From Candidatus Altiarchaeota archaeon (GTDB taxonomy: Archaea; Altiarchaeota; Altiarchaeia; IMC4; SCGC-AAA252-I15), in NCBI GenBank assembly GCA_043800255.1, contig JAZDNF010000003.1:32001-96000 (forward strand): a DNA stretch of 64,000 nucleotides, written 5' to 3'. Every line of letters begins with the position of its first letter. The first letter of the stretch is position 1. Under the pieces are notes generated by a model. It saw nothing but the letters and a program-made list of their open reading frames with translations, was not told where the DNA came from and did not search any database. A program made the translations under genes and the position numbers. Positions 1 through 64,000 of this stretch are shown piece after piece.

Positions 1-2
1 AA

Positions 3-455
3 TGCGAGGATGAGCTTGCATCGGACATGGACTGGCGGATCAATAAGACTTTTGCAACTGATGCAAATGACAGCTGGGAGGAGCAGACAGTCTGCAGGTT
101 CACATACCACATTCCAAAACTCGGAAGTAGTATTCCGACAAGGTACAGGCAGACATTCTCGATAACAGACCGAACCCTTGAGCGGATGATGGAAGCGATT
201 GTAGAAATTGGAGGAGAAATTTCAGAATCACCACAATACTCCACGACGAGCACGTCCACAACAACAAGTTTATCAACAACATCAACCTTGGCTGCGACTA
301 CCACCATGCCAGAGGTAAAATCCACAGGCATTGGCAGAAAAGCATGGATTCTCGCACTCATACCGCTTGCAGCCGCCGCAGTGTATTATACCAGAAGGCG
401 TCGCAGAACTGGCCTTGCGGGAGACAGAAACCTCAGTGAACTTCGTCAACTATAA
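3..455 (+). CDS. C-terminal part of a membrane-anchored surface protein (5' partial)
   Basis: Frame is open from the window start. Thr/Ser-rich linker, hydrophobic segment AWILALIPLAAAAVYY, then RRRRR (C-terminal anchor). Confidence 0.7.
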   Translation, partial: CEDELASDMDWRINKTFATDANDSWEEQTVCRFTYHIPKLGSSIPTRYRQTFSITDRTLERMMEAIVEIGGEISESPQYSTTSTSTTTSLSTTSTLAATTTMPEVKSTGIGRKAWILALIPLAAAAVYYTRRRRRTGLAGDRNLSELRQL

Positions 456-2052
456 GCTCGAGCTGGTCTGAGAACTCGTTATATTTGACCCTGCCGACGA
501 GCGACACCTGCCTCTCGAGCAGGTTCTTCTTTGCGCCTTTCAACGGTGCCGTCTCGTCCTGGCGCTCCCCTATGATGTTCATAGCATCGTCCACCGTCAG
601 GTTCAGAAGCTTCTCCGAGTTGTCGCCGAACAGCACCGCCCTGACGGTACCAGTCTCATCTTCGACTGTGATTGACGCCACCATGTTCAGGTTCGGGTCA
701 ACGTCACCGCACATCTCACAGAACCATGATGTGCTAAGATTCTGGACCTTCTTGCCGCAGCCGGGGCAGGTCATGAATATGAGCGGTTTCTCGGTGTCCA
801 AATCGACTATCGTACCGGTAACCCTCACCCGCTTGTCGTTTACGTCCAAGTCGGCTATCTTCCTCGTTTTCGTGGAAATCTCCTCCACAACGGAGAGCGC
901 TGGAACATCTATCTTATTGTCCACTAATATCTTGCCGTATTTTCCGACGTGCAACTCCGGTTCCAGGTTCAGGTTGGCTTTCGAGTAAACGTTCTCCAGC
1001 TTGACCGCGTCGCCCACCCGTATTTTGCCAGCATCATGTGCCTTATCATCCCATAATACTGTCCGTATTATGCTGGTCTCGTCTCCGATGATGAGCGAGG
1101 CTACTGTGCCCTTCGAATACTCTCTGGGGGGGTAGACTGTCACCACCCTCCCGATGACGTTTATTGAGCTCATGTCGAGCTTTATCTCAGCTATCTTCGG
1201 CTGGACGACCTTCGTCTTCAGAGGCGGGAGATTCAACTCCTTATTAGTCTCTATAATCCTGCTTCGCGATCCAATGTGAACTTCGACATCGTTGTTCAAG
1301 CCCTGCCGAGCGTAGCCGTTCTCTATCTTCACATACTCGCCGTTCTGGAGCGGAAAGCCTGCAGACCTGTCCCAGAGCACAACCCTGATTCTGCCAGTCT
1401 CATCCTCGCCTATGAAAGACGCCCTAGCTCCCTTGGTCCCGTCGTTTCTCTCGAACTCCTGCCCAGGATAATAGGAGACAATCCTGCAGATGAGGTTTAT
1501 GGCCTGATTCTCAAGCTTCACGTCCGCAATCTTGACAAGGCTTTCCTCGACCTCAGGCAGATTCAATTCCATGCTGGGGTTAACTGCCACGTTGGTCAGA
1601 GAGCTCGCATGGACTTCCAGAACCCCGTTGTTATCTTTAGAATAGCCGTTTCTGATGAGTAAGGTGTCGCCAATGTGCGCCCTCTTCGTGATTTCCGTGT
1701 TCTGATCCCAGAGCACAAGCCGGACCTCGCCCGTATTGTCCAGGAGGATCAAGCTTGCGAATTTACCGACCGTCTTATCCTTCCTCTTGAACTCTCTTGG
1801 AGAGTAAACTACCTTGACTTTTCCAGCTATGTTGACCGATTTCTGCGGCTTTAATCCGGCTATTTCCGTCAATTCTATCTTGTCCTGGTTCAAGTCTATC
1901 CCCAACTCCTTCGCAACAGCGTATACTGCACCGTAGTCTGAGAGGAGGCCGTGTGTTTTCTCCTTCCGCTGGTTCATCCGCTTCTCGATTTCGCCCATAT
2001 CACTGCCGCTTTCCTTTGCAACGCGTTCTATAAGGTCTTTTACGTCGGCCAT
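433..2052 (-). CDS. rpa: Replication protein A (multi-OB-fold ssDNA-binding protein with Zn finger)
   Basis: Repeated OB folds (DxTGxxRxVLWD), CPGC...CEMC zinc ribbon, archaeal RPA-like N-terminus. Confidence 0.9.
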   Translation of the reverse strand: MADVKDLIERVAKESGSDMGEIEKRMNQRKEKTHGLLSDYGAVYAVAKELGIDLNQDKIELTEIAGLKPQKSVNIAGKVKVVYSPREFKRKDKTVGKFASLILLDNTGEVRLVLWDQNTEITKRAHIGDTLLIRNGYSKDNNGVLEVHASSLTNVAVNPSMELNLPEVEESLVKIADVKLENQAINLICRIVSYYPGQEFERNDGTKGARASFIGEDETGRIRVVLWDRSAGFPLQNGEYVKIENGYARQGLNNDVEVHIGSRSRIIETNKELNLPPLKTKVVQPKIAEIKLDMSSINVIGRVVTVYPPREYSKGTVASLIIGDETSIIRTVLWDDKAHDAGKIRVGDAVKLENVYSKANLNLEPELHVGKYGKILVDNKIDVPALSVVEEISTKTRKIADLDVNDKRVRVTGTIVDLDTEKPLIFMTCPGCGKKVQNLSTSWFCEMCGDVDPNLNMVASITVEDETGTVRAVLFGDNSEKLLNLTVDDAMNIIGERQDETAPLKGAKKNLLERQVSLVGRVKYNEFSDQLELIVDEVH

Positions 2053-2105
2053 AGTCTAAAATTTGGAATGTACGTTAAAAAGTCTTTTTCCCAGGAGATG
2101 GAGAA

Positions 2106-2912
2106 TCACAACCCTCTCAGGCCTTTCCCTTTTATGAGGTAGAAGAAGGCTGCGAGGAGCACCACCCCTATGACAACTAGAACCCCTACGATGATTAAGC
2201 CGTAAAGCCATGAGGGCATTCCGCCGCCGCATGCCTTGCATGGGCCGCCGCAGTCAACGCCGGTCTCGCCCTGGTTCCTGATGCCGTCAGCGCATGTGCC
2301 AGCACCGCCGACCGTCGACAGCGTGGACGTCGTGTTGGATTTCGCAGATTCATCCGCCTTGTCCCCCCCAAGCAGTTTGTCGACAATAGACTTTGACGTT
2401 GTCGTCGTCTCCCGCTGTATGGTGGATTGAGAAGCCTTTACTGTTGTCGTCACCTTGGAGCCTGGGCACGGGTCGCACGGGCCGCCGCAGTCAACACCGC
2501 CCTCCCCCTGGTTCCTGATGCCATCAGCGCATGTCGGCTTCGGAGCCGAGCCCCCAGCAGAAAGGTCGAAGTCAGACTGTATTTCACCCGAGATTGCGAC
2601 ATCACTACGTTCTGCAGGATTCGATGTCATTCTACTAGTCACATACCAGCTTAGAGGCTCATTGAAAGACGCTCCCTCATCTCTCTCAGATTCTGGATCG
2701 TCAAGGATAACCGTAAGCTGGTAGTAGCCACCCTCAAATGTCGTTGTCTTGAACTCGTCTCCAGAGGCGGAAACTGCCTTTATTTCGATATCCTTACCGA
2801 CGAGTTTGCCGTCCAGGTATGCGTGACCCTCATAGTATGCTGGAATTGGAGGGAACGCTATGGCGGAGCTGATGGCAGCTAGGAACAGGCTGAAATACAG
2901 CAGTTTTTTCAT
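2106..2912 (-). CDS. Membrane-anchored surface protein with two Cys-rich repeats
   Basis: Signal peptide, beta-rich domain, 2x TCADGIRNQGExGVDCGGPC, Thr-rich linker, C-terminal TM. Confidence 0.75.
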   Translation of the reverse strand: MKKLLYFSLFLAAISSAIAFPPIPAYYEGHAYLDGKLVGKDIEIKAVSASGDEFKTTTFEGGYYQLTVILDDPESERDEGASFNEPLSWYVTSRMTSNPAERSDVAISGEIQSDFDLSAGGSAPKPTCADGIRNQGEGGVDCGGPCDPCPGSKVTTTVKASQSTIQRETTTTSKSIVDKLLGGDKADESAKSNTTSTLSTVGGAGTCADGIRNQGETGVDCGGPCKACGGGMPSWLYGLIIVGVLVVIGVVLLAAFFYLIKGKGLRGL

Positions 2913-3460
2913 CTTTTCCTCGAGCTTATTATATATGACAGCATGATGCCTATTATTATGCCTACGAGTATTAGAAACTGCGGCGCAATCGACGCTTTTT
3001 CTCCGCCAGCTGGGGGAAGGCCTACAGTCGATGTCGGCATCTCATCCTTGATTGTTTCGTTGGACAGCAACACAACATTGAAGTCCTTAGTGAACTCCCC
3101 GGAGTGGGCTTTCACCTTGCCAGGTTCGGGGATGCTGGCAACCGTCCCATCGACATACCATGTCAGCAGGTCTCCGTTCTTAGCGCCGTCCACCGTGCTG
3201 CCGTTAACATCGTTCTCGAACACGACAAGGATAAAAAAATAGCCATTATCCTCAATCACTGGGCCCTGCCCGACAATCTCGTCCGTGCCGGTTACCTTGA
3301 CTGTGATGTTGGTGTCCTTAGCAGCAGGCTTGTTGTCAACGTAAACGTAACCCTCAAACGCGTGCGGGATGAACTGGGGGATGAACTGCGGTGAAACGAA
3401 ACCTAACAGTATCAGAAATGACACGGAAACAAACAGGTTTTTACGCCAGAACGTAACCAT
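2909..3460 (-). CDS. Membrane-anchored surface protein, paralog of the 2106-2912 N-terminal domain
   Basis: Signal peptide. PHAFEGYVYVD...DGAKNGDLLTWYVDG matches PAYYEGHAYLD...EGASFNEPLSWYV. C-terminal TM; 4-nt overlap with the next gene. Confidence 0.7.
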   Translation of the reverse strand: MVTFWRKNLFVSVSFLILLGFVSPQFIPQFIPHAFEGYVYVDNKPAAKDTNITVKVTGTDEIVGQGPVIEDNGYFFILVVFENDVNGSTVDGAKNGDLLTWYVDGTVASIPEPGKVKAHSGEFTKDFNVVLLSNETIKDEMPTSTVGLPPAGGEKASIAPQFLILVGIIIGIMLSYIISSRKR

Positions 3461-3483
3461 AGTGGATAAGATAAGGGTTATAG

Positions 3484-3516
3484 AATAAAAGAATAGCCGG
3501 GACCTATAAATCCCGG
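3484..3516 (-). terminator. Hairpin plus U-rich tract downstream of 3523-4062
   Basis: CCGGGA...TCCCGG inverted repeat (3497-3516) followed on the minus strand by TATTCTTTTATT. Confidence 0.45.
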
Positions 3517-3522
3517 GCCGCC

Positions 3523-4062
3523 TTATGTTACCGTAAGTGTCGCGCTCGACGCGTTCACCTTAACCCAGTAACCATATCCTGCTATAGAGTAGTTTAAGCT
3601 GTTAGATCCTGGACTCAACGCATATGGATTATAGGATACCCAAGCAGGAGACGCAGACGCATTATACCCGTACACTAGGATATACTGACCGTTAATACCG
3701 CTTAAAGTTGTTGACAACAGTTGCGTAGTTGTCTTAGGATAACCTATTAGATTCCATCCGCTAACCAGACCTATCGCTGTCGAAGATGGTTGGGTTCCAG
3801 TAACGTTCAATGTCGCTGATGACGCGTTCACCTTAACCCAGTAACCCCATTGCACTGAAGTGTAATTTAGGCTGTTAGATCCTGGACTCAACGCATACGG
3901 ATTATAAGATACCCAAGCAGGAGACGCAGACGCATTATACGCATACACTAGTATGTACTGACCGTTTATGCTGGAAAGCGCTGTCGAAATCAGAGTCTGC
4001 GCTGACACATAAGACGCCAATAAAAGAATTCCTGCGACTAAACATATGTTGGTTTTTTTCAT
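3523..4062 (-). CDS. Secreted protein made of two ~91-aa repeats (GWNLIGYP/YNPYALSPG)
   Basis: Signal peptide, AGGAGG Shine-Dalgarno, internal DNA repeat with 273-nt period, many NxS/T sequons. Confidence 0.8.
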   Translation of the reverse strand: MKKTNICLVAGILLLASYVSAQTLISTALSSINGQYILVYAYNASASPAWVSYNPYALSPGSNSLNYTSVQWGYWVKVNASSATLNVTGTQPSSTAIGLVSGWNLIGYPKTTTQLLSTTLSGINGQYILVYGYNASASPAWVSYNPYALSPGSNSLNYSIAGYGYWVKVNASSATLTVT

Positions 4063-4142
4063 CTTCTTTATCCCTCCTGAAAATATGGAGTTAGGGGGCG
4101 TTTAGCCCCCCACTATTCGTCCTGAGTAGTTACGTCAACTCC

Positions 4143-5546
4143 CTACTTCTTCGGAGCTTCCTTAACTACTTGTCCGCCGCCTTTCTTCTTGCTCATAGCA
4201 ACTGCCGCCACAACTATTACTATGACGACAACAACTATTATCAGTAGGCTGCTTGTGCCCTTCTTAGCCACTGGAGCAACAGGTACGGTTGTGACTGGTT
4301 TGACGCTCGTCGTTACCTGTGCGATCGTAGTAGCCTCCTTCACAGTTGAGGTTACCTCAACGGTCGTCTCAGGAGCCTTTACTGTCGTAGTCACTTCAAC
4401 TGTGGATGTGGTCTCCTCGACAGCTCCGCATGCTCCGACAGTCACGGTCTTCTCGTACCGCCTGTATGCTGAAGCATCAATCTGCAGCAGGTAGTCTCCG
4501 ACGTTGGCTGGCGTGAACTTGGCCTGACCCTTTGCATCGGATTCCACGTTGAAGACCTTGTCGTTGTTCAGGAACACATCAACGTCTGCTCTGTCAACTG
4601 CCGTGCCTCTCCTCTCATCGGTCACGACAACCATTACAGGCTGCTTGACACAGAGCTGCGCTCCTCCGTCAGGCCCTGTAATCGCGACTACCATATACTT
4701 GTTGGACCTCCTGACCAGAAGGCCAGAAGAGACAGTAACCGTAACAGTTGAGGTCGCATTCACGCTCGAAGAGTTCGTCGAGATGTTGATCTGCCCGGTG
4801 TAGGTGTCAGTCGAGTTCGACGGAACCAGCACAGTGACAAGTATCACACGGGACGTCCCCTTGGTCAGCAGGAAATTGCTCACATTTAGGATTACATTGG
4901 ATGCACTTATGACGTCAGACGAGTTCGTCGTTCCGACCAGGTTACCCTTCGTAACCGTCACATTCAACGGCGGGGTTCCGCCTGATGCTGAAGCCCCGGA
5001 TGATATCGTCAATGTCCCGGTAGCGTTCGTCGCGTTCTCGGCTGTGTCAGCACTTATTGAAACAGCAACTGCTGACAGGCAGGAACCGCAACTTCCGCCA
5101 CAGTCTGCCAGAACCTCGTCGCCGTTCAATATTCCGTCTGTACAGGAGGCACCGATTGAGAGGTTACATTGTGTCGCTCCACCTCCCCCACCGGCTGCGA
5201 AGACAGATGGACAACCGGATGTTGTGTTAGCAGTTGAACCGCTTACACGGAAGGTTAAACTCTCTGAGTTGTAGAATCCACGTGCGGTACACTCATCGGT
5301 ATCATTTACTAGTAAATTACCGCTATAGATACCGCTAGCATCGGTTGTCATAGTTTGACTGTGACCGCTTGTACCTCCGGTAACGTTTACTGTAATCCCT
5401 GCTGGCGCAACTGACCCGCCTATCAAGGCGTATCCTTGGATACTATAGGGCATACCACAAGGCACCGAAGCCGCATAGCCTATCATGAACAAGGCTAAAA
5501 ATATAAACATACCTACTTTCCTAGAGTTTCCTATCATTTTCAACAT
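4143..5546 (-). CDS. Cell-surface glycoprotein with Ig/carboxypeptidase-regulatory-like domains
   Basis: AAGGAGGT SD, signal peptide, Cys repeat SCTDGILNGDEVLADCGGSC, Thr/Val-rich stalk, C-terminal TM plus KKK. Confidence 0.75.
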   Translation of the reverse strand: MLKMIGNSRKVGMFIFLALFMIGYAASVPCGMPYSIQGYALIGGSVAPAGITVNVTGGTSGHSQTMTTDASGIYSGNLLVNDTDECTARGFYNSESLTFRVSGSTANTTSGCPSVFAAGGGGGATQCNLSIGASCTDGILNGDEVLADCGGSCGSCLSAVAVSISADTAENATNATGTLTISSGASASGGTPPLNVTVTKGNLVGTTNSSDVISASNVILNVSNFLLTKGTSRVILVTVLVPSNSTDTYTGQINISTNSSSVNATSTVTVTVSSGLLVRRSNKYMVVAITGPDGGAQLCVKQPVMVVVTDERRGTAVDRADVDVFLNNDKVFNVESDAKGQAKFTPANVGDYLLQIDASAYRRYEKTVTVGACGAVEETTSTVEVTTTVKAPETTVEVTSTVKEATTIAQVTTSVKPVTTVPVAPVAKKGTSSLLIIVVVVIVIVVAAVAMSKKKGGGQVVKEAPKK

Positions 5547-5578
5547 AACCTCCTTTTATGATTTTAATTTTCTAAACC

Positions 5579-7267
5579 TCAACTTGTACTTCCAGTTACC
5601 GTAAGTGTTGCTGTTGTAGCGTTCACCTTTATCCAGTAACCGTATCCTGGTGTGGAATAGTTGAGACTGTTTGCTCCCGGACTCAACGCATATGGATTAT
5701 AAGATACCCAAGCAGGAGACGCAGACACGTTATACCCGTACACTAGTATGTACTGTCCAGCAATACTGTTTAACGTTGCATTGACTGTTGCTGTTGCCAG
5801 TGTCGGGTATCCAATCAGGTTCCAGCCACTCACCAAGCCAATCGCTGTCGATGTTGCCAGCGTTCCTGTATTGGTCAGGTTCGTCGAGTTGGTCGTCTCG
5901 TTGACCTTAATCCAGTAACCCTGGGTATTTGATGTAAAGTTAAGACTGTTTGCTCCTGGACTCAACGCATATGGATTATAAGATATCCAACCAGGAGACA
6001 CAGACGCATTATACCCGTACACTAGTATGTAGTTCCCGTAGACGCTGGTCAGCGACTCGTTTATGCTCGTGTTGGACGGCGTCACCGGCAGGCTGATTAG
6101 GTTCCAACCCTGTGCCATGGTTATCGTCTGCGTGTTCGTCCAGCCCGGGTTTACCGTGCCCCTTGAGGACGTGTTGGTTGCTGATACTGTGCCGTTTGCT
6201 GCAAGTATGACTGACACGTTCTGCACGAACCAGTACCCGCTAGCCTGCACGCTGAACAGCGGCGGAGCGGCGACTGCTGCTGACTCGTTTGTGGTCACCA
6301 GCGGTGTGCCAGCGAAGGTTGATGCGCTGTAGCTGATTATGTCCCACAGTGTGCCGCTTGAGTTGTACAATAGCACGGAATCCTCGCTGTTGTCGAGCCA
6401 ATCCAGGTATGCCATTGACGCGTTGTAGCAGACTACCGTGTATCCGCCGGCTGTTGCTGCGACGCTTGAATCGCTCGCAACCGTCGTTGAGCCAATTGTG
6501 ATGTTCTGGCCTTCAGCGTTGCTTACTATCCATCCTGTGAGGTTCGCTGTTGAGGTTCCGTTGTTGTATATCTCAACCCACTCGCCATTACAAGTTAGAG
6601 CGGCGGTATCGTTTCCTGATGGGTTCAGGTAGACTTCATCGATTCTCGCACCAGCGACGCCCCTGCTGGGGAGGCTCGTCTGCGCTGTCACAGTGAACGT
6701 CTGCCCGCTTGTGCTCACAGTCGTTGAGCCAGCCATCACGCTGACGTTGGCTGTGAACGTGCCAGCACCGTATGAGACTGGAATCGGCATCGAAATTGTG
6801 TACGCCAGGTTCGTGGCAGCCCATACGCCGCTGTTGTTGTAACCGTAGCCGTAAGTGTAGGCGTAGGTGCTTTGATATCCTTGAACTGGAGCGTACCCGT
6901 AACCTGATGTGTAACCGTATCCGTAACCGTATGCAAATGCTGAGGTTGTTGAGGAACTAACTGTTGCTGTTTGGTTGTCGGAACATGTTACTGCGAGGTT
7001 GGTGTTAGTCCCGTTTATGGGGAGCGCACAATAGGTTATAAGCCCTGACGAGTTCGAAAGGGTCAGGTTCACGGCGCCCGTGGTCATAATAAACTCGTAA
7101 TCGTTTATCGACACGTTGGCCGAAATGCTCGCGCGCTGACCAGCATATATGTTTGAGATGCTGTTCAACGCAACCGTTATTGCAGAACTAGGCCCAGACA
7201 GATATAATAATACCACAATAGCCACCGTAAAAACGGTGGACATTAACCTCTTATTCGTTAGTTCCAT
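5579..7267 (-). CDS. Surface glycoprotein with lamin-tail-like domain and two GWNL repeats
   Basis: Signal peptide, GYGYGYGY tract, LTD-like IDEVYLNP...EWVEIYN...LTGWIV...LDNSEDSVLLY, C-terminal repeats shared with 3523-4062. ATG at 7267 follows a GAGGT SD. Confidence 0.75.
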   Translation of the reverse strand: MELTNKRLMSTVFTVAIVVLLYLSGPSSAITVALNSISNIYAGQRASISANVSINDYEFIMTTGAVNLTLSNSSGLITYCALPINGTNTNLAVTCSDNQTATVSSSTTSAFAYGYGYGYTSGYGYAPVQGYQSTYAYTYGYGYNNSGVWAATNLAYTISMPIPVSYGAGTFTANVSVMAGSTTVSTSGQTFTVTAQTSLPSRGVAGARIDEVYLNPSGNDTAALTCNGEWVEIYNNGTSTANLTGWIVSNAEGQNITIGSTTVASDSSVAATAGGYTVVCYNASMAYLDWLDNSEDSVLLYNSSGTLWDIISYSASTFAGTPLVTTNESAAVAAPPLFSVQASGYWFVQNVSVILAANGTVSATNTSSRGTVNPGWTNTQTITMAQGWNLISLPVTPSNTSINESLTSVYGNYILVYGYNASVSPGWISYNPYALSPGANSLNFTSNTQGYWIKVNETTNSTNLTNTGTLATSTAIGLVSGWNLIGYPTLATATVNATLNSIAGQYILVYGYNVSASPAWVSYNPYALSPGANSLNYSTPGYGYWIKVNATTATLTVTGSTS

Positions 7268-7455
7268 TTGTGACAACCTCGCTTCTTTTTGAATATAAAT
7301 TAATGTAACTTATTGAACGCAATCCTTTAAAAATACCTTTACCGGTATGTTAAACCCGGTTAGGGATTTAAGGACTGATATGATAAGACATCACAAAACC
7401 CACAAAACCCGCCCTAAGTTATTAGACATTCGATTATAAAAAGGTTTCGCTACCC

Positions 7456-9024
7456 TTATTTTGACGTTGCTTCGCCATTATTCCACCTGGCCCTGGCAGG
7501 CGGAAGCACGTGAGCGCCCTTTATCATATATTCCATGGTAGCGTCTTCGGACGGGTTCAGCTGTTTTAGAGTCCATACTAGGTAGTTCTCACGCCGTATG
7601 ACTCCAAGGGTTATAGTATGGACTTCAGCCTGTATCGGGATCTTATCCTCTACTGTGATGTCCGTTATCTGCCTTCGGGTTCCGTTCCTGAGGGTGACAG
7701 ATACTTTGCCGCCCTCGTCGACCGTTTTCGAGAATTCGACGCTGCCCTTCAGCTTGGGCAACAGTAGGATGGCTGCCAGCAGAAGAAGGAGCAAGACTGC
7801 CGTTGCCGTCAGATACAGTTTCGTCCTAGGCACCGGCGGAAGGCAGCGTTTGAGTTCGACCCTTAACATGGATTTTTTGCTTATGGAATCCATGGTAGTG
7901 CCGTTTGAGGCTGAGAGTACGGCGCTTACATCGTAGGATGCGGTCTTGTTCGGGATAACGGCGTTAAATTCCAGCGTCCTGATTCTGTCAGGCTCCAACT
8001 GTCCTGTCGCCTGAACGCCTGAGTATAGGATTCCGTCAGGGCCTGAGACTGTCAGATTCACACTGCCCGAATTCCCTTCTTTGGTTGCGATGACGTCAAC
8101 CGTCAGTTTAGCAGTCTGCTCTCCGCAGTAGTATCCGTAGACGTTGTCAGCTAGGACCTCTGCCAAGCCGAATGCGCCTTTTTCCGGCGGCAGGACAGGA
8201 GCCTCGTTGCCGTAGTTCGTCTTCACAGTATAGTTCTCGCCGGGCTGCAGCGTTATATTATAGTAATATAGTATGACCGCGCTGTCTCCGAGTATCGACC
8301 TTGATGTGTTAACAGTGTAATCCCATGCTGTGTCCTTGCTCTGCTTCCAGTCTGCAACGACAATCCTGCCGGGATAGTTCAATCCCAAGTCAGGGTCTAC
8401 TGTGCCTGTTGCTACGATGGATGGGTTGTCCTGCTGGTTATAGGCTTTCCAATACCTGAAATTCAATTTAGTTCCGGAGTAGTCCCGTTCAGCTGTCATG
8501 AGGCCGTCTCCGGGTATGTAGATTGGAACGCCATCGTTGTAGCCGAGCATCGTGTCTATGTGTATTCTGACGCCTACTGGGATTGAGTTAGCATTGTCGT
8601 TTTTCAGTTTTACTAGGATGGAGGTTCCGTTGTCAACGGTCTCCAGTATCTGCTCCACAACAAGGCCTTCAGGCAGCCGCCATCCTGTCCTGATTACGCC
8701 GTTCAGGTTCAGGGGCTTTTGGATGACGTATTCGTCCATCGGCTGGGCGTTTTTCGGATACTTTGACGTTGAATAATATTTTTCATTCACGTTTAGGGTT
8801 AGGAACGTGCCAGGCCAGGGCTTAGGATAGAGGTAGGTCAGCTTCTCCCAGCGGCCATTGTAGAGGCCGCCTATAGAGAACACGCCTATGTTGTCGCATC
8901 CCTCGACAACAGTATGCACCGCCTTCCGAAGGTTCTGTTCCTCCATGTAGCAGGACTCTTCGGTTATGGCATAGGCGAAATTTGAGAGGAGGAGTAATAT
9001 CAGAAAACCAGCCCCGCATTTCAT
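7456..9024 (-). CDS. Membrane-anchored surface protein with a cytoplasmic C-terminal Ig-like domain
   Basis: Signal peptide, large beta-rich domain (VGVRIHIDTMLGYNDG, DSAVILYY), TM near aa 405, DUF11-like tail (ITVEDKIP...LVWTL). Confidence 0.7.
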   Translation of the reverse strand: MKCGAGFLILLLLSNFAYAITEESCYMEEQNLRKAVHTVVEGCDNIGVFSIGGLYNGRWEKLTYLYPKPWPGTFLTLNVNEKYYSTSKYPKNAQPMDEYVIQKPLNLNGVIRTGWRLPEGLVVEQILETVDNGTSILVKLKNDNANSIPVGVRIHIDTMLGYNDGVPIYIPGDGLMTAERDYSGTKLNFRYWKAYNQQDNPSIVATGTVDPDLGLNYPGRIVVADWKQSKDTAWDYTVNTSRSILGDSAVILYYYNITLQPGENYTVKTNYGNEAPVLPPEKGAFGLAEVLADNVYGYYCGEQTAKLTVDVIATKEGNSGSVNLTVSGPDGILYSGVQATGQLEPDRIRTLEFNAVIPNKTASYDVSAVLSASNGTTMDSISKKSMLRVELKRCLPPVPRTKLYLTATAVLLLLLLAAILLLPKLKGSVEFSKTVDEGGKVSVTLRNGTRRQITDITVEDKIPIQAEVHTITLGVIRRENYLVWTLKQLNPSEDATMEYMIKGAHVLPPARARWNNGEATSK

Positions 9025-9074
9025 AATAGGAATTGAAATTCTTATTATAAATGCCAGAATAATATGTTAACGCC

Positions 9075-9710
9075 ATGTTCGAGATTCCTGTTCTGTTCGA
9101 AGTCAATGAGGAGACGTATAACAACCTGACGTCGCTGGTCCTCAGCCCCTATGTTCTCATCGGCATCACAGTTTTGGTTTTCATAGTAGTCTACGCCATA
9201 GTCCGCCTGCTGGAGAAGAGGGAGGGGGAGAGGAAGGCTTCAAAAGAGTTTGAAAGGATGCGGCCGGTCAGGGCTCCGCCACCATTGGCAGAGAAGCCGG
9301 CGCCGGAAGGCGAGCTCACGCCACATGATAAGCTGATAAAAAGGGAGAGGGAACTGAGGGATAGGGAAGAGGAGTTGAAGATCAGGAAGAAGAAGGAATT
9401 GGAGGAAAGGGAGAAGAAACTCGGGGAGAAGGAGTCTGAGGAAACATTCTATGACGACCGCAATAGGGACGCTAACTTGGATATTGTGGGACGTGAGCCG
9501 GCTGACGTCAAGGAGGATGGACCGGGACTGGATGATGAGAGCACCGAACTGGAGTATAGCCGCAACAGGCTCTGGAAGAGCCTGCGGAATGCTGAGGAAA
9601 AATACGTCAACGACGAGATGGATGAGGAAGAGTTCAGGAGGATAACGGCGAAGAACATGCGCGAGCTTATTGAAGTGAACACCAGGCTCAAGAAGATTGA
9701 CAGACTATGA
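9075..9710 (+). CDS. Single-TM protein with charged coiled-coil
   Basis: N-terminal TM, E/K/R-rich region, 4-nt overlap with the next gene. Confidence 0.65.
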   Translation: MFEIPVLFEVNEETYNNLTSLVLSPYVLIGITVLVFIVVYAIVRLLEKREGERKASKEFERMRPVRAPPPLAEKPAPEGELTPHDKLIKRERELRDREEELKIRKKKELEEREKKLGEKESEETFYDDRNRDANLDIVGREPADVKEDGPGLDDESTELEYSRNRLWKSLRNAEEKYVNDEMDEEEFRRITAKNMRELIEVNTRLKKIDRL

Positions 9711-10822
9711 CCGACTATGCGAAGAGTCTCGCCGGTCTCATTGTCATACTCTTGTCTGCGAAAATCGTCGCAATAATGTCCCTCTACGTTCTGATACCCT
9801 ACGCTGTTGACTACATCGACCGTAACCCGGAGTTCCTGGACAAGTTCGGGAACAGGTACTCGCGGACAGGCTACGAGGACAATCTCCCCTTAAGCGCATT
9901 ATGCTGCCACTGGGATTCTGAGCATTATCTCAGGATAAGCGAGCGCGGCTATGACAGCGAGATGCTATACGCCTTCTCCCCAGGTTACCCTATGCTGATC
10001 AGAATCGTCTCGTTTCTGGTCTCTGACAGACTGCTTGCAGCAGTGCTTATTTCAAATTTTTTTTCGATAGCCTCCGTCATGGCTTTCTACTTCACGGCGA
10101 GGCTGTATTTGACGGAACGGGAGAGCGTCTATGCCTCATTTTTTTTCATGCTGTTCCCGACCGTGTTCGTCTACGGGACTGTTGCCTATACCGAGCCGAT
10201 GTTCCTGACGTTTACCATACTAGGATGGTATTTTTTCGAGAGGAAGAAATACTTGAACGCCGGCTCACTGCTGGCGGCCGCCTCGCTCACAAGATATTCC
10301 GGGCTGGTACTGTACCCGATATTGAGCTTCCTGCTGGTGAGGGAGCGCGGCCTTGATTTTAAGGGATTAATCAGACTGAACGCGCCTGCGGTTGCTGTCA
10401 TAGTCTTTTTCCTGGCCCTGCAGTCAACAACGCAGTCTTCCTATTCGGCCATACAGAAAACCTACTGGGACACCCAATTGGAGTATCCGCTCGCGTTCTT
10501 AGGCTATGTGAAGCTGACGGCAGGCTCTGTGTTGAAGGACCCCACATTCTATTTCATCCTCTTCATGGTGCTGGGGATTATGTGTTACAGGATAAGGCCG
10601 AGACTGGCGCTTTACGCACTCACTTTGACACTGTTCTACTCGTCCTTTGTCGGAGTCGCAGCAGCCTCCATACCCCGATTCCTTGCGACAGCATGGCCTG
10701 CGTTCCTGCCGCTCGGAAGATACCTTAAGAACACGTTAGTCGTTGTGACAGTTCTCGCATACTTCTGGATTTTCTCCGTCCTTGTGTTAATAGTACATAC
10801 GCTCTGGATTTTCTACGCCTGA
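9707..10822 (+). CDS. GT-C fold mannosyltransferase-like protein (PIG-V/Gpi18-like)
   Basis: HWDSEHYLRISERGY...YAFSPGYPML, YTEPMF and multiple TMs. Confidence 0.75.
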   Translation: MTDYAKSLAGLIVILLSAKIVAIMSLYVLIPYAVDYIDRNPEFLDKFGNRYSRTGYEDNLPLSALCCHWDSEHYLRISERGYDSEMLYAFSPGYPMLIRIVSFLVSDRLLAAVLISNFFSIASVMAFYFTARLYLTERESVYASFFFMLFPTVFVYGTVAYTEPMFLTFTILGWYFFERKKYLNAGSLLAAASLTRYSGLVLYPILSFLLVRERGLDFKGLIRLNAPAVAVIVFFLALQSTTQSSYSAIQKTYWDTQLEYPLAFLGYVKLTAGSVLKDPTFYFILFMVLGIMCYRIRPRLALYALTLTLFYSSFVGVAAASIPRFLATAWPAFLPLGRYLKNTLVVVTVLAYFWIFSVLVLIVHTLWIFYA

Positions 10823-11907
10823 ACCTTGTACCTTAGGAGCGCAGCCTTCCCCTTGAAAGTGTTCCAGAGCTGGTATCCTTCCTCGAACTCGTCTGATACT
10901 ATCTCAACCAACGCCCCGGTCTGGGTTGCCATATCATAGTACTTGTCTATCTCGCCCTCAGAGAGCTTCTCGCTCAACAGCAGGGTTTCCACTGCCCCAG
11001 CTTTGAGGCTCTTTTCCACGTCAGGCCCGTAGGCGACGTTCCCTCCCCCAACCAGGTCGCGCATGAACCTCTGGAATAATGTCTTCTGCCTCACCATCTC
11101 AACGCTGCTGAGGTCGTCCTGTGCCTTGTCTATCAGCTCCCGTATGCCTGACTCGTCAGTGTAGGTTGTGTCCTTCACAGCTATTATCTTTTTCTTCAGC
11201 TCGTGGTGGATGTAGTCTCCAGCAACGAAATCGTCCTTGGTGATGGCAGGCCCCCCTATGACAATCCCCCTCACGTCTTTTATGATTGGCAGGAATATGC
11301 TATTGACCTGTTCCCCGACCCGGACCTTGAACTCGTGCGACTGTTCTCTGATGACACGCTCGAACCTCCTCTGGGACTGGCCGCCGGCCCTGTGCTTGCC
11401 GTGGTATCCTGATGTGAGCTTCTTATGGATGGTATAGTTGGAGCCTTTCAGCGTCGCTATCGTCGCAGTCTTGTTGTCTATCGCTATCAGCCCGTAAGAG
11501 TCTGACGGTGTTACGAGCGCCTCAAGCGGGCCCAGCAGGAACTCCTGCTCGCACCTGTAGAGTCTCGTTGATATGGGCTCCGGCGGCTCGACAGCCCAAA
11601 TTCTTAGATCCTGCTGGCCCTCCCGCTCTGAGACGTTGCCGCAGAAGACTGCCAAGCCGTTGGGCGGCGTGCGGTTGTAGAGCTTCAGATTCTGTATGGT
11701 CTTCTCCAGCGCATCGGTGACGTTCTTCTTGGTCGTCCTCGACTTTATGTTGGAAGCCGTGCCCTGCTCATCCTGCAGCTGCTTGAGGATGTTTATCATG
11801 CTGTAACCCTGCGGCACGTATACTGTTATCAGCTCCGTGTGCCTTCCCCTCTTCTCCTTCAGCTCCCGTATGAGCTTCTTAAGTTTGAACTGTTTTTGCG
11901 AGTCCAT
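10813..11907 (-). CDS. prf1: Peptide chain release factor aRF1
   Basis: ASNIKS, LYRC and GGQSQRRF motifs; compact C-terminal domain. Confidence 0.97.
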   Translation of the reverse strand: MDSQKQFKLKKLIRELKEKRGRHTELITVYVPQGYSMINILKQLQDEQGTASNIKSRTTKKNVTDALEKTIQNLKLYNRTPPNGLAVFCGNVSEREGQQDLRIWAVEPPEPISTRLYRCEQEFLLGPLEALVTPSDSYGLIAIDNKTATIATLKGSNYTIHKKLTSGYHGKHRAGGQSQRRFERVIREQSHEFKVRVGEQVNSIFLPIIKDVRGIVIGGPAITKDDFVAGDYIHHELKKKIIAVKDTTYTDESGIRELIDKAQDDLSSVEMVRQKTLFQRFMRDLVGGGNVAYGPDVEKSLKAGAVETLLLSEKLSEGEIDKYYDMATQTGALVEIVSDEFEEGYQLWNTFKGKAALLRYKVQA

Positions 11908-11924
11908 TTTAGAACAAGACGATG

Positions 11925-12749
11925 CTAGCTTAGGTCGTGCGCTCTGTCCAAATCGATTTCAAGGGCTGCTGCCGGAACCTCAAGCCCGAAATTCTCTATA
12001 ACCTGCGGGTGCAGCTCGCCGAAGAATCCAATGCTGTTGCCTGCGCATCTCCCAAGTATGAAGCTGCCATGCTCCAGCTGCCGGACTTCTTCCTTGATGC
12101 TGAGAGCCTGCATGAGGCCTGCGAATATCGCCTTTATGCCTGAGAAGTTGGCGGTCGAGTGGGCGTCTGCAACGCACAATCTCCTGTTGGTATCCCCCTT
12201 CGGCGTGACGCAGTCGCCTACTTCAAAGATTTTCTGCGGGTATTCCATGTTCCTGTTCTTCTCCAACACAGTCAAAAGGGAGGGCGCCAGCCAGGTCCTG
12301 CACACGCTGTGCTCCTCTGAGACCGGGTTCAGGGTTTCCACGACATTCCCGTCCTTCAGGAGCATCCTCCTGAACATCTTATCCCTGTCGGTCATTATCA
12401 AGGTCATAACCTCCTGGAACCCGTAGCCGAGCATCAGCTCCCTGACCTTCGAAGAATACTCCTCAAGGGGGTCTTTCTTGGGGAGGGTGAATTTTTTGAA
12501 AACCTCGGGCTTGAAGTTCTGGTAACCGTATGCTATTGCGATGTCCTCCACCAGGTCCATCGGATGTAGGACGTCAGTCCTGTAGGCTGGGACGCTCACC
12601 GTCAGCTTCTTGCCCGCGCCTTTGACGTCGTATCTCATCCGCTCCAGGAGCTTTTTAGCATCCCCTGTTTTAAGCTGCACGCCCAGAAGCCTGTTGGCGT
12701 AGTCCAGCTCAAGCACCATCTCCTTCGGCGTCAGGTCAGGCGTCCGCAT
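11925..12749 (-). CDS. pheT: Phenylalanine-tRNA ligase beta subunit, C-terminal half only
   Basis: B5 motif VPAYRTDVLHPMDLVEDIAIAYGY, NPVSEEHSVCRTWL, FGELHPQV. No B3/B4 region. Confidence 0.88.
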   Translation of the reverse strand: MRTPDLTPKEMVLELDYANRLLGVQLKTGDAKKLLERMRYDVKGAGKKLTVSVPAYRTDVLHPMDLVEDIAIAYGYQNFKPEVFKKFTLPKKDPLEEYSSKVRELMLGYGFQEVMTLIMTDRDKMFRRMLLKDGNVVETLNPVSEEHSVCRTWLAPSLLTVLEKNRNMEYPQKIFEVGDCVTPKGDTNRRLCVADAHSTANFSGIKAIFAGLMQALSIKEEVRQLEHGSFILGRCAGNSIGFFGELHPQVIENFGLEVPAAALEIDLDRAHDLS

Positions 12750-14306
12750 GGTATTGTATTATAACGTCAGATTAAAAAAGTATTACAATGAAGTGCGAGA
12801 GGCTGCTACTTTTTTCATCACACTCGGTCTGCTCTTAAGGCTTATCGTCGCCTGGACCGACATCACAGTGCTACTGCAGAAGAATCTCCCAGACGACGCC
12901 TTCTACTATTTCGGGATTGCTAGGAACATCGCCTCCGGGAATGGTGTTACCTTCAACGGCCAGCATATGACGAACGGGTTCCACCCGTTATGGGCGCTGA
13001 TGATAACGCCGTTTTATTTTCTCATGGAGGGAAATGCTGACTTCCAATTCACCTGACCCTCACGCTGGGCGCATTGCTTGATGTCATCACAGCTTGCATA
13101 ATCTTCATGATCGTAATGCTGCTGACTGCAAGCCGGCGTGCGTCACTCTTCTCGGCGGCTGCTTACCTCTTCAACCCGGTCGCGATTATGAATTCGACGA
13201 ACGGTTTGGAGACTTCGGTGAGCGTCCTCTTCTACGCGCTCTCGTTTTACGTTTTCCTCAGGGTGAAGGACTCCACTAGGCGGGGGGAATTTTTCCTGTT
13301 GGGCATTGTGGGAGGCCTCATGGTGTTGGCCAGGACGGACAGCATAACCTTGCTTGCAGTTTACGTTCTTTACTTCCTCGTACGGAGGAACATTGGGGTT
13401 GCGTATGTCCTCCTCGCCGCAGGCGCGACTGTTGCACCATGGATGGTATGGGATTATCTCACGTTTGGGACGCTCTTCCAGTCGAGCGCCCTGTCGGTGC
13501 CGTACATAGTGCACCAGAATTTCATCTCAGCGCAGGGTTCAACGTCTGCTCTGGTAATCTCCCACTCGGTTAGGAATTTCGTGAACGCGCTCTTCTACAA
13601 CCTGCTGATGTTGGACATGTGGGGTCTCGGCCTGATTCCGCTGGCGCTGCTCGCAGCCTACGCTCTTTTAGGGAGTAAAGAGGCGAGACGCAAGGCGTTG
13701 GCTGGCCTGATGCCAGTCTCACTGCTCCTGCTCGGTCTTTTACTGCTAACCATCGTCCACTATGGTATCAGATGGTACGGGAGGCTCTGGTATCTGGCTC
13801 CCGCTTCGGCGGCATCATCCATCATGGCAGGCATCTTCTTCGACAGCCTGAAAGACAGAAAAGTGTTGGCCCTGCTCGCAACCGCAATCGTCTTATCCTG
13901 TTTTGCAGCCTACGGCCTCACATTCTGGCAGCAGGGCTTCTGGCCGTGGCAGCTGGAGTATTATCTCGCCGGGAGGTGGGCTGGCATAAACCTCGGCCCG
14001 GATGCCGTAATCGGGAGTGTCAGTTCAGGCATAATCGGCTACTATTCGAACCTGAGCGTTGTCAGCCTGGACGGCGCCATAAACAACGAAGCCTATTTGA
14101 GCATAAGGAATGGGAACGTCTTTGAGTATTTGAGGGAGAGCAATGTCACGCACCTCGTGGACTATGAAGTCACGCTGTTCGACGACTACAGAGGATATTA
14201 TGGCGTTGACATCAGAGACCAGGTCACCCTTGTGCAGACGGTTAACGTCGAGAACCTAACCTTCAGGGGTTCTGAGGTTGGTGTCTGCAGAATCCGGTAT
14301 CAGTAA
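12748..14306 (+). pseudogene. GT-C membrane glycosyltransferase-like gene split by a frameshift at ~13041 (pseudogene or sequencing error)
   Basis: ORF1 has DDAFYYFGIARNIASGNG...TNGFHPLW and ORF2 has NGLETS and ARTDS. One added C at GAC/CTT (13041) joins them as ...NADLPIHLTLTLGALLDV... Confidence 0.75.
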
Positions 14307-16186
14307 ACCCTGTACGCTGTGACCTCGCTGTCAGAGTAGAGCGGCTTCTGCCCGTTGAATGCTTCTGAGAGTATTCTGGAGACCTTCTCGTCTGTGCCGT
14401 TCTCGTACAAGTCTGTCAGCAGGACATCATGGTGGACCACAACATACCGTAGGTTATATTCTCTCAAAGCAGGCAAGAACGCCTCAACCCACTCTCCGGT
14501 GAAATTCTTGTGGTCTGGGTCGTTGAGCGGCCCGAAGACCAGGCTGTCCTGCATGAAACCAAGCGCCGTTCGGCTTGGATAGGATACATAACCTCCGACT
14601 ATCGGCCTCTGATGTAGGGTCTGGTAGTAAAGGTACTGGGGTATGCCATGGCCTATTTTGCTGTTATCGCGTTCGATGATTCTGGGGGCAATGGGAACCT
14701 CCAGTACTGCGAAATCTTCCGGGCCGTTTTTTATATCATCATATGCTGGACTTGCGTGCAGTTTCGTGACAGGCAATGCGGACATGAACTCAAAAAGGAT
14801 TAGAACTGATACCGCAAGCGTGAGCAGGTTCTTTCTCGATGACCTGTTGAGCATCTTCTTCAGCCCTAACGCTGAGATTATCGCGCCGGACAGCATCAGC
14901 ATTACGGTGAACCTCGTCGGCGCCCGAAATATGCTGAAGCCCGGAATCAGCATGAAAAACATGTACGGCATCGGTATCGTTAAAGTCCCAAACACATGAA
15001 GAATCGGGCCAAAGGATAATATGAGAAAAACGAGGAACGTTTTAGTCCAAAGGCTGGCCTGCCGGTCTAACAGGGCTACGAATGTGATGATGGTCAGGAG
15101 GAGCACTAGCAGCGACGCGATCGCGTACAATACACTCGCGCCAAAAATCAGGAGATACGATAGGATGACAAGCCCGCCGACGTATATGAAGCTGATGTTT
15201 GGAAAGTACCGCCTATAAGTTGATGCTGCCTCGTTCTTAATCCGGGCGCATGCGCCGCTGGCTCTTAGGTGATAGGCCATCAGGAACATAATAGTGTATC
15301 CCAGTGGGATGGCTGGCGGCAGAAGATATATACTCTTTGAGAGCCTGTAGAATGCCCGGGAGATGCCGTTCAGCAGGGGGTGGAACATGTTCGGCGTGAA
15401 AAACGAGATCAGGTCCATGGAATAGTAGGCTGCGCTGAGCGGTTGCGGCTTCTCATATTCGCTGGAGAAGATGGCAGCCAGTGTCGGGTAGAAGAACGGG
15501 GCCACAAGCAGTGCCGAGATGACCATAATCTGCCCGACAACCTTTAGCGTTCGCCTGTTCAACTGGTTAACTAGGTATATCAGGGTGAACATTAACATGA
15601 ATCCCATGTACTGCCAGGAGCATAGTGCGTTCAACACGAAGAAGATTGATGCCATAATGGCGTCTGATCTCTTTCTGCTTTCCCCTGCCTTGAGGAGGTA
15701 TAGTACGTAGAATGGAATCCACTGTATGCTGGTCAGATTCAGATGGCCTGCCAGGGTCTCAGAAACGTGGTAGGGTGAGAACGCATAAATCAGGCCTGCG
15801 ACAAAACTCGCCCGTTTGTCTGCCGTCAGCTTAAGCGCCAGCAGGTACGTTCCATAGCCTGCCAGTATGAAGGTTGACAGGATGAGCAGATTGTATGTGA
15901 CTACCAGTGTGAAAAAATTCTGCAGCATGAAGCCGACCATCGCATTATAGTGCGATATCGTTGACAGGCTTAGGCTGACTCCCGTAGGGTAGAACTGGTG
16001 GCTGGCGTAGAAGGGGTTGCCTTTAAGCTCTGTTATCGAGTGCTTGAACCACCAGAGGTCCCAGAGGAAATAGTACGAGTCATAGTTCCCGAAGATGCTG
16101 TCGGTTATGTTCTGGATCAGGGGGTATGTTAGGACAGCGGTCAGCAGAGCGTAAAGTACTATAACGTAAGCCTTATCCTTTTCCAT
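14300..16186 (-). CDS. Multi-TM GT-C-like (YfhO/glycosyltransferase-type) membrane protein
   Basis: FLWDLWW...FYPTG, IYAFSPYH...GHLN, FRAPTRF, YYQTLHQRPIVGGY. Confidence 0.7.
   Translation of the reverse strand: MEKDKAYVIVLYALLTAVLTYPLIQNITDSIFGNYDSYYFLWDLWWFKHSITELKGNPFYASHQFYPTGVSLSLSTISHYNAMVGFMLQNFFTLVVTYNLLILSTFILAGYGTYLLALKLTADKRASFVAGLIYAFSPYHVSETLAGHLNLTSIQWIPFYVLYLLKAGESRKRSDAIMASIFFVLNALCSWQYMGFMLMFTLIYLVNQLNRRTLKVVGQIMVISALLVAPFFYPTLAAIFSSEYEKPQPLSAAYYSMDLISFFTPNMFHPLLNGISRAFYRLSKSIYLLPPAIPLGYTIMFLMAYHLRASGACARIKNEAASTYRRYFPNISFIYVGGLVILSYLLIFGASVLYAIASLLVLLLTIITFVALLDRQASLWTKTFLVFLILSFGPILHVFGTLTIPMPYMFFMLIPGFSIFRAPTRFTVMLMLSGAIISALGLKKMLNRSSRKNLLTLAVSVLILFEFMSALPVTKLHASPAYDDIKNGPEDFAVLEVPIAPRIIERDNSKIGHGIPQYLYYQTLHQRPIVGGYVSYPSRTALGFMQDSLVFGPLNDPDHKNFTGEWVEAFLPALREYNLRYVVVHHDVLLTDLYENGTDEKVSRILSEAFNGQKPLYSDSEVTAYRVY
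14384..14614. repeat. ~230-bp near-identical segment, second copy at 17019-17249
   Basis: Shared runs such as TCTCGTCTGTGCCGTTCTCGTACAAGTCTGTCAGCAGGACATCATGGTGGAC in both paralogs. Confidence 0.9.
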
Positions 16187-16898
16187 CTTCTTTTTCCGCG
16201 ACCACTGTGAGGAGCATTCCCGATGCAGTCATTTTGAGCAGGCGCTCTTCAGCCGGATGGACGAGTTTTGTCAGCTTTTCTGACAGCACCGCCGTGAAGG
16301 GTGTGACAAGGAGTATCGTGCTCATCTTCTTCACCCTCATGCCGTTGTCCTCGAGAATCTTCTTCAGCCCGTTTTTGTCGAATTTTGATATGTGCTGTTT
16401 CCGGTAGCCTCTGCCCTTCCCGAGGGTGTCCCACAGGAATTCGACCATAGGCCACATGCTGCGGAAGTTGGGAGTCGTGAGTATGAGGTTTCCCTTGTCG
16501 TTCAGTGTTCTCCGGATTTCCGCGACGCATTTCTGCGGGCTGGTCAGGTGTTCTATCAGTTCAACGCATACTACCGCATCGAAGGATTTCTCCTTGAATG
16601 GCAGGTTGATGGCGTCGCCGACCACGCCCATCAGGTTCTTGTTTATTTTCCTGCAATTTCTTATGCAATTCTCCGAGATGTCGTAGGATATTACCGTGTT
16701 CGATTCTGACAGCAGGTTCGAGATTACCCCTGAGCCTGATCCGAGGTCCAGCAGCAATTTGCCTACGCCAGCGTCTTCGACGACCTTTGATATCTTCTCC
16801 CTCTGCCAGTATCTTTGCACGTACAGTCTGCCGTAGTATGCCCGCTCGTCCAAGTCGCCTGCGAACCTGCCATAGTATTCCCGGTAATTTTCAGGCAT
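16173..16898 (-). CDS. Class I SAM-dependent methyltransferase
   Basis: LLDLGSGSG, GDAINLPFKEKSFDAV, ELIEHL, LTTPN. Confidence 0.9.
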   Translation of the reverse strand: MPENYREYYGRFAGDLDERAYYGRLYVQRYWQREKISKVVEDAGVGKLLLDLGSGSGVISNLLSESNTVISYDISENCIRNCRKINKNLMGVVGDAINLPFKEKSFDAVVCVELIEHLTSPQKCVAEIRRTLNDKGNLILTTPNFRSMWPMVEFLWDTLGKGRGYRKQHISKFDKNGLKKILEDNGMRVKKMSTILLVTPFTAVLSEKLTKLVHPAEERLLKMTASGMLLTVVAEKEDGKG

Positions 16899-16937
16899 GT
16901 GAGAATATTTGACCGTAATCTTAAAAGAAAATGTGAT

Positions 16938-18839
16938 TTATGTCCTGTAGACTAGAATCCTCTCGTTTGAATAATACGGACTCTGGTTTCGGAAGGCTTT
17001 TTGCATAAACGCTGAAATCTTCTCGTCTGTGCCGTTCTCGTACAAGTCTGTCAGCAGGACATCATGGTGGACTACCACATAACCTATGTTGTATTCTCTC
17101 ATAGCAGGCAAGAACGCCTCAACCCAGTCTCCGGTGAGATTCTTGTGGTCCAGGTCATTGAGCGGCCCGAAGACCGGGCTGTCCTGCATGAAACCAAGCG
17201 CAGTTCGGCTTGGATAGGATACGTAGCCTCCGACTATCGGCCTCTGATGCACGGTTTGATAGTACATGTATTCGGGAATGCCATATTCTAGCACTCGACC
17301 ATCATCAAGTGCCAGCCTCTGAGGAGCTATTGGAACGTCCAGGATGGCGTAATCCTGACCGTCTGCAAGCGTCAGATAGAACTCCTCTGTCGGGGGCGTT
17401 GTCAGATTTAGTGGGACGGTAAGAAATTCGAATAGTATCAGGGAGGATATTATGAAACCTAGTAAATTTTTGTGTGTGGTTTTTGACAGCATACGGTTTA
17501 TGCCGTGTCCTGCGAGAACCGATAGTGACAACATCACCATCACCGCGAATCTTTCCGGCACCCTGAATATGCTGAAGACAGGTAGTTTCTGGAGGAGTAT
17601 GAAGGGCAGGAAGATTGTGGGCTCTCCTAGGATGAAGAGGATAGGCCCAAAGGATAGGATGGTGAACACCGTCAATATCATGCCCCACAGACCGATCAAC
17701 CTCCGTATGTAGAGCGAAAAAGATAGGTAGGCTAGGACTATGAAGAGAACCACAAAAAGCGCCCTGACAAGGGTGTCTCCGAACAACAAAACCCAGGATA
17801 TGAGGAGCATAACAGATGACACTAAAAGCGTGCGATTTCCTCCAGGGAGAGCTCCCGCAAATGTGTGGAGAGACTCCATCTTAGTGCGGAGTATGCCGCT
17901 TCCCTTCATATTGTAGAGCGACAGAAAAAGCACTGTAAAGCCGACTGGCATCACATAACCAACATTCTTCTCAGACGAGAGCATTCTGTGGGCAGCATTC
18001 CCAAACCACCCGAACAGAGGATGAAACTGGCTGGGCAGAAGATAAGAGAACATGTCGGACGAGTAGCATATTATAGCGTAGAGAGAACTACGGCGGGCCT
18101 CACCAGCGAGTATGATTTTTAATGTTGGGTAAAAAAATGGGGCGACCAGAATAGCGAACAAAAAAGTTGATTTTACGGTGTTCTTGACGAACCCTATGTC
18201 GCCTTCTCTGTAAAAGTGGGCTGAGAACAAAAACGCGGTCAACAGCATGAACCCCATGTACTGCCAAGAGCATAGGGCGACCAGCAGCAGGAAAAATGAG
18301 GATAGGACCACATTCTTCCAGTTGCTGTCTCCTCTCATCTTCAGGAGGTATAATACGTAGAAGGGTATCCACTGGATGCTCAGGAGATTAAGATGACCTG
18401 CTAAAGCCTCTGCATAATGGTAAGGCGAGAACGCGAAGATGATGCCAGCAACAAATGCGGAGATTTTATCGCCTATTAGATAATAGGCAAGCAGAAACAT
18501 GCCGTAGGCTGCTATTAGGAAGGACAATAACACGAGAATATTGTACGAGCCGATTAGGTTGAAACGCTCCTGCAGTATAATTCCTAAAATGCCGTTGTAC
18601 GGCCCGAGCGTGTGCATTCCAAGGCTTACGCCAGTCGGATGAAAGAGGTATCTCGTGAAGTAGGGATTCTCTCTTAGCTCCAAAAGTGACTTCTTCATCC
18701 ACCACAGGTTCCAGACGTTCGAGTAGACATCATAGTCCCCGACCAGCTTGCTTTCCAGATTGGCTATGAGAGGATAGGTTAGGACGAGCGTGAGCGTAGA
18801 ATACAACATCAAGGCGCGCAGGTCGTAAGTGTACGCCAT
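16938..18839 (-). CDS. Multi-TM GT-C-like membrane protein, paralog of 14300-16186
   Basis: Same motifs as the paralog. Start moved to ATG 18839 (MAYTYDL) because the longer track ORF overlaps the divergent gene. Confidence 0.7.
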   Translation of the reverse strand: MAYTYDLRALMLYSTLTLVLTYPLIANLESKLVGDYDVYSNVWNLWWMKKSLLELRENPYFTRYLFHPTGVSLGMHTLGPYNGILGIILQERFNLIGSYNILVLLSFLIAAYGMFLLAYYLIGDKISAFVAGIIFAFSPYHYAEALAGHLNLLSIQWIPFYVLYLLKMRGDSNWKNVVLSSFFLLLVALCSWQYMGFMLLTAFLFSAHFYREGDIGFVKNTVKSTFLFAILVAPFFYPTLKIILAGEARRSSLYAIICYSSDMFSYLLPSQFHPLFGWFGNAAHRMLSSEKNVGYVMPVGFTVLFLSLYNMKGSGILRTKMESLHTFAGALPGGNRTLLVSSVMLLISWVLLFGDTLVRALFVVLFIVLAYLSFSLYIRRLIGLWGMILTVFTILSFGPILFILGEPTIFLPFILLQKLPVFSIFRVPERFAVMVMLSLSVLAGHGINRMLSKTTHKNLLGFIISSLILFEFLTVPLNLTTPPTEEFYLTLADGQDYAILDVPIAPQRLALDDGRVLEYGIPEYMYYQTVHQRPIVGGYVSYPSRTALGFMQDSPVFGPLNDLDHKNLTGDWVEAFLPAMREYNIGYVVVHHDVLLTDLYENGTDEKISAFMQKAFRNQSPYYSNERILVYRT

Positions 18840-18890
18840 ATTTGTACTATTGCGCGGAATCTTCTTAAATACGTCCTGCAATTTACTAAC

Positions 18891-20489
18891 ATGCGGGACG
18901 GTGTTTACGTTTCTGTTATCGTTTTGGCTTCCATCATCTTCGGCTTCCATAACATAAGCACCATCCCATTCTGGCATTGGGATGAGGGGGTGAACGCTAA
19001 CATCGCCTGGAATCTCGCCCAAGGCAGGCTTCAGATGTTCGCGATCACCTACAATTTCATGCCGCACCCGCCTTTCGGCTTCCTGGTTTTCGCGTTCGCG
19101 ATAAGAGCCTTCGGCTACAGTGTGTTAACGTTGCGGATGTTCTCCGCCTTTCTGGGGATTATCATCGCACTCTTCGTGTATCTGATAGGAAGACGCCTTG
19201 GAAGCAGGGAGTTGGGTTTCCTGGCAGGCCTCTCTTACGCTGTCATTCCGACGATGGTCTATTGGAGGCGTATGGGCTTCACGTATAATATTCTAGGCCT
19301 GCTTCTTGTGCTGCTGGTCTACTGTATACTTACTGGGCGTCTGAGGCTGGCGGCTGCCTTCGCGGGTTTGTGTGCCGTCACTGACATGACTGGCGGAATA
19401 ATACTTGCATTCTTCATGTTTTTCCTAGTTAGGAGGGGGTTGCTTTCGAAGAGGCTGGTTGCCATCTCTGTCGCGCCGCTCATAGTCTACTCTGTTGCCA
19501 TGGTATACGCCTTCAGGGAAGAGTTTTTTATAGACTTCTTCTACCTGTTCGAGCGTTTCAACCTGTCTGTTCCGAAGATTCTGGTCGTATGTGCCTTATC
19601 TCTCCTAGTGTTCAAGTTCAGGGCGGGAGTTATATCAGCTGTCAGCAGGTACGTTAGGATGGTTTCCAGCATTATCGCAAAAGATTTTGAGTTCACGTTC
19701 GCCGAGAATGCTGGTTTCGTCATGAAGTCCGCCCCCTATCTTATGCTCCTGCTGTTGAACGCCTACTGGGGGAGGGAGGTTTTCGGGGCTATGGATGATG
19801 ACTTCTTCCTGAATGGGATTGGATACCATTGGGTGGGGATTTTCGGCCTTCTCATGCTGCGGGAACGCTGGATTTTTTATTACTTATTTTCGCCTCTCCT
19901 GGCGTTTCTCCTCCTCATAAACCGGGCGGACCATATGCTCATCCCGTTGCATCCGCTGCTGGCGGTTGGCTTTGGTTGTCTAATACTGCAGGTCTACCAG
20001 AAGGCGGTGGTTTTTAGCGGAGGCAGAGTCCTGCCAAGAGCTGTGTTCTTTGTGCTTGCATTCTACCCTCTCACTTTTTTCCTGGTGCAGGATTACAGCC
20101 TGTTCTTTCTCGGGAAGGGGCTGGACGTCGAAAGCATTGATGACATTGTCGGGGTAAGTGAGTTCGTGAACAACTATTCGAGCGCTGAGGATTTTGTCAT
20201 TGGGGAGAGCTGTCTTGACCCGTACGTTGACGCCAGGTTAGCAACTCTCTTGCAGTCCGCCTCTTATGGCGGACGAGGTCTGGCCTATTACAGGGATGAC
20301 ATTGACAATTCGAGGTTCTTGTTCAACGTGTCTATCGAGAACGCCCGGCTCATTGTCTCGAGGGGTAATCTTTCAGGCTGGCTTGTGAACAGTTCGAGGG
20401 AGGACGTTGCAGACTATCTGAATGGATTACACTTGGTTTATAATAATTCAGAGTTTATGGTGCTGTCTCAGACTATGACTCCGCTGTAG
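18891..20489 (+). CDS. ArnT/PMT-like (GT39/83) membrane glycosyltransferase
   Basis: HWDEGVNANIAWN, PHPP, LTLRMFSA and many TMs. Confidence 0.78.
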   Translation: MRDGVYVSVIVLASIIFGFHNISTIPFWHWDEGVNANIAWNLAQGRLQMFAITYNFMPHPPFGFLVFAFAIRAFGYSVLTLRMFSAFLGIIIALFVYLIGRRLGSRELGFLAGLSYAVIPTMVYWRRMGFTYNILGLLLVLLVYCILTGRLRLAAAFAGLCAVTDMTGGIILAFFMFFLVRRGLLSKRLVAISVAPLIVYSVAMVYAFREEFFIDFFYLFERFNLSVPKILVVCALSLLVFKFRAGVISAVSRYVRMVSSIIAKDFEFTFAENAGFVMKSAPYLMLLLLNAYWGREVFGAMDDDFFLNGIGYHWVGIFGLLMLRERWIFYYLFSPLLAFLLLINRADHMLIPLHPLLAVGFGCLILQVYQKAVVFSGGRVLPRAVFFVLAFYPLTFFLVQDYSLFFLGKGLDVESIDDIVGVSEFVNNYSSAEDFVIGESCLDPYVDARLATLLQSASYGGRGLAYYRDDIDNSRFLFNVSIENARLIVSRGNLSGWLVNSSREDVADYLNGLHLVYNNSEFMVLSQTMTPL

Positions 20490-20584
20490 AATACGAACCA
20501 CCACCAGATTATCAGGAATACTATTAGCGCCGCGAACCAAGCCCAGTCTTTTTGGGTTATGTCGTCTCTGAATTGGATTTCCAT
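20468..20584 (-). CDS. Small 38-aa single-TM protein (below the ORF-track cutoff)
   Basis: MEIQFRDDITQKDWAWFAALIVFLIIWWWFVFYSGVIV; TTTAAATA box ~23 nt upstream of the ATG. Confidence 0.6.
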   Translation of the reverse strand: MEIQFRDDITQKDWAWFAALIVFLIIWWWFVFYSGVIV

Positions 20585-20717
20585 AGTGTAAGTTTATTAT
20601 AATTCCTTATTTAAAAGCTTTTTCATGGTTATTTGAGATTTTGTTCTTTTTTAGCCTTTTGGAGGGTAATGCCTAAAAACTATATATTTATATTTGTATA
20701 ATTTTATATTATTATAG

Positions 20718-20993
20718 GTGGTATTGATGGAAGGTAAAGGTTACAGCACCCAGCGGGTTGACATGGATACGGTAGACCTGATAAAAACCGTGAACCTGCA
20801 CCTCAGGAAGAGGAACATCAAACTGAGGCAGAGCGACCTGATAAAACTGGCATTTGGCTTCATCAAGAGCAGGGAATGGGAGTTTATCGAATATGTTGAG
20901 ACAGGCGCTATCAAGGAATCTTCAGGCTTGTTTGACAGCATATTCAGGGCTACGTCGAAACCATGGTTCCCGTACGGGAATTTGTCAGGTTAG
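20718..20993 (+). CDS. Small putative DNA-binding (RHH/antitoxin-like) protein
   Basis: YSTQRVD strand followed by helices (LRQSDLIKLAF); AT-rich promoter upstream. Confidence 0.5.
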   Translation: MVLMEGKGYSTQRVDMDTVDLIKTVNLHLRKRNIKLRQSDLIKLAFGFIKSREWEFIEYVETGAIKESSGLFDSIFRATSKPWFPYGNLSG

Positions 20994-21093
20994 GCGAATA
21001 TAATTTTATATTTTTTATTTTTAAAGGAGAAGGTAACATAGATAACAATAGGTTCTACTAAGACCTACCATAAAATAGAGGTGATATAAAAAA

Positions 21094-21420
21094 ATGAAAA
21101 AAATGCTGGCAATTGCAGCCCTGATGATGATATCAGGATTAGTTGCTGCACAGGCACCTGGAACATCAGCTGCGTCAGCAGCTGCTTCACTCGTCTGCGG
21201 CATACTGCAGAACGTGAAAGTATTCTTCGAGCTTGTGGCCGCCGGAATAGCTATTGTGATAATAGTTATCAACGGTATAAAGTGGATCGGCTCATCTGAC
21301 GACCCAGGAGCCAGAAAGCAAGCCAAAGAAGGCATCATACACGCAGTAGTCGGTCTGGTAATCGTGCTACTAGCTGTCGAGATTGTCGGTCTGGTAGTAT
21401 CAACCAACTGCCTGGCATAA
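21094..21420 (+). CDS. TrbC/VirB2-like pilin (probable major pilin)
   Basis: GAGGTGA SD, signal peptide, two TMs joined by GIKWIGSSDDPGARKQAK, terminal Cys pair. Confidence 0.8.
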   Translation: MKKMLAIAALMMISGLVAAQAPGTSAASAAASLVCGILQNVKVFFELVAAGIAIVIIVINGIKWIGSSDDPGARKQAKEGIIHAVVGLVIVLLAVEIVGLVVSTNCLA

Positions 21421-21434
21421 TCTAGCATGCCTCT

Positions 21435-21480
21435 TTTGCCCTAAGAGTCTAGGGCAAACTTATTCTTTTTTCAATTTTTT
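21435..21480 (+). terminator. Hairpin plus T-tract after the pilin gene
   Basis: TTTGCCCTA-agagtc-TAGGGCAAA followed by TTATTCTTTTTTCAATTTTTT. Confidence 0.7.
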
Positions 21481-21506
21481 AGCTGTTTCTCGTATATTCT
21501 AATGTC

Positions 21507-24500
21507 ATGAAACGCCTCCACGTGAGGAGAAAACTCCGGACTATTCTCGCGTCAGCCGTCCTCGCGCTGATACTCCTTGCGCAAAATGCGACCGCACTGC
21601 CGATACTCTTGCTTGCGCTGATTTTCATACCGCTCATAGGCACTGGGATAGGCATAGCAATCACAAAATGGCCTGCCGGCGCGAAGTTCCTCGGCTTCCT
21701 CCTGAACATCCCAATCAAACTGCTGGTAGACCTTATCGTAAGCATATTCGGTCCGTTCATCAGGCTGGTCCTGAACTACATAGAGGATGGGATAATCTAT
21801 AACCCGAAAATCTACCCCTTCGATGAGATATGCTTCGGCGGCCTGCCTACGCAGGGGTTCGTGTACGGCTGCGCTGTCGAGAACCTGATGAAGATGATGA
21901 TGAAGATTCTCGCGCCATTCTACACCCTCCTTTTGCTTCTGATAGGCATTTACATCATCTTCGTGTCGGTTGAGCCTCAGTCGAGGGCGCGCGCGAAGTC
22001 GGAGTTCAACAAGCTGCTCATAAGCATGCTGCTCGCGTCATCGGCTCCGGTGATATACCAGCTGCTTTTGGACATATCCCAGTCGATGACTGCTGCCGTG
22101 TTCGAAAATTCCACCACAAAGACGTCGGAGGCCATGGCTAGGGGGATTATTGTCGCCTTCGCCAATCCTTGGACGTTCGAGCTTGGCGCGTGGGTGGTCC
22201 TCTTCGGCCTTGTCTTGGTCATGGCGAGGCTGTTCTTTATCGTCCTCTTCGCGATACTCTTCCCGGTGTCCATATTCCTGTACTTTTTCGACTTTACGAG
22301 GGGTTTAGGCTCTAACATGATAAGGGCGACCATGTTCTTCATATTCCTCCAGGTTGTTCAGGCTCTGATATTCGTCATAACCGGGATTGCAGCGGCTGAG
22401 CAGGCGAGCGAGCTTCTCCGGGGTTTCATAGTCGCTGCAGGGCTTACTGGGATGGTGTTGGCTGGCATGCTCATGGCAGGCATCATGAAGTGGGCTGGAG
22501 GCTTCATGGCGATGGTCGGCACGTCTATGGCTGGGAGGGGGCAGATGGGCGGTGCGGTCATGCTGGGCGCAGGCCAGATTATGATGGGCGCGGGGCCTTC
22601 AGGCCTTGTCGGCGCCGGCGCCACCGCAGGTTATATGATGCCCAAGCAGCTGGAGCCTGGCATCAAGGGCGTGGGGAGGAAGGCGCTCGCAGGTTTGGGG
22701 GGCGCCGCAGGCCATCCGATACAGTCCATGTCAGACGGCATGCAGGAGGCTGGCGGAGGCGCTGCCGGCGTGATTAAAGGCTTCCAGAGGTGGGGCAGAA
22801 CCTACGTTGAAGGATACAAGGGGCGGTTCTCGACCAGGTACACTCAGGTTAGGGAGTCTATGGCAGGCGTCGGCTCAAAGTATGCTGGCGACCTTCCCAG
22901 CTCTGACAAGGTCAGCGAAGCCCTGAAGAGGAGCCAGCAGACCGGGAAAGGAACTGGAAAGGGGGGAACCCTCCCCTATGAGGAGACTTCAGGCCCTGGC
23001 GCGACAGCGGAGGAGAAAGAATTCCCGAGGACGCCGCCCGCCAGGCAGAAGAATTATGGGGCCGGCGCAACTGACGAGCATTCGTCCCTGGTCGCGAGTC
23101 ATACTAGCGGTGGCAGGATAGAGTCTGAGGGCGCATTCTCGAACTGGCCTATGGTTGCGCTGATGCAGTCTGGTTTCATGCCTCAGATGTTCTCATGGAT
23201 GTTCTGGGGTACAGGTAAGGACGAGTGGCGTGATAAGGAATATAAGAAGGGGTTCGGCAGGTGGAGTAAGGGAGTGTCTCTGAGGAAGGCTGCCAAGGAC
23301 ATGGTAAAGGCTGGGGAGGATATGATAGAGCAGAGCAGAAGCCTCAGCGTCGATGAGGCTTCCAAGATGAGAGATGAGGGTAGGAACCTCATAAGACAGG
23401 GTAGGAGGGCGAAGGCTAGGGGGTGGGTCGCAACCGGAGCGTCTGTTGTCATGCCTGCTTCCCCGTTCATACCAATCCGGGAGGCTGGCGCGATTATCGC
23501 AGGCACTGTCTCATTGTTCCTGCCTGAGACTGTGGGTTTGGGAGTTGGAGGGTTGGCGTTACAGCTTGGAGTCGGCGGTTTGAGCCTTGTCCCTGCCGCC
23601 GCAGGCTGGGCTTCTCGCGCGACCGGCTTCGGCGTTTCTCTCCTCGGCGGAAAGGGTGACACGCCGGAGGATATAGAAAGGAGGAGGATGCGCGTTGACA
23701 AGTGGGATGCCCGCGCTGACAGGATGAGAGAGTGGTCTAGGGCAACCAGAAGAGGGGGTGGGTGGGTTAGGGATAATGCAAAATTTCCGATGAGGAAGCC
23801 GTTCTACTGGGCCGCCCGGAAGATGACAGGTTTGAGCGTCAAACAGATATGGCATAGGAGCAACGTCGAGCAGGAATTCTTCAGGTCCATGTTCAAGTAC
23901 AGGCAGGCTAAAAAAGAACACCGCATGGCTAAAAAATCTGGTGACGCGGAGGCTGAGGCGAAGGCTGAGAAGAGAAAGGCAAGTGCTGAGGAGAGGGTTT
24001 TCAAGCTGTTGCGGAAGTCCTCCCGCGGGGATGAGTTCTGGGGCAAGGACGAGATTCATGACACGATGATACAGTCGAAGGTGGCGCAGTGGGCTCCGGA
24101 GCTGATGGACAAATACCTCGAAAGCGGCTCAGATTCGAGTTTGGACAAATACTTTGATGAGGAGACGTCTAAGAACACCGCCGACGCTGAGGGGGTAGGA
24201 TTCGACAAGAAGGAGTTGCCAGGCGCACAAGAGCGCCAGTTGCCAGGCGCACAAGAGCGTGATACATTTGAAGCTCTCCTCAAGGAGGGCGGTATTGGTG
24301 ACGCCGTCGGCAGCGAGGTTAACGCGCAGGTTGGGGGCGTCTTCAACAACGAGTCCGGAGGGGAGTGGGGCGGCTTTGAGCGCCTCACCGAGTTCAGGCC
24401 TGAGGATGTGCTGTATGGTCTGACAGAGGCTGACAGAGACGCTCAGGAGAAGGGGAAGAAGTCTCAGCAGGCTGACGCCTTGAGGCTGGCAGTCGGTCTA

Positions 24501-26756
24501 AACCAGCAGGTCAGAGCTGGGACGAAGGATAGGGACGGGAAAGAGATGGATAGGGATAAAGCTAAGGGAATAATGAAAAAGTTCAACTCGAACATTCAGA
24601 GCGAGGAAGAACAAGCTAAACGTCAGAATAGCCGGTTTTTGGAGAGGTATGCAGCTAAGACTGAGAACGTTACCGATACTATGGGCAGGTATTTGAATCA
24701 TAAGCTTGCGAGGAGGCATTGGGTTGCCGACAAGCAGAGGCTTCTCAAATACGGCAGCCCTAAGACGAGGGCTGATATTCTGAGATCAGTCCATGAAGAA
24801 GACCGGAAAACCATCGAAGAAAAGATTGCTAGAAAACACTGGGTTGGAATCGAAGCTCCGAAAATTCAGGAGATAAAATCGGGGGGAGACGCTGGGAAAA
24901 CTGTTTGGGATATGAAGGACGAAAAAATTAAAAAGAAACAGATTAGAACAGAGAAGGGAATTGATAAGTTCAAAGAGAGGAACATCAATTGGGATACTGG
25001 GACTGTTCGAGAGTTCGTGACGTTGGATCAGGAGGAGGCTGCTGTTGCGTTGCATTATGAGTGGGGTTTGGACGAGCGTACTGGCGCTGTCAGGTATAAT
25101 TTTCACATGATGCGGTCTGCTGACGGGCAGAACATGTACATGAACCAGGGGGATTATGCCAAGCTGATGCAGAGGGTAGAACACGAGGGCGGTAAAATAA
25201 GAGTCGAACATGTGACGGCAGACGACTTCGTGAAGATGCAGGAGACTGGGAGAGTAAGCGTGCAGAACCAGAAGACAGGACGCGTCGAATACTTCCTCGG
25301 GGAGGATGACGCCAACAAGTACGTAATATCCAACACAGGCATAATGGTCGTCGGCGCAGGAATAGCAGATGAAAAGATAACACGAAGAGAAGGAGAAACG
25401 GAAGAAGCCGCTCTAGTAAGAGCGGAAAGCAGAGCAGAAGCGCTTAGAAAAAATCGTGAGAAGGGTGCTTATCTGCGTGTGGATGATATTCAGACGTTGG
25501 AGAGGAAGTATGGTTTCAGCGGGGAGCAGGTTAACCGGTTGGTTGATGTTGTCGGTAGCATGAAAGAGAAGGTTGATGTTGTCGGCAGCATGAAAGAAGA
25601 ATATGGGCTGAACCCTAACACGAGAGTCGCATTCTATTACAATCCGTACGATATCAATCCGGCAACCACCAACGGACGCGACGCGATAGAGATTAACCTG
25701 GGGAGCAGGGTGTTCAACCCGGAGACAGACTACTGGGCTGGGCTGACTGACGAGGAGAAGTCGGCCAGAGTATTAGACCTCAGAGGCTCTAAAGACTTAG
25801 CAGGATGGAACGATCTCGAGGCAAAGAGGAGATGGGACCTCATGCAAACGTACAGCGCAGAGGACAGACAGGTGGTCATCGACAGTATCAGGAGTGTGAC
25901 TGGGAAGGAACTCTCACAGGAGGAGGCGGGCAGGGTACTCTATAACCGGAATGTCAGAGAAATCGGCGAAGGTGATGCGCAGGTTCTGTACAACAGGCAG
26001 CAGTGGTTGCAGAAGGCGAGCACCGAAGACCTGAGCAAGAGCATAGGAGGCGTAATATTCCACGAGGCAGCGCACATAAAACTGTTCACAGGAGCTTCAA
26101 TTAGCTCGGGGCAGATGATAGAAAACCAGCAGGACGTCTACGACGTCTTCATAGGGCCTGGCAAGGCCAGATCATTCATGCGGATGATAAACCCGTTCAG
26201 CAAGAGCAGGAAGATGGGGGCAGGGCAGACGCTGATGGGCGGCGACCGCGCTGAAATGCTAGGACAGCACAAACTGATAGGGAACCTCCCGGAAGTTACA
26301 GAGGAATTCAGGAAAATACTCGAGCGGAACAAAGTCAAAGTAAAAAGTGAAGTCATCGGGAACCTGTTCGGCGAAACCCTCAGCGACCAGATTGGAGGCA
26401 GGTCTGCGAAAGCGAGTGAACGTGAGGACTTTCACAGGCAGCAGATTGGCAAAGCAATAGAGGCTAAGATAGACAACTATGAGGACACGATAGCGTTAGC
26501 CACCAGAGGATACACTGACCCTGAGCTGATAAGGCAAAAGGCCAGCATGACGCTCACAAACAAGGACGCCGCAGAACTGGCCATGTACAGGAAGAGGGCT
26601 GAACTCCTCGGGAATAAAGAGCTGGCGGAGAGGATAGAAGAGCTGGCGAAAGCCACTCTATCAGAGGGGGAACGACGGCGGACATACGCCGGCGCATACG
26701 AAGCCCTAGACTACCTCACAGAGAATGTGAAATTTGAGAAGAGGGAAAATGCCTGA
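21507..26756 (+). CDS. Giant VirB6/TrbL-like membrane protein with a long soluble extension and C-terminal HExxH domain
   Basis: N-terminal multi-TM region (EPQSRARAK, FLYFFDFTRGLG), Gly/Ala-rich linker, charged region, VIFHEAAHIK at 26061. Confidence 0.65.
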   Translation: MKRLHVRRKLRTILASAVLALILLAQNATALPILLLALIFIPLIGTGIGIAITKWPAGAKFLGFLLNIPIKLLVDLIVSIFGPFIRLVLNYIEDGIIYNPKIYPFDEICFGGLPTQGFVYGCAVENLMKMMMKILAPFYTLLLLLIGIYIIFVSVEPQSRARAKSEFNKLLISMLLASSAPVIYQLLLDISQSMTAAVFENSTTKTSEAMARGIIVAFANPWTFELGAWVVLFGLVLVMARLFFIVLFAILFPVSIFLYFFDFTRGLGSNMIRATMFFIFLQVVQALIFVITGIAAAEQASELLRGFIVAAGLTGMVLAGMLMAGIMKWAGGFMAMVGTSMAGRGQMGGAVMLGAGQIMMGAGPSGLVGAGATAGYMMPKQLEPGIKGVGRKALAGLGGAAGHPIQSMSDGMQEAGGGAAGVIKGFQRWGRTYVEGYKGRFSTRYTQVRESMAGVGSKYAGDLPSSDKVSEALKRSQQTGKGTGKGGTLPYEETSGPGATAEEKEFPRTPPARQKNYGAGATDEHSSLVASHTSGGRIESEGAFSNWPMVALMQSGFMPQMFSWMFWGTGKDEWRDKEYKKGFGRWSKGVSLRKAAKDMVKAGEDMIEQSRSLSVDEASKMRDEGRNLIRQGRRAKARGWVATGASVVMPASPFIPIREAGAIIAGTVSLFLPETVGLGVGGLALQLGVGGLSLVPAAAGWASRATGFGVSLLGGKGDTPEDIERRRMRVDKWDARADRMREWSRATRRGGGWVRDNAKFPMRKPFYWAARKMTGLSVKQIWHRSNVEQEFFRSMFKYRQAKKEHRMAKKSGDAEAEAKAEKRKASAEERVFKLLRKSSRGDEFWGKDEIHDTMIQSKVAQWAPELMDKYLESGSDSSLDKYFDEETSKNTADAEGVGFDKKELPGAQERQLPGAQERDTFEALLKEGGIGDAVGSEVNAQVGGVFNNESGGEWGGFERLTEFRPEDVLYGLTEADRDAQEKGKKSQQADALRLAVGLNQQVRAGTKDRDGKEMDRDKAKGIMKKFNSNIQSEEEQAKRQNSRFLERYAAKTENVTDTMGRYLNHKLARRHWVADKQRLLKYGSPKTRADILRSVHEEDRKTIEEKIARKHWVGIEAPKIQEIKSGGDAGKTVWDMKDEKIKKKQIRTEKGIDKFKERNINWDTGTVREFVTLDQEEAAVALHYEWGLDERTGAVRYNFHMMRSADGQNMYMNQGDYAKLMQRVEHEGGKIRVEHVTADDFVKMQETGRVSVQNQKTGRVEYFLGEDDANKYVISNTGIMVVGAGIADEKITRREGETEEAALVRAESRAEALRKNREKGAYLRVDDIQTLERKYGFSGEQVNRLVDVVGSMKEKVDVVGSMKEEYGLNPNTRVAFYYNPYDINPATTNGRDAIEINLGSRVFNPETDYWAGLTDEEKSARVLDLRGSKDLAGWNDLEAKRRWDLMQTYSAEDRQVVIDSIRSVTGKELSQEEAGRVLYNRNVREIGEGDAQVLYNRQQWLQKASTEDLSKSIGGVIFHEAAHIKLFTGASISSGQMIENQQDVYDVFIGPGKARSFMRMINPFSKSRKMGAGQTLMGGDRAEMLGQHKLIGNLPEVTEEFRKILERNKVKVKSEVIGNLFGETLSDQIGGRSAKASEREDFHRQQIGKAIEAKIDNYEDTIALATRGYTDPELIRQKASMTLTNKDAAELAMYRKRAELLGNKELAERIEELAKATLSEGERRRTYAGAYEALDYLTENVKFEKRENA

Positions 26757-27273
26757 GAAGGATAAGATTGAGTTGAGCAGGAGGGAGCAGGGCATAGTCG
26801 AGAGGTTCAAGAGGAGCGCTGAGGAGATAAGCGAGATATACAGGGACGATCCCCGGACGGAGATAATGGATGCGATAATAGTTGCCAAACACGGCAGACA
26901 CGACTACGCCACGGAGAGGATCACGCCAGAGCCTTTATGGGATACGGTATTCGAGGAGAGGATATGCCCGGTCTCCAACACGCCGAAAGACATACTCAGA
27001 AACGAAATACACGGCAGGCTTAAATCAGAAGACAACAGGATAGTATGCGACAAGTGCAAATTCCAAGTGGATGAAAAGCTCTTCAACAGCGGGCGGGAAA
27101 GGAACAACAGAGAGAAAAAGTGGATGGAGGATGACGCTAGACTCTATGAGGAGCTGCAAAAACAGAGAATCCCAAAAGGGAGGATAGACGAGCTCAGGAC
27201 TATGGGCGAGGAGCAGGCGCTCACAGAACTCTCAAGAAAATACCCGGAAGAGGATGAAAAAGAAACTGGTTAG
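26734..27273 (+). CDS. Hypothetical protein with Cys motifs (possible Zn ribbon)
   Basis: ICPVS...VCDKC; overlaps both neighbouring genes; likely start MPEKDK at 26749. Confidence 0.55.
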   Translation: MRRGKMPEKDKIELSRREQGIVERFKRSAEEISEIYRDDPRTEIMDAIIVAKHGRHDYATERITPEPLWDTVFEERICPVSNTPKDILRNEIHGRLKSEDNRIVCDKCKFQVDEKLFNSGRERNNREKKWMEDDARLYEELQKQRIPKGRIDELRTMGEEQALTELSRKYPEEDEKETG

Positions 27274-29044
27274 TCTGGGGATGATAGCAGCGGCAGGATT
27301 GGTGAAAGCTGAGGAATCCTCAGGCTCCATCATGCAGTCCATCATGAACGCCATCATGGTGATACTCACTCCGTTGGTGAAATGGGGCTTCGACTTCATC
27401 GTCTGGATGATATCGATAAACCCGACAGTGTACTGCATGCCGAGCGAGATTGCGGCAGGGTGCAAGGTAAGCTTCGGCTTCGACAGGTTCTTCCCCTACT
27501 TCTTCGACCTCCTCATACCATTGTACATCGTAGCCTTCATGTTCACTGCGATATACTTCATAACTAAGACGACGAACGCCAGAAGCAGGGCCAGGGCAAA
27601 GGCGATGCTCTCGAAGCTGATACTCGGCATCATAATCATAGGCATGTCCCCCCTCATATACCAGGTCATGTTGGACATATCCGGGGGGCTGGTTAACTTC
27701 ATATACGAGAGTTCAGGCTTGGTGAACTTCGAAGACCTTAAGCAGAATGCGACAGCAGGCGGCGCACTCGCAGCATTGGCGGCCATAATCCTGACCTACC
27801 TGATAATAATCCCGGCGATAGCGATAGTAGCCTGCATCAGATACTTTATGGTGGTCACATTCGCCCTCGTATTCCCCCTCCTCCTGTTCTTGTACTTCTT
27901 CGACCTCACGAGAGGCTTCGGCAGAAAATGGCTGCGCCATGCGGTGGGGTGGATAATGGTGCCCCCGCTGCAGGCCCTCTTCCTTGTTCTCACCGTAGCG
28001 TCCATTGACAGCATAGGCCCGACATTGGACGGGACCCTCGGCTTCGCGCTAGTCGGGCCTCTCGTCGGGTTCTTCATGACAATAGCAGGCCTCCTGATGG
28101 TAGGGCTCGCGCCGCTGATGATAAACCATCTTATGAGCCTAGTCGGAGGCGGAGTCGTTGCAGTGGGGCTGGCGAGCAACACGCCATGGATTGCGGGAGT
28201 TGGAGGAGTCCTTGAAGGCAGAGGCAGCAAGGCGATGAACCTCACAAAATCTGTTCTAACAAGAGGCAGCCCGGCTGGCACAGGATTCTATGCGGCAATC
28301 AAAGGCGCGTCCGGAATCTACGGGGAAACAAGCGCTGGCGTGTCAGGCTTCGGCGCCTTAGGCGGGAAACGCAGGATAAGCCCGGATGGAGTGCAGGAGA
28401 CAAGACCAGTAGACCAGGGGACGATCGCCGAGCGGGGAGTGACTCCCAGCCGCAAGGAGATAGAGGAGACCGTCTCAAAGGAGGTTGATGCTGCGAAAAC
28501 CGGGGTCACGGCTGGAAGCGGGACCGTAACAACAGCAAGACGGTCTGATGAAGGCAAAACCAGCACAGGCAAAATACAGGTTGGAGGCGAGTGGATGAAC
28601 CCCAACATACAGGAGATGATAGCGATGGAAAGGTCGAGGCTGCAGCGCGCCGGAGAGACCCTGCCGGAGACGATAAAGGAAAGCTTCAAGGAGGAGCGTG
28701 AATACCACAGCAAACTCCAGGAAAGACTGAAAGCTATCAAAGCAGGCGGCGTCGAGACCGAGATTGCCGCGGACAAGACCCAACTCGAAAGGATGAGAGG
28801 AGCCGCAAAGGTTACAAAAGCAAGAGCCAAACAGAAGGCAGACTTAGACTTCGAACGCGCCAAGAAGGAGGTTGAAGGAGCGATAGAGGAGGACAAACAG
28901 AAGGAGGGCGCGGAGAAAGCCAGGAAAAGATCGAAGAAGGCTGTGGAAAAAACAATCAAGAAAGCGGTAGAGAATGAAGTGAGAAGGCAAACAAAAGCCG
29001 TCAAAACCGAGACGCAGAAGAGTAAAAAGGAGGGCGCAGAGTGA
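27254..29044 (+). CDS. Second VirB6/TrbL-like membrane protein with a charged coiled-coil tail
   Basis: TNARSRARAK and FLYFFDLTRGFG are shared with 21507-26756; about 7 TMs; K/E-rich C-terminus. Confidence 0.65.
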   Translation: MKKKLVSLGMIAAAGLVKAEESSGSIMQSIMNAIMVILTPLVKWGFDFIVWMISINPTVYCMPSEIAAGCKVSFGFDRFFPYFFDLLIPLYIVAFMFTAIYFITKTTNARSRARAKAMLSKLILGIIIIGMSPLIYQVMLDISGGLVNFIYESSGLVNFEDLKQNATAGGALAALAAIILTYLIIIPAIAIVACIRYFMVVTFALVFPLLLFLYFFDLTRGFGRKWLRHAVGWIMVPPLQALFLVLTVASIDSIGPTLDGTLGFALVGPLVGFFMTIAGLLMVGLAPLMINHLMSLVGGGVVAVGLASNTPWIAGVGGVLEGRGSKAMNLTKSVLTRGSPAGTGFYAAIKGASGIYGETSAGVSGFGALGGKRRISPDGVQETRPVDQGTIAERGVTPSRKEIEETVSKEVDAAKTGVTAGSGTVTTARRSDEGKTSTGKIQVGGEWMNPNIQEMIAMERSRLQRAGETLPETIKESFKEEREYHSKLQERLKAIKAGGVETEIAADKTQLERMRGAAKVTKARAKQKADLDFERAKKEVEGAIEEDKQKEGAEKARKRSKKAVEKTIKKAVENEVRRQTKAVKTETQKSKKEGAE

Positions 29045-30105
29045 GGGACAAGCAGAAGGAGAAGGAAGACGACAAAGAGCTCATAGGCCTCATAAAAAAA
29101 GGCTCGCAGATAAAGGCGCCTGAACAGGTGTGGCAGACGAAAGTCAGGAGAATAGACGCCTTCGGCGACTTCACGCAAGCATCACAGGAGAGCGGCGAAC
29201 CGTACACGGTCTCGGACGCGATGAAATCGGCCGAAAACTTGGTCAAAGAGCACGGCCTGAAACCCAACCAGGAGGTCACCATCATAACAGAGGACAAAGG
29301 CAAGAAAGTAGAGAAGAAGATGACATTAGAGCGCATGTCCAGCCTACGCAAAGGAGACAGCCTCTACAAGAAACTCAAAAAAGACGGCGGATGGGTGAAA
29401 TTCGGAGACGAAGGCCCGGACAAGGAAACAGTCAAAGCCGTCGTGGGAGGAACCCTCCTCAAAGCAGCAGGCATAATAGCGGAAAAAGTCGAGGAGGGCG
29501 AAATACCAGACTCCCAGAAGAAGAAGGCAGCTGAAGTGGTGGCAAAATGCATAAGAGAATGGGACAGCATACAAGACCAGGGACTGGACCAGACACGAGC
29601 AACAGAAGCCTTCGGCGCCCTCGGAATGACAGGAGGAAGCCCGGGCGGCGGAATCTACCAGCCCTTCTCACGCTACACCGTCGGAATACCCTGGGACTAC
29701 ATCGACACCCAAAGCAGGATAATGGCAGCCTGGTGGTTCGACAACGTCAAATGGAGAAGCCAATACTCGATAGTCGGAAAATACGTCTCACTGCCCTGGG
29801 CGATAACAAAATACGGCAAAAAAAACAAAAAGAAGAAAAAAAAATGGAAGAAAAAGGTCAGAAAATTCGAAAAAATGTTCGACCTATTCTACATCAACAT
29901 AGAAGACGTATTCGACCTCGACAACCTAAGCATATGGGACATATTCGAACTCGAAGACTACGGAAAAACAAAACCCACAGGAAAACAATACGAATCCATA
30001 AAAAAACTCATGAAAGAACAAGGCTACTTCAAAGAACAAGAAGCCATCAAAGCAGCAGAAATAACCAGAACACCCCAAACAAGCGACATATTCAAAAAAC
30101 CCTAA
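29041..30105 (+). CDS. Hypothetical protein with a poly-Lys tract
   Basis: GTG start overlaps the upstream stop after a GGAGG SD; KKNKKKKKKWKKKVRK. Confidence 0.6.
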   Translation: MRDKQKEKEDDKELIGLIKKGSQIKAPEQVWQTKVRRIDAFGDFTQASQESGEPYTVSDAMKSAENLVKEHGLKPNQEVTIITEDKGKKVEKKMTLERMSSLRKGDSLYKKLKKDGGWVKFGDEGPDKETVKAVVGGTLLKAAGIIAEKVEEGEIPDSQKKKAAEVVAKCIREWDSIQDQGLDQTRATEAFGALGMTGGSPGGGIYQPFSRYTVGIPWDYIDTQSRIMAAWWFDNVKWRSQYSIVGKYVSLPWAITKYGKKNKKKKKKWKKKVRKFEKMFDLFYINIEDVFDLDNLSIWDIFELEDYGKTKPTGKQYESIKKLMKEQGYFKEQEAIKAAEITRTPQTSDIFKKP

Positions 30106-31154
30106 GAGGGCACCGTAATACCCAACCGATTACTAATGTGCTCAAAAACCATCCGCCGGGATGCACAATAATAATCTCGGGTATAGATAGACCCATGCAC
30201 CTTAAACGCATTATAGGTGCAACCCCCATTACATAATTCTTTCCACTTGCAGCCTAGGCAATCTGCTATCCTGTTTCTCGCAAATTTTGGATACGATTCA
30301 ACCAGAATTTCTTTTAGACTCCTATCAGATATATTTCCTAATTGCATTGACTTCTCATTAGCAAACGTATCGCAAGGGTAGACATTCCCAAAAACGTCAA
30401 TATGTATGAGCCGGTCCAGACAATTTCCTATGCTCCAACACCCACTAGTTTTATTACTGGTAACAGCATAGGAATATTCCATAAGCGTTTTTATTCTGAT
30501 TTTATCGAATTGAGGATACCACAAATCGAACAGCTCTGTGAGAGCTATGCCATACTCTTGGGGGGTTATAGCAAGAGAGTTATCAGGGGGGTAAGGGCGG
30601 ATAGGATTTAACCTAAAGCCGAGATTAATGCTCTTAAAGAAGTTGAGTATCCGGGGTATTTTATTCAAACCTATGCGTGTTAGAATACAGATACATCCGA
30701 ATCGAACGTTATGCTCTCTAAGAATTTTAACTGAGTTCATTATATCGTCATGCGTTCCACCTCCATCACAATAGACTCTTTGAGAATCATGGATGTCTTT
30801 TGGACCATCAATACTCAGACCCAAACCGATATTATTATCTTTAATGAATTTGACGGTCTGTTCATCAATCAATGTTCCATTAGTCTGAATCTTTATTTTC
30901 ATCTCGAGTTTATCCTTGAACATTCTTTTTAGGTCCATTACTTCTTCTAAAAACGGAATCTCCTCGATAAAGGGCTCTCCGCCAAAGTATTGGAATGTGA
31001 CCTTCTTTTTCCCCAATGATATTACCTCCTCAAGTATCTTGTTTAATGTATCCAGATCTATCGTGATGTCACCTTTCTCATAAAAACAATATTTGCACGA
31101 AAGATTGCACTTCCGCGTTAGCTCAACTATCACTCCCGCATTTTTTGGGATCAT
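30102..31154 (-). CDS. Radical SAM/SPASM domain protein (anSME-like/peptide maturase)
   Basis: CNLSCKYC, GGEP, QTNGTL, SIDGP; SPASM Cys set GCWSIGNC...YPC...CLGCKWKELCNGGC...DYYC. Confidence 0.92.
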   Translation of the reverse strand: MIPKNAGVIVELTRKCNLSCKYCFYEKGDITIDLDTLNKILEEVISLGKKKVTFQYFGGEPFIEEIPFLEEVMDLKRMFKDKLEMKIKIQTNGTLIDEQTVKFIKDNNIGLGLSIDGPKDIHDSQRVYCDGGGTHDDIMNSVKILREHNVRFGCICILTRIGLNKIPRILNFFKSINLGFRLNPIRPYPPDNSLAITPQEYGIALTELFDLWYPQFDKIRIKTLMEYSYAVTSNKTSGCWSIGNCLDRLIHIDVFGNVYPCDTFANEKSMQLGNISDRSLKEILVESYPKFARNRIADCLGCKWKELCNGGCTYNAFKVHGSIYTRDYYCASRRMVFEHISNRLGITVPS

Positions 31155-31155
31155 T

Positions 31156-32247
31156 TTAATTGGATGATGTCTGGACTCCTAGTTTCTTTGCGATATGGTC
31201 GAAGAGACTCGTGTATCCTTCACAATAATAGTCGGGGTGGGATATTGAACCCTGGTACAGAAACGCATTACGCATGCAACCACCCTGACAAACGCGAAGC
31301 CAAGTGCAATCATAACATTTCACCATTTCGCTCTGTTCTTTGTAAAATGCCAAAAATTTCTTGGAATTTATGATGTCAGGATAAGATTGTTCGTTTATAT
31401 TGCCTATGCAAAATGCATTATCTTTCATCTGCCGGTTACATGCAAAAACATCCCCGTCCCATCTTATTCTGAAATATTTACGATGACAATTATGCATTGA
31501 CATCGACTTTCCCTGTGGGGAGGCTAACATATTTTTTATAATCTTTTTGAACGTTGTTATTGTGATTTCATGGGAACTGTCAGAGTACCATAAGTCGAAT
31601 AGACTAACAAATGATTTTCCCAAGTCCGCCGGCGTTAATCTCAGTTTCTCTTGCCCACAACCATAACCAAGAGGGTATATTTTAAAATTGATTTGATTTT
31701 CCCTGAAGAAGTAATAGAGATCCTGAACAGCATTACCATTAATTTTGCTTAGGACACACACTGCCCTTAATTTCATCTCACGCTCGCGCATAAGTTCAAC
31801 CGCCCTCATCGTATTATCAAATGAACCACTGCCATCCGCATATTTTCGTGTGCTATCATGAATTTCTTTTGGCCCGTCTATGCTCAAATAGATTTTAAAG
31901 TTGTTTTCTTGGAACAAATCCAACCAATCCTCGTCTAACAATGTGCCATTTGTCACAACAATGTTTTGTATATTGCGACCATCAGAAAACTTTTTTTCGA
32001 GTTTTAGTGCAGTTTCAAAAAATTTTTTACCAGCTAATAATGGTTCGCCCCCAATCCACTTAAAAGTCACATCATCAAATGCTATTGAGAACGCTTCTGA
32101 GATTGACTTCTGCAGTGTTTTATGACCCATCAAATTTTTTCCGGAGGATATGTAACAGTAATCGCAAGATAGGTTACATTTATCAGTAACGGTTAAAACA
32201 AAATAACTTGGAAATTCACAAGCCTCAACATCCATACGCCATTTCAC
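31156..32247 (-). CDS. Radical SAM/SPASM domain protein (anSME-like/peptide maturase)
   Basis: CNLSCDYC, GGEPL, TNGTLL, SIDGP; SPASM NC...FAC...CYDCTWLRVCQGGC...DYYC. Confidence 0.92.
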   Translation of the reverse strand: MKWRMDVEACEFPSYFVLTVTDKCNLSCDYCYISSGKNLMGHKTLQKSISEAFSIAFDDVTFKWIGGEPLLAGKKFFETALKLEKKFSDGRNIQNIVVTNGTLLDEDWLDLFQENNFKIYLSIDGPKEIHDSTRKYADGSGSFDNTMRAVELMREREMKLRAVCVLSKINGNAVQDLYYFFRENQINFKIYPLGYGCGQEKLRLTPADLGKSFVSLFDLWYSDSSHEITITTFKKIIKNMLASPQGKSMSMHNCHRKYFRIRWDGDVFACNRQMKDNAFCIGNINEQSYPDIINSKKFLAFYKEQSEMVKCYDCTWLRVCQGGCMRNAFLYQGSISHPDYYCEGYTSLFDHIAKKLGVQTSSN

Positions 32248-32250
32248 AAC

Positions 32251-33756
32251 CTATGCCTCACAAGGATCAAAACGCTCATCAGAACGATTATCCCAATGAT
32301 GATCACTATTATCCCAATCAAACCAATGATAATCATGATTATCCCAATTATCCCAATTATCCCAATTATCCCTCCAGTAATCCGCCCGCTCCCGAAGTCG
32401 CTTCGCTAGTTCCTCATCCTTTAGCTTATCTTCTGCGATTGTGGCAGCTTTCTCACATTCCTCTATATTGTGAATTCCTTTTTCAGCAACGTCAACCGCT
32501 CTACCCCAAAGATCAGCAGCTCGCGTCTGGTCTCCTAATTTATCAGCAGCAACAGACCCTGTGTGAGCTAGAACCTCAAAATTGTGACTGTTATACACTA
32601 CAGCAACATTGATAGCACGAGACCACCACTTTTTAGCACTCTCAACATCACCAACACGCTCAAAACGATCACCAACACCAACAACACCACCCCAATCAGA
32701 CTTCACAGAATAACCCCCAACAGCACGAGACCACAACTTTTTAGCAGTGGCCCTATCACCTACATCCTCAAAACGATCACCAACACCAACAACACCACCC
32801 CAATCAGACTTCACAGAAAATGCCTCGGCAGATTCAGACCACAAACGCTTAGCCGCTACAACATCACCAACACGCTCAAAACGATCACCAACACCAACAA
32901 CACCCTCCCAATCAGACTTCACAGAATAACCCTCAACAGCACGAGACCACAAACGCTTAGCACCCTCAACATCACCGCAATTACGACATTCATCTCCCCT
33001 TCGTTGGGTAGTAAACTCGTTCAACCGTTCGACTTCCGAACGATCTGGTATCGGAGGTGGTTCGGCGAAGTTGCAGCCGGTCAATTTCTTGTATCTGTCA
33101 TTGGCTTTGGTGTGCGTTGGGTCGCGTTCGATTTCGGCACTATAACAGCGAACCGCCTTTTTTTCGTCACCTAAGAGTTCGAATGTGTAACCCTGACAGA
33201 AATTCGAATTGGGATGGTTGGGTTCTAACTTTAACGCCTCCCCAAAACAATCTTTCGCCCTGCCTAAACAATCCGACTCATCAGTATGATCCCACAACCG
33301 TAATAGATTAACACCCCGGTTATGCCAGATTTTAGGAACCTTAGAATCCAACTTCAAAGCATCACCATAAAGCTCATCCGCCCCCCGATATTTATTGACT
33401 ACCACACTCACATCAGCGCCCGCCTTCGAAAGACTACGACCCTCAAGAGACAACTGCCGCGCCTCCCCAGCAAGCTGCTCAGCCTTAAGCCTGTTAACGT
33501 CTCCAACAGCGCCGGTCTCATCAGAAAGAACCCTTAAACGGGAATGCGAAGGCTTAACGCCCAAGAACTCCAGAAACTTCCGCCTATGCTGCTCCTCCCT
33601 AGCTCCTGCAGACAGCTCCTCGATGGGGGATTCAATGTCTTCAACAGGCTGGATCCTGCTCTCCCGCCCAAGCTGACCCTGCTTGATAGGAGGGATACCC
33701 TCAAACTGCCCCTCCCTAGAACCCACACCCCCGACCTGGGACTTGCGCTTCTGCAT
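32251..33756 (-). CDS. TPR/36-aa helical repeat protein with C-terminal WDN-repeat tail (candidate RiPP-like substrate)
   Basis: TPRs (WHNRGVNL...ALKLEP). Start set at MQKRKS (33756) by identity with the paralog. Tail YWRDNWDNWDNWDNHDYHWFDWDNSDHHWDNRSDERFDPCEA. Confidence 0.75.
   Translation of the reverse strand: MQKRKSQVGGVGSREGQFEGIPPIKQGQLGRESRIQPVEDIESPIEELSAGAREEQHRRKFLEFLGVKPSHSRLRVLSDETGAVGDVNRLKAEQLAGEARQLSLEGRSLSKAGADVSVVVNKYRGADELYGDALKLDSKVPKIWHNRGVNLLRLWDHTDESDCLGRAKDCFGEALKLEPNHPNSNFCQGYTFELLGDEKKAVRCYSAEIERDPTHTKANDRYKKLTGCNFAEPPPIPDRSEVERLNEFTTQRRGDECRNCGDVEGAKRLWSRAVEGYSVKSDWEGVVGVGDRFERVGDVVAAKRLWSESAEAFSVKSDWGGVVGVGDRFEDVGDRATAKKLWSRAVGGYSVKSDWGGVVGVGDRFERVGDVESAKKWWSRAINVAVVYNSHNFEVLAHTGSVAADKLGDQTRAADLWGRAVDVAEKGIHNIEECEKAATIAEDKLKDEELAKRLRERADYWRDNWDNWDNWDNHDYHWFDWDNSDHHWDNRSDERFDPCEA
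32287..32373 (-). repeat. 9-nt TGGGATAAT (Trp-Asp-Asn) units
   Basis: ATTATCCCA on the plus strand at 32287, 32308, 32338, 32347 and 32356; variant ATTATCCCT at 32365. Confidence 0.9.
32614..32961 (-). repeat. 108-bp tandem repeat (36 aa) x3, with a further copy at 34046-34177
   Basis: AGCACGAGACCAC at 32614, 32722 and 32938 and at 34046 and 34154; unit AKRLWSRAVxGYSVKSDWxGVVGVGDRFExVGD. Confidence 0.92.
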
Positions 33757-33786
33757 CAATAGTATAAGAACAACGGCAGAATAAAT
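33739..33786 (-). promoter_or_regulatory. Duplicated promoter plus start region (copy at 35495-35542)
   Basis: 35 bp identical GGACTTGCGCTTCTGCATCAATAGTATAAGAACAA; TTTATT box ~24 nt before each ATG (leaderless-type). Confidence 0.7.
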
Positions 33787-33901
33787 GCCCCCAAAACAAT
33801 AAAACCCATATCCCCACAATCAAAATAAACTACGTACAATCATCCGATCGCTCATACTCGTTCACATCGGATAAATCGGCCACATCTTCTTCCTCAATTC
33901 T

Positions 33902-35512
33902 TCATTCTGCTTCTTTCTCTCTTATAACAGCATTCATATACCTTTCGTATAAATTGTCTGCCTTTTCTGGCTTTCCAAGTTTTTGATAGGCATCAATGGC
34001 TGCCCTCAAATGTTCTGACAGATTAGATTTCTCACCTTCTCCAGCAGCACGAGACCACAACTTTTTAGCAGTGGCCCTATCACCTACATCCTCAAAACGA
34101 TCACCAACACCAACAACACCATCCCAATCAGACTTCTTAGAATAACCCCCAACAGCACGAGACCACAAACGCTTAGCTTGATTGGTGTCGTTTAATTCTT
34201 TCTCTGCGATATCCCCACAACGGCTTATCAAGGCAAAATCGTTTGTTTTCTCAACATTATTAAATGCTTTATTAAACTCCTTAGTAGCCCAACCAAGGAG
34301 AACATCCCTTTCACATTTAATGTCACTATGCGGCCAAAAAGGTTTTTGATTGCCAACTGCGGCAGCCTTATAGCGATACGCCCGCTTTAACCCATCCTCA
34401 ACACTTTCAATTTGCCGTCTACGATAGATATTTCGTAAACCAAAACCCAATCCAATTGAACCAAGTAAAGATGAAATAAGAATAAGATTGTTCTTTATAA
34501 AATCCTCAGGCATACTGAGGATGCTTTTACCGCTATCCACATCCTCTGTTGAGATATGTTTGGCTGCTGCAAGATGGCCTACGACTTTGCTCGTCGGAGA
34601 CCGTTCAAGTATAATTGTTCCTCTGGTTCCCTGACTCCGGTCATGAGGATAAGCCCGCAGGCGCCTGACATCCTGTTCCATCAGCGGCTTAATCTCCTTT
34701 ACCTTCCGGTTGTTAGGATCGAGCTTCAATGCGTTATCAAGACAAGGAAGACCCTTATCCGCTAATATGCTGCCAGCATCACCATGCCTTTTGTGGGTCA
34801 ATGCCAGATGCATCGCCATGAAATGCAACGCCTCAGCGTTGTTAAGCCACGCATCAACATTCGACGGATCCCTATCCAACGACTTCCACGTTTCCATCAT
34901 AGAACGGTCAAGCAACTTCGCGTCAGCCTCTGAAATGTCAACTCTAAGATTAGAAGAAGGCCGCACCAGCTTAACCCTAAGCGCATTAAGATCGTGCTTG
35001 TATGACTGCCTGAACAAGTTGAGCAGATGACTGCCCCTGTCAAAATGCTCGCCAGCGCTCTCGCCTGACCTCACATCAGGAGAATAAAAATCATGCTGAA
35101 ACTGCTTTATAGAGACGCCGTTAACAGACTTGACGTCACCGGTATCAGCGATGAAAGACTTCCCATTCTCGTCAAGGAATATCATACCCTCACGAGGATT
35201 CACACTCAATATGGTGCACTCAATCTTAGAATTCGCAGAATCGTTGAACTTTACAGACTCCGCACTGGCTCGACTGGGTATCCCAACAGCCAAAGCAAGC
35301 GTAAGGCCAGCCGCAACAACCGCAGTCCTCAAACCCAACGAAAGACCATGATGCCGTCTCCCAGACCCCTCAACAGCCTGAAATCCACCGTCCGCAGACT
35401 TAACACCTAAGAACTCCAGGAACTTCCGCCTGTGCTCATCCTCCTTGATGTCAGGAAGCTCAACACCGCCATCAGAACGGACACCCCCAGCATTGGACTT
35501 GCGCTTCTGCAT
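33902..35512 (-). CDS. Membrane-anchored TPR/helical repeat protein, paralog of 32251-33756
   Basis: MQKRKS...EHRRKFLEFLGVK N-terminus, hydrophobic segment ending ASA, TPRs, second TM, one 36-aa repeat. Confidence 0.75.
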   Translation of the reverse strand: MQKRKSNAGGVRSDGGVELPDIKEDEHRRKFLEFLGVKSADGGFQAVEGSGRRHHGLSLGLRTAVVAAGLTLALAVGIPSRASAESVKFNDSANSKIECTILSVNPREGMIFLDENGKSFIADTGDVKSVNGVSIKQFQHDFYSPDVRSGESAGEHFDRGSHLLNLFRQSYKHDLNALRVKLVRPSSNLRVDISEADAKLLDRSMMETWKSLDRDPSNVDAWLNNAEALHFMAMHLALTHKRHGDAGSILADKGLPCLDNALKLDPNNRKVKEIKPLMEQDVRRLRAYPHDRSQGTRGTIILERSPTSKVVGHLAAAKHISTEDVDSGKSILSMPEDFIKNNLILISSLLGSIGLGFGLRNIYRRRQIESVEDGLKRAYRYKAAAVGNQKPFWPHSDIKCERDVLLGWATKEFNKAFNNVEKTNDFALISRCGDIAEKELNDTNQAKRLWSRAVGGYSKKSDWDGVVGVGDRFEDVGDRATAKKLWSRAAGEGEKSNLSEHLRAAIDAYQKLGKPEKADNLYERYMNAVIREKEAE

Positions 35513-35807
35513 CAATAGTATAAGAACAAGGGCGGAATAAATAAGGTTTCTGGAGGATAGGATGGGATACTCGTTTTTTGGCGTGGTTTGCTGTCCGGGA
35601 TGGGAGGGCCTTTTGGCGGTTTTGGAGGTGCTAATAACTACTAATCACTACTAGATTAGTATTTAGAGTGAAGAGAGTCGGGGGATTAGATTCCGCAGCA
35701 GACTAAACGCTCTGGGTTAAGTGCGTGATTCGGGCGCGGACACAGCCCCACATGCGAACCGTATAGTGAAGGTTCTGGCTGTAAGGACAGTAGATGTCGG
35801 CTGGACA

Positions 35808-36584
35808 TCAGCCCTGCCGCACGCCCATTGGGTTGACGCCGATGCCTTCATCGATGAAGTACATGTGGTAGGGTTTGTCCTCTGTCTTCGTCAGGCGCAT
35901 CTTCTCTATGTACAGTCTCCGGCTGCCGTCGGGGCGCTTCTCCAAAAAGATGACGCCATCGCACTGGTACTCTGAGACTCCGTCAGTTGTTATGGTAAGG
36001 ACGTTCTCTATGGAAGGGTGAGCCTCTGCAATCCAGATTGAGGTGACTCCTAGGGATGAGACGTCCTTGATCAATGAGGTTATGTGCTCCCGCCTCACAT
36101 CCTCAGAAGTGAGGACGAAATCCCGCTCATCGCTTACCAGGGCAAGATCCTTGGAGGCGTTGCTCCTCAGCAGATACGCGGCGCCGGTGAGCATCGACAG
36201 AGAATCCACAGCCAAGACGGTGACGCCATCACGGACGTCAGATGATATCATCTCAATCAAAGAGCCCTGATCCTTGGTATAATCCTTCAAAGAGGCGAGC
36301 TTGAGAGACTTCCCGAAAATTTTGTCGATGTTCCAGCTGAAAGACTCCGCCTGCGCGACAAGCTTCTCAACAGACTCCTCAAAAGTCAGATAAAGACACT
36401 TCTCCCCTGCAGCCGCCATACACGTCAGCATCTGCAAAGCCATCACAGTCTTGCCAGTGCCAGCATAACCTGTGATCAACGCGGAAAAACCGCGGGGGAT
36501 GCCGCCGCCTATAAGAGGGTCCAACCCTGGGACTCCAGTCCCGATCCGCTCAACAGAAGATTTAGCCACAAGAGACCACCCCAA
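35808..36584 (-). CDS. KaiC/RAD55-like RecA-superfamily ATPase
   Basis: IGTGVPGLDPLIGGGIP, GYAGTGKT, LTFEES, AVDSLS, CDGVIFL, IEKMR. Confidence 0.88.
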   Translation of the reverse strand: MGWSLVAKSSVERIGTGVPGLDPLIGGGIPRGFSALITGYAGTGKTVMALQMLTCMAAAGEKCLYLTFEESVEKLVAQAESFSWNIDKIFGKSLKLASLKDYTKDQGSLIEMISSDVRDGVTVLAVDSLSMLTGAAYLLRSNASKDLALVSDERDFVLTSEDVRREHITSLIKDVSSLGVTSIWIAEAHPSIENVLTITTDGVSEYQCDGVIFLEKRPDGSRRLYIEKMRLTKTEDKPYHMYFIDEGIGVNPMGVRQG

Positions 36585-36643
36585 TGATAGATTACACGAC
36601 AGTATTTATATGATATATACGTGAACTCATAAATTAATACAAT

Positions 36644-37555
36644 ATGCCGTACGCGATACCAGCCAACGTAAAATACGAAGAACGGGTCATAGGGCCGTTC
36701 ACGCTGAAACAGTCCATCTTCGTAACCATCGGCGTCGGAATAAGCCTCTACGTTTACCTGGGGACGGAAATGCCGCTGATGGTGAAGATGACGATCATCT
36801 CGGTCGCCGGGCTCGCAACCATAGGGTTCGCGATGTTCGACCTCGACAGGAAGATAATGGACTACGTCTTCTTCTTCAGACAGCCTAAGACCACATCATG
36901 GCTGAACCCCGCCGCGAAAAAGCTGATGAACATAAAAAGCATACGAGCGGACATGGTCTTCCTAAAAGACGGCAACGCCCTCGGAGTCCTGAAAGTGAGG
37001 CCCATAAACTTCGGCATCATGAGCGACCAGGACAGGGACTCCGTCATATACGGTTTCCTCGAGTTCCTGAACAGCCTGAACTTCCCCATGCAGATTGTGA
37101 TGAGATCCGTCAACCTCGACCTGGAAGACTACCTCAGACACCTGAAAAGGAAGATAACGAAGAGAGACGACAGGATAGCCTTAGCATACTATGAACACTT
37201 CTCAGACTACCTGAGGAAGTACATAACGGAGAACAGGATAAACGACAGGCACTTCTACATTGTCGTTCCAGGAGAGAAGAAAGGCGACGAGAAGGGACGA
37301 CTGGACAGCCTCAGAAACAGATGCAACATCGTACAATCCAACCTAAGCCTGTCGGGAATAATCTCGGAGAGGATGAACACCCACCAGCTGATAAACTTTT
37401 ACAGCTCATACTTCACGGAAACCTTCGAGATACACGAGAGCTTCATAAGCCCGATAACAATGTACAGAAAGATGTGGACGGAATCCCCCAAGCAGATGGA
37501 AGAGAAGAGGGCGGCGGCCATGAAAAAGATGTCGGAGGCGAAACCGTCAGAATGA
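36644..37555 (+). CDS. PrgI/VirB3-like membrane protein fused to a VirB4 N-terminal-like domain
   Basis: IPANVKYEERVIGPFTLKQ (PrgI-like), 2 TMs, LKVRPINF...FLNSLNFPMQI, FYIVVP. Confidence 0.78.
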   Translation: MPYAIPANVKYEERVIGPFTLKQSIFVTIGVGISLYVYLGTEMPLMVKMTIISVAGLATIGFAMFDLDRKIMDYVFFFRQPKTTSWLNPAAKKLMNIKSIRADMVFLKDGNALGVLKVRPINFGIMSDQDRDSVIYGFLEFLNSLNFPMQIVMRSVNLDLEDYLRHLKRKITKRDDRIALAYYEHFSDYLRKYITENRINDRHFYIVVPGEKKGDEKGRLDSLRNRCNIVQSNLSLSGIISERMNTHQLINFYSSYFTETFEIHESFISPITMYRKMWTESPKQMEEKRAAAMKKMSEAKPSE

Positions 37556-39837
37556 ACCTGCCGTTCCTGAGCAAAAAGAAAAAGGAGGAGGGCAAGGAAG
37601 CCGCGGGAGAGAAATACAAGGAATACGAGGACAAGCTGATAGAATACCTGACAAGCCCGCCGATGATCATACAGCACCCGAAGGACATTCAGATAACCAA
37701 ATACCACCAGGTGATCACCGCGATAAACTATCCCCGGCTTGTCGACCCCGGATGGCTGACCAAGCTGATAGAACTGAACCTCGACTTCGACCTCAGCATA
37801 CACATCACACCATACTCCGTGGACTCGACGGTGAAGATGCTGGAAAACGAGATAAAAAAGCAGAAGACAGACCTCTACGCCCTTGAATCCGCAGGCAAGC
37901 TCATACCCCAGTCGCTCATACAGCAGCACCAGGACACGATGGCATTGCTCAACCTCGTCCAGGAGGGGACTGAGAAGATGTTCGACATGAGCCTCTGCAT
38001 AGACTCGAAAGCGTACACCAGCGAGGACCTTGAGAAGAACACCAAGGAGATAATGTCCACCATGAACTCCATACTCATAATACCGAAGATTCCCGCGCTG
38101 AGGATGATATCAGCCCTGAAGTCGACGCTGCCCATAGCCAACGACGAACTGCACATAACGAGGAACATCACATCATCGGCTGCCGCCGCATGCTTCCCCT
38201 TCGCTGTCACCTCGCTGGAACAGCACGCCTCAGGAATACTGATAGGATTCAACACGATAAACAGCATACCCATAATAATGGACCCCTTCGCCCTCAGCAA
38301 CCCCAACGTACTGGTCCTGGGAACGTCAGGAGGGGGGAAAAGCTTCGGGATAAAGCTGATAATGATGCGAGAGCTCATGGAAGGGCTTGACATAAACGTG
38401 ATAGACCCGCAGGGAGAGTACACTGGCCTGGTCGAGACCTTCGACGGGAACGTGATAAGGATAGCCCCTGACTCCACCAGCGTGATAAACCCGTTCGACC
38501 TCCTCGACCAGCCGTTGGACGAGAAGAAACTGTCCCTGTTGGCGTTCTTCAGAGTCCTACTGGGAGAGCTGACGCCGCAGCAGGCCGCCATACTGGACGA
38601 GGCCATAGAGCACGTTTATGAGGACAAAGGCATAACAATGGACCCAAAAGGCTGGAGCAACAAGCCGCCAACCATAGAGGACCTCTACAATGAGGTGCTC
38701 CCGTTGACGAGAAGCAGCAAGGAGGTCATCTACAAGCCTGCGATGGAAATCGTGAACAGGCTGAAAAGCTACGTCTTCGGGCCGATGAGATTCCTGAACC
38801 AGCACACCAAGATAGACTTGAACGCGAGGATGATATCCTTCGACATAAGGGACGCCCCAGAAGTCGGTAAGCCGACGCTCATGTACCTCATACTCGAATA
38901 CGTTTACACGCAGATGAAGAAGACCAAGAGGAGGAAGATGCTCGTCATCGACGAGGCCTGGACCGTACTATCCGCAGGGGAGGAGGCGGAATACGTCCTC
39001 AAGATAGTGAAAACGTGCAGAAAATTCAACCTCTCACTGTGCATCATAACCCAGGACGTCGAAGACGTCCTAACATCGAGGGCTGGGAGGGCAGTGCTGA
39101 CGAACACGGCGACAAAAATACTGCTTAAACAGGACGTCGCGGTAGTCGACCAGATCGTCGAACAGTTCAACCTCAACAAAGCCGAACAGCAGTATCTTGG
39201 AATCGCAACCATGGGAAGGGCGCTGCTGATAGCGGAAAACACCAGGATACCGATATACATACAAGCATCCCCGGATGAGTACATGCTGATAACCACGAAA
39301 CCTGATGAGATGCTGCAGAAACAGCAGATGGAGATAGTCCACCCCGAATCAACAGAACTTAAGACTGAATTCGACCTCAGCAAGAAGGTTCAGTTGAAAT
39401 CCCTCCTCTCCGACGAGCAGATAATGTTCCTGGAGAAGAGAGACTACGAGGAAGTCAGAGTGAACACCCTCGGAGGCTCAAGCGACCTCTTCCTCATAGT
39501 CAACGAGACCCAGGAGACGGACGAACACTTCGTACTCCAGACCCTCATCTACGAGGACATAAAAAAGTACACAGACCAGGTGCTCATACACCACACGAGG
39601 CTGCCGGACATCACATTCGAAGCCTCCGATGGGAGGATGATAGCGGTCGAAATAATAGCCGGGGTGGGAGCTAAAAGGGCTGTGGAGGAGCTGAAGACGA
39701 AGCACAACGTCCTCAAAAAATACGACGAATACTTCATCGTCTGCGACGATGCGACGGTCGTGAAGGAGTTTGCTGACAAGTACGGGGAAGTCATACCAAG
39801 GACAAACGTGCAAGGCAGGGCAGCATCCTACTTCTAG
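37552..39837 (+). CDS. virB4: VirB4-like type IV secretion/conjugation ATPase
   Basis: NPNVLVLGTSGGGKS (Walker A), VIDPQGEY, INPFD, LVIDEAW (Walker B), RKF...ITQ. ATG 37552 overlaps the upstream stop (ATGA). Confidence 0.9.
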   Translation: MNLPFLSKKKKEEGKEAAGEKYKEYEDKLIEYLTSPPMIIQHPKDIQITKYHQVITAINYPRLVDPGWLTKLIELNLDFDLSIHITPYSVDSTVKMLENEIKKQKTDLYALESAGKLIPQSLIQQHQDTMALLNLVQEGTEKMFDMSLCIDSKAYTSEDLEKNTKEIMSTMNSILIIPKIPALRMISALKSTLPIANDELHITRNITSSAAAACFPFAVTSLEQHASGILIGFNTINSIPIIMDPFALSNPNVLVLGTSGGGKSFGIKLIMMRELMEGLDINVIDPQGEYTGLVETFDGNVIRIAPDSTSVINPFDLLDQPLDEKKLSLLAFFRVLLGELTPQQAAILDEAIEHVYEDKGITMDPKGWSNKPPTIEDLYNEVLPLTRSSKEVIYKPAMEIVNRLKSYVFGPMRFLNQHTKIDLNARMISFDIRDAPEVGKPTLMYLILEYVYTQMKKTKRRKMLVIDEAWTVLSAGEEAEYVLKIVKTCRKFNLSLCIITQDVEDVLTSRAGRAVLTNTATKILLKQDVAVVDQIVEQFNLNKAEQQYLGIATMGRALLIAENTRIPIYIQASPDEYMLITTKPDEMLQKQQMEIVHPESTELKTEFDLSKKVQLKSLLSDEQIMFLEKRDYEEVRVNTLGGSSDLFLIVNETQETDEHFVLQTLIYEDIKKYTDQVLIHHTRLPDITFEASDGRMIAVEIIAGVGAKRAVEELKTKHNVLKKYDEYFIVCDDATVVKEFADKYGEVIPRTNVQGRAASYF

Positions 39838-39841
39838 CGGT

Positions 39842-39989
39842 TGTCAAGAACCGCCGGTGTGTCGGAGGCATCTGCCTCCGACACGCGCCCGAGCAAGGCT
39901 CGGCCGCGTCAGAGACCAGCGGCATGGGTTACATCAGCTAGATTCTTGACAGATGATTTCCACCATCAGTCAATAGACTGGTGGAAATC
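39842..39989. repeat. Structured intergenic element: 110-bp unit with TGTCAAGAA inverted ends and internal hairpins, plus an adjacent hairpin
   Basis: TGTCAAGAA (39842) / TTCTTGACA (39943); 12-bp stem GTGTCGGAGGCA-tc-TGCCTCCGACAC; CCGAGC-aag-GCTCGG; GATTTCCACCA...TGGTGGAAATC (39955-39989). Confidence 0.6.
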
Positions 39990-40024
39990 TTAGATTTATA
40001 GAACCAATTCAGATAGGTTATAAC

Positions 40025-42244
40025 ATGAACCGCCAGCTGGAACTTCTGCTCATAATCTCGACGCTCATATTGCTGTCAGCATCATCTAGCGCCCAACGAT
40101 GCTATGCGAGAGGGCCTCCCCGCCACCCTTTCGCAGACCAGATATCAGACTGTTATGAAGTGGGCGTCTGCTTCCCGGAGAATTATCTGATGACTATCTG
40201 GAGGTGTTCAGAATGCTCGCCAGACGTCTACTGCGCAGACTATGACATAGACTGGGTATGCAACGACGACCCATGCAAAGCCGGGGGCGCAACACCCTGC
40301 CAGTGGAAGGACGGATACTGCTACAACGAATGCGTAGCCTACGGAGCCGATGATGCAATATGCAGGAACAACAACTGCTGGATGGAATACGACGAAAGCT
40401 GCGACGGGTCAGCCTGCGGCGCATGCGGACCGAAACAGTGCGTGGAATGCAAAAAAGAGATAGAATGCAGGAACTATCTCTGCAAGGAAGACTGCGAAGC
40501 CAACCCGTGCAAGGCATCCAGCGGCAAGGTAGCTGGAGGATGCGTATGGGGTGTTGGAATGCTGGGTGAGGCATGCCTGACAGACTTGGACGGCGACAAG
40601 GTAGCAGACAACGAGGACAACTGCGTGACTATCGGAAATTCCAACCAGGAGAACCAGTACTGCGACAAACCTGGAGGAGACTGGAACACAAACAGGGACG
40701 CATGCGACGAGAACGGAGACCACTGCGACGACACCGACGGAGACGGGCTTTTTGACGCCACCGAAGACAACAACACAAACGGGTCATTCGACTGGGGCAT
40801 AGACATGTCCAACCCCATGGACATAGACACCAACGACAACTGCATCGGCGACGGCGTCGAATTCGGCTTCAACCCGATATTCGACCTCCTCAAGAAGATA
40901 GCTGTAGGAGCTGCTGTGACCATGCTAGCCTACCACGCCGCAAAGTGGATTATGTCCGAGAATCCCGCAGACAGGGACAACGCAAAAAAGTCGATAATCT
41001 ACACACTATTCGGGACCATACTGCTTGTCGGAGGCAACCAGATGGCAGTCTTCATACTTTCGGCAAACTGCCAGGGCGAGACGCCTGATAGAGGATACAC
41101 CTGCAATTGCACTCCGCCCTCGGGAACCGGAGGCACGGAGGGAAGCTGCCCGTTCGTCTACTCCTACGACGGAGAACGGTACTATTATGAGCATGAGTCG
41201 TTCCCCTATGCTGCGCTGAAGGCGCTGGAATACGAGACTTACGGCGCTCTGACCAACCTGAAAAGCGTGAACGGCTCCTACATCCTGAAGGTGACCGAGG
41301 AGCGGGACGAGGAATCCTACATCAACAGGTTAAAGCTTGACGTCATAGACTATGACGGCTATGGGATAATGCCAGACGTCCGGGGAAGAGTGCACACGGT
41401 AGGGGAGAGTATCAGCCCGCAATCGTGCGAGACGAAAGGCGGAGATGACTGCCTCGAAGATGTTAAGGGAGAGGACAATCTCTACTGGACCAGCAATCTG
41501 GAAGGGAAGGACCTGACAGCAAAGGAGAACTACAAGGACTATGTCATCCTTAACTTTGGAAAAAGAAGGGCAGATAACGTTAAACTCCTGGTAAGCATGA
41601 AAAGCACCATACTATTGGACAAGTGGGGGATAGCATTACAGTCAATAGGGAACTACAACGAACTGTCAGAGAAAATCCTCTCAGCGCCGATAATAGGCGA
41701 AAAATGGAAGGACAAAGTCTTTGAGGAGTCGATGATGCACGTTCAACTGTGGGACGGCGCAAAATGGGCGGAGCAGGAGAGGATAGGGGTTGGAAGGGAA
41801 GGATGGGTTCAGCTTCTGATACCGATCAATCTGAGCGGGTTGGACACGGACGAGATAACGGTGAGGCTGATAGCGCCGGCTGGGACGTACGAGGTCAACT
41901 CCGTCCACATTGACACGACACCTGATAGAAAGTACATGATGGAAGAGGCTGTGCCGTATGATGCTACCAGCTCGGGAGGCGAGGACATGCTTGCCGAGAT
42001 TGTATCAGACGACGGCGAATATGCGAACCTGAAGAAGGGAGAGCATGCGATCATAAGATACAGGAGCGTGCCGGAGGAGCAAGGATACTCCAGAGGTTAC
42101 GTCGTCAGTGCAAAGGGCTACTTTTATTTGACCAGAGTGAATAATATATCAGCAGTCGACACGATAAGGAACATTCCAGAATACCTGAGAATGGCTTTCG
42201 AAGAAGATTATGGTCCGAAATACCTCACGCCACGGGTTGTATAG
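40025..42244 (+). CDS. Large pilin-like protein with Cys-rich, Ca-binding (TSP3-like) and C-terminal beta domains
   Basis: Signal peptide, dense Cys repeats, DLDGDKVADNEDNC / DTDGDG, internal TM-AAKWIMSENPADRDNAKK-TM, SCPFVYSYDG domain. Confidence 0.72.
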   Translation: MNRQLELLLIISTLILLSASSSAQRCYARGPPRHPFADQISDCYEVGVCFPENYLMTIWRCSECSPDVYCADYDIDWVCNDDPCKAGGATPCQWKDGYCYNECVAYGADDAICRNNNCWMEYDESCDGSACGACGPKQCVECKKEIECRNYLCKEDCEANPCKASSGKVAGGCVWGVGMLGEACLTDLDGDKVADNEDNCVTIGNSNQENQYCDKPGGDWNTNRDACDENGDHCDDTDGDGLFDATEDNNTNGSFDWGIDMSNPMDIDTNDNCIGDGVEFGFNPIFDLLKKIAVGAAVTMLAYHAAKWIMSENPADRDNAKKSIIYTLFGTILLVGGNQMAVFILSANCQGETPDRGYTCNCTPPSGTGGTEGSCPFVYSYDGERYYYEHESFPYAALKALEYETYGALTNLKSVNGSYILKVTEERDEESYINRLKLDVIDYDGYGIMPDVRGRVHTVGESISPQSCETKGGDDCLEDVKGEDNLYWTSNLEGKDLTAKENYKDYVILNFGKRRADNVKLLVSMKSTILLDKWGIALQSIGNYNELSEKILSAPIIGEKWKDKVFEESMMHVQLWDGAKWAEQERIGVGREGWVQLLIPINLSGLDTDEITVRLIAPAGTYEVNSVHIDTTPDRKYMMEEAVPYDATSSGGEDMLAEIVSDDGEYANLKKGEHAIIRYRSVPEEQGYSRGYVVSAKGYFYLTRVNNISAVDTIRNIPEYLRMAFEEDYGPKYLTPRVV

Positions 42245-42605
42245 GATTTTACTGGCCTTTCAGGCTATAAGAAGGTACGGCAGGCTGCTTCTCGTGATAC
42301 CATTAGCGTTGAACGCCAGCGCAGGCGGCACTGACATGGCAGAATTGAACTCGCTGAATGAGGGCCTCGTCACAGTCGCCGCGGCATTGGGAGTCCTGAT
42401 GATATCCATACAAGGACTGAAGTGGGTGACATCTGACACCCCGCAGGACAGGGCTGACGCGAAAAAAGGCCTCGAATACATACTCATAGGGCTGCTGGTC
42501 GTCTACCTGGCAGGCGTGATAGTATGCGGCCTCTATGGGGTGGCACTATCCGCGTACAGCATAAGCTGCGTCATGAACGGCGTAGTCTGCGAATGCGACC
42601 CCTGA
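42210..42605 (+). CDS. TrbC/VirB2-like pilin
   Basis: GLKWVTSDTPQDRADAKKGLEYILIGL between two TMs; Cys-rich tail; start uncertain. Confidence 0.75.
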   Translation: MVRNTSRHGLYRILLAFQAIRRYGRLLLVIPLALNASAGGTDMAELNSLNEGLVTVAAALGVLMISIQGLKWVTSDTPQDRADAKKGLEYILIGLLVVYLAGVIVCGLYGVALSAYSISCVMNGVVCECDP

Positions 42606-43130
42606 TCAACCATATGCGTGAGTCGGAGGATACTGTTTAATCAGGAATTTCTTGACATCTTCGAAAGGCAGATTAGGGTCGGAGACGTTCACGGCAACGA
42701 CAGTGTTCTCCGAACGCCAAGCTATGAACCTGCTGCCACCATAGGATACAAGATAGGTTGAATCATTGAGAGGCTCCAGCCGGAGTGACATGCTCACAAG
42801 GGTTGTGTTAAGCCAAATGTCAGGATTGTCGTTGAAGAAAACCTGGAATCTTGAGCCTCCGGAATCAAAGTACGACTCTGTGAACTTTACGTTGGAGGCG
42901 CCGCTGCCGTAAGGGATTTTGAGAATCCGGGATGCAGATTCGACCAGCTCATAATCGAACACCAGAGTTGAAGTGTAAAGCGGGCCATCAGCAACCTCGT
43001 CGCCGCTGCTCAGCAGCAGATAGACTACAACAACAATCGCGATTCCTGCAAGCAGAAGAAGCCGTTTATCCTTAGGCCTGTCCTTCTCAGACCTCTCCAC
43101 CGCAACAGGAGATTCAAACTCTGAATCCAT
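42606..43130 (-). CDS. Single-TM hypothetical protein
   Basis: N-terminal TM LLLLAGIAIVVVVYLLL; directly follows serS. Confidence 0.6.
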   Translation of the reverse strand: MDSEFESPVAVERSEKDRPKDKRLLLLAGIAIVVVVYLLLSSGDEVADGPLYTSTLVFDYELVESASRILKIPYGSGASNVKFTESYFDSGGSRFQVFFNDNPDIWLNTTLVSMSLRLEPLNDSTYLVSYGGSRFIAWRSENTVVAVNVSDPNLPFEDVKKFLIKQYPPTHAYG

Positions 43131-43131
43131 C

Positions 43132-44634
43132 TCACAGGAACTTCACGTCATCTGGTATTTTTCCAACATACTTTTTGAAGCCCTTAGGCCAGTCGGCAGG
43201 GTCAAAACCCTTCTGCGCCAGAAAGGCTGAAAGGTAGCGTTCGAAGCTGCCTCCAGCGCACCCGGACCAGAGTTCCCCCTTCTGGCCTTTCACGTTGAAC
43301 GACTTGGGATACGAGTCCCCGTTATTGGAGCAGTTCTGAACCTCAAGCCATTTCCCGCTGTAGGGGAGCTCGGCCTCGAAGTCGACGGTGCCTACTACCA
43401 TTTTATCATCGACCTCGTAGAGGCCCTTCTGTTCCATGAACCAGGGAGTCACCCAAGCCTCTCTCATGTTCAGCTCCAGTGTCTTCTCCATGAGATGCCT
43501 GAATTTTTTCCTAACCTCATCCGTCAGCTTCCCGGTCTGCTCCTCGGTCCCGACCCACAGCGTCTCAACCCTGTGCAGCTCGTCAACCCTCTCGAACCCG
43601 TGGGCTCCGCCGCTCTCATACCGGTAAGTAGGGCCGCTCCAGTCGAACACCTTGATCGGCAGGGAAGAGTCTGAGACCGTCTCGCCCTCAAGGTAAGTCC
43701 AGAATGGAGGGCACTGGGCGAACGCGAGACCGCCCTTCGGAGGCTCAAGCCGCTCCAGCAGCTTCTCATAGGGCATTTCGCCGGTTATCTTAATCAGGTC
43801 GGTTATCTCCTCCCAGTCGGCTGGGTCAGCGCTCTTAGGAGTCGCGTAAAAGTAGGGGTTGAACGCCCCATAGTATAAGGCCTTCATGTGGCCTGACTTC
43901 TTCCACGTTATCCAGTCGACGAGCTTGGGGAATATCATCCCAACGAAGCCGAGAGGCTCGTACACCGTTTCGACGATGGCCCTCTTAATCGCCTCGCACA
44001 ATTCCGTGATCTGCGGCCCTAAGACGAACTGGTTCCTGTGAGGCGTCCGCTTGATCCACTTCCTCCCCAAAAGCTCCTGCGAGGGGTCCTCAGAGTAGAA
44101 TGTCTTTTGCTTTTTGCCATCGTAGACCACCCGGTGATGCTCCTCCCTGGCGCCGTATCCCTGCTCTTTGACCTTGTCCTTCACGAGGTTCACAATCCGG
44201 TCAACGTAGTTCTTCCTCAGGAATTCTTCTGAGAGGTCCTCGAGGACGAGCGAACAGACCGTGCCCTCAAAACTGACCTTTTTCGCATAGGGCACCGTAA
44301 CAGGCTTCTTAGGGGGCAGGTCGACCTCGAACCTTATCTCATACTTTCGCCCGATGATGTCTCTAACGCCGAGATGATGCTCCTTGCCGAGCGCGCTCAC
44401 GAAAAAATTCTTTAATCGCAGTACAGCATCATGGGGCCTCACGTAGCTTCCTGAAGTCACGATCAGGGACAGTTTCTCTCCTGAGACCCTGATGTCCGTG
44501 ACTTTCGCCCCGACGCCGTTGGGGTCGCCTTTCTTCAGAATTCCATCGGCCCTGCCGATGACAGCCTTGAAATCCAGGTCTCCGGGATTCTTCGTCAGTA
44601 TGAAGTCACACTCTAGCCTGAAATCCATCGTCAA
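43132..44634 (-). CDS. serS: Methanogen-type (type 2) seryl-tRNA synthetase
   Basis: SGSYVRPHDAVLRLK N-domain, FAQCPPFW, DWSGPTYRYESGGAHGFERVDELHRVE, WSGCAG. Confidence 0.9.
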   Translation of the reverse strand: MTMDFRLECDFILTKNPGDLDFKAVIGRADGILKKGDPNGVGAKVTDIRVSGEKLSLIVTSGSYVRPHDAVLRLKNFFVSALGKEHHLGVRDIIGRKYEIRFEVDLPPKKPVTVPYAKKVSFEGTVCSLVLEDLSEEFLRKNYVDRIVNLVKDKVKEQGYGAREEHHRVVYDGKKQKTFYSEDPSQELLGRKWIKRTPHRNQFVLGPQITELCEAIKRAIVETVYEPLGFVGMIFPKLVDWITWKKSGHMKALYYGAFNPYFYATPKSADPADWEEITDLIKITGEMPYEKLLERLEPPKGGLAFAQCPPFWTYLEGETVSDSSLPIKVFDWSGPTYRYESGGAHGFERVDELHRVETLWVGTEEQTGKLTDEVRKKFRHLMEKTLELNMREAWVTPWFMEQKGLYEVDDKMVVGTVDFEAELPYSGKWLEVQNCSNNGDSYPKSFNVKGQKGELWSGCAGGSFERYLSAFLAQKGFDPADWPKGFKKYVGKIPDDVKFL

Positions 44635-45416
44635 CCAGTGTATGCTTTCAATATGTTCGCAACGTCAACGACTCCGACCAGCTTGCCCTTGGAGCCTAGC
44701 ACAGGAATCGAGAGGAACCTGTGCCTTGCCATCAGAGAGGCGACGTCTTTGGTGGCGTAGTCCTCGTTGACCGTCAGAGCAGGAGTGCTCATCACCTTCT
44801 CGACTGCGATGTGCTTCGGCTTCCCGGACTCCTCGGATATTCTCGCGTGGCCGTGCCTCATGATGTCAGACATGCTTATCATGCCTATCACGCGGTTATC
44901 CTCAAGAACGGGCATGCTCGACACATTCTCCTCGACCATCATGTCCCAGATGGATGAGAGGCGGTCGTCGAAATTGCAGAAGTGGAACTTCTTCCTGTAG
45001 ACGTCGCGCACCGACCTCCTGAGGGGATGATAATCCGCCTGCACAAAAGCGTTGAGGATGTCAAACGACGATACTATGCCGACAAGCCGCCTGTCAACAA
45101 CAGGAAGCTGCCTTACGCCGGCTTTCACCATCTGTCTGGCAGCTTCGAATATGTCATCATCAGGGCCTACGGAGAATACCTCCGACGTCATGAGGCCGCC
45201 GACGAGGACGTTGGTCCTGGAGGACGTGACCTTGAGGACGTCTCTCCGGGATATGATCCCGACGATCTTGCCGTCCTCGATGACAGGCAGCGCCCTGAAG
45301 CCGTGCTTCCGGATGATGGAGCGCGCCTTCGAGATAACGTCATCAGGCTTCAGACATACGGGACGCTCGGACATTACCTCAGCGGTAGTGATCATTTTAT
45401 GGATTATTCGATGCAC
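44631..45416 (-). CDS. Four-CBS-domain protein
   Basis: Repeated LPV...GII motifs. Confidence 0.88.
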   Translation of the reverse strand: MHRIIHKMITTAEVMSERPVCLKPDDVISKARSIIRKHGFRALPVIEDGKIVGIISRRDVLKVTSSRTNVLVGGLMTSEVFSVGPDDDIFEAARQMVKAGVRQLPVVDRRLVGIVSSFDILNAFVQADYHPLRRSVRDVYRKKFHFCNFDDRLSSIWDMMVEENVSSMPVLEDNRVIGMISMSDIMRHGHARISEESGKPKHIAVEKVMSTPALTVNEDYATKDVASLMARHRFLSIPVLGSKGKLVGVVDVANILKAYTG

Positions 45417-45961
45417 TCATCGCAAAGCATCCTACCGTCGACGCTGCGCAGATTCTCAGAGTAGTTCTCGCATGCTTCGCATATTCCGGATATCATGCCC
45501 TGCGTGGCGGCGTGCGCCTCGCTGAGCTCCCACTTGCTCCGCTCCCTTATCAGGAGGTGGAGCGCTGGCTCGACTGCGACTATGTCAAACTCGGATAATA
45601 CTCCGATTATTTTGTCATTGGACGTTACGACAAGCCGTCTGATGTCTTTGTCCCTCATGAGGCGTGCCGCATCGTCGATATCCTCGTCCGGTTTCACTGT
45701 CACCAGCGGGGAGGTCATTATCTCAGAGACCGCGACCTTTCTAGGGTCTTTGGACTTCGCAACCACCTTGCTGGTGATGTCCCTCTCGGTGACGATGCCT
45801 ACGGCGTCGCCGTCCTTGAGCACTATAACGGAGGATATCTCGTTCCTGTCCATCACCTCGGCAGCCTTCTGCACAGTCTCCTCTATGTCGATGCCTATTA
45901 CGCCCCTCGTCATCACATCGCCAACCTTCATATCAGCCTCTTGCTCAATTTTTCGGTCCAC
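45404..45961 (-). CDS. CBS-pair protein with C-terminal Zn ribbon
   Basis: VGIVTERDI, GICEAC...LCDEC. Confidence 0.88.
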   Translation of the reverse strand: MDRKIEQEADMKVGDVMTRGVIGIDIEETVQKAAEVMDRNEISSVIVLKDGDAVGIVTERDITSKVVAKSKDPRKVAVSEIMTSPLVTVKPDEDIDDAARLMRDKDIRRLVVTSNDKIIGVLSEFDIVAVEPALHLLIRERSKWELSEAHAATQGMISGICEACENYSENLRSVDGRMLCDECIE

Positions 45962-46009
45962 GTTATTTAATCGAAAAGCGTAGATTTAAATACGAGTTTA
46001 CGTTTAAAA

Positions 46010-47701
46010 ATGGAATTCGATTTTGAGATAAAAAACAAGGATGTGGGAGGACGCATCGGCCTTCTCAGGGTAAACGGGAGAACAGCTGAGACGCCGGCGT
46101 TAATGCCAGTATACAGTCCGACGAAGCCGCTCATCAGCACAAAGGAGCTCAGGAAAAAATTCGGCGCAGAAGTGCTGATGACCAACTCGTACATCATGCT
46201 AAAGAACGCTGAACTGAAGAAGAAGGTGCTTTCGAAGGGAGTCCACAATATGCTCGGCTTCAAAGGCATAATAGCAACAGACTCCGGCAGCTTCCAGCTG
46301 ATGAGCTATGGGAACATACAGGCAACCAACCATGAGATAATAGAATTCCAGAACAATATTGGGAGCGACATCGGCTCCTTCCTTGACATACCCTCCCTGC
46401 CAGACTCCTACAAGCCGAGGGCCGAGGAGCAGCTGAACAAGACGCTCGCGCGGGCTGATGAAGCCCTGAATGCCGATTTTCTCGTGAACGCTGGAGTGCA
46501 GGGCGCCAAATACTTGGACCTGAGGGAGAAGGCTGCCAAAGCCCTTGGGAAAAAGTTCAACATGGTTGCAGTCGGCGGAATAGTCCCGCTGATGGAAGCC
46601 TACAGGTTTTCCGAACTGGTTGACATCATCGCAACAGTGAAGAAGAACATCCCATCGGACAGGATAGTGCACGCCTTCGGCCTCGGCCATCCCATGATAT
46701 TCAGCCTCGCAGTAGCACTCGGAGTAGACCTCTTCGACTCGGCAGCCTACGCGCTCTACGCCAAGGCTGATAGGTACATAACAGCAGAAGGCACCAGAAG
46801 GCTTTCAGAGTTGGAGCACATCTCATGCCTGTGCCCGGTATGCAACAAATTCGGCCTCGAACTGAAGGAGCTTGATGACGAAAGGCGGGTGAAGGCGATA
46901 GCAGAGCACAACCTTTATGTGACGTTCTCTGAAATCAAGAGGATAAAGCAGGCGATACGGGAGGGCAGCCTCTGGGAGCTGCTCCTTATGAGAGTCAGAG
47001 CGCATCCCAGAGTGTTCGAAAGCCTTGACACGATGCTCAAACACAACAGGTGGCTTTCCACCCTGGACCCGATAACAAAGGACAGGGCGTTCTACGTCAC
47101 AGGCCCGGAGTCAAGGAAAAGGACCGAGGTCGTGAACGCTAAGGCCAGATTAAAGTACGTCAGCTCAGACGATCTGGTTGAACTGCCGGCTTTCGGAAAA
47201 GTTCCAGCCGCATTGCTAGAACTCCACCCGTTCTCAACGCTGGCGGAATCCTCCACCGCAGACGACCTCTCAAAGTTCAAGGCGATACTCGAATACCAGT
47301 TCAGGGCGGAGGCTGACACAGTACTGCCCAAAAAGATAAAACTCAAACGCTCCAAGACTTCAGGCAGGCTGAGATACGCCTACCACGGGAAGGAGATGAT
47401 AGCAGCCGTGAGAGCGAAAGACGGGTTCATAATACCGAAAGGCAGCCTCCTCAAGAGCCTGCACGATAACTCCAACTTCCCCAACCTACGCGTTGTGGTA
47501 GAGGACGACGCAGTCCCCTTCATCAAAGAGGGTAAGAGCGTCTTCGCCAAATTCGTCACAGCGGTCGACAAAAACCTGAGAGCAGGGGATGAGGTGCTGA
47601 TCGTCGACAGAGATGACAATCTGATACGCGCAGGAACGCTGACGCTAGCCCCCCAGGAGGCCTTAGACTTCAACAGAGGAGTCGCAGTAAGAATCAGATG
47701 A
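46010..47701 (+). CDS. tgtA: Archaeosine tRNA-guanine(15) transglycosylase
   Basis: ETPALMPV, TDSGSFQ, HAFGLGHP, DLFDSAAY, CxCPVC, C-terminal PUA domain. Confidence 0.95.
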   Translation: MEFDFEIKNKDVGGRIGLLRVNGRTAETPALMPVYSPTKPLISTKELRKKFGAEVLMTNSYIMLKNAELKKKVLSKGVHNMLGFKGIIATDSGSFQLMSYGNIQATNHEIIEFQNNIGSDIGSFLDIPSLPDSYKPRAEEQLNKTLARADEALNADFLVNAGVQGAKYLDLREKAAKALGKKFNMVAVGGIVPLMEAYRFSELVDIIATVKKNIPSDRIVHAFGLGHPMIFSLAVALGVDLFDSAAYALYAKADRYITAEGTRRLSELEHISCLCPVCNKFGLELKELDDERRVKAIAEHNLYVTFSEIKRIKQAIREGSLWELLLMRVRAHPRVFESLDTMLKHNRWLSTLDPITKDRAFYVTGPESRKRTEVVNAKARLKYVSSDDLVELPAFGKVPAALLELHPFSTLAESSTADDLSKFKAILEYQFRAEADTVLPKKIKLKRSKTSGRLRYAYHGKEMIAAVRAKDGFIIPKGSLLKSLHDNSNFPNLRVVVEDDAVPFIKEGKSVFAKFVTAVDKNLRAGDEVLIVDRDDNLIRAGTLTLAPQEALDFNRGVAVRIR

Positions 47702-47800
47702 TGGTGCCTATAACCCTGTGCCTCTAGACCAGCCTACACGGACACACATTATGATGTTCAATCCCAAAACAGACTTATGGTGAATAGTATACAATACATA

Positions 47801-48766
47801 CTAGAACATCGCGCCAACAGAGTTGTCATAATCCTCGTTGATGAGGGTGTCATGGATCTTTCTCCTCTCTAGGTTCTTCTCAAATTCATCCTTGAAGTAT
47901 TCTTTTAGCAGTGAAACGTAGTCTTCTTTTTCGATGATGCTTTTCGCAGCCAAAGCCCCGCTTATTATCGCATACCTGATGCCAAAGCCCCGGGAGGCAT
48001 CTTGGAAGCCAGCAGCCTCTCCCACGAGAAGCTGTTTTCCATTTGCTGCTTTAGAATAGGGGTTTTTTGAGTAATAACCATAGCCGCCTACGCGCTCGAC
48101 CAGCGTGGCATCCTTGGTTATCTTATTTAGAAACTGGTTCATGTGGATAGCTTTGAGGAAGATTTCATCCAAACTTGAGAATTTTCTCTTGTCGAAGGTG
48201 ACAGCCATCACCGTAGAATGCTTTCCATAGGAGAGCACATAGGCGTAGCCATTCGGCACTATATTGTTATCATACAACAGGTAGAGCGTGTCCTTCTCCA
48301 CGTTCAAATCCAGATAATTGAACCCTGTACCGTATATGTTCGCCTTCTCAGCGGGGGTTCCAGTAGCGTTTATGTCTGCATTCACAGGCTTATCCCAGTT
48401 GAAATAGAACTTTACGCCGTTAGATAATGCATCAGCATACAACTGCTGCTCCAACGCCAGCTTCGCCCCACCAGTGTTCAGAAGATAATACCTCCTTCTG
48501 CCCATAATCCGCGAGAAGCTAGGAGACATCTTCACCACCTGCTCGGTCCTGCTGACACTGTTGACTGTTAATCCCAACTTCCTGAATTCCTTTAGGGGGT
48601 CTCCGCCGGGATAATTCCTCAATGCGCATATATTCCGCCCAAACTTATGACCTACCTCACTGTTTTTTTCGTACACGATAGAGTTATATCCTGCCTTCCC
48701 CAAGACTACTGCCGCCGAAAGACCTGATAAACCAGCCCCGATTATTTTGATATTCTTTGAATACAT
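47801..48766 (-). CDS. FAD-dependent oxidoreductase, geranylgeranyl reductase-like
   Basis: IIGAGLSGLSAA...VYEK, GYAYV, LVGEAAGFQD...GFGIRYAIISGALAA. Confidence 0.8.
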   Translation of the reverse strand: MYSKNIKIIGAGLSGLSAAVVLGKAGYNSIVYEKNSEVGHKFGRNICALRNYPGGDPLKEFRKLGLTVNSVSRTEQVVKMSPSFSRIMGRRRYYLLNTGGAKLALEQQLYADALSNGVKFYFNWDKPVNADINATGTPAEKANIYGTGFNYLDLNVEKDTLYLLYDNNIVPNGYAYVLSYGKHSTVMAVTFDKRKFSSLDEIFLKAIHMNQFLNKITKDATLVERVGGYGYYSKNPYSKAANGKQLLVGEAAGFQDASRGFGIRYAIISGALAAKSIIEKEDYVSLLKEYFKDEFEKNLERRKIHDTLINEDYDNSVGAMF

Positions 48767-48769
48767 CGT

Positions 48770-49156
48770 TTACCAGTACTTAAACTTTTTTTTGCCGAGT
48801 ACAAATATCCCAAACACAAAAATTAAAGCAACCACTAAAAAAAGAATGCCAGATGGTGTGTTAAACGTATAAAGTCTTCTTGTGAGGACTAATACGATGA
48901 ATCCGACACCTATAAATCCAAAGTAGTTTGCTTTTTTCAAAATCCGGGATCCTACATCCATTTCTTTGGCGCCGAATTTTCTCAAAGCCATGAACACGAG
49001 AGTTATGCATAATAACAATGATAGTGTTGCCAATGTCAACAGTATTGTTAATATCCCATCTTCGACAAGTAAAGTAGCAAACAGTGAGAATCCAAAAATG
49101 AGTGTAAGGGATAGCAGACTTATTTTAGTCGCCTCTACCGGTGTTAGTTCCGTCAT
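48770..49156 (-). CDS. 4-TM membrane protein
   Basis: Four hydrophobic segments; operonic spacing with neighbours. Confidence 0.6.
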   Translation of the reverse strand: MTELTPVEATKISLLSLTLIFGFSLFATLLVEDGILTILLTLATLSLLLCITLVFMALRKFGAKEMDVGSRILKKANYFGFIGVGFIVLVLTRRLYTFNTPSGILFLVVALIFVFGIFVLGKKKFKYW

Positions 49157-49983
49157 ATAATCGCCTCTGAGATGAGAAGCATAACCCCGGTTAGTGGGTA
49201 GGATAAGATTGATGGAAGAAAGGCCCGTTTAATATCCTCCTTAATCACGGCATATGATAGATACCCTCTCAGTGGGAGAACAACAATAAGACTTAGATAC
49301 AGTGGAGGAATTGATTTGATAACTAGGAGGGAAAATAGCATAGCATACTGGAATAGGGTAATCGTCAACATTAACAATCCAGTATTTTTAACCCCCATTA
49401 GTATTGGAACTGTCCGGATCCCTGCCTTCCTGTCGCCTTCTATATCAGGTATATCCCTTAGGATCATCCCACAGAGGCTTAATGTTGAAAAGAAAACAGC
49501 GACGAGTAAGATTTTAACAGTGCTAATATTGGAAAAAGCTGACGACAGATAGATGAACATCAAAAACCAACTGAAAGTCAGGATTATCGTTTTAAGCCAC
49601 CCATATCTTTTGAACCGTATACGTCCATGAGAGTAAGAGTATCCAACAATCAATATTATTATAGCTAGTACTAGTGTGAAAGTCCCGATAACATAGCTGA
49701 TGAGTAAACCTAAGACCGCGAAAATCAGGAGTATACGGATATAAACATTCTTATTTATGAAGGATAATGGATTCGGTCTTTTATTCAGAGTATCCTCCTC
49801 GATATCTGTTATATAGTTGTATCCATATGTGGATGCAAACAGGCAAAAGCCTCCAAAGAGAATTTCTAACAATCTAATAGAAGACAACTCGCCTGAAGTT
49901 AATGCAAACGCACCTAATGCATAAGATAACAGGACTATCACATGTCTGTACCGCATAATCTCTAGTGTCTCCCTCAAGTCCAT
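49153..49983 (-). CDS. UbiA-family prenyltransferase
   Basis: NYITDIEED..NKRP, YSYS, RDIPDIEGD motifs; multi-TM. Confidence 0.88.
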   Translation of the reverse strand: MDLRETLEIMRYRHVIVLLSYALGAFALTSGELSSIRLLEILFGGFCLFASTYGYNYITDIEEDTLNKRPNPLSFINKNVYIRILLIFAVLGLLISYVIGTFTLVLAIIILIVGYSYSHGRIRFKRYGWLKTIILTFSWFLMFIYLSSAFSNISTVKILLVAVFFSTLSLCGMILRDIPDIEGDRKAGIRTVPILMGVKNTGLLMLTITLFQYAMLFSLLVIKSIPPLYLSLIVVLPLRGYLSYAVIKEDIKRAFLPSILSYPLTGVMLLISEAII

Positions 49984-51125
49984 GATAATTTACCCGTTTC
50001 GGTTAGAATTAACGCCAGCGATCCGCTTGCAGTACTTGCTGTAGTTTTCTCTAGAAAAATTCTTTTCCCTTTGAGTGAGGATAACATTCCAGATAATATT
50101 CCCCTGAAAATAACAAGATCGGAGTTTTCAGAGTATCTACTCCAAGGGAAATGATTACATATTACATTGAATTTTCCGTTACTCTTTGTTACAACCATGT
50201 CCCCCCATCCAAGTGCAGGAAGGAAATCTGATATAAACTCAAGCTTTTTTTCTTCCTGTGCTAATTCGAAGCCACAATCAAAAGCTGAATCGAATAGTAC
50301 TCTTTGTCCATCCTTTGATTTTTTAAACTCATCCTCAAGAACATAGATGAGATGAGATTCGCACATGAAGTAACGGAATTTTCTGTACATCATTTCACCA
50401 CGATTGTAATCTAAGAATCCCGCATCCATAAGACTCTTAAGCGAGTTTTTCGCATAGTCAGCATGTCTAATTTTGTTCATGCGCTCATATGCTTGACTTT
50501 CGGTTATAGTAGGCACATTCGTTTCCGTGAAAAATTCTAACTCTTCTCTTCGCAGGATATTTGGAGGCGCGCTTATAATCTCACAACTATCGTCTCCCCG
50601 ACCGACACATTTTATCTGCACGCTTTCTATCGAGGGATCAACCATCATATACGACCATATGCCTGCGCTGCCTCCGGCAGCCCAGAGATACCCATGACCA
50701 TTTGACCTGCATACTAGGTATTCATCTGCCGTGAATACTAGTTTCTTCTCTTCTTTTTTGATAGAGTATTTTACATTTTTTGCATACGTAACTCCGAGCA
50801 GTCCTGTGAAAAATCCCGTAAAATTTAACACCTCTTTTTCTGCTGAATTCTTCAGATTTGGGAAGTTCGAGAGATTAGCATATAAGTACCCGAATTTCTT
50901 TCCAATCGAGTAAAGAACTTTCTTCCCCGCATCTCCATTTTTTTGGATTGCTCTGTTTTCTAGAATAATGAAAAACCGTTCTGGAAGGAACAATAATCTC
51001 AGATACGTTCTAGCTCCTTTCCGTGATGCCTGCGTTATCAGAAATCCGGGCTGGTCTATTATCTCTATTTTTGGCAGTATCACTCGTTGAATCCACAATC
51101 TGATAATCTGGTCTTTTAGGCTCAT
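49974..51125 (-). CDS. Tandem V4R-like domain protein
   Basis: LYSIGKKFG, QIKCVGRGDDSCEI, LGWG...FRGILSGML. Confidence 0.65.
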   Translation of the reverse strand: MSLKDQIIRLWIQRVILPKIEIIDQPGFLITQASRKGARTYLRLLFLPERFFIILENRAIQKNGDAGKKVLYSIGKKFGYLYANLSNFPNLKNSAEKEVLNFTGFFTGLLGVTYAKNVKYSIKKEEKKLVFTADEYLVCRSNGHGYLWAAGGSAGIWSYMMVDPSIESVQIKCVGRGDDSCEIISAPPNILRREELEFFTETNVPTITESQAYERMNKIRHADYAKNSLKSLMDAGFLDYNRGEMMYRKFRYFMCESHLIYVLEDEFKKSKDGQRVLFDSAFDCGFELAQEEKKLEFISDFLPALGWGDMVVTKSNGKFNVICNHFPWSRYSENSDLVIFRGILSGMLSSLKGKRIFLEKTTASTASGSLALILTETGKLSWT

Positions 51126-51895
51126 TATGAGTTCGTATTTTCAGATTGACCAACTTTAATACCGTTTTTTGTGAATTCAAAGGGTACCATACCACTCTCT
51201 ATTTTAGTTTCCCGTAGTTTAGCCACTTCAATGAACCTATTTACTGCATCTCCTACGACATTTTTGCGTAAGATCATTACTCCATCACACTCGTACTCCG
51301 CAACGCCGTCTACTGTTATTCTGGGTCCACCGTCTTCGGCTTCGCCTACGAGTATTAGGGTGGTGTTTGTCCCCTTGAAAGCCTTCTCCAGTTTGAGCAT
51401 CAGCCGCCAGATGTCCTGCCTGTGGAGGTCTCGCATAGATTTCACGACCTCTACTTCCTGGCCAGCCTTCTTCTCTTGGGATTTTTCTTTGCGCACTCCA
51501 ATCTCCAGGAACTTAGTGATTGAATCAAGGATGATCACCACGCCTTTGTCATGCTTCATCTTGCCCATGCTGATGATGTCTTCGGCGGTGTTGTTTATGT
51601 CCACTATCTCCTCCCGGGGTGTTGCCACCATGAGCTGCCGTTTTTCCGCGTAATCTCTAAGATTCCAACCGAACATGTCACCACGCCCATAAATTTTCTC
51701 AGTATCAGATTCAAGGCTCATAAGAACCACAATCTTGCCCTGCTTCAGAAAATTGTAAGCCATCTGCGTCACCGCGATAGTCTTCCCTGTACCCGGTCCC
51801 CCGGCCACCAACAGCGAACTCCCCGCAGGGATTCCTCCTTCGATCAGTTCATCCAGTCCATGTATTCCCGTGGGTATTCTTTCGATTTCAGCCAT
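51125..51895 (-). CDS. KaiC/RAD55-like ATPase
   Basis: IPTGIHGLDELIEGGIP, GGPGTGKT, ILDSIT, ECDGVMIL, VAKLRET. Confidence 0.88.
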   Translation of the reverse strand: MAEIERIPTGIHGLDELIEGGIPAGSSLLVAGGPGTGKTIAVTQMAYNFLKQGKIVVLMSLESDTEKIYGRGDMFGWNLRDYAEKRQLMVATPREEIVDINNTAEDIISMGKMKHDKGVVIILDSITKFLEIGVRKEKSQEKKAGQEVEVVKSMRDLHRQDIWRLMLKLEKAFKGTNTTLILVGEAEDGGPRITVDGVAEYECDGVMILRKNVVGDAVNRFIEVAKLRETKIESGMVPFEFTKNGIKVGQSENTNS

Positions 51896-51948
51896 TTTTG
51901 TGCAAACCTCTGGTTAACATATTAAGACAGACGCTTTTAAAGCGGCAT

Positions 51949-52728
51949 TTAGACAACTCGCCCTATTGTCGTGTGCGGGCAGTCATGTTTTCTGCATATT
52001 TTCTCCAATCTATGAAGCTCCTGCTCTGGGAGGGTGACGAGAAAGTTGTCCAGGTTTCGGGTTATGCTGTAGGGTATTTTCTCCTCCAGCTTGAATTTCC
52101 TGCCTGATTTCCTTTCCATCTCGTATACGACGGAAACCAGGCCGCCTTTGGTGACGTCCTTGCTGGAGTTGATTTTGGTTTTTTTCAGGATAGCATACCA
52201 CGTCTTGAACAGCAGTTTAGCCTTCTCCAGGCGTTCCTCTTGCTCGCCCCATATGGGCTCGCCAACCAGCGCTATGACGTCTCCAGGTCTCGCGCCGTCG
52301 TCTCTGATAGGCTCGTCCAATAACAAGTCGCCGATTACAGCAAGAGTGCATCTGGGCTCCGCATCCTCGAACAATGTGTTGCCCCCGAGGAGGGGAATCT
52401 TCAGCGATAAAGCCTGCCGCTTAAGGCTCCTAATCATCTCCCTCACGTCAGACTCTTCCCCGATGAGACAGTCAAGGGCGAACAACGGCCTCCCGCCCTT
52501 GACGATGACGTCGGTTGAGGCGTGCACCAGCGCGGACTTCATGACAAGCCTCTTAGTATAGGGACCGTCCGCTGACACGAGCAACTGCTTACTGCCGAAA
52601 GGGTGGACGACTGGATCATCCCATGCTGTTATGCCAAGGACTGGCTCAGCCAGCGTGTCCATTTCCAACAGCTCCTCCCTGATCCAGAGCAGACTATCAA
52701 CGAACTTCTCAGGAAGATCTTCCCTCAT
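51949..52728 (-). CDS. AIR synthase/PurM-like (ThiL-related) protein
   Basis: WDD, VSADGP, TDVIVKGGRP, LGGNT, ARPGD, KDVTKGGL. Start set at MREDL (52728). Confidence 0.75.
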   Translation of the reverse strand: MREDLPEKFVDSLLWIREELLEMDTLAEPVLGITAWDDPVVHPFGSKQLLVSADGPYTKRLVMKSALVHASTDVIVKGGRPLFALDCLIGEESDVREMIRSLKRQALSLKIPLLGGNTLFEDAEPRCTLAVIGDLLLDEPIRDDGARPGDVIALVGEPIWGEQEERLEKAKLLFKTWYAILKKTKINSSKDVTKGGLVSVVYEMERKSGRKFKLEEKIPYSITRNLDNFLVTLPEQELHRLEKICRKHDCPHTTIGRVV

Positions 52729-53152
52729 TTTTAACGTCCTCCTCCAGCTTGATGACAGCAGGACAGCTCCGCCACAGCCTGCAGTAGGTAAAACCATAAG
52801 AATCGAAGAAGGGGAAACTCCTGCAGACTTCGGGGCGGGACTCGTAGATGGAACAGGAATCCCCAACAAGGAAGACACACTTCCCCTTAGATTTTTTCAG
52901 CTTCTTCTCGCCAGATTCTGTCAGAACGTAGAAGTCCCTATGGCCTTCACCCTCGATGCGCCGTATATCCTCAACAGTCAGTTCTATGAAACCCAGCCTG
53001 CAGCAGTTCCCGCATCTGACGCATTCGAACAGCCTCCTGCTCCTGCCCATTTTCAGTCTGCGCAGGACATCAGGAACCTGGAACAACAGCACAATGGCGA
53101 GGATTCCGACGAAAAGCCTCGCCGAAAATCCTATGCACTCCACCAGAGCCAT
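52709..53152 (-). CDS. YkgJ-family cysteine cluster protein
   Basis: CVRCGNCC, CVFL, CSIYESRPEVCRSFPF, CPA. Confidence 0.85.
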   Translation of the reverse strand: MALVECIGFSARLFVGILAIVLLFQVPDVLRRLKMGRSRRLFECVRCGNCCRLGFIELTVEDIRRIEGEGHRDFYVLTESGEKKLKKSKGKCVFLVGDSCSIYESRPEVCRSFPFFDSYGFTYCRLWRSCPAVIKLEEDVKNEGRSS

Positions 53153-53221
53153 GTTAGTATTAGAAACCCGAGCATTTTTATATGAGTAAGTCGAAAGATA
53201 ACTCAAATTTTACGGTCGACA

Positions 53222-53464
53222 ATGGCATACCCCAGATGTTGCGCACACTGCCAGGATTACAAAAACTGCGACGACCGCAAACGCTGCTGCGAATTCTGCG
53301 ACTACTGCATAAAAAAGAAGTGCATCTACAAGAAGGACAGTACTAGCAAGGCCATGAAAGCCGCGATAGAGCGGAAGATCGAAGCCGACTTCACGCTGTC
53401 AGACTACCGCGGAGACGACTACGGCATAGACGACTACGAGGAATACGAAATCTACGATGGCTGA
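53222..53464 (+). CDS. Small Cys-rich protein with acidic tail
   Basis: CCAHC...C...CCEFCDYC...C and DDYGIDDYEEYE. Confidence 0.65.
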   Translation: MAYPRCCAHCQDYKNCDDRKRCCEFCDYCIKKKCIYKKDSTSKAMKAAIERKIEADFTLSDYRGDDYGIDDYEEYEIYDG

Positions 53465-54249
53465 CCGCTGAGGTTTCCAGTCCGGTAGCCTTTCAGGTCG
53501 AGCGAAACGTTTCTGAAGCCGAACGCCTGGAACCGCTCCGCTATCTGATTTCTGTTTTTCATGACCTTATGGAAGTCAGATTCGAGGACCTCTATCCTGG
53601 CAGCATCGCCGATGTGCCTCACCCTCACCTGGCCGACGCCCAAACCTCTTAAAAAATCCTCCGCAGCTTCGACTGCCCTAAGATTCTCCTCAGTTATCCT
53701 GGTGCCAGCAGGTATTCTGGAGGACAGGCACGCTGTCGACGGCTTTTCCGAGTTTGACAGGCCAAGCAATCTGGCGAGAGCCCTCACATCATCCTTGGTG
53801 AAGCCTGCATCAGCCAAGGGCGTGAAAATCCCATGCTCTCTCACGGCCTTGTAGCCCGGCCTGTGCCCCTCAAGCTCGTCCACGGTCGTGCCCTCAAGTA
53901 TGGCGTCAATCCCATGCTCCTCCGCAACCTCCCTCAGAATCCTGAAGAGGCCGCTCTTGCAGTAGTAGCACCTGTCCTCAGGGTTGGAGGCGAAATCCTC
54001 ATCAGCAAGCTCATCATATTTTGCTATCAGATGCGTTATGCCAATCTCAGCCGCAACCTTTTTTGCGCACTCAAGCTCCGAGGCTGCGAGTGTGGATGAG
54101 TCTACAGTGACCGCAACCGCCTTCATCCCAAGCAACTTATGTGAGAGTCCTGCCAGGACGCTCGAATCCACGCCGCCTGAGAACGCCACAAGTACGCTGC
54201 CGAACGCGTCCAGGGAGGTCTCAAGCTTCTCTAACTTTTCTTCGAACAT
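53452..54249 (-). CDS. larE: LarE-family ATP-dependent sulfur transferase (PP-loop)
   Basis: AFSGGVDS, NPEDRCYYCK, RPG, KPSTACLSSRIP, VRVRH, GYRTG. Confidence 0.88.
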   Translation of the reverse strand: MFEEKLEKLETSLDAFGSVLVAFSGGVDSSVLAGLSHKLLGMKAVAVTVDSSTLAASELECAKKVAAEIGITHLIAKYDELADEDFASNPEDRCYYCKSGLFRILREVAEEHGIDAILEGTTVDELEGHRPGYKAVREHGIFTPLADAGFTKDDVRALARLLGLSNSEKPSTACLSSRIPAGTRITEENLRAVEAAEDFLRGLGVGQVRVRHIGDAARIEVLESDFHKVMKNRNQIAERFQAFGFRNVSLDLKGYRTGNLSGQPS

Positions 54250-54279
54250 TCATATACTAATAGAGGCTAAAAGTATAAG

Positions 54280-55527
54280 ATGGCGGACTCGAGGATAAGC
54301 GGCTTCTACAAGCTGGGCTATAAGGAAAGGCAGAACAGGCTGAAGGAGAACGCGGGACTCTCTGATGAGGACTTCCATAGATTGGACGAGGGCGGGCTCA
54401 CATTGGAGGCTGCGGAGAAGATGATAGAGAACGTCATTGGAACCAGCAGGCTCCCGATGGGCGTCGCGATGAACTTCCTGATAAACGGCAGAGACTATCT
54501 GATTCCGATGGTGTTGGAGGAGCCGTCTGTTGTTGCTGCAGCCAGCAACGCGGCAAAGATTATGAGAGAAGGCGGCGGGATAACAGCATCATCAGACGAG
54601 CCTGTGATGATAGGCCAGATACAGGTTGTCGAATTCAAGCAAAAGGATGCGGTCAAGAGAGTAGAGGAGAAAAAGGAGGAAATTGTCGAACTAGCCAACA
54701 GCCAGGATCCCATCCTCCTGAAATTCGGCGGCGGAGTCAGAGACCTTACCGTCAGAAAGTTGAAGGGCCGCAAGGGCGAGATGATAATCGTCCATTTGCA
54801 CGTTGACGTCCGGGACGCGATGGGAGCTAACGCAGTCAACACCATGTGCGAGGCAGTCGCCCCAAAGCTGGAAGAGCTGACAGGGGGGAAGGCGATACTC
54901 AGGATAATATCCAATTATGCGACGGAGAGGCTCGCGAGAGCTGAGGTTACGATACCGAAGGAGGCTCTCGGCGAGGACAACATCAACAGGATAGTGTGGG
55001 CGCAGACTCTCGCAGAGGAGGACGTCTACAGGGCAGTCACCCACAACAAGGGGATTATGAACGGCATCACAGCCGTCACGTTAGCGACCTGCAACGACAC
55101 CAGAGCAGTGGAAGCCGGAGCCCACTCCTACGCCTCAAGAAGCGGGGAGTACAAGCCCCTGACAATTTGGGCGGAAGACGAAGAAGGCAACCTAAAAGGA
55201 AGAATCGAACTGCCGATAGCTGTCGGCCTGGTGGGAGGCGCGACCAAGACGCATCCATCGGCGCAGGCTGCTGTCAAAATTTTAGGGGTTAAGACTGCGA
55301 GAGAATTGGCTGAGGTCATGGCATCCGTGGGATTGGCGCAGAATTTCGCAGCCTTAAGGGCGTTGGCAACGGAAGGCATACAGCGGGGCCATATGGAACT
55401 CCACGCCAGAAATGTTGCGATAGCCGCTGGAGCCAAAGGCAAGGACGTTGACAGGATAGCAGAGCAGATGATAAAAGAAAAAAAGATCAGAGCCGACAGG
55501 GCCAAAGAGTTGCTTGGCGGCCGATGA
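54280..55527 (+). CDS. mvaA: Hydroxymethylglutaryl-CoA reductase, class II
   Basis: IENVIG, EEPSVVAAAS, DAMGAN, THNKGIMNG, GIQRGHMELH. Confidence 0.93.
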   Translation: MADSRISGFYKLGYKERQNRLKENAGLSDEDFHRLDEGGLTLEAAEKMIENVIGTSRLPMGVAMNFLINGRDYLIPMVLEEPSVVAAASNAAKIMREGGGITASSDEPVMIGQIQVVEFKQKDAVKRVEEKKEEIVELANSQDPILLKFGGGVRDLTVRKLKGRKGEMIIVHLHVDVRDAMGANAVNTMCEAVAPKLEELTGGKAILRIISNYATERLARAEVTIPKEALGEDNINRIVWAQTLAEEDVYRAVTHNKGIMNGITAVTLATCNDTRAVEAGAHSYASRSGEYKPLTIWAEDEEGNLKGRIELPIAVGLVGGATKTHPSAQAAVKILGVKTARELAEVMASVGLAQNFAALRALATEGIQRGHMELHARNVAIAAGAKGKDVDRIAEQMIKEKKIRADRAKELLGGR

Positions 55528-55531
55528 ACCG

Positions 55532-56497
55532 TCAGCGATTTTTTGGTCCGAACCTGTCCTTGGCCCTCCTCCTCAGACTTTTGAACAGTTTTGTTGCGAA
55601 GCTCCCCCTGACCAGCTTGCAGTCTGCCACCATCTTCTCGAAAAGCTGCTGGAAATCCTGCGCGATTTCCTTGGAGTAGATGTAAATGCCGCTCATGAGA
55701 GGGGCGCGTATGACCATCAGCACTTCATGGGGTTTGTCGTGTATTACGGGAATCACCATGTCCAGCTCGAATGGCTTGTCAAGGTAGTATATTTCGAGTG
55801 TGTCGTACATCCTGGCCTGCTGCTCCATGATGTCGATGGTCGTCAGGCATTCCTTGTATGCCATCTCACGGTTCTGGTAGACGTTCATTGCCAGAGCATA
55901 CGGGTACTCGATGTCAAGGGGCGTTATGTAACGGTATGCTAGGCTCTTCTCCTCGAAACAGCGGCGTCGCACCGCCTCCACATACTCCGTCCGGCCGGTT
56001 TTGCTGTATATCGTGTGCGTGTGGCTGATTGCAGGCCAGAGGATGTTGGTGGACATCATTCTGGACTTGTTCGTCAGCTCCACGATTTTTTTGTAGAATG
56101 ACTTATGATCCAGGTACCTTGCGGTTGGAATGTCTTCGCGCGTGGAAATCCTGGTGAGGTAATCCTCGATGTTTCCCCTGAACGCTTCAATGCCTTCCAA
56201 CTGCAGATTGATTTTTTTCTTCTGCTCTGATATCGTATTCTCCATGCCGCCGATGCTTAGGGCGTACGACGCCCTGCCCGTTTTCAAAACCAGTCCCCTG
56301 CCCTGCAGCAGCTTGAGCTGGTTGAAAAGGTTGGAATAGTGTATTCCTCCATAAGACTGGTCATACTCCAGATTGATGTTCTTTGGAGTTGTCTGCTCGT
56401 CTCTGAGTTCTAACGCTTTGATGGCCTTTAGTACGTTTAACTGCTGGTGCGTGAGGTCGAGCCAGTAGGTCATATCCTCTTCGATTATTCCACCCAT
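55532..56497 (-). CDS. Putative wHTH (TrmB-like) transcriptional regulator
   Basis: N-terminal wHTH-like (NLFNQLKLLQGRGLVLK), coiled linker, effector-like C-domain ending AQDFQQLFEKM. Confidence 0.55.
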   Translation of the reverse strand: MGGIIEEDMTYWLDLTHQQLNVLKAIKALELRDEQTTPKNINLEYDQSYGGIHYSNLFNQLKLLQGRGLVLKTGRASYALSIGGMENTISEQKKKINLQLEGIEAFRGNIEDYLTRISTREDIPTARYLDHKSFYKKIVELTNKSRMMSTNILWPAISHTHTIYSKTGRTEYVEAVRRRCFEEKSLAYRYITPLDIEYPYALAMNVYQNREMAYKECLTTIDIMEQQARMYDTLEIYYLDKPFELDMVIPVIHDKPHEVLMVIRAPLMSGIYIYSKEIAQDFQQLFEKMVADCKLVRGSFATKLFKSLRRRAKDRFGPKNR

Positions 56498-56562
56498 ATC
56501 ATAGTTTATAGTAGTATAAACTATTATATAAAATTTTATTCTCTCCTATTGGAGAATAACCC

Positions 56563-57936
56563 ATGCGATTAACGCATAGGGCAAAACAAAAGCTTAAAGA
56601 GCTGAACATCGACGCAGTATATGCCGCAGGGATAAAAAAATCCAGAGAGATGTTCGCATCCAGCTGCATAATAGTCACATACCCTCCATGGACAGCCCTC
56701 CCGGCAATAGGAGACGACAGAATATATGCTAATTCAGGAAACAAAAGGCTGAAGAGAATAACAGTATACGTACACCTGCCTTTCTGCACAGGCAGGTGCT
56801 CCTACTGCGGGCACACGACACTCAGCAATCCGGATACCAGCATCGTTGAACGATACATCAATGCGCTCAAAAGAGAGCTTGACCTGCTGCTCGAACAGAT
56901 TGGGAGCGCAACGGTTGAATCCCTGTACTTTGGCGGCGGAACGCCGACATACTTGGGTGAAAAACAATTAGAAGATCTCATCAGATACTATTTGGACAAC
57001 CTCAGAATCAAGGCAGATGTGGAGGTAACGGTCGAATCCAGCCCGGAGACGCTCTCCGAAAAGAAGCTGCGCGTGCTGGCTGACAGCAATGTCAACAGGT
57101 TAAGTCTCGGAGTCCAAACGTTTGATGATGCCAGTCTTGCAATAATCGGACGGCGACATAACGCTCGAGAGGCCCGCAAGGCATACTATATGGCCCGGAG
57201 GACGGGGTTCGATAACATCAACATCGACCTGATGAGAGGGCTGCCGAAGACCACTCAAAGCAGAGTCGAAAAAGATTTGGAAGCTGTTGAAGACCTTGAG
57301 CCGCCGTCTGTGAGCGTCTACAGCCTCGTCCTGCGGCCCAACACTAGGATGAAGAGATTGTACGACGACGCGCCGGGACAATTCCCGACAGAGGAGGAGT
57401 TACTGTTATACCACATAATGATGAACGAAAAACTAGCGGATTTGGGATACACAGAGGACCCCGTAGACTGGTTCACAACCCACAGGCGATTCAGATACCA
57501 ACAGCAGATACACAAGTGGGAGGATATGATAGACTCCGTCGGGATGGGAGTATCCGCATACGGGTACTGCAACGGGTGGCAGTACTACAATCACAGGAAC
57601 CTGAAAGCGTATTTTGATGCCGTCGAGAACGATCAGACTCCTGTGGAGCGGGCGCTGAAACTCGACATGAACGAACAGATGCACCACAGGATGATCTTCG
57701 GACTGAAGACCAGGGTGAATAAGAAAAAATTCCACAGGATGTTCGGAAAAGAGGTTAATGTCGTATTCGGCGATAAGATACGAAAACTGACGAACGCGGG
57801 ACTGTTATGTGAGACCCAGGAGGACATTGGATTATCGTATGCCGGCAGATTATTTGCAGATGACGTCTGCCATGAATTCTACAGCCCTGAAATCAGGATG
57901 AGGGACGGCATTTTAGCCAACCAACCGTCTGCTTAG
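56563..57936 (+). CDS. HemN/HemW-like radical SAM protein
   Basis: [46 protein letters not shown]. Confidence 0.88.
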
Positions 57937-57976
57937 CATAGAACGCGTATTTATCCGACCAGTCAGATTATTTTGC

Positions 57977-59101
57977 ATGCGCAGATACGAAATCGCCGTA
58001 ATACCCGGGGACGGGATCGGACCCGAGGTTATAGCAGAAGGCATCAAGGTCTTGGACAGGGCTGCCGATGCGCACAACTTCAGCATAGAATGGAAGCATT
58101 ATCCCATCGGGGCAGACCATTACCTCAAGACAGGCGAATTGCTTACTGAGGAGACGCTGAAGGACCTCTCCAAACAGGATTCAATCTATCTGGGAGCGCT
58201 GGGAGACCCCAGATGCGAGCCAGGAATTCTCGAAAAAGGCATACTATTGGCGTTGAGGTTCCACTTCGACCAGTACATAAACCTCAGGCCCATACGACTG
58301 CTGGAGGGAGTGTGGTGCCCGCTGAAGGACAAAAGGCCGCAGGACATAAACTTTTCAGTCGTCAGGGAGAACACCGAAGACTTCTACGTCGGAATAGGCA
58401 ACAGGGCAAAAATCGGGAAGAACAGACAGGAGCTTGAGGTTCTGAGAAGCCTCTACTCTGTGAAATTCGGGCTCGACATTGACGTCGACGGAAGCGAGAT
58501 AGCATACCAGATTGGCGTGCTCAGCAGGAAAGGCTCTGAGAGGGTTATCAGATACGCCTTCGACCTCGCAAAAAGGCAGGGCAAGAACAGGGTAACCGCT
58601 GTCGACAAGGCCAACGTGTTAAGCCACGTGTACAATTTTTGGAGGAAGATTGTCGAGGAAGTCTCGAAAGACTATCCTAGGATAGATTATGAGTTCAACT
58701 TCGTCGATGCCATAACCATGTGGTTCGTGAAGAACCCAGAATGGTATCAGGTCGTCGTGACGCCGAACATGTTCGGAGACATAATAACAGACCTGGGGGC
58801 GATGATACAAGGCGGGCTGGGACTGGCGCCAGGAGGCAACATAAACCCTGATGGGATTTCGATGTTCGAGCCGATACATGGTTCAGCTCCCAAATACAAA
58901 GGCATGAACAGAGCCAACCCGCTCGCCACCATCTGGGCTGGGGCGATGATGCTCGAAGAGCTCGGACAGAAGGGGGCAGCAGACAAGGTGGTTTCCGCGA
59001 TAGAGTCGGTCATCAAAGAGGGTAAGGTAAAAACAAAAGACCTCGGCGGGAACAACACCACGACAGAGATGGGAGACGCTGTGGCAGGGAAGCTCGGTTA
59101 A
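57977..59101 (+). CDS. leuB: 3-isopropylmalate/isocitrate dehydrogenase family
   Basis: [43 protein letters not shown]. Exact substrate not determinable. Confidence 0.8.
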
Positions 59102-60864
59102 TGTCTTGCCTTACGGTAGTGATCCTGGTAGACCCTCTTCGCCAGGTCATCATCAAAGCAGTCAAGCGCTTTCTTCCCGTGATTGAAGGCAATTACAGAT
59201 AGACCCATGTGCGCCTGCTCAGACAGGAGTTTGTCAACGGCAGAGCCTGTCAGCACGCTCTTGAACGTTCTAAGACAGTCTGATGCCAGGAGGATGTCAT
59301 GGGACTGTAACCGCTCAACCTCACCTTCACGGTAGGATTTGTTACTGATATCAGGATGAGGTATCAGCGTGTCAGCGTCTATGTCATTTTTGTTCCCCAT
59401 TAGGTCAAGGTTCCGCTCATGGGCTGAGCCGCCGCCAGGCGCCCCAGCATCCGCATCCCTGACGCCGCCGAAATGCCCTCCAAAAGCATGGAGTACGCCC
59501 AAATCCCTGAACAGGTTATGGGTGAATCGGTCAACTATTCTGTCAGCTGCCGGCCTGTTTAGAGCGTGAATTTCCTGCAGGTACGAAGTTAACTGATTGG
59601 AATGCTCTATCCCAGATTTTGAGAAACTGGCCGCCTTATCAGGCAGCTTAAGCTGCTCATCGTATGCGGAATAAACCAGCTTCATGACAGAATCCACACC
59701 CTCCTTCGAATTTGCTCCGATGATTTGGCGTCGCATCTGCCGTATCCTGTAATCCTCCCGCGAAGCCATCAGGAGCGTTGAAAGCCCCAACACCCTCTTC
59801 ATCGCAGAACCTGCCTTCAAGCGCACCCTGTCGATATCCTCTGACACACCCTCCCCAAAATAGCCTAAACCTTCGATGCCGTTTCTAGTCTCACTATCAT
59901 ACTCTGTCACATAATATTTCCCTTTCAGTGAATCCCTCCTCTTGAAGTAAGGGTCGGACTTCTCAAGAATGCTGACATACTCTGACACAGACTTCAGCTC
60001 CCTCGCGTCTAGTCTCTCCTTCTGCCTCAGAGCCTCATAGCCTAAGAGGAAAAGCTCCCTCGTGGTTAGAAGACGCGGATTGGTCAAGAAGTCTTCCATC
60101 TTGAGAGTTGATTGCACACCCCGGTTGAGGACTTTGACTTCGTCTAGAACGTCTATTCTCAGCGGCATCGGAGCCCCCGCAGGCTTTCCATCGACTCCCA
60201 TAACGAGGTTATGCAAGGCGAGCGTGCGGGCATACTCATCGACTGCATAATCTTGGCTCATGCCGCCCCAGATTGACCTGCCATCGAAAGCCCTCGTTGT
60301 TCTCATCCACTCCCCCTCAACCCGTCCGACAAGCCGGCCGTTTATGTGGAATGGAACATGCACTTCCGGGTTGGAATACAATGACTCATGCTCCCTGCCA
60401 TGCTGAGATGTCGTAGTCTGGTCTACGCCGGACTGGCCACCGCCTTTGATCCTTAGCGTTAGAAGCTGTAAGTTCCCGCCTTTCTTTCTTGCGAACGTCA
60501 GCCTTGGCGTCCTATGCTGCCCCTGAAGCTGAGAGCCTGAGACGTTCCAGTCTGTCCCAGCCCGGGAGTACTCCGGCAGCCTGTCAGATATCCTGCCAGA
60601 GGTTACGCCAAGGCTAAGGAGTGTCTTGCCTGAGGGCACGGCATCAACAGCCTCAGAGTAACCGTCTGCCAGAAGTTGTTCTACCAACTTCTTGCGCGTC
60701 GCCTCCAACCCTGCGGATATCTTAGCCTCAGATGCGCCAAGCGTCTGCGAGGATACGACGTCGAATGATTTTGAGATTCCCTCCAGCGTAACCTGCCCAG
60801 GATGTACAGCCTTTACAGACGGAAGGCTTCCCTGCCCCCTGACGCCCCCCCGGAGTCTGCTCAT
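59098..60864 (-). CDS. Hypothetical protein, possible kinase-like (SelO-like) fold
   Basis: LRIKGGG, DEY, LGVLH...GSAHERN...NDID order resembles kinase catalytic motifs. Confidence 0.45.
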
Positions 60865-60893
60865 AAGAACTATAACACAATACAGGGTAATAT

Positions 60894-61757
60894 TTACCGT
60901 TTCGGCTCTATGTGGACGGTTACGTCAACAACCCCCGGAAAACTCTTCTTGAGCCTTTCCTCAACCTGGTGGCTGATCTCATGCCCCTTTTCGAGTGAAA
61001 TCCTGGGGTCGACTAGGATATGAAAGTCCATGTACATGTGCTCTGCTCCTCCTCTGGCTCTGACCTTGTGGCAGTCTATCACACCAGCAACCGATTTTAT
61101 TACCTCTCTGACGCGGTTCATGTCAACCATGCAGACATCACAGAGCGACTCGGACGCCCCGCGGATAATGCTAAACGCGGTCTTTGATATCAGAATCACT
61201 ATAGCGAAGGCGACAAGAGAGTCCAGCATAGGGTATCCGAGACTGACGGCGACAAAGCTGACCAGCACTGAAAGGGATGCGAAGATGTCGCTTCTCGTGT
61301 GAAGGGAGTCTGCCACCAGTATGCTGCTTCCCAGCCGCCTGCCGGCACGGTGCTCGTATCTCGCGACGAAAAAGTTTATCACCATGGTCAGCACCATAAC
61401 AGCGTATGTCACTGCTATGATATCAGGAGTTGACGGGTTCATGAGCCTCCTGAAGGCGGTTTCAACTATCTCGAACGCTGTTATCATCAGGAGCAGCGCT
61501 ATGAAAAGTGTGGCGATGGTCTCGTACTTCCTGTGGCCGTAGGGGTGGTCTCCGTCAGGAGGCTTGGACGCGAGTTGGATTGCGATAATGCCTACAACGT
61601 TTGACGTGGAGTCGAAAAGCGAGTGCACGCTGTCGGCTATCATGGACAGCGAGTTGGACATGATTCCGAAGACCGCCTTCAGCAGGGTGACGAAAAGGTT
61701 CGCGAACAGCACCAGGACAAGGGTCCGCCTTATCTCTCCAGTTTCCTTGATTAGCAT
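60894..61757 (-). CDS. Cation diffusion facilitator (FieF-like) transporter
   Basis: ADSVHSLFD, PPDGDHPYGHRKYE, ADSLHTRSD, VHIEP. Confidence 0.92.
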   Translation of the reverse strand: MLIKETGEIRRTLVLVLFANLFVTLLKAVFGIMSNSLSMIADSVHSLFDSTSNVVGIIAIQLASKPPDGDHPYGHRKYETIATLFIALLLMITAFEIVETAFRRLMNPSTPDIIAVTYAVMVLTMVINFFVARYEHRAGRRLGSSILVADSLHTRSDIFASLSVLVSFVAVSLGYPMLDSLVAFAIVILISKTAFSIIRGASESLCDVCMVDMNRVREVIKSVAGVIDCHKVRARGGAEHMYMDFHILVDPRISLEKGHEISHQVEERLKKSFPGVVDVTVHIEPKR

Positions 61758-61758
61758 T

Positions 61759-62652
61759 TCAGGTTAGAACCTCACAGCCGTCTGAGGTCACAAGAACGGT
61801 GTGCTCGAACTGGCTTACTATGCCCTTCTCCTTCTCATGAAGGGTCGGGTACTCTCTTAGTATGCCCTTGGAGACCATCTCCTTGAGCGCCAGATTAAAC
61901 CGCAACGGGTTTATCTTCTTGGAATACCATCTGGCTGCAAACGGCAGGCCCTCCCGCGGCTCTACCTCGTTCATCAGAATCCTCGCCTCCTTCAAGCGGG
62001 TGGGCTTCATCCCCATGAGAGAATAGATTTCAGCATACTTTGACTCTACCACCCTGCCGTAGCCGTCTGTCGCGAAAGGCTCCAACGCCAAGACCATATC
62101 CTCCTCGATCTTCCAATCGTAGGGGACTCTGATGTTGGGTATATGGAGTCCGGCATGCAGGTCGTACTGTCGCACCTCATGCCCTGTGAGGTTTTCGATG
62201 GGCTTGAAACCGGCCCCAGTTATGATCCTCTGGACCGCCCCACCTATCGTATTGACAGACTCGCCAGGCTTCACCAGCTCTATGGACTCTTGGAGAGCCT
62301 TCCGGTTGGCATCCAAAAGCTTCGAATAGTTCCCAGAAAGGTCTACGGTGTACGCGGTATCTGCTATGTAGCCGTCAACGTGCACGCCCAAATCGACCGA
62401 GACAACGTCCTTTTTAGAGAGCGTAGTCTTGTCGTCGAACTTCGGCGTATAGTGCGCTGTGACATCATTTATGCAGATGTTCGTTGGAAACGCGACATCA
62501 GCCGTCTCCCTGATTTTCGCCTCTATCCTCTCCGCAATCTCCAGTATGCTCGCATCAGCCTTAACGAGAGACCTGCTCCACTCCCTCACCTCTTTGGCGA
62601 TTCCGCCGGCCTTCCTGTAGGACTCCAGAACCTTCTCTTCCATTTTTATCAA
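61759..62652 (-). CDS. map: Methionine aminopeptidase type II
   Basis: AFP, AHYTP, DLGVHVDGYIADTAYT, NLTGH, LEPFAT, SQFEHT. Confidence 0.95.
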   Translation of the reverse strand: MIKMEEKVLESYRKAGGIAKEVREWSRSLVKADASILEIAERIEAKIRETADVAFPTNICINDVTAHYTPKFDDKTTLSKKDVVSVDLGVHVDGYIADTAYTVDLSGNYSKLLDANRKALQESIELVKPGESVNTIGGAVQRIITGAGFKPIENLTGHEVRQYDLHAGLHIPNIRVPYDWKIEEDMVLALEPFATDGYGRVVESKYAEIYSLMGMKPTRLKEARILMNEVEPREGLPFAARWYSKKINPLRFNLALKEMVSKGILREYPTLHEKEKGIVSQFEHTVLVTSDGCEVLT

Positions 62653-62675
62653 TAAGGTAAGATAATTAAAATAAG

Positions 62676-63566
62676 ATGTTTATAGTCTTTGAGGGGCTGG
62701 ACGGCTGCGGGAAGACCACACAGGCGAAGTTGCTGGCCGAATTTCTGGCGGAGCGCGGGGATGCTGTTATTCTGACGGCTGAGCCGACCAAGGGGGATAT
62801 AGGGGAGTACATACGAGAGATACTTTCAAGTAAGAAAATAGTTGATCCAATAACGCTTGCGCTTCTGTTTACTGCAGACAGAAGGGAACATCTTATGAAT
62901 GAAATTGAACCTGCACTTAAAGCTGGAAAAATTGTGATTTCAGAGCGTTATTTCTATTCAACAATCTGCTATCAAGCTGCACAAGGAGTTAATTGGGAGT
63001 GGCTAGTTAGCATTAATGAATTTGCGAGAAAGCCAGATGTCAGTATTTTTCTTGATAGTCCGGTAGAACGATCTATAGAAAAGATAAAGGAGAAGATACA
63101 ACGAGAGAGGATAAAGCGTGATGAAAAATTGAAGGAACTTAGGGATGTTGAGAATAGACTTAAGGAGAGAATTGCAGACTTGAAGCTAACGGCTAATAAA
63201 CTTTCGAACCACAGACTAACGGAAAAAAAATTGATAAACGGACTTGGAAGGGGTGTAGTGACTCCTAATGGAAGAGTAGCGAGGTATCTGATGAATGAAC
63301 TGATGAGTATTGAGGCTAAAAAGAATAAGTTAAATAAGGATAAAGAAGAAGTTGAAAAAGAGTACAAAAAAATACATTCCAAATATTTAAAATTCAAGGA
63401 GTTTGAAAGACCAACAACATTAGAGGCAAATAATGAAGATTATGGTATGTTCCTCATGGATGTTAAGGAAAATTACTTGAAACTTGATATGGTAAGAGTA
63501 GACGCTGATGGCACTATTGATGAAGTTTCGTCTAGGATAAACAAAGCTGTAGAACGTGTTCTTTGA
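62676..63566 (+). CDS. tmk: dTMP kinase with coiled-coil insertion
   Basis: FIVFEGLDGCGKTTQ, EPT, LLFTADRREH, ERYFYSTICYQ, KPD. Confidence 0.88.
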   Translation: MFIVFEGLDGCGKTTQAKLLAEFLAERGDAVILTAEPTKGDIGEYIREILSSKKIVDPITLALLFTADRREHLMNEIEPALKAGKIVISERYFYSTICYQAAQGVNWEWLVSINEFARKPDVSIFLDSPVERSIEKIKEKIQRERIKRDEKLKELRDVENRLKERIADLKLTANKLSNHRLTEKKLINGLGRGVVTPNGRVARYLMNELMSIEAKKNKLNKDKEEVEKEYKKIHSKYLKFKEFERPTTLEANNEDYGMFLMDVKENYLKLDMVRVDADGTIDEVSSRINKAVERVL

Positions 63567-63569
63567 TAT

Positions 63570-63986
63570 CTACAATCTTTCAGGATACATTATCATCTCG
63601 GCAATGTCAACAACGATGTGAGTTGAGAGTGAGATGACAGCTGGGACGGTAAGGCTGCTGTGGGACAGATAGACTGCAGTTGTTAGAATCGAGCCCCATA
63701 TGATGTGGAACAGAATCCTGAGAACGCCTAGACCGGGGAAGTGTATCGCATCCCTGAACCCTTTCAAGTCTGCCAGTATCTGAAGCGGGGAGCAGATGGC
63801 CTTAAGGGCCAGGTGCCTGTTCTCTTTCCTCAGCAGAGGATAGAGGATATGGTCGAAATCCATCACCACAGTAAAAATTGCGGCAGCAAAAAGCCAGACG
63901 ATGTCTGAGGAAAGCGCAATCCCATGGAACAGCATATACAACAGCACGGCAGAGACTGAAGTCAGAATGTGAGTTAAGGGGAACAT
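63570..63986 (-). CDS. Membrane-bound metal-dependent hydrolase-like protein
   Basis: TH, DFDH, FH and HIVVD motifs within TMs. Confidence 0.6.
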   Translation of the reverse strand: MFPLTHILTSVSAVLLYMLFHGIALSSDIVWLFAAAIFTVVMDFDHILYPLLRKENRHLALKAICSPLQILADLKGFRDAIHFPGLGVLRILFHIIWGSILTTAVYLSHSSLTVPAVISLSTHIVVDIAEMIMYPERL

Positions 63987-64000
63987 CTTATCAGTCAGAG

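What the first reader, a model, noticed from the sequence alone, without database searches (positions are those of the whole stretch)
21094..42605. Relaxase-less archaeal T4SS/pilus locus split by a cargo cassette
Seen: pilin, two VirB6-like genes and two accessory ORFs (21.1-30.1 kb), then PrgI/VirB3-like, VirB4, giant pilin and pilin (36.6-42.6 kb), all on the plus strand. They flank an opposite-strand block of rSAMs, repeat proteins and a KaiC-like ATPase. No relaxase, VirD4, integrase or att repeats are visible, and housekeeping serS follows. Established: VirB2/B3/B4/B6 form the minimal core of conjugative and archaeal Ced/Ted-type DNA-transfer systems. Inference: a domesticated chromosomal machine for cell contact or protein delivery rather than a mobile element.
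Basis: partly seen in the sequence, partly recalled or inferred. Interest (0 to 1): 0.8.

Follow-up and report, generated by a model that had tools for sequence, protein, structure and literature searches.

The report
Domesticated conjugation-type machine of Altiarchaeales
This is a chromosomal, vertically inherited, stripped-down relative of the bacterial conjugation (type IV secretion) machine in an uncultured groundwater archaeon, whose motor protein carries a built-in nuclease-like domain that may replace the missing relaxase.

Summary
The plus strand carries three VirB2-type pilin genes, two VirB6-like genes, a PrgI/VirB3 gene and a VirB4 ATPase. They flank a minus-strand block of two radical-SAM genes, two TPR genes and a KaiC-like gene.

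The genome is an Altiarchaeales MAG. A VirB4 orthologue occurs in 45 of 49 genomes of the order and in 0 of 12 from the rest of the class. In the closest relatives the locus is unbroken and also sits beside serS, CBS and arcTGT. The radical-SAM gene has no orthologue in 48 other genomes of the order, and the cassette is low in GC, so it is a recent insertion.

No VirD4, relaxase of five families, local integrase or att repeats were found.

New points:
- VirB4 is split from its VirB3 part by an ATGA overlap.
- VirB4 ends in a conserved PD-(D/E)xK nuclease-fold domain.
- The giant VirB6-like protein keeps an HExxH motif.
- Pilin genes are strongly expanded.

The scan has noted the VirB4-nuclease fusion before, on other DNA. 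Function is inferred: DNA handling is favoured, and a contact or secretion role is not excluded.

The parts
21094..21420 (+). VirB2-type pilin (108 aa): signal peptide plus two hydrophobic helices
   Evidence: PF18895 51.3 bits and PF04956 31.1 bits, both over their cut-offs. Hydropathy segments at 1-19, 41-59 and 84-102.
21507..26756 (+). Giant VirB6-like protein (1749 aa). It has an N-terminal polytopic domain (about 1-390) containing a pilin-like hairpin. A long, charged, Cys-free region follows, and a C-terminal HExxH (HEAAH, residue 1519) zincin-like domain ends the protein.
   Evidence: Paralogue of 27254-29044 (phmmer E 1.8e-25). B6 profile 326 bits. Sub-threshold PF18895 and BSP peptidase matches. 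The HExxH motif is conserved in position in 9 of 10 orthologues. Atlas leads point to zinc proteases, scores 0.83-0.86.
26734..27273 (+). Accessory 179-aa soluble protein of no known family, overlapping both neighbouring genes
   Evidence: No Pfam or NCBIfam match. Conserved at the same position in L024, L025, L035 and L041 (tblastn E 1e-6 to 1e-24).
27254..29044 (+). VirB6-like protein (596 aa): polytopic domain at 1-345, then a charged tail
   Evidence: TrbL 20.7 bits, below the cut-off. AF2 model pLDDT 84.2. The six best Foldseek PDB hits are all TrwI/VirB6. VIA Z 9.0-9.3 over 230-238 residues.
29041..30105 (+). Accessory 354-aa soluble protein of no known family
   Evidence: No family match. 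Conserved in L024 and L025 (E about 1e-36).
30102..36584 (-). Inserted cassette, not part of the machine. It holds two radical-SAM/SPASM enzymes (30102-31154, 31156-32247), two paralogous TPR/36-aa-repeat proteins (32251-33819, 33902-35515) and a KaiC-like ATPase (35808-36584).
   Evidence: Pfam matches. GC 0.39-0.46 at 30-34 kb against about 0.51-0.58 in the flanking T4SS genes. Absent from this position in the 10 related loci that hold a VirB6-like gene upstream of PrgI. No orthologue of the radical-SAM gene in 48 other genomes of the order.
36644..37555 (+). PrgI/VirB3 membrane hairpin fused to the N-terminal (TrsD-like) part of a split VirB4 (303 aa)
   Evidence: PF12666 29.4 bits. Matches positions 21-277 of the 894-position mycoplasma-ICE VirB4 model, E 2.1e-16, and TrsD, E 1.9e-5.
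37552..39837 (+). VirB4 ATPase (761 aa). Its start lies in an ATGA overlap with the preceding gene.
   Evidence: conju_CD1110 307.9 bits. VirB4_plasma 245.5 bits on model positions 270-892. 4ag5 E 1.3e-33. The ATGA overlap was read directly.
39349..39837 (+). C-terminal tail of VirB4 (last 162 aa): a small N-terminal subdomain plus a PD-(D/E)xK nuclease-fold core
   Evidence: No Pfam match. 21-sequence alignment with invariant H60, D87, E101 and K118 and nearly invariant E59. AF2 pLDDT 91.6. Foldseek hits NucS/EndoMS at E 4e-4. VIA hits the Can2 nuclease domain at Z 8.9, rmsd 2.9, 108 residues aligned, followed by many restriction enzymes, VRR-NUC, Bax1 and Hjc.
40025..42244 (+). Giant pilin (739 aa). 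It has a signal peptide and a Cys-rich N-terminal domain (29 Cys in about 270 aa, with one TSP3-like repeat). A pilin hairpin lies at about 283-345, followed by a 400-aa C-terminal domain.
   Evidence: PF18895 32.8 bits; TSP_3 20.5 bits, below cut-off. Cys map and hydropathy. The C-terminal domain resembles unnamed Bacteroidota proteins (TM 0.81-0.83) and clusters carrying UnbV_ASPIC/FG-GAP (TM 0.68-0.70), as leads only.
42210..42605 (+). VirB2-type pilin (131 aa)
   Evidence: PF18895 39.1 bits.

Best explanation
The locus encodes a minimal type IV secretion machine derived from the conjugation systems of single-membrane organisms (MPF_FATA type). It has become a fixed, vertically inherited chromosomal organelle of the archaeal order Altiarchaeales.

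Shown:
- VirB2-type pilins.
- A VirB3 gene and a VirB4 gene, split and translationally coupled.
- Chromosomal conservation across the order.
- The radical-SAM/TPR/KaiC block is a recent foreign insertion into an operon that is otherwise contiguous.

Supported only by weak profile matches and by fold: two VirB6-like membrane platforms.

Inferred mechanism:
- The VirB6-like proteins and VirB3-VirB4 form the membrane channel and motor.
- This complex extracts pilins from the membrane and polymerises them into a conjugative-type pilus. The giant Cys-rich pilin acts as an adhesive or tip subunit.
- The machine moves DNA across the envelope, either as import in the manner of Ced/Ted or as export.
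- The PD-(D/E)xK nuclease-fold tail sits on each VirB4 subunit at the cytoplasmic mouth of the channel. It nicks or degrades DNA and so takes the place of the missing relaxase and coupling protein.
- The HExxH domain on the giant VirB6-like protein may stand in for the wall hydrolase that follows VirB4 in bacterial relatives.
For: Components:
- Pfam and NCBIfam matches for the pilins, PrgI and VirB4.
- VirB4 against solved structures.
- VirB6 fold.

Domestication:
- There is one VirB4 in the genome.
- An orthologue at E <= 1e-60 occurs in 45 of 49 genomes of the order and in 0 of 12 genomes of other orders of the class.
- The ten Altiarchaeales core sequences form one clade, SH-aLRT 100, on short branches.
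- VirB4 is 76.5% identical to the L025 orthologue, against 63.8% for the adjacent SerRS and 57.2% for arcTGT.
- The same serS, CBS or arcTGT neighbours occur in L025, L032 and L041.
- GC of the T4SS genes is at or slightly above that of the contigs: 0.51-0.58 against 0.47-0.52.

No mobility genes:
- The PF02534 matches cover only the Walker-A region of two HerA helicases.
- No TraG-D_C, Relaxase, TrwC, Mob_Pre, MobA_MobL or Rep_trans.
- The one integrase lies on contig C7.
- No att-like repeats.

DNA handling:
- The nuclease-fold tail has an invariant acidic and lysine set in 20 orthologues and one paralogue.
- The stand-alone paralogue lies 134 bp from a divergent C5 DNA methylase (PF00145, 201.9 bits) in a low-GC island.
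- The tail is missing from plasmid-borne bacterial relatives. Their matches end near query residue 605, and only 2 of 4610 records cover 80% or more of the query.
- The same tail occurs on VirB4 proteins named as Nanoarchaeota and Diapherotrites.
- Paralogous VirB6-like proteins carry a calcineurin-like phosphoesterase domain (23.9 bits, cut-off 21.5) or a weak helix-hairpin-helix match.
Against: There is no direct evidence of DNA transfer, expression or a pilus.
- The tail lacks the canonical (D/E)xK lysine. The position is I, E, S or V, and the invariant lysine lies in the next helix. Catalytic competence is therefore inferred.
- Bacterial DNA-transferring T4SS need a coupling protein, and none was found here.
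- The strong pilin expansion fits an adhesion or contact role at least as well. There are 2-30 PF18895 matches per genome in 40 of 41 genomes, plus an adhesin-like giant pilin.
- The variable enzymatic C-termini on the VirB6-like proteins could be delivered effectors.
- HerA, Rad50 or ParA genes, which accompany Ted loci (PMC9905601), are not in this locus. The two HerA genes lie on other contigs.
- The VirB6 assignment rests on sub-threshold profile matches and on a helical-bundle fold match. That match scores below the Z of about 13 that the tool advises for helical proteins.
Confidence: 0.5

Rival explanations
1. The same domesticated machine builds pili or adhesive fibres, or delivers proteins, for cell-cell or cell-surface contact. 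This could serve biofilm formation or symbiosis, as proposed for Patescibacteria and nanohaloarchaeal VirB4 systems. No DNA is transferred. The nuclease-fold tail would then be regulatory, structural, or a guard against foreign DNA entering through the channel.
For: - Pilin genes are expanded: 17 pilin-like ORFs in this genome, including an 11-gene tandem array on contig C8.
- 40 of 41 related genomes have 2-30 PF18895 matches.
- The giant pilin has Cys-rich, TSP3-like and adhesin-like domains.
- Another VirB6-like gene directly follows a 2650-aa secreted giant protein.
- VirB6-like proteins carry variable C-terminal enzyme domains: HExxH, phosphoesterase.
- Atlas leads for the HExxH domain include effector proteases, but all score below 0.9.
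- No coupling protein or relaxase was found.
- Chromosomal relaxase-less T4SS are essential for epibiotic growth in Saccharimonadia (PMC12102498, abstract and passages read).
Against: A nuclease-fold domain with an invariant metal-binding set has been kept on the motor across the order and in other DPANN lineages. This is hard to explain without a nucleic-acid substrate. Its stand-alone paralogue looks like a restriction enzyme. No effector or immunity gene pairs were recognised in the locus.
Confidence: 0.35
2. An ordinary integrative conjugative element or integrated plasmid whose integrase, relaxase and att sites lie outside the region inspected.
For: The components are those of conjugation systems. 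The closest named families are from Firmicutes and mycoplasma ICEs. Nine genomes of the same family carry a second, sporadic VirB4 (33-42% identity, ORFs of about 1100 aa) that may be truly mobile.
Against: - An orthologue is present in 45 of 49 genomes of the order, with identity that tracks taxonomy.
- The flanking housekeeping genes are conserved.
- There is no tRNA in the window.
- There are no att-like repeats.
- The only integrase is on another contig.
- No relaxase of five families and no true VirD4 were found genome-wide, in a genome that is 93% complete.
- Composition is close to that of the host contigs.
Confidence: 0.03
3. A decaying remnant of an ancient integrated element with no present function.
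For: The operon tolerates a 6.5-kb foreign insertion between its two halves.
Against: - All ORFs are intact, including ones of 1749, 761 and 739 aa.
- VirB4 is more conserved than the neighbouring SerRS and arcTGT.
- The insertion lies between genes and leaves the PrgI gene with 59 bp upstream.
Confidence: 0.02

Closest known systems
Ced (Sulfolobales/Desulfurococcales) and Ted (Thermoproteales) DNA-import systems (Beltran et al. 2023, PMC9905601; passages read)
   Same: Both are chromosomal, 'domesticated' archaeal derivatives of conjugative T4SS. Both are reduced to a VirB2-like pilin, a VirB6-like channel and a VirB4-like ATPase, and both lack a relaxase.
   Different: - Sequence: the CedB model scores 52.3 bits (cut-off 700) and CedD 61.1 bits (cut-off 600), against 307.9 bits for the Firmicutes CD1110 VirB4 model.
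- This system has a PrgI/VirB3 gene, a nuclease-fold tail on VirB4, giant VirB6-like proteins and many pilin paralogues.
- It has no neighbouring HerA, Rad50 or ParA genes.
- The host is a mesophilic groundwater lineage, not a hyperthermophile.
- Direction of transfer, and whether DNA is moved at all, are unknown.
Chromosomal relaxase-less T4SS of Patescibacteria (Quinonero-Coronel et al. 2025, PMC12102498; abstract and passages read)
   Same: The gene set is the same: VirB4, PrgI/VirB3, VirB6-like and PF18895/VirB2-like pilins. Both show MPF_FATA affinity, chromosomal location, lineage-wide presence and loss of the relaxase.
   Different: - The host here is archaeal.
- That paper reports no nuclease domain (0 occurrences of 'nuclease' in the text).
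- Its archaeal references were 12 Ced, Ted and plasmid proteins.
- I did not place Patescibacteria sequences in a tree, so common origin is untested.
MPF_FATA conjugation systems of monoderm bacteria (CD1110/Tn916-type and mycoplasma ICE Mbov_0395/0397 families)
   Same: - These are the best named profile matches for VirB4, for the split N-terminal protein and for the pilins.
- Plasmid VirB4 proteins are 26-31% identical over query residues 33-605.
- Pontibacillus, Thermoanaerobacterium and a Mycoplasmatota plasmid show the same arrangement: a protein of about 260-295 aa directly before a VirB4 of about 600-650 aa.
   Different: - The bacterial systems sit on plasmids or ICEs.
- In the six plasmid loci read, a coupling protein follows VirB4 in Embleya, and wall hydrolases (M23, NlpC/P60) follow it in Pontibacillus and Paenibacillus.
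- They lack the nuclease tail.
- The VirB4 score here (307.9 bits) is just under the equivalog cut-off of 325.
Minimal VirB4-centred modules of DPANN archaea
   Same: The same nuclease-fold tail is found on VirB4 proteins named as Nanoarchaeota and Diapherotrites, and on PrgI-VirB4 fusions of about 1000-1100 aa. They share the theme of pilin, channel and a single motor.
   Different: Here the module is a core gene set of a whole order with fixed synteny. VirB3 and VirB4 are split. The pilin and VirB6-like families are expanded and dispersed over the genome.

Membership tests
Type IV secretion system, MPF_FATA-like | VirB4-family ATPase | tested here: met
   TraG P-loop 96.4 bits, AAA_10 57.7 bits. 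4ag5 VirB4 E 1.3e-33. conju_CD1110 307.9 bits and TIGR00929 146 bits, both below their equivalog or subfamily cut-offs but with E 1e-91 and 1e-42.
Type IV secretion system, MPF_FATA-like | VirB3/PrgI membrane protein next to VirB4 | tested here: met
   PF12666 29.4 bits, cut-off 27. ATGA overlap with VirB4.
Type IV secretion system, MPF_FATA-like | VirB6/TrbL/PrgH polytopic membrane protein | tested here: inconclusive
   TrbL 20.7 bits, below the 25.9 cut-off. 6 of 28 relatives match at E <= 0.01. The six best Foldseek PDB hits are all TrwI/VirB6, best E 0.055. VIA Z 9.0-9.3 against 8.7 for a designed helical repeat.
Type IV secretion system, MPF_FATA-like | VirB2-type pilin | tested here: met
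   Three PF18895 matches over the cut-off, one of them also over the TrbC cut-off.
Type IV secretion system, MPF_FATA-like | Coupling protein (VirD4/TraG/TcpA) | tested here: not met
   PF02534 matches only the Walker-A part of HerA helicases. No PF12696 match. The genome is 93% complete.
Type IV secretion system, MPF_FATA-like | Relaxase | tested here: not met
   PF03432, PF08751, PF01076, PF03389 and PF02486 give no match at E <= 0.01 in the genome.
Type IV secretion system, MPF_FATA-like | Envelope hydrolase (VirB1-like) | tested here: inconclusive
   No lytic transglycosylase, NlpC/P60 or M23 match in the locus. A positionally conserved HExxH motif lies on the giant VirB6-like protein.
Integrative conjugative element | Integrase and att repeats at the borders | tested here: not met
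   One PF00589 match in the genome, on contig C7. No tRNA in the window. Only imperfect 25-27-nt repeats at 74-80% identity span the locus.
Integrative conjugative element | Patchy distribution and variable insertion site | tested here: not met
   Present in 45 of 49 genomes of the order. Shared serS, CBS or arcTGT neighbours in L025, L032 and L041.
Ced system | CedB-type ATPase | tested here: not met
   NF041017 CedB 52.3 bits against a cut-off of 700.
Ced system | CedA, CedA1 and CedA2 membrane proteins; UV-induced DNA import | not tested
   NCBIfam gave no Ced match for the membrane proteins at E <= 0.01. I do not know whether models for CedA, CedA1 or CedA2 exist in that library. Induction and import need experiments.
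Ted system | TedA/TedB/TedC homology and neighbouring HerA, ParA or Rad50 | tested here: inconclusive
   No Ted reference sequences were available to me. No HerA, ParA or Rad50 gene lies in the locus. The two HerA genes are on contigs C9 and C14.
Patescibacteria-type chromosomal T4SS | Membership in the Patescibacteria VirB4 clade | not tested
   No Patescibacteria sequences were in my tree. The gene content matches the description in PMC12102498.
PD-(D/E)xK nuclease superfamily (VirB4 tail) | alpha-beta-beta-beta-alpha-beta core fold | tested here: met
   AF2 pLDDT 91.6. Foldseek hits NucS/EndoMS, YaeQ, Card1 and VRR-NUC. VIA hits Can2 at Z 8.9, rmsd 2.9, 108 residues aligned, with most of the 50 rows shown being nucleases of this fold.
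PD-(D/E)xK nuclease superfamily (VirB4 tail) | Catalytic E ... PD ... (D/E)xK residues | tested here: inconclusive
   E59 is nearly invariant; D87 (in LPD) and E101 are invariant. The lysine two residues after E101 is absent, and an invariant K118 lies in the next helix. I could not inspect side-chain geometry.

The most novel reading that the evidence does not exclude
Altiarchaeales, and more widely DPANN archaea, move DNA between cells with a conjugation-derived machine in which the VirB4 motor itself carries the DNA-cutting enzyme. This would be a relaxase-free and coupling-protein-free route of DNA transfer. It would explain how 'relaxase-less' archaeal T4SS process their substrate. It would also make a whole uncultured order naturally competent or conjugative through a core chromosomal organelle.
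Probability: 0.3. Interest if true: 0.85.

Novelty: new variant of a known kind. Interest (0 to 1): 0.68.

Why it matters
How archaeal conjugation-type machines prepare DNA without a relaxase is an open question. Beltran et al. 2023 raise it themselves (passages read).

This locus offers a concrete, testable candidate: a nuclease-fold domain fused to the motor, conserved across a whole order and shared with other DPANN lineages.

It also shows a third independent case of a conjugation machine captured as a core cellular organelle, after Ced/Ted and Patescibacteria. Here the host is a widespread subsurface lineage better known for other surface structures.

The expanded pilin and VirB6-like families suggest that one motor serves several surface assemblies. 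That would bear on how these uncultured cells attach, form biofilms and exchange genes.

I found no paper linking Altiarchaeota with VirB4:
- 0 papers hold both terms.
- 7 papers hold 'Altiarchae' and 'type IV secretion'. I read passages of one, where the terms are unrelated. The other six I saw only as listings.

Public annotations already name some of the orthologues VirB4 or TraC. This scan has noted the VirB4-nuclease fusion before, on other DNA.

Tried and rejected
- Pfam and a PDB sequence search on the VirB4 tail alone gave nothing usable. Only the fold search resolved it.
- A profile of the full-length VirB6-like alignment against PDB sequences returned only low-complexity matches to charged eukaryotic proteins. 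I discarded it.
- BLASTP of the PrgI protein against VirB4 showed no similarity. They are not duplicates. NCBIfam then showed they are consecutive parts of one ancestral protein.
- The PF02534 'VirD4' matches were rejected. They occur in 34 of 41 genomes over the cut-off, but they cover only profile positions about 44-85, in HerA helicases of about 510 aa.
- The alignment of the HExxH region of nine orthologues was too divergent (12-18% identity) and put the motif out of register. No profile was built from it.
- Comparing the small ORFs next to the locus with L025 gave nothing, or only a weak local match.
- Expression: no RNA holder is listed for 36600-42650. Three DNA runs from one groundwater study hold small shares. 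I did not lay reads.
It was repeated later.
- The mobile-element (ICE) reading and the remnant reading were considered and rejected for the reasons given under rivals.

Full report

On the plus strand lie:
- a 108-aa pilin (21094-21420);
- a 1749-aa membrane protein (21507-26756);
- a 179-aa soluble protein (26734-27273);
- a 596-aa membrane protein (27254-29044);
- a 354-aa soluble protein (29041-30105).

A minus-strand block follows (30102-36584). It holds two radical-SAM/SPASM enzymes, two paralogous TPR proteins with 36-aa repeats, and a KaiC-like ATPase.

The plus strand then resumes with:
- a 303-aa PrgI-family protein (36644-37555);
- VirB4 (37552-39837);
- a 739-aa protein with one pilin domain (40025-42244);
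- a 131-aa pilin (42210-42605).

The three pilin domains, PrgI and VirB4 all pass curated Pfam cut-offs. The flanks are housekeeping genes. Upstream are pelota, the PheRS beta chain and glycosyltransferases. Downstream are a methanogen-type SerRS, CBS proteins, archaeosine TGT and HMG-CoA reductase. The window holds no tRNA gene.

**Organism.** The window is part of contig C5 of a 1.75-Mb, 17-contig genome that is 93% complete. Public records carrying the closest VirB4 genes are titled Candidatus Altiarchaeales or Altiarchaeota. They include IMC4_SM1 and SCGC AAA252-I15. All named proteins among the top hits of the protein search bear the same names.

**Vertical inheritance and the cassette.**
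- The genome has a single VirB4.
- At E <= 1e-60, an orthologue is found in 45 of 61 genomes of the phylum. All 45 lie in the window's order, which has 49 genomes including this one.
- The four misses in the order are 73-92% complete. None of the 12 genomes from two families outside the order has a match.
- Identity is 65-77% within the window's family and 55-65% in the largest other family.
- In a quick maximum-likelihood tree of 37 rows I chose, the ten Altiarchaeales core sequences form one clade with SH-aLRT 100.
- The rows were the window, 9 of 24 related loci, 19 full-length proteins, 6 of the 25 listed plasmid hits, and 2 HerA outgroups.

tblastn of the window's proteins against 12 related loci gave the gene order in the closest relatives, L024 and L025. 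It reads: giant VirB6-like, 179-aa protein, VirB6-like, 354-aa protein, PrgI, VirB4, giant pilin, pilins.
- In L025, serS, CBS and arcTGT follow.
- L032 shares CBS and arcTGT after the pilins, and L041 shares CBS.
- The distance from the VirB6-like start to the PrgI start is about 2.5-4 kb in ten relatives, against 9.4 kb here.
- L025 has one unrelated 173-aa ORF where the cassette sits.

The cassette has GC 0.39-0.46 at 30-34 kb. Its radical-SAM gene has no orthologue in 48 other genomes of the order. The best matches are 25-32% identical radical-SAM proteins of about 480 aa. It is therefore a recent foreign insertion between two halves of one operon.

VirB4 is more conserved than its housekeeping neighbours: 76.5% identity against 63.8% for SerRS and 57.2% for arcTGT in L025.

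In the Altiarchaeum-type locus L040, no VirB6-like gene lies within 10 kb of VirB4. Contiguity is thus a feature of the window's side of the order.

**Mobile-element tests.**
- PF02534 (VirD4/TraG) gives a sub-threshold match in this genome and over-threshold matches in 34 of 41 genomes.
- Every such match covers only profile positions about 44-85, in ORFs of about 510 aa.
- The two in this genome are HerA helicases with HAS-barrel, DUF87 and HerA_C domains.
- TraG-D_C, Relaxase, TrwC, Mob_Pre, MobA_MobL and Rep_trans have no match.
- The only tyrosine recombinase is on contig C7.
- No convincing direct repeats bracket the locus or the cassette.

**VirB4.**
- The closest named models are the Firmicutes CD1110 family (307.9 bits, cut-off 325) and the mycoplasma-ICE Mbov_0397 family (245.5 bits).
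- The CedB and CedD models score 52 and 61 bits.
- The 303-aa PrgI protein aligns to positions 21-277 of the Mbov_0397 model, and the 761-aa protein to positions 270-892.
- The two genes are therefore a split VirB3-VirB4, coupled by an ATGA overlap.
- A similar split is annotated in Pontibacillus, Thermoanaerobacterium and a Mycoplasmatota plasmid.
- Fused forms of 1012-1099 aa exist elsewhere.
- Plasmid-borne relatives are 26-31% identical over residues 33-605 and stop before the last 160 residues.

**The VirB4 tail.**
- The tail has no Pfam match.
- Aligning 20 orthologues and one stand-alone paralogue gives invariant H60, D87, E101 and K118 and nearly invariant E59.
- The AlphaFold model (pLDDT 91.6) matches NucS/EndoMS at E 4e-4 by Foldseek.
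- By VIA it matches the Can2 nuclease domain at Z 8.9, rmsd 2.9, 108 residues aligned. Restriction and nicking enzymes, VRR-NUC, Bax1, FokI and Hjc follow. This is the PD-(D/E)xK fold.
- The canonical lysine two residues after E101 is missing. Activity is inferred, not shown.
- A profile of the tail finds 429 cluster representatives at E <= 1e-3 among 1.84 billion proteins.
- These include VirB4 proteins named as Nanoarchaeota and Diapherotrites and many short proteins.
- The stand-alone copy in this genome (C7:198017-198556) lies 134 bp from a divergent C5 cytosine methylase.
- It sits in a low-GC island together with the integrase, the layout of a restriction-modification pair.

**VirB6-like family.**
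- The two window proteins are paralogues, and the genome has five in all.
- Their conserved core is a signal peptide, a pilin-like hairpin and further helices. The hairpin accounts for the weak PF18895 matches in 5 of 28 members.
- TrbL/VirB6 is matched below threshold in 6 of 28 members.
- The AlphaFold model of residues 1-345 (pLDDT 84.2) has TrwI/VirB6 of R388 as its six best Foldseek hits (best E 0.055).
- Its three best VIA hits are also TrwI/VirB6 (Z 9.0-9.3, rmsd about 6, 230-238 residues aligned).
- A designed helical repeat scores 8.7, so this is supportive, not decisive.
- The long tails are charged and free of cysteine.
- Each of ten giant orthologues has exactly one HExxH motif. 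In nine of them it lies 174-254 residues from the C-terminus.
- Shuffles give any HExxH in 1.7-11% of trials per protein. The position window was chosen after seeing the data, and several rows are close kin.
- The paralogue on C7 instead carries a calcineurin-like phosphoesterase domain. The one on C8 has a weak helix-hairpin-helix match and follows a 2650-aa secreted protein.

**Pilins.**
- The genome has 22 PF18895 matches at E <= 0.01, 18 of them over the cut-off.
- phmmer with the first pilin finds 17 ORFs, including an 11-gene tandem array at C8:143884-147716.
- Across 41 genomes, 40 have 2-30 matches.
- The pilins have a signal peptide and two hydrophobic helices.
- The giant pilin adds a domain with 29 cysteines and a 400-aa C-terminal domain. 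Both would be outside the cell if the topology is that of VirB2. That topology is my inference.

**Mechanism.**
- Shown: the components, their conservation, and the absence of mobility genes.
- Inferred: VirB6-like platforms with VirB3-VirB4 assemble a VirB2-type pilus and translocate a substrate.
- I favour DNA as that substrate (0.5) because of the conserved nuclease-fold tail and its restriction-like paralogue.
- The contact, adhesion or protein-delivery reading (0.35) rests on the pilin expansion, the adhesin-like giant pilin and the variable enzyme domains on VirB6-like proteins.
- An ICE (0.03) or a remnant (0.02) is very unlikely.

**Comparison and novelty.**
- The system works like Ced/Ted and like the Patescibacteria T4SS. 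By sequence it is closer to monoderm bacterial conjugation genes than to Ced.
- The Patescibacteria paper used 12 archaeal VirB4 references from Ced, Ted and plasmids (PMC12102498, passages read).
- My searches found no paper holding both 'Altiarchae' and 'VirB4'. No DPANN paper among the listings describes this system.
- A nanohaloarchaeal study discusses VirB4-like domains in giant proteins (PMC10266531, passages read).
- Earlier notes of this scan describe the VirB4-nuclease fusion in another Altiarchaeota genome and minimal modules in other DPANN. My results agree with them and were obtained independently before I read them.
- Supplementary files of the papers were closed and may list such sequences.

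**Limits.** There are no expression data, no model coordinates with which to check the active-site geometry, and no Ced, Ted or Patescibacteria sequences in the tree. The tree kept the tail columns and has an unresolved backbone.

Noticed in passing
window 30102-36584 (-): The foreign cassette holds two paralogous radical-SAM/SPASM enzymes and two paralogous membrane-anchored TPR proteins. The TPR proteins have 108-nt (36-aa) repeats, and the 522-aa one ends in a Trp/Asp/Asn/His-rich tail (DNWDNWDNWDNHDYHW...). The promoter-proximal 69 nt are duplicated at 88% identity. This could be a peptide-modification system. Its function was not pursued.
   Followed up: partly
G000 contig C8:143884-147716 (locus L050): Eleven tandem genes of 95-137 aa on one strand all match the T4SS pilin family. 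They lie far from the single VirB4. This could be a reservoir of alternative or variant pilins.
   Followed up: partly
G000 contig C7:143820-151315 (locus L049): A second VirB6-like pair (1423 aa and 735 aa) sits on the minus strand. The larger protein ends in a calcineurin-like phosphoesterase domain instead of the HExxH domain. Its start overlaps a 156-aa gene whose N-terminus looks to me like a type IV prepilin signal (no Pfam match).
   Followed up: partly
G000 contig C8:158469-168552 (locus L051): A 2650-aa secreted protein with no Pfam match is followed, 4 nt later, by a fifth VirB6-like gene (708 aa) with a weak helix-hairpin-helix match.
   Followed up: partly
G000 contig C7:190000-200000 (locus L002 in part): A low-GC island (0.41-0.46) holds the genome's only tyrosine integrase, a C5 DNA methylase, the stand-alone copy of the VirB4 tail domain, and a small gene pair that looks to me like a toxin-antitoxin pair (not scanned). 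It is probably an integrated defence island.
   Followed up: partly
related genomes G003, G004, G007, G012, G013, G016, G018, G019, G020: Nine genomes of the window's family carry a second VirB4 at 33-42% identity. It is often in ORFs of about 1100 aa, and the one relative scanned (P0029, 1099 aa) is fused to PrgI. The distribution is sporadic, so these may be true mobile elements.
   Followed up: no
protein P0003: A 1426-aa VirB4 relative with the same tail carries an intein with a LAGLIDADG domain inside the ATPase.
   Followed up: no
whole genome G000: ARAGORN finds only 6 tRNA genes in 1.75 Mb, and none on contig C5. Possible causes are intron-containing or split tRNAs, or tRNA regions missing from the assembly.
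   Followed up: no
whole genome G000: Fifteen KaiC-like ORFs match the cassette's KaiC-like protein, the query itself included. One of them lies at window 51125-51895.
   Followed up: no

What the first reader, a model, noticed from the sequence alone, without database searches (positions are those of the whole stretch)
30102..33756. Candidate archaeal cyclophane-RiPP-like system: two rSAM/SPASM enzymes directly behind a large TPR protein with a WDN-repeat tail
Seen: a co-oriented, tightly spaced unit (3-nt and 1-nt gaps) of repeat protein, rSAM1 and rSAM2. The ~500-aa protein ends abruptly in a low-complexity tail with 3-residue periodicity: YWRD-NWDNWDNWDN-HDYHWFD-WDN-SDHH-WDN-RSDERFDPCEA (five WDN plus WRD/HDY/WFD triplets). 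Established: rSAM/SPASM triceptide maturases (XyeB, GrrM and FxsB families) crosslink an aromatic residue to the residue at +2 in motifs such as WxN, normally in short precursor peptides. Inference: these enzymes install multiple Trp/His cyclophanes on a core fused to a large TPR protein in an archaeon. That would be a protein-scale modification or a giant precursor; no dedicated peptidase or ABC exporter is adjacent.
Basis: partly seen in the sequence, partly recalled or inferred. Interest (0 to 1): 0.9.

Follow-up and report, generated by a model that had tools for sequence, protein, structure and literature searches.

The report
Archaeal TPR protein with cyclophane-type tail
An archaeal mobile element carries two radical-SAM enzymes right behind a 501-residue repeat protein whose Trp/His/Asp/Asn-rich tail looks like the substrate of ring-forming peptide maturases, so a whole protein rather than a short peptide may be cross-linked.

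Summary
On the minus strand lie a 501-aa TPR protein (33756-32251), rSAM-A (32247-31156) and rSAM-B (31154-30102), separated by 3 nt and 1 nt. The protein ends in a 42-aa tail with five WDN plus WRD, HDY and WFD. This is the densest aromatic-x-D/N window among 10,908 six-frame ORFs of the genome.

Both enzymes are rSAM/SPASM proteins that score best against DynA (283 and 272 bits, cut-off 450) and lower against anaerobic sulfatase maturase. In trees they fall outside a 100%-supported sulfatase-maturase clade. They sit in a moderately supported group with DynA, DPANN-archaeal enzymes that have adjacent His/Tyr-x-Asp precursors, and two enzymes with fused acidic-aromatic tails. More distant relatives sit next to (WxN)7-8 precursors, again with two rSAMs.

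The TPR protein has no homologue apart from a tail-less paralogue next door. No known leader motif, peptidase or exporter was found. The four genes form a low-GC3 island inside a T4SS-type conjugative element in an archaeal chromosome.

Best reading (about 0.6): a triceptide/dynobactin-like cross-linking system whose core is fused to a large scaffold protein. This is a new variant of a known kind. The chemistry is untested.

The parts
32251..33756 (-). TPR-WDN protein, 501 aa (P0001). It has an N-terminal region shared with the paralogue, a TPR-like solenoid (about residues 35-463) and a C-terminal aromatic/acidic tail. It is the proposed substrate or scaffold.
   Evidence: ORF. TPR_2 46.5 bits and other TPR families. 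Atlas structural hits are all TPR proteins. The only homologue among 5.8 billion proteins is the neighbouring paralogue. GC3 is 0.42.
32254..32379 (-). 42-aa tail YWRDN(WDN)3HDYHWFDWDNSDHHWDNRSDERFDPCEA, the proposed multi-site core. It holds 5 WDN, a W-x-x-N, an H-x-Y, WFD/HWD and one Cys near the end.
   Evidence: Top-ranked window in the genome for aromatic-x-[DN] triads. phmmer of the last 59 aa against 1.84 billion representatives finds only itself. The best BLASTP alignment to P0060 falls on that enzyme's fused tail (E 0.002).
31156..32247 (-). rSAM-A, a radical SAM/SPASM enzyme (363 aa from GTG; 359 aa from the ATG at 32235). It has Asn where anSME has Asp277, and it lacks the upstream Cys that aligns with anSME Cys255.
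   Evidence: Radical_SAM 67.2 bits and SPASM 44.1 bits. DynA 283.3 against anSME 242.9 bits. Alignments. GC3 is 0.38.
30102..31154 (-). rSAM-B, a radical SAM/SPASM enzyme (350 aa), 33% identical to rSAM-A. It keeps the C-x5-C-x15-C pattern and the Cys-Asp pair seen in anSME.
   Evidence: Radical_SAM 71.8 bits and SPASM 31.3 bits. DynA 271.8 against anSME 212.8 bits.. GC3 is 0.41.
33902..35512 (-). Tail-less paralogue (P0002, 536 aa). It shares the N-terminal motif (..HRRKFLEFLGVK..) and the C-terminal AKRLWSRA-type repeats, has two hydrophobic segments, and belongs to the same low-GC3 island.
   Evidence: (41% identity over 23% of the query). GC3 is 0.44.
33757..33790 (-). Upstream motif (TTATT..GCC.TTGTTCTTATACTA) shared with the stretch upstream of the paralogue's ATG. 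It is a candidate promoter or 5' element and supports the ATG at 33756 as the start.
   Evidence: Read directly from the two upstream sequences printed. No test of function was made.
30099..30111 (-). Short stem followed by a T-run at the stop codon of rSAM-B. It is a possible end of the transcription unit.
   Evidence: Pattern scan. The number of such sites in the region equals the shuffle expectation, so this is weak evidence.

Best explanation
The TPR-WDN protein, rSAM-A and rSAM-B form one transcription unit. In it, the two radical SAM/SPASM enzymes cross-link side chains within the protein's C-terminal tail. By analogy with triceptide synthases and DynA, 5'-deoxyadenosyl radical made at the CxxxCxxC cluster abstracts a beta-hydrogen from the third or fourth residue of a motif (Asn, Asp or Tyr). 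The carbon radical then attacks the ring of the aromatic residue two or three positions upstream (Trp, His or Phe), and the SPASM auxiliary clusters take up the electron. This would give a row of small strained cyclophane rings, up to about nine in the 42 residues. The enzymes have no N-terminal recognition domain. Like anSME, which acts on whole sulfatases, they would recognise the motifs directly, or the TPR solenoid would take over the leader's role. What is shown: the gene arrangement, the domains, the tail, the placement of the enzymes, and the kind of sequence next to their relatives. What is inferred: that the tail is the substrate, the type of bond, the division of labour between A and B, and whether the tail is later cut off. 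The module is cargo of a conjugative element and was probably acquired as one piece.
For: (1) The three genes are co-oriented with gaps of 3 nt and 1 nt, and no room is left for a separate small precursor gene. (2) Four genes (paralogue, TPR-WDN, rSAM-A, rSAM-B) share GC3 of 0.38-0.44, against 0.60-0.75 in the flanking T4SS and host genes. (3) For both enzymes the best NCBIfam match is DynA, ahead of anSME. A true anSME (P0069) and a true DynA (P0033) behave in the opposite way to each other. (4) In the FastTree of 182 rows, a split with 100% support separates 103 rows from 79 rows. The 103 rows include all 24 rows with a neighbouring sulfatase and all 5 anSME-named rows. The 79 rows include all 20 rows with a WxN precursor nearby, DynA, and both window enzymes. 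IQ-TREE gives a 16-row anSME clade with 100% support that excludes the window enzymes. With DPANN rows added, rSAM-A sits in a 40-row clade (SH-aLRT 88) that holds 9 of 11 DPANN rows and no anSME row. (5) In the DPANN search, 7 of the 8 loci whose rSAM is 32-48% identical to the Pacearchaeota (L007) enzyme have 1-4 same-strand precursors with His/Tyr-x-Asp/Glu-rich cores. None of the 6 remaining listed loci (28-35% identity) does. Both clade members whose DNA I already held have such a small ORF next to the rSAM (L007, L039). (6) P0060 and P0019, two of the 39 rows of the clade, carry such cores at their own C-termini, so a core on a large protein has a precedent. (7) 17 of 119 metagenome loci hit by a (WxN)4 pattern have an rSAM-A/B-like gene beside a C-terminal WxN-repeat ORF. 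Four of these, plus three genome loci, have two rSAMs. (8) Published cross-links (passages): Trp C6 or C7 to the beta-carbon of Asn, Asp or Arg (XncB, OscB); Tyr C3 to Asp (YxdB); His C2 to Ala or Arg (HaaB, YhhB). In dynobactin (passages) Trp links to Asn at i+3 and His to Tyr at i+2, which match the tail's WRDN and HDY. (9) In rSAM-A, Asn replaces the Asp that 3 of 3 anSME rows keep.
Against: No experiment or expression data exist, and no sequencing run was listed. Both enzymes are far below every curated cut-off and sit on long branches. Their exact position is unresolved: the supports are 33 and 1 for the joins with DynA, and the AU test does not reject a grouping with anSME at 0.05 (p 0.058). 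The leader framework shared by the bacterial WxN and DPANN precursors is not detectable in the TPR protein (leader HMM, best genome-wide E 1.2, and that hit is elsewhere). The TPR protein is an orphan, so conservation of the fusion cannot be tested. The three contiguous WDN are a perfect 9-bp repeat and could be a recent slippage product. rSAM-B keeps the anSME-like Cys-Asp pair. No peptidase or exporter is present, unlike the bacterial clusters, which have an ABC exporter.
Confidence: 0.6

Rival explanations
1. The enzymes do modify the tail, but with different chemistry. Candidates are a Cys-to-Asp/Glu thioether (ranthipeptide type) using the single Cys in ..FDPCEA, ether bridges as in darobactin, epimerisation, or beta-hydroxylation. 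One of the two enzymes may do this while the other makes C-C rings.
For: PapB (ranthipeptide) and DarE/DarW models also match at E 1e-28 to 1e-45. The tail ends with Asp-Pro-Cys-Glu. Two divergent enzymes (33% identity) with different auxiliary-cluster ligand patterns suggest two reactions. DarE makes both C-O and C-C links (passages).
Against: PapB, DarE and DarW scores (99-153 bits) are well below the DynA scores (272-283 bits). The tail is dominated by Trp/His-x-Asn/Asp triads with one Cys only. Relatives' cores contain few or no Cys.
Confidence: 0.15
2. The tail is not the substrate. It is a slippage-generated low-complexity end of a TPR protein, and the two rSAMs act on something encoded elsewhere or on a metabolite. 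The juxtaposition reflects only shared cargo on a mobile element.
For: (WDN)3 is a perfect 9-bp tandem repeat. The TPR protein lacks the leader motif of related precursors. The protein is an orphan. The complex prediction gave no verdict, which is not evidence either way.
Against: Composition and 3-residue periodicity match what lies next to relatives of these very enzymes in 7 of 8 DPANN loci, and on 2 fused enzymes. The non-repetitive part of the tail (HDYHWFDWDNSDHHWDN) continues the pattern without DNA repetition. The gaps of 3 nt and 1 nt indicate co-translation-level coupling. No other ORF in the genome has such a window.
Confidence: 0.12
3. They are anaerobic sulfatase-maturase-like enzymes that oxidise a Ser or Cys to formylglycine in a sulfatase or alkaline-phosphatase-superfamily protein.
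For: The closest solved structure is anSMEcpe (E about 1e-47). TIGR03942 is the second-best family. rSAM-B keeps the Cys-Asp pair of anSME. The AU test gives p 0.058. One Sulfatase-domain ORF exists on another contig.
Against: Scores of 243 and 213 bits are below the cut-off of 349 and below their own DynA scores. The enzymes lie outside the anSME clade that has 100% support. The only Sulfatase-domain ORF reads S-A-P-S-H at the motif position, not C/S-x-P/A-x-R, and lies on contig C7. The second hit is a phosphoglycerate mutase-like protein. 25 of the 80 genome loci of relatives have a sulfatase-motif ORF nearby, and the window has none.
Confidence: 0.07
4. The module is decaying cargo. The genes are intact ORFs but are no longer expressed or functional in this host.
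For: Foreign composition. Not found in 60 other genomes of the phylum. No expression data.
Against: All four ORFs are full length. All radical-SAM and SPASM cysteines that are invariant in the 40-row alignment are kept. The tight gene spacing is kept.
Confidence: 0.06

Closest known systems
Triceptides and their three-residue cyclophane-forming rSAM/SPASM enzymes (XncB, OscB, MscB, YxdB, HaaB, YhhB, ChlB, HtkB)
   Same: The enzyme is of the rSAM/SPASM type. The substrate has repeated aromatic-x-x motifs, including Trp-x-Asn/Asp, Tyr-x-Asp and His-x-x, with several motifs per substrate (passages of PMC11002830 and PMC11499958).
   Different: The enzymes fall below the GrrM/OscB, XyeB, FxsB and YhhB cut-offs. 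ChlB is only a distant PDB hit (E 1e-18). The core sits on a 501-aa TPR protein without a detectable leader. No protease is present, whereas all characterised triceptides are cleaved before the first ring (passage of PMC12912966). The host is an archaeon. There are two enzymes.
DynA (called DynE in one review), the dynobactin maturase, NCBIfam NF041298
   Same: It is the best-scoring curated family for both enzymes. Dynobactin's Trp-to-Asn (i+3) and His-to-Tyr (i+2) links have literal counterparts, WRDN and HDY, in the tail. The enzymes are of similar length and have no N-terminal recognition domain.
   Different: Scores are 283 and 272 bits against a cut-off of 450, and the tree position beside DynA has no support. 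Dynobactin is a 10-residue antibiotic of a Gram-negative bacterium with two rings. Here there are up to about nine motifs on a protein.
Anaerobic sulfatase-maturating enzyme (anSME; PDB 4K36-4K39)
   Same: It is the closest solved structure and has the same three-cluster architecture. It is a precedent for an enzyme of this lineage acting on a roughly 500-residue protein without a leader. That last point is recalled knowledge, not from a call.
   Different: The window enzymes are outside the anSME clade and below the cut-off. There is no cognate sulfatase. rSAM-A has Asn at the Asp277 position. The role of Asp277 as catalytic base is recalled, not checked here.
Uncurated (WxN)n two-rSAM clusters of Thermodesulfobacteriota-type MAGs, and DPANN His/Tyr-x-Asp precursor loci
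   Same: The cores consist of aromatic-x-N/D. The bacterial type has two tandem rSAM/SPASM genes, and the DPANN type has an archaeal host. The enzymes are on the same side of the tree.
   Different: Those precursors are 45-147 aa long and share a leader framework that the window protein lacks. The bacterial clusters add an ABC exporter. Identity to the window enzymes is only 25-36%.

Membership tests
Triceptide (3-CyFE) biosynthetic system | rSAM enzyme with a SPASM domain encoded next to the substrate gene | tested here: met
   Radical_SAM and SPASM are above the Pfam cut-offs in both enzymes. Gaps are 3 nt and 1 nt.
Triceptide (3-CyFE) biosynthetic system | Substrate carries aromatic(1)-X2-X3 motifs (definition in PMC11499958) | tested here: met
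   8 overlapping [WHFY]-x-[DN] triads plus HDY in 42 aa, the genome-wide maximum.
Triceptide (3-CyFE) biosynthetic system | Aromatic carbon to beta-carbon cross-link, seen as -2 Da per motif | not testable with these tools
   Needs co-expression, MS/MS and NMR.
Triceptide (3-CyFE) biosynthetic system | Short precursor peptide with a leader, cleaved before the first ring (PMC12912966 passage) | tested here: not met
   The substrate candidate is a 501-aa TPR protein. A leader HMM built from 20 related precursors gives no hit. No protease is adjacent.
DynA, NF041298 (equivalog) | Whole-protein score of at least 450 bits | tested here: not met
   283.3 bits (rSAM-A) and 271.8 bits (rSAM-B). The control P0033 scores 486 bits.
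Anaerobic sulfatase maturase, TIGR03942 | Whole-protein score of at least 349.45 bits | tested here: not met
   242.9 and 212.8 bits. The control P0069 scores 416 bits.
Anaerobic sulfatase maturase, TIGR03942 | Cognate sulfatase with a C/S-x-P/A-x-R motif in the genome or neighbourhood | tested here: not met
   None is in the window. The only Sulfatase-domain ORF, on contig C7, reads SAPSH. The genome is 93% complete, so absence is not proven.
Anaerobic sulfatase maturase, TIGR03942 | Membership of the clade whose members have sulfatase neighbours | tested here: not met
   Excluded by a branch with 100% support in two trees. The AU test of a forced sister grouping gives p 0.058, which is not a formal rejection.
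GrrM/OscB TIGR04261; XyeB TIGR04496; FxsB TIGR04269; YhhB NF041707 | Score above the curated cut-off (310, 450, 370 and 445 bits) | tested here: not met
   For rSAM-A and rSAM-B: GrrM/OscB 140.9 and 118; XyeB 100.5 and not among the best 25; FxsB 107.5 and 90.4; YhhB 132.5 and 137.
Tetratricopeptide-repeat proteins | TPR family matches and a helical solenoid fold | tested here: met
   TPR_2 scores 46.5 bits against a cut-off of 27. All ten Atlas feature hits and all ten structure rows are TPR proteins, but TM is only 0.31-0.43.

The most novel reading that the evidence does not exclude
This is not a peptide natural product but a protein-scale modification. A leaderless, multi-cyclophane (and possibly metal-binding, His/Asp-rich) tail is installed on, and stays on, a TPR scaffold protein. 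The scaffold itself recruits the two maturases. The module serves the archaeal conjugative element that carries it, for example in mating-pair contact, surface adhesion or exclusion. It would be the first rSAM cyclophane system acting on a folded-protein appendage and the first such system in Archaea.
Probability: 0.25. Interest if true: 0.85.

Novelty: new variant of a known kind. Interest (0 to 1): 0.72.

Why it matters
Radical-SAM cyclophane formation is known from short bacterial precursor peptides. In the literature that I could search, no archaeal product of this class has been characterised. A 2025 survey of archaeal RiPPs does not contain the word cyclophane, and it states that only two haloarchaeal lanthipeptides had been validated before it (passages of PMC12144867). 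One cyclophane paper lists 6 archaeal sequences in an unrelated cluster (PMC11851443).

If the tail is modified, this locus would show that such enzymes can work without a leader on the end of a 500-residue protein. That would give a natural template for installing rows of rigid rings on proteins, and it would link RiPP-type chemistry to archaeal conjugative elements.

The comparative work also points to two sets of precursors, bacterial (WxN)n and DPANN (His/Tyr-x-Asp)n. These share a leader framework and match no NCBIfam precursor model.

Tried and rejected
Complex prediction of rSAM-A (40-row alignment, with SAM and three 4Fe-4S clusters riding along) with the last 59 residues: no verdict, score 0.01 against a mark of 0.32. 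This counts neither for nor against binding.

Sequencing runs for 29800-36000: none was listed, and no RNA holder was listed.

Leader-only HMM built from 20 related precursors, searched against 30,807 six-frame ORFs of the genome: no hit on the TPR protein. The best hit has E 1.2, on the rSAM-B frame. I therefore dropped the idea that the last 60-80 residues are an imported leader-plus-core cassette. By eye, the stretch just before the tail (..EELAKRLRERADYW) looks like a degenerate copy of the protein's own AKRLWSRA-type repeat.

phmmer of the tail against 1.84 billion representatives found only itself. HMMER's composition handling may hide repeat peptides, so this does not show that the tail type is unique.

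The (WxN)4 DNA pattern is unspecific. Most matches are other frames of 9-bp-periodic repeats, many on giant-virus contigs. Only the 17 of 119 metagenome loci with an rSAM neighbour were used. Of the viral loci my script read 80 of 119 (L216-L295), and none had an rSAM-like hit.

The genome-contig scan used exact 8-mers of rSAM-A. In effect it recovered proteins sharing DGPKEIHD, so it over-sampled anSME and may have missed closer relatives.

Exact look-up of two host proteins, tried in order to get a taxon name, found nothing.

The bacterial sigma-70 promoter scan is not meaningful in an archaeon and was ignored apart from the T-run after rSAM-B.

The weak ANR-regulator match of the TPR repeats (27.7 bits, cut-off 32) was set aside.

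Supplements are closed. The precursor tables of the triceptide papers (for example Fig. S1 of PMC11499958 and Table S7 of PMC11851443) may list archaeal or fused precursors that I could not see. Nguyen 2020, Sugiyama 2022, Miller 2022, Morishita 2024 and Ruel 2025 were seen only as references or through review passages.

Full report
WHAT IS THERE. On the minus strand of the window lie three tightly packed genes. The first is a 501-aa protein (ATG at 33756, stop at 32251; P0001). The second is rSAM-A (32247-31156, 363 aa from GTG). The third is rSAM-B (31154-30102, 350 aa). The junctions are TAG-GTT-GTG and TAA-A-ATG, that is, gaps of 3 nt and 1 nt.

The first protein matches TPR families (TPR_2 46.5 bits). 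In the ESM Atlas it resembles only TPR solenoids over residues about 35-463 (TM 0.31-0.43). This 42-residue stretch holds 8 overlapping aromatic-x-[D/N] triads. That is the maximum among 10,908 six-frame ORFs of at least 60 aa in the 1.75-Mb genome. The runner-up is its own antisense frame. The stretch is 17% Trp against 1.0% genome-wide. A simpler regular-expression scan had already shown that it is the only Trp-based run of this kind. The three contiguous WDN are a perfect 9-bp DNA repeat. The rest of the tail keeps the pattern without DNA repetition.

THE ENZYMES. Both have a Radical_SAM core and a SPASM domain. They are 33% identical to each other.

Against NCBIfam, both score best with DynA, the dynobactin maturase: 283.3 and 271.8 bits against a cut-off of 450. 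Next comes the anaerobic sulfatase maturase TIGR03942: 242.9 and 212.8 bits against a cut-off of 349. All named cyclophane families score far lower and below their cut-offs. For rSAM-A and rSAM-B the figures are GrrM/OscB 141 and 118, XyeB 100.5 (rSAM-A only), FxsB 107.5 and 90, and YhhB 132.5 and 137. Controls behave as expected: an anSME (P0069) scores 416 against 248, and a DynA-family protein (P0033) scores 486 against 225.

The closest solved structure is anSMEcpe (E about 1e-47). ChlB and CteB are distant. The nearest proteins among 5.8 billion are only about 35% identical.

PHYLOGENY. A FastTree of 182 rows included 83 near hits (P0004-P0086, those of at least 300 aa) and 3 of the 36 further, mostly near-identical 410-aa hits. 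It also included the rSAM ORFs of the fetched loci. It splits with 100% support into two sides. One side has 103 rows, with all 24 rows that have a sulfatase-motif gene nearby and all 5 anSME-named rows. The other side has 79 rows, with all 20 rows that have a WxN-repeat ORF nearby, DynA, and both window enzymes. Within the 79, a 39-row clade (96%) holds the window enzymes, DynA, a Pacearchaeota enzyme (L007) and a Bacteroidia enzyme (L039).

An IQ-TREE quick search on 68 rows that I chose recovers the 16 anSME rows as a clade with 100% support that excludes the window enzymes. It places the window enzymes in a 31-row group with DynA (SH-aLRT 82). With 11 DPANN rows added, rSAM-A lies in a 40-row clade (SH-aLRT 88) containing 9 of the 11 DPANN rows and no anSME or WxN row. 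The joins with DynA themselves have no support (33 and 1).

Forcing both enzymes together with the 16 anSME rows costs 29.8 log-likelihood units, with p-AU 0.058. This is borderline and not a formal rejection. So exclusion from crown anSME is well supported, but the exact position is not resolved. Both window enzymes have long branches.

WHAT LIES NEXT TO RELATIVES. This is the main new evidence.

(a) Of 80 genome loci fetched with rSAM-A, 25 carry a sulfatase-motif ORF. Three (L047, L048, L067) instead carry a 52-60-aa ORF ending in (WxN)5-8. In these three the order is: small secreted protein, precursor, rSAM (414-421 aa), second rSAM (369 aa), ABC exporter.

(b) A (WxN)4 DNA pattern scan is mostly noise from other frames of 9-bp repeats. 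Even so, 17 of 119 metagenome loci have an rSAM-A/B-like gene beside a C-terminal WxN-repeat ORF. Four of them are of the two-rSAM type, and others are Gly-rich. One of the Gly-rich type, L104, weakly resembles GrrA/OscA1 (16 bits, cut-off 31). None of the 80 viral loci that I read has such a neighbour.

(c) Inside the 39-row clade I held DNA for two members, and both have a small same-strand ORF with an acidic aromatic end. L039 has one upstream (..DDDYTDYYDDSDYNDDSK) and L007 has one downstream (..FMFWHNDTEHTDHNEKYNENSR).

(d) Searching 401 genomes of L007's phylum gave 15 genomes with a relative. Among the 14 other than L007's own, 7 of the 8 loci at 32-48% identity have one to four downstream precursors of 76-147 aa with His/Tyr-x-Asp/Glu-rich cores. 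None of the 6 remaining listed loci (28-35% identity) does.

(e) Two clade members, P0060 (503 aa) and P0019 (452 aa), carry a leader-like stretch plus such a core fused to the enzyme's own C-terminus. The best BLASTP alignment of the window tail to P0060 falls on that tail (E 0.002 for the single comparison).

These bacterial and DPANN precursors share a leader framework (..N-x-x-L-R-x-I-L.. then F-x-F-W) in a MAFFT alignment. A leader-only HMM finds nothing in the TPR protein. The window's core is therefore not a transplanted precursor cassette. By eye, the residues before it look like a degenerate last copy of the protein's own repeat.

PUBLISHED CHEMISTRY. I read passages only. Triceptides are three-residue cyclophanes with an aromatic-to-beta-carbon link on aromatic-X2-X3 motifs, and about 3,900 putative pathways are known (PMC11499958). 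XncB links Trp C6 to Arg or Asn. OscB links Trp C7 to Asn or Asp. YxdB links Tyr C3 to Asp. HaaB and YhhB link His C2 to Ala or Arg (PMC11002830). Dynobactin (WNSNVHSYRF) has Trp C6 linked to the beta-carbon of Asn at i+3, and His N linked to the beta-carbon of Tyr at i+2. The tail contains literal counterparts: WRDN, HDY, five WDN and WFD. All characterised triceptides are cleaved before the first ring (PMC12912966). No protease is encoded here.

ACTIVE-SITE DETAILS. In the 40-row alignment, the residue after the Cys that aligns with anSMEcpe Cys276 is Asp in 3 of 3 anSME rows. Among the other 37 rows it is Asp in only 2 (rSAM-B and P0025). It is Asn in rSAM-A, Ala in the two DynA-type rows and mostly Gly elsewhere. 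rSAM-A also lacks the upstream Cys (aligned with Cys255) that at least 90% of rows keep. That Asp277 is the catalytic base of anSME, and that Cys255 is an auxiliary-cluster ligand, is recalled and was not checked in a call. The two enzymes thus differ where the substrate meets the first auxiliary cluster, which fits two different tasks. That last step is inference.

CONTEXT. The four genes (paralogue, TPR-WDN, rSAM-A, rSAM-B) have GC3 of 0.38-0.44, against 0.60-0.75 for their neighbours. They sit inside a T4SS-type module: a TrbL/VirB6-like protein, a PrgI-like protein, a VirB4/TraG-type ATPase, a T4SS-pilin-domain protein and a KaiC-like ATPase. That module is flanked by archaeal housekeeping genes: TgtA above its cut-off, a methanogen-type SerRS, aRF1, an RPA-like protein and HMG-CoA reductase.

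No close rSAM-A homologue was found in the 60 other species genomes of the phylum. The TPR protein has no homologue except the tail-less, membrane-anchored paralogue directly upstream. The paralogue shares the TPR protein's N-terminal motif, its repeats and its upstream DNA motif. The genome's only Sulfatase-domain ORF lies on another contig and reads SAPSH at the motif position.

VERDICT. The best-supported mechanism is leader-independent or scaffold-guided cyclophane-type cross-linking of the C-terminal tail by two divergent rSAM/SPASM enzymes of an uncurated lineage between DynA and anSME (confidence about 0.6).

It works like a triceptide/dynobactin system but fails membership of every curated family. 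It also departs from the class in its substrate architecture (core on a 501-aa TPR protein, no leader, no protease or exporter), its host domain and its mobile-element setting. I rate it a new variant of a known kind.

Open points are the bond type, which enzyme does what, whether the tail is released, and what the product does.

Noticed in passing
L047:5498-9984; likewise L048, L067 (genome contigs) and L115, L127, L196, L178 (metagenome): These loci share a conserved bacterial cluster: small secreted protein, 52-64-aa precursor with a leader and (WxN)7-8 ending in WWT, two tandem rSAM/SPASM genes (about 415 and 369 aa), and an ABC exporter. Neither the precursor nor the enzymes reach any NCBIfam cut-off.
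   Followed up: partly
L339-L346 (G handles of the DPANN phylum of L007), e.g. L345:2610-4094: DPANN archaeal loci have one rSAM/SPASM gene followed by one to four tandem precursors of 76-147 aa with His/Tyr-x-Asp/Glu-rich cores. Their leader framework is shared with the bacterial WxN precursors. I saw no mention of such archaeal cores in the papers I could search.
   Followed up: partly
P0060 (503 aa) and P0019 (452 aa): These are rSAM/SPASM enzymes with a leader-like stretch and an acidic aromatic core fused to their own C-terminus, which suggests self-contained enzyme-substrate fusions. Their contigs could not be read.
   Followed up: partly
window 21507-42244: A T4SS-type conjugative module sits inside an archaeal chromosome contig. 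It has a 1,749-aa membrane protein, a TrbL/VirB6-like protein, a PrgI-like protein, a VirB4/TraG-type ATPase (28-31% identical to CD1110-family VirB4 of Gram-positive plasmids) and a protein with a T4SS pilin domain. Its ends and its integrase were not sought.
   Followed up: partly
window 33757-33790 and 35513-35545 (minus strand): Nearly the same short motif (TTATT..GCC.TTGTTCTTATACTA) precedes the ATG of both the TPR-WDN gene and its paralogue. The two proteins also share an N-terminal motif (..HRRKFLEFLGVK..) of unknown role.
   Followed up: no
window 32208-32612 (+): The 134-aa ORF with YPNYPNYPN is the antisense reading of the WDN repeat and is most likely not a gene.
   Followed up: yes
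window 32254-32270 (minus strand..FDPCEA): The tail's only Cys sits two residues after an Asp and next to a Glu. A Cys-to-Asp/Glu thioether of the ranthipeptide type is conceivable for one of the two enzymes. PapB-family matches are 131-140 bits, below the cut-off of 340.
   Followed up: no
G000:C7:173045-173905 (L081:604-2712, minus strand): This 702-aa Sulfatase-domain protein reads S-A-P-S-H where sulfatases have C/S-x-P/A-x-R. It probably belongs to another branch of the alkaline-phosphatase superfamily.
   Followed up: partly
G000:C1:7576-8664 (L085/L096) and G000:C5:107477-108475 (L086), outside the window: These are further rSAM/SPASM-like ORFs in the genome (open frames of 486 and 651 aa), distantly related to rSAM-A. 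The 486-aa type recurs in 4 of 40 relatives.
   Followed up: no
window 48001-52000: A second low-GC patch (0.41-0.43) holds a UbiA-family prenyltransferase, a 383-aa ORF without a family match and a second KaiC-like ATPase.
   Followed up: no
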